The translations under genes and the position numbers were made by a program. Positions 1 through 28,560 of a stretch of 28,560 bases of DNA are shown here, piece after piece. Every line of letters starts with the position of its first letter. Positions within the stretch are counted from its first letter, which is position 1. Where the stretch lies: IMG/VR virus record IMGVR_UViG_3300032301_000739, positions 1 through 28,560 of that record; one strand, 5' to 3'. The notes under the pieces were generated by a model. That model worked only from the letters and a program-made list of their open reading frames with translations. It was not told the DNA's origin and searched no databases. This stretch comes from a virus. Its lineage: Duplodnaviria; Caudoviricetes.

Positions 1-1
1 G

Positions 2-133
2 CCCAACATACTTGTATGCTACACCAGCGGCAAATTGAAACAGCACAAGATAAAAATTATCTTGGGAGACAGAGTTAAGATTGAAGTCAGCCCATACGAT
101 CTCACTAAAGGTCGTGTGACATATAGATTGTAA
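2..133 (+). CDS. infA: Translation initiation factor IF-1, 3' part (5' end lies before the window)
   Basis: Not in the ORF track. Frame 2 reads [43 protein letters not shown], matching the IF-1 C-terminal pattern SGK..I.I..GD.V.VE.SPYDL.KGR..YR. Confidence 0.92.
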
Positions 134-143
134 GGAAAATATC

Positions 144-704
144 ATGCCGTGGATTCAAAACGTAGGGTTGGGCGATATCAAAAAAGGACTTCATATCGAT
201 GCTGGAGTTAACTCTATGTTAATTCAGATTGTTGATCCAGATACAGAGTTTCCTACTCCTCAGTATTCTTTCAAAGAAGTTCATCAGTTTAAATTTTTAG
301 ACATTGAAGCCAAGGACGAGTGCTTAGACGAAGCCATGCGTTGCAGTCAACAGCAGGCCAACGAACTGGTTCGACTACTACAACACGCATTAGAGCAGAG
401 AATGAATGTTATAGTGCATTGTCATGCTGGCGTGTGCCGCAGCGGTGCTGTTTGCGAACTTGGCGTAATGCTGGGCTTCGGCGATACTGAAGTATTTCGC
501 AGTCCTAACCTTCTGGTCAAACATCGTATGATGAAGGCCCTGGGTTGGACCTACGACCCCGATGAGCCTCACAGCATCAACGGTGTAACAACTGAGTTTG
601 GTATCATTCTCCCCAAGGAAATAGAGTGGGCAAATGACAACGAAAAAGTTTTTGTCTTGGCCGCAGAACGCAGAGCACGTAGAGAAAGAGAAGGTGATAT
701 ATGA
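144..704 (+). CDS. Protein-tyrosine/dual-specificity phosphatase-like protein (CX5R family)
   Basis: VIVHCHAGVCRSGAV is the HCX5R(S/T) P-loop; AAGGA Shine-Dalgarno-like sequence just upstream. Confidence 0.8.
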   Translation: MPWIQNVGLGDIKKGLHIDAGVNSMLIQIVDPDTEFPTPQYSFKEVHQFKFLDIEAKDECLDEAMRCSQQQANELVRLLQHALEQRMNVIVHCHAGVCRSGAVCELGVMLGFGDTEVFRSPNLLVKHRMMKALGWTYDPDEPHSINGVTTEFGIILPKEIEWANDNEKVFVLAAERRARREREGDI

Positions 705-892
705 TTAACTTGAATATATTTGAATTGAACAAAATTAAAAAAATCTGCGAGGAAGTGGGTACAGAATACTTTACACTGGAACAGACAAATGCTTCTGGTA
801 TTGGCAGTGTTCTTACGTTCATCTATGAAACAGAAATAGCAGATCATCCTGCTACAATATCAATTGAAGTACGTGGTGTAGATACTTGGTAA
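701..892 (+). CDS. Small hypothetical protein (63 aa)
   Basis: ATGA overlap with the upstream stop, GAAGGTG SD-like sequence, same strand as neighbours. Confidence 0.65.
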   Translation: MINLNIFELNKIKKICEEVGTEYFTLEQTNASGIGSVLTFIYETEIADHPATISIEVRGVDTW

Positions 893-910
893 CTGTGGTG
901 TTTCTACAAC

Positions 911-944
911 ACCCCGTTGATTTTGGTTGACGGGGTTTCTTTTT
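911..944 (+). terminator. Putative intrinsic terminator overlapping the -35 box of the next promoter
   Basis: ACCCCGTTGA (911-920) pairs with TTGACGGGGT (927-936): 10 bp with two G-U pairs, followed by TTCTTTTT. Confidence 0.65.
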
Positions 945-955
945 GGCGTTATAAT
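927..955 (+). promoter_or_regulatory. Sigma70-type promoter
   Basis: TTGACG (927-932), 17-nt spacer, TATAAT (950-955). Confidence 0.8.
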
Positions 956-961
956 AGTGGC

Positions 962-1162
962 ATGATACAAGTAAAAAGCAAAACAAAAACAAAAGAATTT
1001 GAAACCCTAGACTTAGCAATGAGCTGGGCCAAGCATGTAAATGAGTTCGTTACCATCACAGTTAACGGAATGGAAATAGTAGGACGATTTGGAGCAGACA
1101 GTATTGTTGACGGCAAGTGCCCAGACGGTGTTGACTATACCTGGAGAAAACGTAGAATTTAA
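962..1162 (+). CDS. Small hypothetical protein (66 aa), probably leaderless
   Basis: ATG at 962 begins 7 nt after the TATAAT box. The TTG start at 917 in the ORF track runs through the terminator and promoter. Reads MIQVKSKTKTKEF...WRKRRI. Confidence 0.7.
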   Translation: MIQVKSKTKTKEFETLDLAMSWAKHVNEFVTITVNGMEIVGRFGADSIVDGKCPDGVDYTWRKRRI

Positions 1163-1177
1163 AGAAAGGAGGGCATT

Positions 1178-1768
1178 ATGCCTAGTGTATTTTTAGTAAG
1201 CGATACGCATTTTGGACACACCGGTGTTTGCCGCTTCACACGTAACGATGGTGTTACAAAGTTACGTCCATGGGACTCAGCAGAGGAAATGGACGAAGCT
1301 ATGGTCAAGGCCTGGAACGAACGTGTAAAACCCACTGACAAGGTCTACCATTTAGGTGACGTTGTTATTAACCGCAAAGCATTGGGAATCATGCGTAGGT
1401 TAAACGGTGATAAGGTGTTGATTCGTGGTAATCACGACATCTTCCGTGATGACGAGTACCGTGAACACTTTAGGGAATTGCGGGCATATCACGTTATGAA
1501 CGGTATGATTTTGAGCCACATTCCGTTGCACCCGGAATCTTTGGGTCGTTTTGGTACTAACATACACGGGCACACACATGCTAATCGTGTGATGTTACCC
1601 GGGTTTGGTGGTAAGATCACTGACATCGTAGATACTCGTTATCACTGCGTTTGTGTGGAACAGACCCCTGATTTTGCTCCTATTTTGTTTGAAGACGTAA
1701 TTGCACGTATTGAAGCAGAAGGTGGTAGCATAGGGTTTAGAAACGGAAACGGGCCTACAGCAGATTAG
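1178..1768 (+). CDS. Calcineurin-like metallophosphoesterase
   Basis: Motifs SDTHFGH, HLGDV, IRGNHD, SHIP and HGHTH in canonical order; strong SD AAGGAGG. Confidence 0.9.
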   Translation: MPSVFLVSDTHFGHTGVCRFTRNDGVTKLRPWDSAEEMDEAMVKAWNERVKPTDKVYHLGDVVINRKALGIMRRLNGDKVLIRGNHDIFRDDEYREHFRELRAYHVMNGMILSHIPLHPESLGRFGTNIHGHTHANRVMLPGFGGKITDIVDTRYHCVCVEQTPDFAPILFEDVIARIEAEGGSIGFRNGNGPTAD

Positions 1769-1784
1769 AACATAGTTCTATATT

Positions 1785-1818
1785 AGGCGCTAGCCCTAAG
1801 GCGCTTTATAAAAAGGGC
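1785..1818 (+). other. Predicted compact H-type RNA pseudoknot in the 3' UTR
   Basis: Stem 1 AGGCGC(1785-1790)/GCGCTT(1801-1806); stem 2 GCCCT(1793-1797)/AGGGC(1814-1818); A-rich loop 3 TATAAAA. Confidence 0.4.
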
Positions 1819-1847
1819 AAAATAGCACCTTCGGGTGCTATTTTTTT
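1819..1847 (+). terminator. Rho-independent terminator with cUUCGg tetraloop
   Basis: AAAATAGCACC-TTCG-GGTGCTATTTTTTT is a perfect stem with the UUCG loop typical of T4-like phages, followed by a U tract. Confidence 0.92.
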
Positions 1848-1871
1848 GACTCTATGTTCTGATATCCGCGG

Positions 1872-1879
1872 CATAAATA
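1872..1879 (+). promoter_or_regulatory. T4-late-like promoter box CATAAATA
   Basis: One mismatch from the T4 late consensus TATAAATA. It lies just after a terminator and 32 nt before the ATG at 1912 (SD AGGAG at 1899-1903). Confidence 0.6.
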
Positions 1880-1911
1880 TATGTGGTAGAACAATTCCAG
1901 GAGTTATAGAT

Positions 1912-3093
1912 ATGCCCTTACAGATTCGCAGAGGCACCAACACACAAAGAACGGCAATGACCCAGCCATTGGCTCAGGGAGAATTGCTGTATGTAACCGA
2001 TGATCAAAGATTATACATCGGAAACGGAACTACACTGGGTGGTGTCCAGATTACCGGATATACCAATGAAGACGCACAGGATGCTGCTGCTCAACTGTTT
2101 GCCAATGGCACACACACCGGTGTAACCTTTACCTATAACGATGCCGGTGCTAGTATATCCGCATTGGTAGACCTTCTAAATTATACAGGAACCATAGGTG
2201 GAGTATTTAAAGGTAATGTAGTAGCTGAAGATTCTACCCTACTCGTTGATGCTGCTGCAGGAACAATTGTTGGACCGGTGTTTGCCAATGTCACCGGTAA
2301 TGTCACCGGTAATGTCACTGGTAATGCAGATTCGGCCACAGTTGCGACCACCGTGGCACTTACTGCTACTAATTCTACTGCTGCCAATCATTTCATTACA
2401 TTTGTTGACACAGCCACCGGAAATGAAAATCTTAGAACAGACACTTCACTGACCTATGATCCAAGCACCAATACATTAACTGCCAGTACATTTCAAGGAT
2501 CCCTGTTGGGAAACAGTGTAGGATTCCATGACGGCGATGTTCAGGGCAGCGTATTTGGTGATGATTCAACAAAATTAGTTGATGCTGTTGAAAATAAATT
2601 TTATGGTGATCTCGTAGCTACAAATGTGAATGCGGTTGAGATATCACATCCCGATAGTGGATTTGGTTTACAGGTTATAGCGAAAAGACTCTCTAGTTTT
2701 CAAGCATGTTATTATAACGGCACATCTGATGCCAGAACAGCAATCACTGCTGGGTCAAATGTGGGTGACTTGTCTATAAAAGGGTGGAACGGATCATCTT
2801 TTGCTTTTGCAGGAACTGTTTCTGCATCATTTGATGCAACAGCGATTCTTACAGACGATACTCCTAAATCTGCTGTTGCACTGGTGTCAGGCGGGGGTGG
2901 GTCAAACATCAACTACGCATCACTACAGTCAGATGGCGTGTTTTCGATGAAGGCAGCGCAGGTGGGTAGTTTTGCCAATACTACAGCTAGAGATGCAGCA
3001 TTTGCGTCTCCTGTTGCCGGTACTATCATATTTTTAACTTCTACATTAAAATTCCAAGGATATACCGGATCGGGTTGGGCTGATTTAAATTAA
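1912..3093 (+). CDS. Putative virion structural/tail-fibre-like protein with an Mtd-N-like N-terminus
   Basis: Starts MPLQIRRGT...LAQGELLYVTDDQRLYIGNG, the IRRG..GE...TD...LYIG(D/N)G pattern of phage fibre N-termini. T/G/A/N-rich body with VTGN repeats; ends FQGYTGSGWADL. Start moved to 1912 because of the SD. Confidence 0.72.
   Translation: MPLQIRRGTNTQRTAMTQPLAQGELLYVTDDQRLYIGNGTTLGGVQITGYTNEDAQDAAAQLFANGTHTGVTFTYNDAGASISALVDLLNYTGTIGGVFKGNVVAEDSTLLVDAAAGTIVGPVFANVTGNVTGNVTGNADSATVATTVALTATNSTAANHFITFVDTATGNENLRTDTSLTYDPSTNTLTASTFQGSLLGNSVGFHDGDVQGSVFGDDSTKLVDAVENKFYGDLVATNVNAVEISHPDSGFGLQVIAKRLSSFQACYYNGTSDARTAITAGSNVGDLSIKGWNGSSFAFAGTVSASFDATAILTDDTPKSAVALVSGGGGSNINYASLQSDGVFSMKAAQVGSFANTTARDAAFASPVAGTIIFLTSTLKFQGYTGSGWADLN
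2287..2326 (+). repeat. In-frame 12-bp tandem repeat, about 3.3 copies (NVTG x3)
   Basis: AATGTCACCGGT AATGTCACCGGT AATGTCACTGGT AATG. Confidence 0.9.
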
Positions 3094-3130
3094 TCAGTAT
3101 CCATATTGTTATTAATCTATAATTGGTATT

Positions 3131-3138
3131 CATAAATA
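3131..3138 (+). promoter_or_regulatory. T4-late-like promoter box CATAAATA
   Basis: 5 nt upstream of the ATG at 3144, with no SD. Confidence 0.6.
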
Positions 3139-3143
3139 CCAGC

Positions 3144-3872
3144 ATGATACATGGCCGCATATTTTTTGATCTAGAACAATTTATAGATCTCACAGAGTTT
3201 GATCGACAACACTTAGAAATTTCAAAAGGTATAGCTACCGCTAGACACCTAGCGTTTGATGGAATTCATGAAATTCCCGAAGGCACAATACATCCGCATG
3301 CGCAAGGAATTCAGGTAACTCCTTTATACGAAGTAGTCTCTATGTGGAAGTCGTTACCGGATGATGATCCTCGTAAAATTGCTGGCAAAGATCTAACGCA
3401 TAATCAATTAACTGATTATTTAAAAAATGCCTTTGGTGCATATGATTTCTATCGATTGTTTCCTATTATAGAAGAACATAACATCATAGGAGAAGTGTCT
3501 GAACATTTTCCCGAACTATTAAAATGGATACAAAGTTTTGTATCTAATGGAATCCTAGACAGTCTTTATAGTTCAAATTTAATTTCTGTAGATGCGGGCG
3601 GAATTCCTTGGGAACATTTAGATCCCAGACAACCGGGAGAGACTCCTGGTTACCTTCCAGAATTTATACATATTAAAACCGATTGCGATCGACCTTTTTA
3701 CATTCTTGATCCTGCAACAGGTCAGAAAACCTTTATGAATACAAGAGCAGCCTATTGGAATGAAGGTGATTGGCACGGCGGAATTCCTATTCAACGCCCG
3801 ACATACACCCTAAGAATAAACGGTAGATTTTCAAAAAAATTCAAAAAAATAATCGGAATGCCCGACGAATGA
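3144..3872 (+). CDS. Putative Fe(II)/2OG-type (cupin-fold) oxygenase, paralogue of 10971..11774
   Basis: GIPWEHLD...EFIHI...WNEGDWHGG...YTLRING gives an HxD...H triad plus a distal Arg. Start set at ATG 3144. Confidence 0.55.
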   Translation: MIHGRIFFDLEQFIDLTEFDRQHLEISKGIATARHLAFDGIHEIPEGTIHPHAQGIQVTPLYEVVSMWKSLPDDDPRKIAGKDLTHNQLTDYLKNAFGAYDFYRLFPIIEEHNIIGEVSEHFPELLKWIQSFVSNGILDSLYSSNLISVDAGGIPWEHLDPRQPGETPGYLPEFIHIKTDCDRPFYILDPATGQKTFMNTRAAYWNEGDWHGGIPIQRPTYTLRINGRFSKKFKKIIGMPDE

Positions 3873-4708
3873 GATACTCGTTGCATGAGAACGGGTGGAC
3901 TGTGTTTGCAGAAGTTGATTTAAAAACTTGTACGCAACAAGAAGTCAACGATCTTCAAAAATTTCTTTCTTCTAATACTTGCGTTGTTATTAAAAATCAA
4001 TCATTAACTATTGAAGAAGAATTAAGATTTTTAAAAATGTTTGATAATGCAAAATCACTATATCCTAAAGATGATCCTTTATTCAACGATTTTGCATTAG
4101 ATATTGAAAAAGATCCAGACGGGATAATTTTTAGAGTTACAAAAGAACTCCGAGATGGAAAAATTGGAATGGCTGATTGGGAAGAAGGATTTAACTGGCA
4201 TTGCGATACTCCAGAGGAATCGGATCGTAGTTCTATTCTTTACTTGTACGGAAAGAGAGGAACAGCGGGATCCAAAACTACTTGGAATAATAATGTAATG
4301 GCTTATGCTGATTTATCAGACGATATTAAAAATCAAATTAAAAACTTACATTCTATTTACGGAAACATTTCTGCTCCAAGTGCGCCCGATCATGTGGGAG
4401 TACAATACAACACTATTTGGACTCCGCCGCTTGTTCACAAAACTTTAACAGGAAAAACAGGAATATATTTTGCGCCCTTCCAGCTAGGTAAATTTGTAGA
4501 ACTTACTCAAGAAAAATCAGACGAAATAAAACAAATACTTTGCAATCATATATTAAATGAAAAATATCTGTATCACCATGATTGGGAGGATGGAGATGTT
4601 GTTATATCGGATCAATGGAATGGAATACATAAACGTTGGCCGTTCAATAAGATGGACATTAGAGTATTACATAGAGCAGGAATGGACTACACAGGAGTTA
4701 CTAAATGA
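3869..4708 (+). CDS. TauD/TfdA-family Fe(II)/2OG dioxygenase
   Basis: VVIKNQSLT, WHCD, G.KTTW.N, YHHDWEDGDVVISDQ..GIHKR, RVLHR. Confidence 0.85.
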   Translation: MRYSLHENGWTVFAEVDLKTCTQQEVNDLQKFLSSNTCVVIKNQSLTIEEELRFLKMFDNAKSLYPKDDPLFNDFALDIEKDPDGIIFRVTKELRDGKIGMADWEEGFNWHCDTPEESDRSSILYLYGKRGTAGSKTTWNNNVMAYADLSDDIKNQIKNLHSIYGNISAPSAPDHVGVQYNTIWTPPLVHKTLTGKTGIYFAPFQLGKFVELTQEKSDEIKQILCNHILNEKYLYHHDWEDGDVVISDQWNGIHKRWPFNKMDIRVLHRAGMDYTGVTK

Positions 4709-5568
4709 TACAGTACAAATTACACGATAACGGCTGGACTATTATTCTTGAGAACTTTAACATTAAAACTGCTACACAAGATGATATCAACGACATATCA
4801 AAATTATTAGCAACACATACTCTTGCAGTGATTAAAAAACAATCATTAACTATTGAAGACGAAGTTAGAATTGCTAAAATGTTTAAGAATCCGCAACAGT
4901 TTCATGTAGATGTGGAAGGTTCGTTTGATGCTGAATGCTATCGTGGAGCAGAAGTCGATGGCTCAGAAAAATATATTCTACGTGTTACTGGCGAAAAGAA
5001 TGAACACGGCTTACCTGGAATCGCAGGGTGGACCAATGAGATGGTATGGCACTGCAACGATCCTCACGATCCTTTAAAAAGATCATTGATTTATTTGTAT
5101 TCTGTAAAAGGGTCAGAAGGATCAAGAACTACTTGGAATAATAACATTCTGGCCTACGACGAACTAGACAAACAAAAAAGAGAACTATTAGAAAACCTTA
5201 AACTTGTCATGGCTAACTGGGCTGAAAATGATGCCGATGTTTTAGCAGGATACACAGGTGAAGCTCTTGACGGGTACACACCTAATTTAGTTATGCAAAA
5301 CATAGCAGGTAAAAAAGGATTTTATTTTCCATTCTTACAAATTTCTGGATTTGTAGGATTATCACAAAAAGAAAGTAAAGAGATTATTAGTTGGTTATCA
5401 GAGCATACCATACAAGACAAATACTGCTATCATCACGATTGGGATGATGGAGATATTGTTATAGCTGAGCAATGGTTGGGTATTCACAAGCGTTGGCCGT
5501 TTGAGGCCATAGAACACCGGCTTTTACATAGAATGGCGTTTGACTTCCCAGATCAAGATTATAATTAA
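4705..5568 (+). CDS. TauD/TfdA-family dioxygenase paralogue with HxN in place of HxD
   Basis: Collinear with the upstream gene: WHCND, GSRTTWNNN, YHHDWDDGDIVI..GIHKRWPF, RLLHR. Confidence 0.82.
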   Translation: MIQYKLHDNGWTIILENFNIKTATQDDINDISKLLATHTLAVIKKQSLTIEDEVRIAKMFKNPQQFHVDVEGSFDAECYRGAEVDGSEKYILRVTGEKNEHGLPGIAGWTNEMVWHCNDPHDPLKRSLIYLYSVKGSEGSRTTWNNNILAYDELDKQKRELLENLKLVMANWAENDADVLAGYTGEALDGYTPNLVMQNIAGKKGFYFPFLQISGFVGLSQKESKEIISWLSEHTIQDKYCYHHDWDDGDIVIAEQWLGIHKRWPFEAIEHRLLHRMAFDFPDQDYN

Positions 5569-6209
5569 GGCAGTTCGTCAATTACCTTATATTCGCCAGT
5601 GACGTTTTGTTTAACTGCTGCATCTTCAATCAATTGTTTCCAACCGTCTAGAGCATCATGTCTAGCAATAATCATATGCATACGATCTTCGTTGCTTTCA
5701 TTAATCACAGAATGATGGTAATGTAAATTCATAGCATAGACACCTCCTGGCTCCATGATTATTTCTTCGCCATCACCCCATATCCATTTGCAACCTACAG
5801 GGTTATTAAGAGCAACATTAATGTTCTCTATTAATTTTATACTAGAATCGCTATGTAATGCAATCTTGCCGCCTGCACGTAACAACATAAATCTAACACG
5901 ACCATACTTGTTGCAAGGAAATGTTTCTTTTAACCACTTGGTCGTCACAGGGCATGATTCAGCGATTTCGGTCCAGTGCATATCGTTACTGGCGTCTTTG
6001 CCTTTCTTATAGCCATAGGCATCATAGTTCTCGTGTTTGTCCCATCCGAGACCGTGTATGGTTAAACTTTCCCAACCATGTGAATCCTCGTCTCCTCTAT
6101 GAGGACTAAATTTATCGATCAATGCAAATGCTTCTGCACACATTTCGTGATAAGGCAATGATATATCTAATTTCAGATAGCGACCTTCTGAATGATAATA
6201 TTCTTTCAT
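5565..6209 (-). CDS. Aspartyl/asparaginyl beta-hydroxylase-like Fe(II)/2OG oxygenase
   Basis: CPVT..WL, RVRFMLLRAGGKIALHSD, INVALNNP, YHHSVINESNEDRMHMI. Confidence 0.78.
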   Translation of the reverse strand: MKEYYHSEGRYLKLDISLPYHEMCAEAFALIDKFSPHRGDEDSHGWESLTIHGLGWDKHENYDAYGYKKGKDASNDMHWTEIAESCPVTTKWLKETFPCNKYGRVRFMLLRAGGKIALHSDSSIKLIENINVALNNPVGCKWIWGDGEEIIMEPGGVYAMNLHYHHSVINESNEDRMHMIIARHDALDGWKQLIEDAAVKQNVTGEYKVIDELP

Positions 6210-7654
6210 CACTTAACTCCAAGAGGACGTTCACTGTCATGCTTCCAATCCTCTGCATGCCACTCAGGTGTTTTTAATTCTTTAATATCTGTATAAACAA
6301 AATTACCTGCAGTATCTACTCTTTTATTACTATTTGATTTCCAAAATCCATCAGCAGCTCTAGATGTTGTAATCAACATTATATTGGGATCTTTGTTTTT
6401 AAGTTTTTGCAACAAATTATTTTCGCAGCTTATGCGATATTTTAAACTAGAACTAGCGACAAACGGTGCATGGTTATATAAGTCACTTAAATTTAATAGA
6501 GTTTTTTTATCTTCATCCAACCAATTAAAATTAAAAGATGCAGTATAATCTATGAGTATGTAATTGTATTTTAAACTTTTTACCCGTGACCAATGAGAAT
6601 CCCAATCATCGAATGTTTCTAAAAATTTATTCCATTGCTCGGCTATTTGATCTTTGTAAGTATCTGGAATATAAGGAGGATTGTTAGGCAGCATTGGTTT
6701 ATGTTCCCAATAAAAATCTGCATAATTTTTTCCGTCCCAGTCGTCCACCATCTTCTTCATGAACATTAGACAATTATAGTTAATGTCTGTGAAGATAACT
6801 TTTGTGTCATTTGTAAACCCAACAATTTCTAAATTCTTGATCCAATTAAATCCAATACCTACTGTGGCATATTGTTCAACCGGACCATCAAACGGCAAGT
6901 CTGATTTCAGCCTGTCTGAATTCCAACCAGCAAAAAAATTATTACAGAAAAATTGATAGTATTTTATATCTTCCAATTGTCTTAAGAACACGTGATCATA
7001 CTCATAATACAAATATTTTTTACTGTCTCTTATTGCTCTACTTAAAGGTAATAATTTTTTATCGTGTTCCAACCCAACATTTAAAATATTCCAGCCGTGA
7101 AGTTTGACAGAATATGTTTTAAGTTCCGTACCTTTAGATATCCATACAGGAATTTCTGGATCCTCATGCAAATATTCTTTGCTTCGAAGAGGAGCAATTT
7201 GCTGATAATCTATCCATTCCTCGTTGCCTACATTAGGTAGATCTAGTTCTTTATATTGATCAAGATTGATAATATAAAATTGTCGATGCAATTCAAAACA
7301 GGCATTTTTCTTATAATAAGAATGATCACCTCTATCAAGTATATGCCCTGCTATAAAAAAATCTTCATTGCATTGCTCTTTAACAGCGTCAAATAATCTA
7401 TCAGATAATCCTAAACTGGTACCTGCTGAAATAACTATCGCATGTTTATAACCGTCATCGGCAACTGCTTTTAATAATTCATCTTCATCTTTGCTAATAA
7501 AAATATCATATCCGTGTAAGTCACATCTATTAATTAAAAAATCAGTTAGGTTGACACATATTTCTTTAGCATATCCACTCTTGCAATCGTCAGTGATATC
7601 TAAAATACAAAAAACTATTGATCGATTTTTCTCAGATCGAAATCTCATTACCAT
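6209..7654 (-). CDS. Hypothetical protein (~480 aa)
   Basis: Long ORF coupled to both neighbours; start at 7654 or 7648 (TAATG overlap). No motif recognised with confidence. Confidence 0.75.
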   Translation of the reverse strand: MVMRFRSEKNRSIVFCILDITDDCKSGYAKEICVNLTDFLINRCDLHGYDIFISKDEDELLKAVADDGYKHAIVISAGTSLGLSDRLFDAVKEQCNEDFFIAGHILDRGDHSYYKKNACFELHRQFYIINLDQYKELDLPNVGNEEWIDYQQIAPLRSKEYLHEDPEIPVWISKGTELKTYSVKLHGWNILNVGLEHDKKLLPLSRAIRDSKKYLYYEYDHVFLRQLEDIKYYQFFCNNFFAGWNSDRLKSDLPFDGPVEQYATVGIGFNWIKNLEIVGFTNDTKVIFTDINYNCLMFMKKMVDDWDGKNYADFYWEHKPMLPNNPPYIPDTYKDQIAEQWNKFLETFDDWDSHWSRVKSLKYNYILIDYTASFNFNWLDEDKKTLLNLSDLYNHAPFVASSSLKYRISCENNLLQKLKNKDPNIMLITTSRAADGFWKSNSNKRVDTAGNFVYTDIKELKTPEWHAEDWKHDSERPLGVK

Positions 7655-8184
7655 TTTACCTTCTCCAGTTGATCTATAAAAATGTTTACGTTTACCTTCC
7701 AAAATGTTTGTAGGTGGCCTCGATATTCTTTTTCAAAAGCTCTAGTTAATACTCCTGTCTTTTCTAGACTAGGGCCCCATACACTGTGTACCAATCTTTG
7801 TGTTCCTACTTCACTAGGATGACTGGTGATATACATATCCCCTTTAGTGCCTACCCACTCTATGCAGGTCGGCATTAGATATTGTGCTGTAACATGCTGA
7901 TGTGTTAAAATCTGATTACGTGTTCGTAGCGTGTTTAAAGGTAACAGATCTGATAACACACAGGTTCTAGCACAAATTCGATAACCTTCTTCTATGCTGT
8001 GTGCGCCTACGCAGCCTACGGCCAAATGGTTGTAGTAAAGAATCCAAACGCACCACTCACGTTCATTCCGAAAACAATCAATCATTGCTTTCTGATTAGC
8101 ATTATTTGCAAAACCCCTACGGTCTGCTTCAGCATAGAAGTCAGATAAATCTAAATCTTCTGTCCACGGAACTATTTTATACAT
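7648..8184 (-). CDS. Possible GNAT-fold acyltransferase
   Basis: 178 aa; WILYYNHLAVGCVGAH..YRICARTCV resembles GNAT strands beta2-beta4; no clear acetyl-CoA loop. Confidence 0.4.
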   Translation of the reverse strand: MYKIVPWTEDLDLSDFYAEADRRGFANNANQKAMIDCFRNEREWCVWILYYNHLAVGCVGAHSIEEGYRICARTCVLSDLLPLNTLRTRNQILTHQHVTAQYLMPTCIEWVGTKGDMYITSHPSEVGTQRLVHSVWGPSLEKTGVLTRAFEKEYRGHLQTFWKVNVNIFIDQLEKVKW

Positions 8185-8864
8185 TGTACACGCTCAATAA
8201 ATTCTTTAGGATAGTTTGTGCTAAAACTAGCCCAACATAATTCATCCATAACTTTCCACGGTTGAGGTTTATCCCATTCAATGCCTAGTCTTTCTAGATG
8301 CTTACGCATTTCGTCTTGGCGTGTTGTGTAGATATGACTTTCAACTTCTGCAATACTGATAGTTGGTTCAGTCGCACGATAGGTAAAAAAATAGTTGATA
8401 CTTTTTAATTTTCCATCAACTACAAAGTAACTGCTAGGATGCATACTGTATTTGTGCAATCCCATATTTTTGTGCGCTTGAATAATATTCAGCATTTGAT
8501 CCTGCCAATCAGGTAGGACCTTATTAAAGTTCTCAGTTAGACAACCTGCCTGTTCCCAAAAGTCCGGACCTTCAATTTCCAAATATATTTTTTTACGTTC
8601 TAAATCTATCTCGAGAATTTTAGGAACCAAGTCAGGGTATTTGTTACGCATCTGTGTTAGGTAGTTTACTTCACGTAACCATTTTTCTTCCATTTTGTCA
8701 GGAGACACAACTTGGTTCTTACCTTTGTGATATTCTGTATCATTATGATACCATTGAACAAATACAGAGCTGTCTTCGGACATAAGACTTGTGTATATTA
8801 AATTATTTCGGCAAGGACCATTGCCAGGTACATTGTTGTAATAGTAATTAAATTTTCCATCCAT
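8172..8864 (-). CDS. Protein-kinase-like fold protein with degenerate catalytic motifs
   Basis: WLREVNYL...VPKILEID..KKIYLE (alphaC to hinge). HKNMGLHKYSMHPSS lies at the HxDxxxxN position and KSINYF at the DFG position. Start chosen at 8864 (MDGKF). Confidence 0.55.
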   Translation of the reverse strand: MDGKFNYYYNNVPGNGPCRNNLIYTSLMSEDSSVFVQWYHNDTEYHKGKNQVVSPDKMEEKWLREVNYLTQMRNKYPDLVPKILEIDLERKKIYLEIEGPDFWEQAGCLTENFNKVLPDWQDQMLNIIQAHKNMGLHKYSMHPSSYFVVDGKLKSINYFFTYRATEPTISIAEVESHIYTTRQDEMRKHLERLGIEWDKPQPWKVMDELCWASFSTNYPKEFIERVQCIK

Positions 8865-8868
8865 ACAG

Positions 8869-8883
8869 TAATTATCATAAATA
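8869..8883. promoter_or_regulatory. Back-to-back late-like promoter boxes of a divergent junction
   Basis: CATAAATA (+, 8876-8883) is 6 nt before ATG 8890; the variant GATAATTA (-, 8869-8876) is 4 nt before ATG 8864. Confidence 0.5.
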
Positions 8884-8889
8884 TTTGCC

Positions 8890-9930
8890 ATGAACAAAAT
8901 AAGTGATACTATTTCTCTGTGTGAGAATTGTTACAGACATGTACCTGCTGTAAAGTTTGAAAGAGACAATTCAATTTGGTTAGGTAAAACTTGCCCGAAA
9001 CACGGATACCACGAAGAAATGGTAGATATCAATTCTACGTTTTATATCAATCAACAATACGAAAAGCGCAGGCCAAGTTCATATTGGTTAGATATCACCA
9101 ATCGTTGCAACCTAGACTGCCCGCATTGTTATCAAATGCCCGACAACACCAGCAAAGATCCAAGCATCGATTACTTGTTAGCTGAAGTTCAGTCGTGGCC
9201 AGATAATGGATATCCTGTGAGCCTAGTTGGTGCTGAACCTACTGTGAGAAAAGACCTTGCTGATTTGGTGCTGGCTATACAGGCATTGCCCGGCAAGACC
9301 AGAAATGTTATAATAGTTACTAACGGTGTATACTTGGCCAAATGGGATTACGTAGAACGCTTTAAGGGAATACCTAGACTTAAATGGACATTCGGGCTTA
9401 ACCATCCTGAGTACAACGGCGGACAAATTCGAGACAAGCAGATGATTGGTTTAGAAAATTGCCTTAAGCTAGGACTAGATGTAAAGACATTGACTTATAC
9501 CTTGGCTGATTTAGAACAGTTGGCTGATGTAATGCACGAAGTACAGAAGTTTAAAATCAATGCTAGAATTCAAGTGGGTGTTGAAATTGGTCGAGTACCG
9601 GAAGGCGATTTCAAAGAATTATACTTGTCCGAACTAGTGGCTGTTGCCGAGCAGTTTTGCAAAGACAACAACTGGACATGGGAACCTGATTATATCAGTG
9701 GCAATCGTACACATTTTGCTGTTCGTATCAACGGCATCGAACATAAGTTTATCAAATGGTGTGATGTGAGAACCATAGATTTAGAAGAAGTACAGAGCGA
9801 GTCCTGGGCTAGCATTGTTCCCGGTAAACCCATGAGTCCACTATTGCATCAAGTTATTTTAAGAGATCAAGCAGTCAACCGAGGACAGATGTTGTTGGAT
9901 ACAGTACCTGAAAAATATAGACATGAATAA
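8890..9930 (+). CDS. Radical SAM protein with an N-terminal CxxC...CxxH metal-binding domain (MJ0619/Tes-like architecture)
   Basis: TISLCENC...KTCPKHG; DITNRCNLDCPHC; GAEPTVR; IVTNG. Confidence 0.85.
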   Translation: MNKISDTISLCENCYRHVPAVKFERDNSIWLGKTCPKHGYHEEMVDINSTFYINQQYEKRRPSSYWLDITNRCNLDCPHCYQMPDNTSKDPSIDYLLAEVQSWPDNGYPVSLVGAEPTVRKDLADLVLAIQALPGKTRNVIIVTNGVYLAKWDYVERFKGIPRLKWTFGLNHPEYNGGQIRDKQMIGLENCLKLGLDVKTLTYTLADLEQLADVMHEVQKFKINARIQVGVEIGRVPEGDFKELYLSELVAVAEQFCKDNNWTWEPDYISGNRTHFAVRINGIEHKFIKWCDVRTIDLEEVQSESWASIVPGKPMSPLLHQVILRDQAVNRGQMLLDTVPEKYRHE

Positions 9931-10987
9931 AATACACGATACAACATCAGTATGTGAACACTGCTACAGGCATGTGCCTGCTGTGCTTTTTGAACGAGAT
10001 AGCTCTATATGGCTGAGTAAAAAATGTAAGTGGCATGGTGAAAGTGAATATCTAGTAGAACCCAATGCTGATTTTTACATCAATTACAAATATGATAGAC
10101 CAACAAACAAAACATATTGTCTAGATATTACCAACCGATGTAATTTAAACTGTCCCCATTGCTACCAAATTCCAGATAACATGAGCAAGGATCCTAGTAT
10201 AGAAGAAATACTTGATATTATCAATGCCTGGGAAGATGATGGATACGCCATTGCTTTGATGGGTGCTGAACCCACAACAAGAAAAGACTTGCCAGAATTA
10301 TGCAGAGCCATACAAGCATTGCCAGGCAAGGCTCGTTCTATAATGATTTTAACCAACGGTGTGTATCTTTCTGATATCGAATATACCGAACAATTTGCAG
10401 ACATGACCAATGTATTTTGGACCATAGGTTTAAACCACCCGGATTACCAAGGACACACAGTTAGAAAGAAACAAATGGAAGGCATTGCAAATTGCATGGC
10501 ATTAGGAATGCCAATTAAAAATATCAGCTATACCCTTGAAACTATCAACCAGTTGGAGTATTGCTTAGAAGAAATACAAGAATTTGGAAAAACTCTTAGT
10601 CCACATAACTACAGAATTCGTGTAGGCACAGACATTGGCCGTCATCCTGGAGAGGAAAAAGTATACCTGTCAGAACTGGTAGATATGGTAATGGCTATTT
10701 GTGATAAAAAAGGATGGGAGTACAAGTATGAACCATCTTACGGAATTAGAGTACATTATCCGTTACGTATTAATGGTATATTAGTCAAGATAATTCAATG
10801 GCCTGATGTTCGTACACTTGACCTAGAAGAGGATCAAACAGAATCATGGGCAGACATCATACCAGGTAAACCAGTGTCACCGTTAGTACATCAAGTTATA
10901 TTACGAGACGGGGCCGTAAATAAAAACTTGCCGTTATACGATACGGTACCAGAAAAATATCAAAGGAAATATGATGCACGGGATTAA
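9923..10987 (+). CDS. Radical SAM protein, tandem paralogue of 8890..9930
   Basis: TTSVCEHC...KKCKWHG; DITNRCNLNCPHC; GAEPTTR; ILTNG; shared C-terminal ESWA..PGKP.SPL.HQVILRD. Confidence 0.85.
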   Translation: MNKIHDTTSVCEHCYRHVPAVLFERDSSIWLSKKCKWHGESEYLVEPNADFYINYKYDRPTNKTYCLDITNRCNLNCPHCYQIPDNMSKDPSIEEILDIINAWEDDGYAIALMGAEPTTRKDLPELCRAIQALPGKARSIMILTNGVYLSDIEYTEQFADMTNVFWTIGLNHPDYQGHTVRKKQMEGIANCMALGMPIKNISYTLETINQLEYCLEEIQEFGKTLSPHNYRIRVGTDIGRHPGEEKVYLSELVDMVMAICDKKGWEYKYEPSYGIRVHYPLRINGILVKIIQWPDVRTLDLEEDQTESWADIIPGKPVSPLVHQVILRDGAVNKNLPLYDTVPEKYQRKYDARD

Positions 10988-11774
10988 TAATCGACCCTAC
11001 TTTGATATGACTCCATATCTGGATATGAATCAGTTTGATAAACTACAACCTGAGATATTAACAGGCTTCGCACTAGCACGTGAGTATGCTAAAGAAGGCA
11101 CATGGATGAAGCCAGGATTTACTTTTAACAACATGAGCTATAAACTGTCATGGAAACCTATCTATCAGTCCATGGATGAGTTTATGGAGTTGCCTAAAGA
11201 TGATCCTATATATCAAGCCGGCATAAAATTAATGCCAACAGATTTTAAAAACTTTCAACAACGCAACAAGTTTACACGCTTCCTAAAAATGGCAATGGGT
11301 GCATACGATCCATACATTTACTATTACTTGTGGGAAGAAGGTTCGTGGGATGATAGAACAGCACCACGCAAACTAACGCCAGAAGCAGAATACTTTCCTA
11401 ATGTAGTTAAATGGGTTGAAAGCCTAGTAGGTACAGTGTTTGAAGACATTGGTCGTGTTATATTCTTTCATTGTGAAGCAGACGGCATTCCGTTTGAACA
11501 TAGAGACTTAGATGCACGTAACGGTGTCGATGTAGTTAAACCACATCGCAACGAATTTATACACATCCGTCCTAATACAAAGAAGGCTATGTATCTATGG
11601 GATCCAGAAACTAAAGATAAGACATACTTAAACTGTCGTGCTGCATGGTGGAATGATGTAGACTGGCACGGTGGTGAACGTATTATGGAACAAAGTTACA
11701 GTTTGCGTATTGATGGCAAGTTTACAGAAGCGTTCCGTAAACAATTAGGCATAGATCATCTGGACACATACTAA
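10971..11774 (+). CDS. Putative Fe(II)/2OG-type oxygenase, paralogue of 3144..3872
   Basis: GIPFEHRD...EFIHI...WWNDVDWHGG...YSLRIDG. Confidence 0.55.
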   Translation: MMHGINNRPYFDMTPYLDMNQFDKLQPEILTGFALAREYAKEGTWMKPGFTFNNMSYKLSWKPIYQSMDEFMELPKDDPIYQAGIKLMPTDFKNFQQRNKFTRFLKMAMGAYDPYIYYYLWEEGSWDDRTAPRKLTPEAEYFPNVVKWVESLVGTVFEDIGRVIFFHCEADGIPFEHRDLDARNGVDVVKPHRNEFIHIRPNTKKAMYLWDPETKDKTYLNCRAAWWNDVDWHGGERIMEQSYSLRIDGKFTEAFRKQLGIDHLDTY

Positions 11775-12298
11775 TGAAATACATAGGCAATTTTGTAGAC
11801 TGGATCGATGAGCAAGGAATTATCGAACACCTTACGGCATGTCAAGGTGATCGTACTCCTGTATGGCAACCAGATAGATGGACAGGTAATCCAACTTTAG
11901 AAAAATTTACAGAAATGGCCCGACCTGGTTATTCTAATAACAAATATTTCTTTCATCAGATGAATCCAAAATCTAAAGAAATGCAAGCGTTTAAATTTAC
12001 CCTGCCAGACGTTCCCGAAAAGCGTACACACGTTAATTGGTGGTTTGTTATGTTGTACCCTGGAGAGTTCCAAGCCATGCACATAGATCCACAATTAACT
12101 GAAGTCAGTAATCCTGTACGTTATACTATGTTTCTACAAGATTGGGAACCTGGACACATATTTGTTTATGATGATAAAGTTGCCGCTAACTACAAAGCAG
12201 GTGATTTATTCGAATGGAGTGATCCTATGACTATGCATGGTCCTGCAAACATTGGTTATCACACAAGGTACACTTTACAAATAACTATGTACGATTGA
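11774..12298 (+). CDS. Small Fe(II)/2OG oxygenase-like protein
   Basis: LYPGEFQAMHID...RYTMFLQDW..GH...MHGPANIG..RYTLQIT gives HxD...H...R; TAATG coupling. Confidence 0.65.
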   Translation: MKYIGNFVDWIDEQGIIEHLTACQGDRTPVWQPDRWTGNPTLEKFTEMARPGYSNNKYFFHQMNPKSKEMQAFKFTLPDVPEKRTHVNWWFVMLYPGEFQAMHIDPQLTEVSNPVRYTMFLQDWEPGHIFVYDDKVAANYKAGDLFEWSDPMTMHGPANIGYHTRYTLQITMYD

Positions 12299-12307
12299 GA
12301 TTAGAAA

Positions 12308-12832
12308 ATGAAATTTGTTGGTAACTATAAATCTTGGATGGACGAACAAAAAATTATAGAGCACCTAGCATCTTGCAAAGGTGAGCGCAGTCCAATGTGG
12401 AAGCCCGATATCTATCACAGCCATCCGTTATTAGAAAAATATCTAGAACTTGGCAGGCCTGGTTATTCTGATAATCGTTTTTCCTTTCATTTATTAGGAC
12501 CCAATTCTCCCGAGATGCAAGATTTTAAATTTACCCTGCCAGAGTTGCCTGAAACTCGTAGTACATTAAATTGGTGGTTTGTAAAATTATATCCTGGAGA
12601 GTTTCAAGCTATACATGTAGATCCGCATCTAATGGAGGTTAAAAATCTTGTAAGGTATACAATGTTCCTACAGGATTGGGAACTTGGACATATTTTTGTA
12701 TGGGACGACAAATACATATCCGATTACAAAGCTGGAGATATGTTTGAATGGAGCGATCCTGCAACTCCGCACGGTCCTGCAAATATAGGGTTTAATGTAA
12801 GACACACCTTACAAATAACCATGCACGACTAA
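12308..12832 (+). CDS. Small Fe(II)/2OG oxygenase-like protein, tandem duplicate
   Basis: Same length (174 aa) and gap-free alignment with the upstream gene; HVD...PHGPANIG..RHTLQIT. Confidence 0.65.
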   Translation: MKFVGNYKSWMDEQKIIEHLASCKGERSPMWKPDIYHSHPLLEKYLELGRPGYSDNRFSFHLLGPNSPEMQDFKFTLPELPETRSTLNWWFVKLYPGEFQAIHVDPHLMEVKNLVRYTMFLQDWELGHIFVWDDKYISDYKAGDMFEWSDPATPHGPANIGFNVRHTLQITMHD

Positions 12833-12833
12833 A

Positions 12834-13655
12834 ATGTTAGATCAAAATCTTTTAAATTTTATAAAAAATAAAAGTCCGTCACGTGTTAGTACACTATCGG
12901 ATATGATTCAGTTTGGTTGTTTACAGTATGCAAACGAATATTTTGATGAATATAGTAATTTTGGAATAGTTAAGTATTATTCTAAAGAAGAGGAAGATAA
13001 TTCTAAAAAAGATTGGCCAGATGACTTTAGTTATTTTATAAATGACATAGGATTTAGAGGTAACTATCCTAGCCCCGATGATAAAAAATTATTTGCGTTT
13101 TTTGGTTGCAGTATATCCTTTGGGCAGGGTCTTCCAGAACATCAAATTTATGCTGATTTAATTTCTAAACATTATAATAAAAAATATTTAAATTTAGGAA
13201 TTCCCGGAGCAGGCATTCATCGAACAGCACTAACGTTGTCTGCCGCATCAAAAATTTGGAATATCGAAACAGCAGTAATAAATCTCCCACCCTTTTCAAG
13301 ACTCCACTATGTCGACACTAATAATAGATTACAATCAATTCTGTTAACTCATAACACTGATCTGAAAGATATAGAAAATGTACGTATTTCTATTTTAAAA
13401 AATTTTAGTAATCAATTTTTAGCAGCAGATTCTATAGATGCTATAGAATGGATATTAGATATTGCTAAATCAAAAAAAATTAATCTAGTGTTGTCTAGTT
13501 GGGACGATGATACTATTCAATTAGTTAGAGCAGGATTTAGTCTAGATATACTTAAATTTAATATGATTGATCAAGCAAGAGATAGTCATCCCGGAATACA
13601 ATCACATAAAGCGTTTGCTGACCAAGTAATTAATACCCTAGCAAGTGAAACATAA
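12834..13655 (+). CDS. SGNH/GDSL hydrolase-fold protein
   Basis: IN..GFRG, FFGCSISFGQG (block I), NLGIPGAG (block II), ARDSHPG (block V). Confidence 0.65.
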   Translation: MLDQNLLNFIKNKSPSRVSTLSDMIQFGCLQYANEYFDEYSNFGIVKYYSKEEEDNSKKDWPDDFSYFINDIGFRGNYPSPDDKKLFAFFGCSISFGQGLPEHQIYADLISKHYNKKYLNLGIPGAGIHRTALTLSAASKIWNIETAVINLPPFSRLHYVDTNNRLQSILLTHNTDLKDIENVRISILKNFSNQFLAADSIDAIEWILDIAKSKKINLVLSSWDDDTIQLVRAGFSLDILKFNMIDQARDSHPGIQSHKAFADQVINTLASET

Positions 13656-14133
13656 ACTTATTTGAAAGACTACCGTTAATACCGTTGTGCCAATCTCTAT
13701 AACTATTCCATTGTAGAATAGATCCTTGTGGTTTGTTGTAATGATATTCGCGGTCTAGGATGAATAGTTGCCCTACACTAGGTTCACTTATAAACACAGA
13801 GTAACGTTTTATTTCACCATGCTTTAAATATTCTGTTTCGTTATCATCAATGTCGTAATGATAGCCAGTCATGTATCCGGGTTCTACACAACTAATCCAA
13901 CTACGCAAGGCAGTTATTCCTAGTTGTTCCGCAAGGCACGATTCAATAAGATGATCAAAGTGTTTACCCGGGTAATAGTTAGTCCACTTAATTGATGATA
14001 GGTTAAAATTGGCGGCCGTCCATAGCTTTAACATCTCTGCATACTCTGGATTGTTCATGTTCCAGCGTGTAGGATCAACAGTAACTATCTTACCGTTTGA
14101 TAAGTTGCTGATAACTGTATTCCAATCAACCAT
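13630..14133 (-). CDS. Small Fe(II)/2OG oxygenase-like protein
   Basis: WISCVEPGYMTGYHYD...RYSVFI...GQLFI...WHNGING..NKFMFH; distant relative of the 11774/12308 pair. Start set at 14133. Confidence 0.6.
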   Translation of the reverse strand: MVDWNTVISNLSNGKIVTVDPTRWNMNNPEYAEMLKLWTAANFNLSSIKWTNYYPGKHFDHLIESCLAEQLGITALRSWISCVEPGYMTGYHYDIDDNETEYLKHGEIKRYSVFISEPSVGQLFILDREYHYNKPQGSILQWNSYRDWHNGINGSLSNKFMFHLLGY

Positions 14134-14821
14134 TGTAGACTTCTTCAAATATGTCAGCAAACACTGTATTGCCCCAGGATTTTTCTTGTAGATGTTTTGT
14201 TATTGTAATTTCAAAGAACTTTTTAAAATCAATAAAACCTTTTTCATCAGTTGAATGATCAAACCGATAGGCTCCATCCTTGCCTATAATGCCTTCTATA
14301 ATTTTTCTTTCTATAAATCGTTCTTCATACGGAATAACAGCATAGTTGTCTATGGTTTTTAGCTGTCCGTTTTTTGAGATAAAGAAACAGTTTGGATACA
14401 GTGATACCTTCCAGAAATTATTTGCCTTTGTGGAAATAAAGAAGTCTTTCATTTGTGCTTTCCAATTAGGAACTTCTGCGTCTAGGTCTCTACCAGGAGT
14501 GAACAATACCTGTGACAGCGTTTCTTTATTCCATTCCATAAAGATTTTTCTATTATCATAGTCTATATCATACAATTCCGGTGTTGTTTTAAGATGTGAT
14601 AACTCTTTTAAAAATTTAACATCTCGTTTAAAGAACCAGTCTACTAGATCTTCCGGTACTAGAATATCTTCGTTAGGTCTGTATGCTGGATCAATACAAT
14701 AGTGGGCACACATTACTGTTTGCTCTGGATTGACTCTAGGAGTGTACAACAAATTTGAAGGGTATGGTGTTCCAGTTGGGTTTAGTTTATGATAAAAACT
14801 CCAAGTGCTTATATCTGTCAT
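14126..14821 (-). CDS. Protein-kinase-like fold protein, paralogue of 8172..8864
   Basis: NLLYT, FFKRDVKFL, TPELYDID...KIFME, FWKVSLYPNCFF, LKTIDNY all align with the other copy. Confidence 0.5.
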   Translation of the reverse strand: MTDISTWSFYHKLNPTGTPYPSNLLYTPRVNPEQTVMCAHYCIDPAYRPNEDILVPEDLVDWFFKRDVKFLKELSHLKTTPELYDIDYDNRKIFMEWNKETLSQVLFTPGRDLDAEVPNWKAQMKDFFISTKANNFWKVSLYPNCFFISKNGQLKTIDNYAVIPYEERFIERKIIEGIIGKDGAYRFDHSTDEKGFIDFKKFFEITITKHLQEKSWGNTVFADIFEEVYNG

Positions 14822-16362
14822 TGCTTACTCCAATTTAATTTTTTGTTAATATAACTTTGTACTTGGTCTTTGAATTTTTGATCCGAAGTATCTATCTCCG
14901 ATACTCTGTGATCGTATATTTCTTCATAGGAATTTGTTTCGTAATAAGCAAACAATCTGTCTGACAAGAACGGATTGCATCCCCTAAGTCCGACAAATCC
15001 TTTATCAGAATAAAATTCCTGTACCAGAGACTCTGCTTGGTACCAATCCATGGTATTATGCTTCCATATAACCACATCGTTTCTGGTGCTGCCAACACCG
15101 CCACCTCTAGGTGTTGTAGATTTGAATATAACATTGCCTCCACTATCCTTAGATACTTCGTATCCTGGATTTTGTCTAGCTTCTAGTTTGATTAATCCAT
15201 TGCTTACTAGTTCTTTGGTGAAGCGACTTTGGTTGGTAAGTGTTTCGTCATAGTCCGGCACTTCTAATATATGAGCACTTGCACTTTGTCTAGTCCAGTT
15301 GGTATTGAGCCAGTTCAATGATGTATTCCATGACTCCACGCTTTCTCCGGGTATACCACAAATCATCTGTATATTTGCTCTGTAGCGGTTAGGTGCATGT
15401 GTGTCAGTGTATGCTTGAAATGCCAACAATCCATCTTGTAGTTTATCGGGATCCATGCCTTTGCGTACAAGACGACCTGCTTCGTGATTAAATGTTTCAA
15501 TACCCATACTATGTCCCAGGAACCCTAATCTGATATAAGTGTCCCAATATTCACGATGCTTAACTACCAAATCTCCGCGAGCAAATCCGCATATCCAAGG
15601 ATTGTAGTCTAGTTCGTCTACTGCCTCGGCATACTTCTGTAGCTTCTCTGGACGATCATTAAATGTTTCGTCCATTACTCGCCAGTTCTTGATACCCCAT
15701 TTTTCAAATCCGGTTTGCATTTGAAGTTTAAATTGTTCTTTGCTTACACTAACGTCCTTGGCCTGTCCTATAATAGGAAAGTTACAGTAAGAGCAACTAA
15801 ACATACAACCACGAGCTGTTTCAATCTGTGGGCATTCCCAAGGCATCATAAAGTCACGTGTTTCATAGTCCACTAGATAACTGTCTAATGGAGCACTAGG
15901 ATAATGATACAATCCTCTTATAACTTTCTTACTGCCAAAGAACGCAGGATCAGTTAATAACGGTACACCAAGGGTTCCGATAAGATGCTGACATAATGCC
16001 AGTACAGCATTCTCACCATAACTGTCTACCCAATAATCTACTCCTTCAGCAGGTGTAACCAAGGCATTGTTACCGCCTACTACAACAGGTATAGTAGGGT
16101 ATGTTAGTTTAAGCCATGCAATGAATTCGTTTAAGTAAGGACTCCATGGATTTAAAAATGCTGTGCCAAAACAGAACATGACTGTTTTGTCTGTGGTACG
16201 TGAACGTACTAGTTCTTGTAGTTCTTCTAATTTCCAGAATGCTGCGAAGTCCATAACTTCTGCATCCCAGTCATTCATTCGCAAGTATGTAGCTACTCGG
16301 TGACTCCAAAGAGCACGTTCCCATCGTTTGCCTGTTAATGAAAAGAACAATACGTGATTCAT
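14818..16362 (-). CDS. Cobalamin-binding radical SAM protein (class B methyltransferase-like)
   Basis: N-terminal ATYLR...VMD...VVVGG...YGENA B12-type domain; IETARGCMFSCSYC; DETFN; MGIET; ICGIPGES. Confidence 0.85.
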   Translation of the reverse strand: MNHVLFFSLTGKRWERALWSHRVATYLRMNDWDAEVMDFAAFWKLEELQELVRSRTTDKTVMFCFGTAFLNPWSPYLNEFIAWLKLTYPTIPVVVGGNNALVTPAEGVDYWVDSYGENAVLALCQHLIGTLGVPLLTDPAFFGSKKVIRGLYHYPSAPLDSYLVDYETRDFMMPWECPQIETARGCMFSCSYCNFPIIGQAKDVSVSKEQFKLQMQTGFEKWGIKNWRVMDETFNDRPEKLQKYAEAVDELDYNPWICGFARGDLVVKHREYWDTYIRLGFLGHSMGIETFNHEAGRLVRKGMDPDKLQDGLLAFQAYTDTHAPNRYRANIQMICGIPGESVESWNTSLNWLNTNWTRQSASAHILEVPDYDETLTNQSRFTKELVSNGLIKLEARQNPGYEVSKDSGGNVIFKSTTPRGGGVGSTRNDVVIWKHNTMDWYQAESLVQEFYSDKGFVGLRGCNPFLSDRLFAYYETNSYEEIYDHRVSEIDTSDQKFKDQVQSYINKKLNWSKQ

Positions 16363-17024
16363 GCCAATTTAAATTCTTCTGGTAAAATATTTGTTAGGGA
16401 TTCTAGTTTATTCTGCTCTATGTTAAACTTTATTGATAATGCACCTTGTATGAAGTTGTTTATAAAACCTAATTTGTTTGCTTCGTTGAACCAAGGACTC
16501 AGAGTGTTGTCAAATAAGAATCTAGCATAGTTGGGATTTTCCATGCTTGTAACTAATGACACTTCGATGGGGTTGAACAACTTGTTTTTCTTTAACAGTT
16601 TACGTATGACTAATTGTACTCTTGCCTTACGCCCAAAGTTTGTTGCCGTATGCAAAAAGCTAGCATCCATGTCATACCAAATACCATCTTGTGATAGCGG
16701 GTACATTGTTTCTTGCACTAGGTTAATTAGATAGCTGTTGTCACCCAATATGTTTAAATGATATCTATCGTCTATATCTGCATGGGTTTGATAGCAATGG
16801 CCGGGATCTAAAATAATAATCCTTGCTTCTCCTTTAATTACAGGCAACGAATTATACAATGTTTCCCAAACTGTTCCCTTATACTCATCTTTTAAAATCC
16901 AAGGGTCATAGAAAAAATCGCCAGTTGGCTGGTTGATTGTTGTTTTCATTTCTCCAGTGGGCAAATAATTCAAAGCCTCTTGAAATAAATTCGGTTCAAC
17001 TGTATATTTGGTAGGAGTGAGCAT
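16359..17024 (-). CDS. Asp/Asn beta-hydroxylase-like Fe(II)/2OG oxygenase with a C-terminal extension
   Basis: GEARIIILDPGHCYQTHADIDDRYHLNI...WYDMDA..LHTATNFG..RVQLVI. Confidence 0.7.
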   Translation of the reverse strand: MLTPTKYTVEPNLFQEALNYLPTGEMKTTINQPTGDFFYDPWILKDEYKGTVWETLYNSLPVIKGEARIIILDPGHCYQTHADIDDRYHLNILGDNSYLINLVQETMYPLSQDGIWYDMDASFLHTATNFGRKARVQLVIRKLLKKNKLFNPIEVSLVTSMENPNYARFLFDNTLSPWFNEANKLGFINNFIQGALSIKFNIEQNKLESLTNILPEEFKLA

Positions 17025-17028
17025 GAAA

Positions 17029-17058
17029 TATTTATGTGCTACTATTATGGTGTAAATA
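17029..17058. promoter_or_regulatory. Divergent pair of late-like TAAATA boxes
   Basis: CATAAATA (-, 17029-17036) is 4 nt before ATG 17024; TGTAAATA (+, 17051-17058) is 4 nt before ATG 17063; the whole intergenic gap is 38 bp. Confidence 0.65.
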
Positions 17059-17062
17059 AAAC

Positions 17063-17908
17063 ATGAAGATTAAAATCGCAACAGAATACGATCCAAAATT
17101 TCTAGAAACAGATAGACCGCAACCTCTGGTAGATAATCGAATTGAATCTTTAATACAAGAGGTGCTATCTGGTAAATTAGACACAGATATAAGCGACCAA
17201 GTTTATGTAAATTTTAAAAAAGAAATGGCTGATTGGCTAGCAGCCAGTGAACTTAATAATATAACAGGGTTCGATAGTTTCCATCGTGTGGACATAATCA
17301 ATGGTTGTACACAGTTTATCGATAACATTTACATGCAAGGCCAGCCACAGGTGTTAATTGGCGATTATAGATATCATGCTAGACTAGGTAATTGGTGGTC
17401 TAGTCCTGGATTACTTAGAGAAGGTGTGCCATTAGTAATTGCTATGCCTTTTCCGAGTACAGGTGCAGTTCATACACAAATGAAGGATATATTAGATGAG
17501 TGTTTACAAAAAGAGATTCCAGTTCATATTGACGGTGCTTGGCTCACCTGCTGCCGAGACATTGAGTTCGATATCAGTCATGCTGCTATTCGCAGTGTTG
17601 GCATCAGTCTATCTAAAGGGCTAGGCCTAGGTTGGAATAGGATTGGCTTACGTTGGACTAGACAAACTGCTGCCGACAGTGTTACAATAATGAATGACTT
17701 TAACATGAATCTCCGTGCACCGGCCATGATTGGTTTACATTTCATCCGTAACTTACCACCTGATTATTTGTGGAATACCCACAAAGAACAATACTATAAG
17801 GTATGCTCAGATTTTGACTTGACACCAACCAACAGCATTTATTTGGCAATCAACAACGGATACCCTGTCGGAATCAGTCCCCTTATACGGTATTTAGAAA
17901 ATGCCTAG
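17063..17908 (+). CDS. PLP-dependent enzyme (fold type I-like), compact
   Basis: NGCTQ, PFPSTG, VHIDGAW (PLP-binding Asp), SLSKG (Schiff-base Lys), RIG. Confidence 0.7.
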   Translation: MKIKIATEYDPKFLETDRPQPLVDNRIESLIQEVLSGKLDTDISDQVYVNFKKEMADWLAASELNNITGFDSFHRVDIINGCTQFIDNIYMQGQPQVLIGDYRYHARLGNWWSSPGLLREGVPLVIAMPFPSTGAVHTQMKDILDECLQKEIPVHIDGAWLTCCRDIEFDISHAAIRSVGISLSKGLGLGWNRIGLRWTRQTAADSVTIMNDFNMNLRAPAMIGLHFIRNLPPDYLWNTHKEQYYKVCSDFDLTPTNSIYLAINNGYPVGISPLIRYLENA

Positions 17909-18542
17909 GTTAATTACATTCGGTGATAGCTTTACTTACGGTCATGGATTATCGGATTGTCATGTACCTGAAAAAAATTGGCAAGGCCCAAATCCTAGTA
18001 AATTTGCTTGGCCACAAATATTGGGGGATATGTTAGGTATCGAAGTTATTAATAAATCAATATGCGGGTCTAGTAATATACAAATTTTAAAAGAAATTCT
18101 AACATTTGATAGTTTTCAAAAAACAGATACAGTGATAGTAGGATGGACATTTAATCTGCGAGATTGTATTTTTAATAAAAACATATTAGGGGTCGAATCG
18201 GAACTTAGAGTGAGTGCTTGGCATAATGATAGCGATATTGTTAAAAACTATTTCAGTGTTCACAACGATCACGATTTATCAGTTAGAACAGGACTGTATA
18301 TACATCATGCAGAATCATATTTAAAAACAAAAGAAGTCACACAATTTCAATTTTCTGCGTTACATCAAGGTTGGTATAATACAGATGGACTGCCTATTTT
18401 TATCAAGGATCCTGAACATTTTATTTTTGGTAGAATCATCGACCACAACACAGACATAGCATTGGATAATAGTCACCCAGGACCTGTAAGTCATAGCAAC
18501 GCGGCTAAAAAATTATATGAGATAATCAATGCACCAAAGTAA
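17901..18542 (+). CDS. SGNH/GDSL hydrolase-fold protein
   Basis: TFGDSFTYGHG, NKSICGSSN, VIVGWT, DNSHPG. Confidence 0.72.
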   Translation: MPRLITFGDSFTYGHGLSDCHVPEKNWQGPNPSKFAWPQILGDMLGIEVINKSICGSSNIQILKEILTFDSFQKTDTVIVGWTFNLRDCIFNKNILGVESELRVSAWHNDSDIVKNYFSVHNDHDLSVRTGLYIHHAESYLKTKEVTQFQFSALHQGWYNTDGLPIFIKDPEHFIFGRIIDHNTDIALDNSHPGPVSHSNAAKKLYEIINAPK

Positions 18543-19776
18543 AACATTTTGTATGCATCCTTTTACAGGATTAGCTACTAGAGAAGATGGCGCCATATGT
18601 GCTTGTTGTCGTAGCCGCCCTGTTGGGTTTATACAAAAAGACACATTAGAAAATATTTGGAACAACGATACGATGCAACGTATTCGTCGACAAGTATTAA
18701 ACAATGAACGTCCGCCAGAGTGTGAACCTTGTTTTAGTCTAGAAGATCAGGGTGTTGAAAGTTTACGTCAACGTCATGTAGCTGGTAAGATTCCAGAAGC
18801 ACGAATTAACCTGTATCCTAATACACCACTATTAGAAATCATGCCGTTTGAGATTCCTACCATGGAACTTAAACTAAACAATTTATGTAACCTTAAATGT
18901 CGTATGTGCCATCCAATGGACAGTACTAGTTGGAATGACTGGAGTGAAGTAAAAGACTTTTACAAAGCAGAGGGCAACATCATGTATGCTATTGTAGAAG
19001 AACACGACTTAGAACGTAGGCCTTTCCTAGACAAATTTCAAGACAGTCCAGAATGGTGGGCTAGTTTAGAAAAATTGCTTCCGCACTTTAGACGTGTAGA
19101 GTTTGCTGGCGGAGAGCCATTAATGGATCCACAGCATTATCGCATACTAGATATGCTTGCACCATACGGCAATCAAATTGAAATTAAGTATGCCACTAAT
19201 CTAAGTATGCTAGGTAAAAGTAGTCGTACTGTTTGGGAATACTGGCCTAAGTTTAAAAGTGTTGCTGTCAATGTCAGCATTGATGGCATAGGAAAAAGTT
19301 ATGAGTATGTTCGAGGTAATGCTAGCTGGGCAGAATTAATTAACAATATTAAACAAATACAAACTATTCCGAATATTAGTCGCATCGTTGGTGCTGTTAC
19401 AGTACAAGTTAGTAATGTGCTTATATTAGATAAAATAATCGAATACTTCTTAGATGACTTGGGAATTATATTTCATACGCACCGTGTAGAATATCCTAAG
19501 GTATTATCAGCACAAGTGTTACCACGTGAATTACAAGCATTAGCGATAACAAAACTTCGTGCTGTTGAACACCGTCTAGAAGAATTTAAGATGGTTAAGA
19601 AACATCCCGAACTATTATCTTATACACGCGGACAAATACAGGATAACATCAATTACTTGATGTCTCGAGACCAAAGCGATAAGTGGCAAGATTGTGTATC
19701 TTTCAATCAAGCATTGGATTCTACCCGCAATCAAAGTTTCTTTGATGTTACTCCAGAGTTTAAAAATTATGTTTAA
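18529..19776 (+). CDS. Radical SAM protein with an N-terminal twitch/SPASM-like Cys domain
   Basis: FCMHPF...DG..CACC...IWN...ECEPC precedes NLCNLKCRMC; FAGGEP; YATN; VSIDG. Confidence 0.88.
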   Translation: MHQSKTFCMHPFTGLATREDGAICACCRSRPVGFIQKDTLENIWNNDTMQRIRRQVLNNERPPECEPCFSLEDQGVESLRQRHVAGKIPEARINLYPNTPLLEIMPFEIPTMELKLNNLCNLKCRMCHPMDSTSWNDWSEVKDFYKAEGNIMYAIVEEHDLERRPFLDKFQDSPEWWASLEKLLPHFRRVEFAGGEPLMDPQHYRILDMLAPYGNQIEIKYATNLSMLGKSSRTVWEYWPKFKSVAVNVSIDGIGKSYEYVRGNASWAELINNIKQIQTIPNISRIVGAVTVQVSNVLILDKIIEYFLDDLGIIFHTHRVEYPKVLSAQVLPRELQALAITKLRAVEHRLEEFKMVKKHPELLSYTRGQIQDNINYLMSRDQSDKWQDCVSFNQALDSTRNQSFFDVTPEFKNYV

Positions 19777-20575
19777 GATTGTATTAACAAATAACATAGA
19801 AGATACAGAGCTAATTTTTAAGGTGAGAGAAACATCCATTGCAAAAAAATGGTTCGCTGAACTTTGTAAAAATTATTCTATATATGAGAATGATAGATTT
19901 AGCAATTGGGGTGCAAACTATGAATTGATAAATGACATTAATAAACAAATTGATATAATTAATCAATATCAATATATTGTAGATCAAAAAGTATCTGTTA
20001 CAACTACACAAGATCAACTCAATTATCTACACAAATTTTTCGAAGATCTTAGAGGTGATATTGTAATAGGAACTACATGGTTTCATAATGCTCCTGTAGA
20101 AGTACAGATAGCATTAGAAAAATTTAACATAAGAATTCATCAACTGGAAGAACAGTTGAGGTCTCCTAATTATCCTACACTTGTAGTAACGTTCAAAGAC
20201 CACAATAGATGCCTTCTTACAGATGAAGATGTAAAGCATTTTACTTTTAATTGGAAAAAAGGAACGGTATACATAAATTATTGCCATGTAGGAAAACCTG
20301 TTTTAGATGTATTCAAAGACCATGACACTATCACGCAGGGTGTGGTACCACAAACACATTACAGTGCAGACTTCATGATAAAATTTGGACCGTCAACAAA
20401 TTATCTAATTTTTGTTCTAAGAAAAATAATAATCAATATATGGTTGAAATTTCAAAAGTTCAAATTTAAGAATCCAAATATAGGCTATATTCCAGTCGCT
20501 GATATCATCGGCAATTTTGATATAGAAAATTATAGAAAATTTAATAGAGTAAAAAAAATCGAATGTATAAAGTAA
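19769..20575 (+). CDS. Hypothetical protein (~268 aa)
   Basis: ORF coupled to both neighbours; start at 19769 (MFKIVLT). Contains LNYLHKFFE, N.RIHQLE and YCHVGK segments of unknown function. Confidence 0.7.
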   Translation: MFKIVLTNNIEDTELIFKVRETSIAKKWFAELCKNYSIYENDRFSNWGANYELINDINKQIDIINQYQYIVDQKVSVTTTQDQLNYLHKFFEDLRGDIVIGTTWFHNAPVEVQIALEKFNIRIHQLEEQLRSPNYPTLVVTFKDHNRCLLTDEDVKHFTFNWKKGTVYINYCHVGKPVLDVFKDHDTITQGVVPQTHYSADFMIKFGPSTNYLIFVLRKIIINIWLKFQKFKFKNPNIGYIPVADIIGNFDIENYRKFNRVKKIECIK

Positions 20576-21456
20576 CTAGTGCATGGCCGCATCAAGATCA
20601 AATTAAGATAGAATGGAACCTTGGCAAACGGTGTAACTACGACTGTACATATTGCCCAGCAAGCATACATGATAACTTTAGTCCTCATACAGACATCGAT
20701 ATATTAGAACGCACAGTGGATAAGTTGTGTGAACTAGGTAAGCCGTTGCGTATCAGTTTAACTGGAGGAGAGCCTTGTGTGCATCCAGACATAGAGGATC
20801 TATTAGAGTATTTTAAACGTAAAAATATATTCTGGGTCAACCTAACAACTAATGGAACTAGGGGGTATCGATGGTATTTGCAGCACGAAATGTTTTTTAA
20901 TCATCTTGTTTTCAGTTTGCATTTTGAACAAGACTGGACAAGAATATTCGATACCATTATGAAATTCTACGACGAGACTGATCGAGACTTTTTTGTTAAT
21001 GTAATGGCACATCACAATTACATGCACAACGTAAAAGTTGTTGTTAAAAAGTTTGATGAACTGGGAATTAAGTATGCCATTCGTAGAATTCGGTGGACTG
21101 AAGGCGACCATAACGTATTCGACGATTTAAAATACGATGGCAAGGATCTGGAATGGATTTTAAAACACGATGCTACAGTTAAACCAAATTGCCGTATTGA
21201 TGACAGTGAAGTCATGCATAGCAACGATGTAATTAAACTTCACAAAAATCAATTTAAAGACTGGACTTGCAATGCAGGCATTGAAAGTTTAATGATCAAC
21301 TGGGACGGTGAAGTACATAGGGCAACGTGTAGAGTGGGCGGAAGTCTTGGTAATATCTACACAGGAACATTTACTGCCCCCAATGCTCCGATTTCGTGTA
21401 CTAGAGACTGGTGCACCTGTGCAGCAGATATTCCGTTAACCAAGTTTAAACTTTGA
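20563..21456 (+). CDS. Radical SAM protein with a C-terminal SPASM/twitch-like domain
   Basis: RCNYDCTYC; LTGGEP; LTTNG; WTCNAG...RATC...LGNI...CTRDWCTC. Confidence 0.88.
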   Translation: MYKVTSAWPHQDQIKIEWNLGKRCNYDCTYCPASIHDNFSPHTDIDILERTVDKLCELGKPLRISLTGGEPCVHPDIEDLLEYFKRKNIFWVNLTTNGTRGYRWYLQHEMFFNHLVFSLHFEQDWTRIFDTIMKFYDETDRDFFVNVMAHHNYMHNVKVVVKKFDELGIKYAIRRIRWTEGDHNVFDDLKYDGKDLEWILKHDATVKPNCRIDDSEVMHSNDVIKLHKNQFKDWTCNAGIESLMINWDGEVHRATCRVGGSLGNIYTGTFTAPNAPISCTRDWCTCAADIPLTKFKL

Positions 21457-22473
21457 TTGTTGTGTTTCGCATGCGCACAAGCAACTCTTAATAGAACATA
21501 TAGATGGTTTAAATTCAGGATCAAATTTTTCTATAAAGTCGTTGTCTAAGATATTGAAAGAATAGTCAAGCCCATAAACCTTTTGTTGACACGATCCTTG
21601 TATTGCCCCAGTCCATTCTATAAACACATTATCTAAACCTATGTCACAACTCCATCCTTCAAATGCTGTCCAGTTTTCGTTAATGTATGTGTTAGATTTG
21701 GATTTCATAGTTTTACCGTTATCGAAATACGCAACACTTTCGTGAAGACGTATTTCGCCAGTGAATATTAATTTTCTATTTTTCCAAAACCATAATAGAC
21801 TAGGTATTCGTTTCAACGAGTTTTTTAAGAATCCTTTTTGATCTTTTGTTAATTGTATATCGTTAGCATCTATGACTTTTATGCCTTTGATGTTTGCAAC
21901 AGCTGGTTCGATAACTTCGCAAGTTGTTATGAACCAAGGATGCTTGCTGTGTTTTTTCATGTAGGCAATTACATCAATGCCTTTTTGCCAATGTTTCCGA
22001 TCCATCAAAACTTTCACAGTAACTTTCTTACCATACTCAAATAACGTATCTGCTACCGCAATCATGTGATCTGGGTCAGCTTCCGCTATGTGATAAGATA
22101 GTCCAGCATTATCTATTAGATGACCGTATTCTTTCCACCATCTAAGTGTTCTTGAACCATTACTAATTATCGTAAAGTAGATATCATTTTCTTTTTTAAC
22201 TGCTTCAATAAATCGTCCCAGGTCTTTCCATAGAGTCGGTTCGCCGCCTGCTATACTGAGATGTATTTTTGTTTTGCCCAATTTGGTTCTATATTGCACA
22301 ATCATGTGATTGAAGTTCTTGATTATGAGATCCAAGTCTTGCGGGGAACGATAATCACCGGCATTGCTACCGGGCCAACAGTATTCGCATCTATAGTTAC
22401 AAACATTGTTGGGATTCCACCTTATGGCTAAAATATTAGATTTCTGGGTTGATACAATTTTTATAATTTTCAT
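21436..22473 (-). CDS. Radical SAM protein with a C-terminal SPASM/twitch-like domain
   Basis: VCNYRCEYC; IAGGEPT; ISNGSR; WSCDIG...GSC...CSIKSCLC. Confidence 0.88.
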   Translation of the reverse strand: MKIIKIVSTQKSNILAIRWNPNNVCNYRCEYCWPGSNAGDYRSPQDLDLIIKNFNHMIVQYRTKLGKTKIHLSIAGGEPTLWKDLGRFIEAVKKENDIYFTIISNGSRTLRWWKEYGHLIDNAGLSYHIAEADPDHMIAVADTLFEYGKKVTVKVLMDRKHWQKGIDVIAYMKKHSKHPWFITTCEVIEPAVANIKGIKVIDANDIQLTKDQKGFLKNSLKRIPSLLWFWKNRKLIFTGEIRLHESVAYFDNGKTMKSKSNTYINENWTAFEGWSCDIGLDNVFIEWTGAIQGSCQQKVYGLDYSFNILDNDFIEKFDPEFKPSICSIKSCLCACETQQSKFKLG

Positions 22474-23888
22474 AGTAAATGCGCTAGTTCGGGGAACGTC
22501 TCTTTAAAATCTGTGCCACGTTGTTTATCCATTGTAATAATATAATCTTTAAAGTCTGGTAATAAATTGGTGTGATCTTCTTTATCCATCCAGTCTAGTA
22601 TGCCTTCCCAACGTTTCCAGCCATATGGGTTGACTTCCCAAAATTCTGTATCTTGTGTGTAGTTATCCCACAACCATTGCTGTAGTTCGGCAAACAAATC
22701 ACGTACAGCTAATTTATCTTCTTTGGGTAGTACACGCAGACTCAACCAAGTTGGAATCCATAGCAAGTGTACACCTACTAGACCGCCACCCATTACATGA
22801 CCTGCTGCATTTAGATCAAAGTTTATCTTGTTAAACTTCATACGTACCTTCCACTTGATGAAATCCGGAACATGTTTGATGTTTAGTATCTGTACAGCCA
22901 TAGCGATGTTGGTCTGTATATTGTCTGGTGCATTGTCTAACTTAACTAAATTACTTTCCACTTCTTTCCAATCTAATGGATGGCGTATATATTCTCCACG
23001 CGGACCTATGCCGTCTAGGCTAACACCGACTTTGACTTTGCGAAACTGGCTCCAGATCTCTATAATCTCGTCATTGACAAGGATGCCGTTGGTATTGTAG
23101 CGTAGACTGATCTGCCCGGCATATCCTCGAGCAATGATTTCTAATAAGAATACCTTATGCTCTTTGATCAATAATGGCTCACCGCCTGCGAAGTACAACT
23201 GTTTGATATTAGGTATCTGATCATAAATTTCTTCCCAAAACGCAGGATTTTCATGCCACTTGTTATTAAAGTCTGAACCTTGCCAACTCATTTGTTTTTT
23301 AATCAACTGGCTAGTGAATATAGGAAATACTTTTTTATGATCAGGAACCCACATGCTACTATCATGCGGACTACACATAATACATTTTAAATTACATGTA
23401 TGACCTAATCTTAAATCTAGGTATTGCAGTTTATAAGGAACTGAGCCGTCTAGTTCTGTTTCAGTTATTAGCTCTTTGATATCGATCTTTTCATTCAGAT
23501 GCCAAGTCCCGGTTTCCCAAATACGTTTACTAGCAATGCCTTCTGCTTCTTCTTCAAAGCACTTAGTACAGCTAGCAGGAACTGCTCCTTCTAACATAGT
23601 CTTTCGCACCGACTTCATATAGTCATTGTTGAATGCACTGGTGGGAAGATCGTTGGCAAAGTTTGCTGGTTCCCCATCTTCTTTTTTAACCAGTCCCACT
23701 GTGTAGTCTCCGGAGTCTGCGCCGCTGGCATTAGCCACACAACATATACGCATATCCCCGTTAGGACGGGTTGCCAAGTGTATCCAAGGCAGTACACAAA
23801 AACTAGGACTGCCGGTCAAGTCTTTGATTTGTTTCTGCCAATCACCCAGTTGAGTGTTTTCTGGGTGTAGCCAAAATACTTTATTCAT
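22470..23888 (-). CDS. Radical SAM protein with an N-terminal twitch/SPASM-like Cys domain
   Basis: FCVLPW...NG..RICC...SCTKC precedes TCNLKCIMC; FAGGEP; YNTNG; VSLDG. Start set at 23888. Confidence 0.88.
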   Translation of the reverse strand: MNKVFWLHPENTQLGDWQKQIKDLTGSPSFCVLPWIHLATRPNGDMRICCVANASGADSGDYTVGLVKKEDGEPANFANDLPTSAFNNDYMKSVRKTMLEGAVPASCTKCFEEEAEGIASKRIWETGTWHLNEKIDIKELITETELDGSVPYKLQYLDLRLGHTCNLKCIMCSPHDSSMWVPDHKKVFPIFTSQLIKKQMSWQGSDFNNKWHENPAFWEEIYDQIPNIKQLYFAGGEPLLIKEHKVFLLEIIARGYAGQISLRYNTNGILVNDEIIEIWSQFRKVKVGVSLDGIGPRGEYIRHPLDWKEVESNLVKLDNAPDNIQTNIAMAVQILNIKHVPDFIKWKVRMKFNKINFDLNAAGHVMGGGLVGVHLLWIPTWLSLRVLPKEDKLAVRDLFAELQQWLWDNYTQDTEFWEVNPYGWKRWEGILDWMDKEDHTNLLPDFKDYIITMDKQRGTDFKETFPELAHLL

Positions 23889-24966
23889 TGATTGATATCT
23901 CAGTTTCTTGCTCATGCACACCTAGGAAAGGACTATGTGGACCGCACATTATGATGCAGGTTGAACTGGATCTGTCCTTCCATTTTTGTTGCCACATGGT
24001 TTGCCATTGCTCAGATTCGATGATGTTTTTAAATCCAGATTCTAGTACGTTTAATCTTGGAAACTCTAGTACTTGCTGACGCACTCGTTCTCCTTCCTCA
24101 ACAACTGAATCTTCTTCATATAGATTGTATTTTTTCAATAATTCAACATCGTAATTTGTATATAAAAATGCTCCGATCATACAGCAGGGGCTTAATTGAT
24201 AATGTGCATCGATGAATAAATCTTTATCTGCAATTGCTACACAATTAATTTCATCTGCTTTTGGCCATTGTTGGTGCCCCTGAATATCCGACTTGCTAAC
24301 AAATTTAATCACGCTGTCAGATGGTTGTTCGAGATTATACAGGAACTGCCCTTGATTATCAACTACAGGAAACGGCCTGCCGTGACGTCTACTAGTTTTC
24401 ATAGTAAATTGTCTAAATCCCAATTGCTTAGATAAAACTTCTGCGTCAGCAACTTGATGTTCGTTGTGTTTGAATCTGATAAAATGCCATTCAGTAGTTC
24501 CGCCGGCATCGATAAATGTTTTAGCATTTCTTAAAATTAAATTATAACTAGTGCCTACTCGATAAAGATGATGCGTATCTTCCAGCCCATCTATGGCAAA
24601 TATCACATTATGATCGTCTGGCAATGCAGATCTTAATGCTTTCCACCAAGCAGTGGATCTTAAACTACCGTTGGTGTGTATGTCTATTTTAATTGACGGT
24701 GCATTAACTTTAACGTATTCACACATTTTGATAAGATCGTTGTTTAATAAAGGATCGCCAAAGTTGCCACAAAAGTTAATAATTTTAAGCTGTGCTAGTA
24801 CATCTACAGTAAATATTTTTATAAAATCTTCCAAGGACCAATCATTGATAGGTAACAGAGGATTTTCTAGGCCGCCGTGAATATTTCGGGGACACATAGG
24901 GCAACTTGCTTGACATCGATTAGTGATTTCTAGATGAACACTTTTAAGTTCGTTAAAATTAAACAT
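23881..24966 (-). CDS. Radical SAM protein with a C-terminal twitch-like domain
   Basis: HLEITNRCQASCPMC; CGNFGDP; HTNGS; FAIDG; INC...SPCC...CIIMCG. Confidence 0.88.
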   Translation of the reverse strand: MFNFNELKSVHLEITNRCQASCPMCPRNIHGGLENPLLPINDWSLEDFIKIFTVDVLAQLKIINFCGNFGDPLLNNDLIKMCEYVKVNAPSIKIDIHTNGSLRSTAWWKALRSALPDDHNVIFAIDGLEDTHHLYRVGTSYNLILRNAKTFIDAGGTTEWHFIRFKHNEHQVADAEVLSKQLGFRQFTMKTSRRHGRPFPVVDNQGQFLYNLEQPSDSVIKFVSKSDIQGHQQWPKADEINCVAIADKDLFIDAHYQLSPCCMIGAFLYTNYDVELLKKYNLYEEDSVVEEGERVRQQVLEFPRLNVLESGFKNIIESEQWQTMWQQKWKDRSSSTCIIMCGPHSPFLGVHEQETEISINE

Positions 24967-25564
24967 TTGATTTTCCTATGATCATCCAGCGTGTGTATAA
25001 AGGTAATTCTAATTCGCCAGACCACATGACATCTATATGGCTCTGTTCTTTAAATTCATCTAGACTGTTAGCTGTACGTACATGCTCTGGTATATCATAA
25101 TTATTACTTTGAAGAACCAGCAATTGATCTCTAGTGCGTTTGTCCAACCATGTAGCATATTGTTCTTGGGTGATATGTTCGCAACTAGTATTAATTACAA
25201 TGTCCACAAAGGATATTAAATTACACATGTCTCCAGTGCCTGCTTGGAATCTGCCTTGTATCTCTTCGCCCTTGTTCATCATAGTGGCAATTGGTTCACA
25301 TGCAGGATCGATGTCGAGGCTATAAATTCGTTTGATAGGTATGTCGCTTTGAAACAACATGCTGGCTAACACACCGACCCATCCGCCGTGTATTTCAATA
25401 CTTGCTGGGCCTTCCTTACCTGAAAATTGTGTACTCAGTGCGTTGATAAGCCATTCTTTACTTTTGAGCTGACCCTGCCAGAAAGCATCCATAGTCCGCA
25501 TAGGATCTGGACTCTGTCGAATGGCTTGCATCCAATAGTGTAGATGTTCTGTATCAATTTTCAA
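24959..25564 (-). CDS. Class I SAM-dependent methyltransferase-like protein
   Basis: IHGGWVGVLA (motif I variant), SLDIDP, GDM, VINTSCEH. Likely TTG start at 25564 after GGGAG. Confidence 0.7.
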   Translation of the reverse strand: MKIDTEHLHYWMQAIRQSPDPMRTMDAFWQGQLKSKEWLINALSTQFSGKEGPASIEIHGGWVGVLASMLFQSDIPIKRIYSLDIDPACEPIATMMNKGEEIQGRFQAGTGDMCNLISFVDIVINTSCEHITQEQYATWLDKRTRDQLLVLQSNNYDIPEHVRTANSLDEFKEQSHIDVMWSGELELPLYTRWMIIGKSNV

Positions 25565-26540
25565 ATTGTTCTCCCAGCTTGTCAAACTTACCGCATTGTT
25601 TAGAACATTCTTTAATTCCACATGTACTCCAACTGCTTTCTATTTGATCAAAATAACCGCTGTTAAAAATTTCATTTAATGTTTGCTTGTGTAGATTAGG
25701 CCAATGTCCTATCGTATCTAAGTATTGTATTCGAGAGTCTTGCGTAGGAGGCATTGGTTGTAAATCTAACCAGCAACAAGGAGTTATTGTGCCTTCCGCT
25801 GAGACATATATCTGATTGTCTTTCTTTGCTTTGCAATGAATAGATGGCAGTATGTCTTGCTCGGCAGTTAAAACTTTGCTGATCATATTATTGCTTTTAG
25901 ATGTAGGATATAATATATATTGAGTTTTTCCTAGTTCATCTAGTACATGAAGCTTGCCATCTTTAAAACGACTTGTGTGTTTGACATAGAAATCGTTGAA
26001 TCCCAATTCTTGGCTTAACTCACGGCATTGATCTATCTGATGTTCGTTGTGTTGGAAAGCTAACATATCCCAACGTGCATCACCGCCTGCATTAATAAAT
26101 GCTGTTGCATTGTTGATAATTTTTTTCCAATCAGTATCTATCCTATATAGATGATGAGTATCTTCCAATCCGTCGATGCCAAATACAATTCTTACTTGTA
26201 GCCCTGCCAGTGCTTCAAACCATTCAGTTGTTCGTGCGCTACCATTGGTATGCATGACCAAAGTCATGTCTGCATTATTAGTTCGTAAATGTTTAAAAAT
26301 TTCTAGTGTGTCTTTGGCAATAATAGGATCTCCAAGATTTCCACACATGCTTAGATGGTTTAATTGTTTTATAAAATTCGCAGGAAACCAATCTTTAAAT
26401 TGTTCTAAGGTTATTTCTGTTAAATCAAAAAACGGATTTAAAAGACCACCATTGATGCGTCTAGGGCACATAGGACACCTAGCCTGGCACTTAGATGTTA
26501 TTTCAAGATGTATGGCTCGTATCTGATCTAATTTATACAT
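25554..26540 (-). CDS. Radical SAM protein, paralogue of 23881..24966
   Basis: HLEITSKCQARCPMC; CGNLGDP; HTNGS; FGIDG; IHC...TPCC...CSKQCG. Confidence 0.88.
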   Translation of the reverse strand: MYKLDQIRAIHLEITSKCQARCPMCPRRINGGLLNPFFDLTEITLEQFKDWFPANFIKQLNHLSMCGNLGDPIIAKDTLEIFKHLRTNNADMTLVMHTNGSARTTEWFEALAGLQVRIVFGIDGLEDTHHLYRIDTDWKKIINNATAFINAGGDARWDMLAFQHNEHQIDQCRELSQELGFNDFYVKHTSRFKDGKLHVLDELGKTQYILYPTSKSNNMISKVLTAEQDILPSIHCKAKKDNQIYVSAEGTITPCCWLDLQPMPPTQDSRIQYLDTIGHWPNLHKQTLNEIFNSGYFDQIESSWSTCGIKECSKQCGKFDKLGEQFEN

Positions 26541-26547
26541 GTCAATA

Positions 26548-27333
26548 TTATATTTTTGTTTTTAATTCATTGTAAATCATTTCTGCAATATTTCTATTTG
26601 TATTAGGACCCGGATGTCCTCTCTCGTTAGGTCCCAGTATGTCTCTAGCATTGTCTATATAGATACATTGTTTACAGTCTAATAATTCTGATGTAGCATA
26701 ATCATAAGCAACTTCGTGTATCACTGTTCGGTCTTTCCACACCTGTTGAAAAATTTTCTGGGCCATCACTGCATTTGCAATGGTATTGTATTCTTTTTTC
26801 GACCACAAGTCCATGTAGCTGTCTTTCTCAGAATTCCACGGCCCATAATGATACAGTTCATATTTGTCATAGTACACGCATCTTGAATGATGCGGCCAAG
26901 CCATTATTACTGCTCGAGGGGTGGGATAGCCGGCTGATAAAATCACAGAATTATGTAAATTATAATTGATAGATGATCCGCCTTGTCCTAGATTTATAAC
27001 CGGTATCTGCATGATGTTTTCTAGCTGCTGACTCAATGTATGAGCATCATCGACGCCTACACCGTACACATAAGAACATCCTAATATGACTATCGATTCT
27101 GCCCAATCTATCTTGTTAAATTCTTTGGTTCTATATCCTTTAGAATTATTAGTGTATGTGACTGAATGATTCCTATAATACCAATCTTCCGGTTGTATTT
27201 TTAAATTTTTTTCATACAGTTCTTTAGTATCTGTACCAGACCAATGCTTTGAATGTGGGGAATTATCTCCAGGTAAAAAATTATTTTTCTTTAAATGTTT
27301 GTCCATTCTGCAGTGAAAAAAATTATCTAACAT
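26548..27333 (-). CDS. SGNH/GDSL hydrolase-fold protein
   Basis: NSKGYRT, ILGCSYVYGVG, NLGQGGSS, ARD...GHPG; related to 12834..13655. Confidence 0.65.
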   Translation of the reverse strand: MLDNFFHCRMDKHLKKNNFLPGDNSPHSKHWSGTDTKELYEKNLKIQPEDWYYRNHSVTYTNNSKGYRTKEFNKIDWAESIVILGCSYVYGVGVDDAHTLSQQLENIMQIPVINLGQGGSSINYNLHNSVILSAGYPTPRAVIMAWPHHSRCVYYDKYELYHYGPWNSEKDSYMDLWSKKEYNTIANAVMAQKIFQQVWKDRTVIHEVAYDYATSELLDCKQCIYIDNARDILGPNERGHPGPNTNRNIAEMIYNELKTKI

Positions 27334-28319
27334 GAATTGGATCTGTCCTTGGGTATTTTGCTATCAGCCGAACTCACACAGCTAGGTGTAATACAGATTC
27401 TTGGATTAGAAATAAGATCGAATCCATCTGTCAGAGTTCCTAACGGTGCATCGTGACAACTATACGATCTCTTGACCTCATTGCCTCTTATTATAACACT
27501 TTGATATCCGCTATTGCAAGTCCAACCTTGGAATTTATTAAAATTAAAAGCATTGAATCTTTCCGCTTGATCAAACAGATATTCTTGGCCTGTTTGATCA
27601 TATAGTGCAATTTGATATACTTCCTCGCCGTGTGCTGTTTGAGGAAATCCAGTTTGTAATAGATTAATCATTTCTGCAGTATACCCATCGACTACTCGAC
27701 TCGCAGTGGGATCGCTCTGTGGTTTGAGGGTGACATTGATTCCTCGAGCATGCAATCGAGCCATGCGTTCATACAGCTCATAGAACTTTTCAGGTACCAT
27801 TACTTGGTTAACGGTGACATGGACCAACTCATACTGTAACTGTAGACACTTGTCTCCAAACTCTTGCTCCTTGGCAAACTCATCATGAAATGATGCTGTG
27901 ATACTACGGCGTTGTAATAAAGCAGTATTAGCACACCATGTGTTCCACCATTTTGATCCTGGCGACAAATTGGTAGTCATGTGTATGCTCTGGTATGTGC
28001 TTTCTGTTTCGTCTAAGTGTTTTACCAAATCCGGCAATTGCTTGTATGCAGTGGGCTCGCCGCCGCTGAAGCTCCAATGGAATTCAGTAAATCCATTTTG
28101 TCGAGCCTGCCGTTTGATTTCGTCTATGGCGTTGGTGTAGACTTCAAATGATTGATAATCCATTCGGTCACTGCGAGCATACGGCCAACAGTAGGAACAG
28201 TTATAATTACAGAAACGGCCTAAAATCCAACTGGTAGAAAATAATGGACGCTGTAACATGGTGCGTTGACCAAATCTTACTATGCGATCGAATGGTATCT
28301 TTGTGAAGTCTTGTGTCAT
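27327..28319 (-). CDS. Radical SAM protein with a C-terminal SPASM/twitch-like domain
   Basis: RFCNYNCSYC; FSGGEPT; MTTN; WTCNSG...RSYSC...LG...CITPSC. Confidence 0.88.
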   Translation of the reverse strand: MTQDFTKIPFDRIVRFGQRTMLQRPLFSTSWILGRFCNYNCSYCWPYARSDRMDYQSFEVYTNAIDEIKRQARQNGFTEFHWSFSGGEPTAYKQLPDLVKHLDETESTYQSIHMTTNLSPGSKWWNTWCANTALLQRRSITASFHDEFAKEQEFGDKCLQLQYELVHVTVNQVMVPEKFYELYERMARLHARGINVTLKPQSDPTASRVVDGYTAEMINLLQTGFPQTAHGEEVYQIALYDQTGQEYLFDQAERFNAFNFNKFQGWTCNSGYQSVIIRGNEVKRSYSCHDAPLGTLTDGFDLISNPRICITPSCVSSADSKIPKDRSNSC

Positions 28320-28329
28320 AATCTGACAG

Positions 28330-28337
28330 TATTTAAC
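28330..28337 (-). promoter_or_regulatory. Late-like box GTTAAATA heading the last minus-strand unit
   Basis: TAAATA core 10 nt upstream of ATG 28319. Confidence 0.5.
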
Positions 28338-28347
28338 TACAAAATGC

Positions 28348-28376
28348 TTGACCTTTTGCGTTTGCGGTTATATACT
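28348..28376 (+). promoter_or_regulatory. Sigma70-type promoter of the tRNA-like gene
   Basis: TTGACC (28348-28353), 17-nt spacer, TATACT (28371-28376); the predicted start site coincides with the RNA 5' end. Confidence 0.8.
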
Positions 28377-28382
28377 GTATAA

Positions 28383-28491
28383 GTGGTCGTGAGTGGAACT
28401 TGGCATACCTCCGGTCCGTTGTGAAACGCATTTGGGCAAGGGCAACGTCTTAGACATCGCTTTGTAGGTTCGAATCCTACCGACCACACCA
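28383..28491 (+). tRNA. Atypical 109-nt tRNA-like RNA (class II, Leu-like body; anticodon not assignable)
   Basis: Acceptor GTGGTCG/CGACCAC plus A-CCA; T-arm GTAGG-TTCGAAT-CCTAC; D-loop GAACTTGGCATA; long variable arm; oversized, non-canonical anticodon region. Confidence 0.75.
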
Positions 28492-28533
28492 ATTACTATC
28501 ATAAGTAGTAGAACATAACTTAAGGAAAACATT

Positions 28534-28560
28534 ATGTCAAACACAGTAGAACAATTAAAA
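28534..28560 (+). CDS. Start of a CDS running off the window (MSNTVEQLK...)
   Basis: TAAGGA SD and CATAAGTA late-like box (28500-28507) upstream; only 9 codons visible. Confidence 0.55.

Follow-up and report, generated by a model that had tools for sequence, protein, structure and literature searches.

The window analysed here is a 28,560-nt stretch of viral DNA. Positions 3144–28319 are occupied by 29 open reading frames (g01–g29) tiled back to back, each no more than 38 nt from the next, a packing as tight as an earlier note on this DNA had described. On the left, the island is bounded by fib, a fibre/adhesin-like gene with an Mtd_N domain (1912..3093, plus strand; PF18454, E 1e-9). On the right, it is bounded by a tRNA-like RNA without an anticodon loop (28383..28491, plus strand), which follows a sigma70-like promoter (28348..28376, plus strand) with hexamers 17 nt apart. 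Judged from its relatives, the contig belongs to the Rak2/GAP32-like jumbo myophages. These results support the viral origin assumed in the earlier note, and a cellular origin of the island was rejected; homologues of its genes are clustered in a conserved manner and not scattered.

Nine genes had been called oxygenase-like, and Fe-binding motifs are indeed kept in g01, g02, g03, g04, g10, g11, g12, g14 and g17. The paralogs g01 (3144..3872, +) and g10 (10971..11774, +) are AspH-like cupin oxygenases with an H-x-D...H motif that is near-invariant in 41 sequences, and g10 scored 0.96 against the AspH clusters in Atlas. Both g02 (3869..4708, +) and g03 (4705..5568, +) are TauD-family Fe/2OG dioxygenases above the PF02668 cut-off, at 80 and 82 bits, respectively. 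The AspH-family hydroxylase g04 (5565..6209, −) exceeded the PF05118 cut-off at 46.6 bits, and the AspH-like oxygenase g17 (16359..17024, −) fell just under the Pfam cut-off for that family. The small cupin Fe oxygenases g11 (11774..12298, +), its 65% identical paralog g12 (12308..12832, +) and g14 (13630..14133, −) share H103-D105...H155, which is kept in 52/52 aligned sequences, and matched a PDB beta-hydroxylase with E 0.0014.

The count of ten radical SAM genes was likewise correct: ten of the 29 proteins carry CX3CX2C, and all exceed the PF04055 gathering cut-off. Two of them, g20 (18529..19776, +; 330.7 bits) and g24 (22470..23915, −; 390 bits), belong to the N-terminal-twitch family NF033640 (N_Twi_rSAM, cut-off 170 bits), for which our searches found no member of known reaction. 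For the other eight, no equivalog above cut-off appeared among the best five matches listed. The paralogs g08 (8890..9930, +), which has an N-terminal zinc ribbon, and g09 (9923..10987, +; 56%) resemble Tes/TrsS far under cut-off; tetraether synthase Tes (NF045702, >450 bits, full length) was rejected at 70.7 and 78.8 bits. Viperin (NF038283, >180 bits) was rejected for g22 (20563..21456, +; 45.7 bits), g23 (21436..22473, −; 54.6 bits) and g29 (27327..28319, −; 35.9 bits), the first gene at the right boundary. The remaining three are g16 (14818..16362, −; PF04055 46.8 bits), with a weak match to the B12-binding domain PF02310 (16.7 bits, cut-off 32.1), g25 (23881..24966, −), and g27 (25554..26540, −), which has a C-terminal SPASM/twitch and forms one family with g25.

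Other assignments fared less evenly. The proposed SGNH trio, g13 (12834..13655, +; G-C-S motif), g19 (17901..18542, +) and g28 (26548..27333, −), forms a single family by iterated HMM, and the only GDSL match was a sub-cut-off one for g19 (PF13472, E 1.8e-4). For g18 (17063..17908, +), a D-x-A...S-x-S-K motif is present and a PLP fold-type I enzyme is likely, with a weak PDB match to threonine aldolase (E 0.55). The two kinase-fold genes were recovered: g07 (8172..8891, −), with an atypical protein-kinase-like fold, and its paralog g15 (14126..14821, −) matched PDB kinases by profile (E 5e-4; Bud32-type E 0.011). The methyltransferase is g26 (24959..25531, −), whose model is predicted to have a class I SAM-dependent fold (Foldseek E about 3e-9) and whose homologues fill at least 7077 protein sequence clusters. 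The GNAT assignment of g06 (7648..8184, −), a conserved protein present in 21/33 islands, gained no match in family or PDB searches. The protein encoded by g21 (19769..20575, +) has conserved His/Glu residues and occurs in 5/33 islands. PDB sequence searches with g26, g10, g06, g21 and a QueC-like accessory returned nothing useful.

As the earlier note had stated, no NRPS/PKS, protease, transporter or regulator was matched in Pfam/NCBIfam-type profile scans of the 29 proteins. Its comparison with the RiPP toolkit was not supported: there is no precursor gene, the intergenic space is too small for one, and no PqqD/RRE, protease or exporter was matched. We rejected a RiPP cluster.

The claim that the island has no glycosyltransferase or nucleotide-sugar fold fails at the level of fold, because g05 (6209..7654, −) models with a GT-A domain. 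The AF2 model (pLDDT 88) predicts a GT-A-fold domain at residues 11–230 and a class I methyltransferase domain at residues 232–451, and its Foldseek matches were LH3 and NNMT. In structure comparison, the best fold match of the predicted GT-A domain was the chlorovirus capsid glycosyltransferase A64R (2p6w; VIA Z 9.9, rmsd 3.9, 170 aligned), and a second viral glycosyltransferase, STIV A197, gave Z 9.6; the A64R value is modestly higher than the 9.2 of nucleotidyltransferases, and the GT-A fold is common to both classes. DxD is absent from g05, which has S76-A77-G78 at the position expected after the fourth strand, as placed by secondary structure and not by superposition; most of 23 sequences have S, T or G there. 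The model suggests a glycosyltransferase-like domain with putative sugar transfer from an NDP-sugar. The gene was found in 25/33 islands, and g04, its usual neighbour, lies no more than two genes away in 21/26 copies. In the available part of PMC9614988, PBCV-1 A064R, which serves the capsid glycan, and mimivirus L230 are likewise virus-coded GT-A domains acting on virion proteins, joined to a methyltransferase and a hydroxylase, respectively. In contrast, g05 is known from its model, lacks DxD and shares 6% identity with A64R, and A064R and L230 belong to eukaryotic viruses.

The T4-type late promoter motif TAAATA lies within 90 nt upstream of 150/212 operon-head genes, compared with 44/642 internal genes and 2% of background windows, counts drawn from related islands that are not independent. 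In the window, it occurs at 5/6 operon heads; copies stand at 3133 before g01, at 8878 before g08, at 17053 before g18, and on the minus strand at 17029-17034 before g17 and 28330-28335 before g29, and one precedes fib at 1874. In the relative G001, TAAATA precedes 7/13 structural genes checked and 1/13 replication/early genes (QueD only). Both marks of T4-type late transcription were found, namely operon heads with a TATAAATA-like motif and a gp55 sigma factor encoded by the genome; the gp55 homolog is in G001, and none lies within the window itself. We infer that the island is likely expressed late, through gp55-type transcription from TAAATA.

Nearly all the genes encode modifying enzymes, a fibre gene adjoins them, the promoters are of late type and a sugar-transferase fold is predicted; it is therefore likely that the block gives the virion an unusual chemical coat. 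The specific reading that we favour, to which we give about an even chance, is that a late soluble pathway turns a sugar or an amino acid into an unusual substituent, with which surface proteins of the virion, or the glycans on them, are decorated. Both the late promoters and the fibre linkage agree with the earlier proposal that the enzymes tailor a macromolecule already made.

In relatives, the island occupies a fixed slot, with the variable fibre gene on one side and the conserved tRNA-like RNA on the other; the slot is delimited by fib/phosphoesterase and by the tRNA-like RNA/ThyX region. A fib-like gene accompanies it in 25/32 relatives examined, and fib in 25 relatives has 292–659 aa and a median identity of 39%. 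This adjacency may merely reflect a common variable slot. N-x-S/T sequons in fib appeared enriched (267 observed vs 175 expected in 26 related sequences), and controls were also raised (reversed motif 231 vs 177; island enzymes 1922 vs 1686); the enrichment was not used. The core comprises about nine enzymes (g29, g26, g25/27, g24, g22, g20, g17, g10 and g07) and often g18, which is present in 25/33 islands. Core enzymes have median identities of 67–79%, well above that of the fibre, and the fibre sequence itself is therefore unlikely to be the substrate of the core. One 94%-complete relative has no core, which indicates dispensability among relatives. Extra N-twitch paralogs close the tail-fibre operon in five relatives (G001, G039, G040, G045 and G046), and Pfam, PHROG and NCBIfam gave no informative match for the conserved cassette that follows this operon. 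Relatives also carry a separate late glycosyltransferase/nucleotide-sugar locus, which further undercuts the claim that neither scaffold nor glycosyltransferase is present. It occurs in G001 and G039, which have the core, and is missing at that junction in the core-less G038, a co-occurrence that rests on 3/18 long contigs spanning both sites.

Accessory genes turn over among related islands, with 5–11 radical SAM genes per island. They include UDP-sugar dehydrogenase, epimerase and sulfotransferase; no Pfam glycosyltransferase was found among 100 accessory representatives. Others are aminotransferase III, AdoMet decarboxylase and SDR genes, and also AMP-binding, halogenase-like, desaturase, ATP-grasp, Rieske and solute-binding (DctP/TctC) genes; the latter six kinds suggest small-molecule metabolism and count against virion decoration. 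Together with the strong conservation of the core, this set would speak for a free small molecule made late in infection, such as a signal, an antimicrobial, an inhibitor of defence or an aid to lysis, an option offered for a cyanophage cluster by Iyer 2021 (PMC7824862, section 3.4.10). We consider this unlikely, given that no exporter or scaffold synthase was matched, that linkage to fibre operons recurs and that g05 has a predicted GT-A fold.

Post-replicative hypermodification of bases in the phage's own DNA or RNA is an explanation to which we assign a low probability. The kinase-fold, PLP, radical SAM, GNAT and methyltransferase set is one that we take to resemble thymidine-hypermodification pathways; a PP-loop QueC/TilS-like gene occurs in 22/33 islands, and G001 codes for FolE, QueD, a QueE-like protein and a PRTase. 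However, the QueC-like gene is missing from the island of the window, FolE/QueD/QueE homologues also occur in the core-less G038, ThyX is retained, and the promoters are of late and not of replication type. No base-activating or transglycosylase enzyme was named among the scanned proteins (G001 is 76% complete).

Prevention of superinfection through changes to the LPS or capsule of the host is a further candidate, to which we give a similarly low probability. The lipid A hydroxylase LpxO belongs to the AspH family, which counts in its favour. So does the sole cellular match, which lies within a surface-polysaccharide locus and also speaks for virion decoration; a scan of prokaryotic genomes with g24 returned 2 short MAG contigs only. 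It is, moreover, the published reading of the pelagimyophage (PMC7029224, available part) and cyanophage (PMC7824862) clusters. On the other hand, late timing leaves little time for surface remodelling, no flippase or polymerase was seen, and the 29 proteins have no clear membrane segment (highest 19-residue hydropathy 1.69).

The RNA at the right boundary could itself be the scaffold, aminoacylated so that its amino acid is tailored on the RNA and then passed to a target. Its 7-bp acceptor stem, T arm, A73 discriminator and CCA are kept in 31/31 aligned copies, and it lies directly upstream-divergent of g29 in 64/80 RNA-selected loci; g06 might be a GNAT. The seven-base anticodon loop is replaced by a variable hairpin (central region 40–63 nt), and Rfam (E up to 1) and ARAGORN found nothing over the window. 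Against a scaffold role, the promoter is of sigma70 type, the RNA stays with the downstream early genes, it persists where the core is missing (G038, G051) and in 16/80 loci without adjacent g29, and a pattern search did not find it beside g29 in G005, G012, G018 and G033. The RNA is probably not part of the pathway, and a scaffold role is very improbable. We regard as a long shot the corresponding scheme of an RNA-tethered phage line, in which this RNA would be the missing scaffold and the radical SAM/oxygenase core would rebuild its amino acid before transfer to the virion surface.

Under the favoured reading of virion decoration, gp55-type late transcription would start from TAAATA, and the core would rework a single precursor, conserved and cytoplasmic, through radical and oxidative chemistry, PLP catalysis and methylation. 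Accessory enzymes would make the product differ between phages. The acceptor may be hydroxylated by g04, and the unit may be attached and methylated by g05 or by the separate late glycosyltransferase locus. Such decoration would alter host recognition or particle stability. If this is true, a function could be assigned to fibre-linked enzyme islands, which have been known in T4-like phages since 2010 and have mostly been interpreted as genes for host LPS or metabolism; the island would also be a place to find new radical chemistry. Its core is very widespread, and none of the ten radical SAMs had a known reaction in the searches made. The question can already be addressed in cultured phages that carry analogous modules (Mosig, CP220).

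Within our searches, the earlier statement that no characterised system matches the island holds. A literature search outside subscription journals and supplements found no paper on it, searches with g05 and g10 found no cultured-phage match, and neither PMC12619734, which does not mention "radical SAM", nor PMC9004378 proved relevant. Judged by title, no paper dealt with the tRNA-like RNA either. Fibre-linked or radical-SAM-rich islands of similar general kind are already published, with no function assigned, in pelagimyophages, cyanophages and Campylobacter phages. As far as the available parts of these sources describe, the pelagimyophage host recognition cluster (Zaragoza-Solas 2020, PMC7029224) is also a variable modifying-enzyme island adjoining fibre genes, with radical SAM cassettes, and it and the Mosig island (cultured Pelagibacter phage, MT647606) share AspH/TauD oxygenases, desaturase, aminotransferase and methyltransferases with ours. 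The Mosig island sits between tail-fibre genes and VrlC, a placement that accords with virion decoration. The pelagimyophage cluster lies between VrlC and gp14, whereas the present island occupies another slot in another phage lineage and is set apart by its conserved core, its number of radical SAM genes, its detectable late promoters and the lack of a Pfam-recognisable glycosyltransferase inside it. The second sugar/amino-acid modification cluster of jumbo cyanophages (Iyer 2021, PMC7824862) similarly combines a halogenase, 2OG-Fe and cupin hydroxylases and methyltransferases without a megasynthase, but its 8–12 genes are based on carbamoyltransferases, and "radical SAM" does not occur in the main text. 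According to the available part of Timms 2010 (PMC2853527), Campylobacter phages CP220/CPt10 have 11–12 radical SAM genes per genome and an interchangeable five-gene module; their homologues of g25 and g29 are weak (20–25%). That module is far smaller and lacks the nine oxygenases, and it carries an amidinotransferase and two GT-A genes, the latter a neighbourhood for radical SAM genes that accords with virion decoration.

The 29 tightly packed genes described in the earlier note were recovered as ORFs g01-g29, numbered left to right, which tile 3144-28319 nearly without gaps; GC content is 37% in the island versus 43% in the left flank. All ten proteins claimed as radical SAM enzymes exceeded the Pfam cut-off. 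Two of them, g20 and g24, belong to NF033640, and among the best five matches per protein no other radical SAM reached an equivalog cut-off. The nine claimed oxygenases were backed by Pfam, invariant His-x-Asp...His triads, an Atlas match and a PDB beta-hydroxylase match, and the two kinase folds (g07, g15) and the methyltransferase (g26, class I fold) were likewise borne out. The SGNH and PLP assignments held weakly, and that of g06 as GNAT-like found no confirming match; g21 received no assignment.

The island is real, viral and conserved. The left flank of the 28.6-kb virus record holds IF-1, truncated by the contig end (2-133, + strand; TIGR00008 over cut-off), a phosphatase-like gene with an HCxxGxxRS motif (144-704, +), a metallophosphoesterase (1178-1768, +) and an Mtd_N fibre-like gene; the second and third are conserved left neighbours of the slot, the fixed site of the island. 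Terminase, capsid and gp55, the proposed check of viral origin, all occur in the relative G001 (270 kb; g24 80% identical), together with portal, sheath and PolB, and its major capsid protein is 67-72% identical to those of Rak2/GAP32/Paride-like jumbo myophages. Near the slot, G001 and some relatives encode a Bax-inhibitor-1 family membrane protein (L083:14119-14790).

Synteny was examined in the window and 32 related contigs, some truncated, recruited through g24 or the fibre gene and retained if g29 matched. Both g29 and g24 occur in 33/33 islands, partly by construction of the set. Counts free of this selection were 33 for g25/27, 32 for g26, 31 each for g20, g22 and g17, 30 for g01/g10, 25 for g07, 25 for g18 (by HMM), 24 for g23 and 21 for g06; conserved clustering is supported. 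Median identity is 67-79% for core enzymes and 39% for the fibre. Islands range from 7 to 44 genes, with 5-11 CX3CX2C proteins. Among 100 representatives of the variable accessory genes, Pfam recognised desaturases, class III aminotransferases, AMP-binding, halogenase-like and QueC-like proteins, UDP-sugar dehydrogenase, epimerase, sulfotransferase, AdoMet decarboxylase, methyltransferases and additional oxygenases and radical SAMs, and no glycosyltransferase. The module is dispensable, because the slot is empty at five loci and holds other contents in G051 and in G038 (345 kb, 94% complete; two radical SAM matches), where desaturases, oxygenases, a Rieske protein and DctP occupy it. Substitute contents at L334:2966-15944 and L439:3558 to L440:4104 include DctP or TctC solute-binding proteins, Rieske oxygenases, desaturases, ATP-grasp and DUF3050.

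The motif TAAATA, which from the T4 consensus we take to be a putative gp55 late promoter, lies within 90 nt upstream of 150/212 operon-head genes; for internal genes the figure is 44/642, and background windows contain it in 2% of cases. It precedes five of the six operon heads in the window (all except g07) and, in G001, 7/13 structural genes checked, 1/13 replication or early genes and five heads of a separate glycosyltransferase locus.

We favour, with about an even chance, a late, soluble pathway that makes an unusual substituent attached to virion surface proteins. Conservation of the core would point to action on one conserved precursor, and accessory turnover suggests that these enzymes diversify the product; substrate, individual reactions and target are all conjectural. 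That the product is instead a free metabolite seems rather unlikely. The earlier note reported no recognisable glycosyltransferase and left g05 unassigned; however, a confident model of g05 (pLDDT 88) predicts two domains. Residues 11-230 resemble GT-A/nucleotidyltransferase folds, the top match being 2p6w, a domain of a chlorovirus capsid glycosyltransferase (Z 9.9, rmsd 3.9, 170 aligned), with STIV A197 at Z 9.6, and residues 232-451 resemble small-molecule methyltransferases (Z 8.3). Human LH3 ranked first in Foldseek, and g05 contains no DxD motif. The gene occurs in 25/33 islands, and AspH-like g04 lies within two positions in 21/26 copies; an Atlas cluster of longer proteins with PF05118 (score 0.84) is a lead only.

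The variable late glycosyltransferase and nucleotide-sugar locus (L094:2-10154; L450, L451, L452, L341) lies between UvsY and UvsW in G001, G039, G043, G044 and G050, and not in G038. Its presence matches that of the core, which is suggestive only, because just three contigs span both this locus and the slot. A UDP-sugar dehydrogenase at L447:17292-19421 has a weak intein-domain match (E 3e-4). In five relatives the tail-fibre operon ends with one to five extra N-twitch radical SAM paralogs; G038 has none there. A conserved late cassette of six genes, whose proteins matched no family in our searches, lies 3' of the tail-fibre genes (L087:10415-15858, - strand; L347:53-12607; L445-L449), followed by one to five such radical SAMs and SGNH genes. 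The sole plasmid match sits amid GT2, GT4, epimerase and ABC-exporter genes. A role in changing the host surface is improbable. Hypermodification of nucleic acid by the island is also quite doubtful. G001 carries FolE, PRTase, QueE-like and QueD genes (L086:19094 to L087:5491; L084:5672), with homologues in G038 and G039, possibly a 7-deazaguanine pathway apart from the island.

To the right of g29 lies a conserved tRNA-like RNA (28383-28491, +) with its own sigma70-type promoter, which ARAGORN and Rfam did not detect and which has no Rfam family. Besides the acceptor stem, A73 and an encoded CCA, it has a T arm and a long variable arm, but no anticodon loop. A pattern fixing T-loop, D-loop and CCA and leaving pairing free returned 71 copies (35 distinct, 96-119 nt). 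In 31/31 aligned, every pair of the 7-bp acceptor stem and the 5-bp T stem is intact, with compensatory changes, and a variable-length hairpin replaces the anticodon arm. About 310 IMG/VR stretches fit the motif. Selection by the RNA listed 120 loci, and of the 80 examined, 64 have g29 as the gene next upstream. The RNA is probably a landmark, because it also occurs at sites without the core; it could be a decoy or a non-ribosomal aminoacyl donor, and its service as the scaffold is very improbable.

Literature searches found no paper on this island's core. Islands of T4-like phages that are rich in radical SAM genes or consist of tailoring enzymes are described by Timms 2010 (PMC2853527), Nishimura 2017 (a genome carrying 12 radical SAM genes), Zaragoza-Solas 2020 (PMC7029224) and Iyer 2021 (PMC7824862), none with a demonstrated function. 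Among cultured phages, the analogous island of Pelagibacter phage Mosig lies between tail-fibre genes and VrlC, that of CP220 adjoins two GT-A genes, and the analogues in Vibrio K566 and RsoM2USA have neighbours without annotation. This kind of island is already known, though unexplained, and the present one is new and unusually large.
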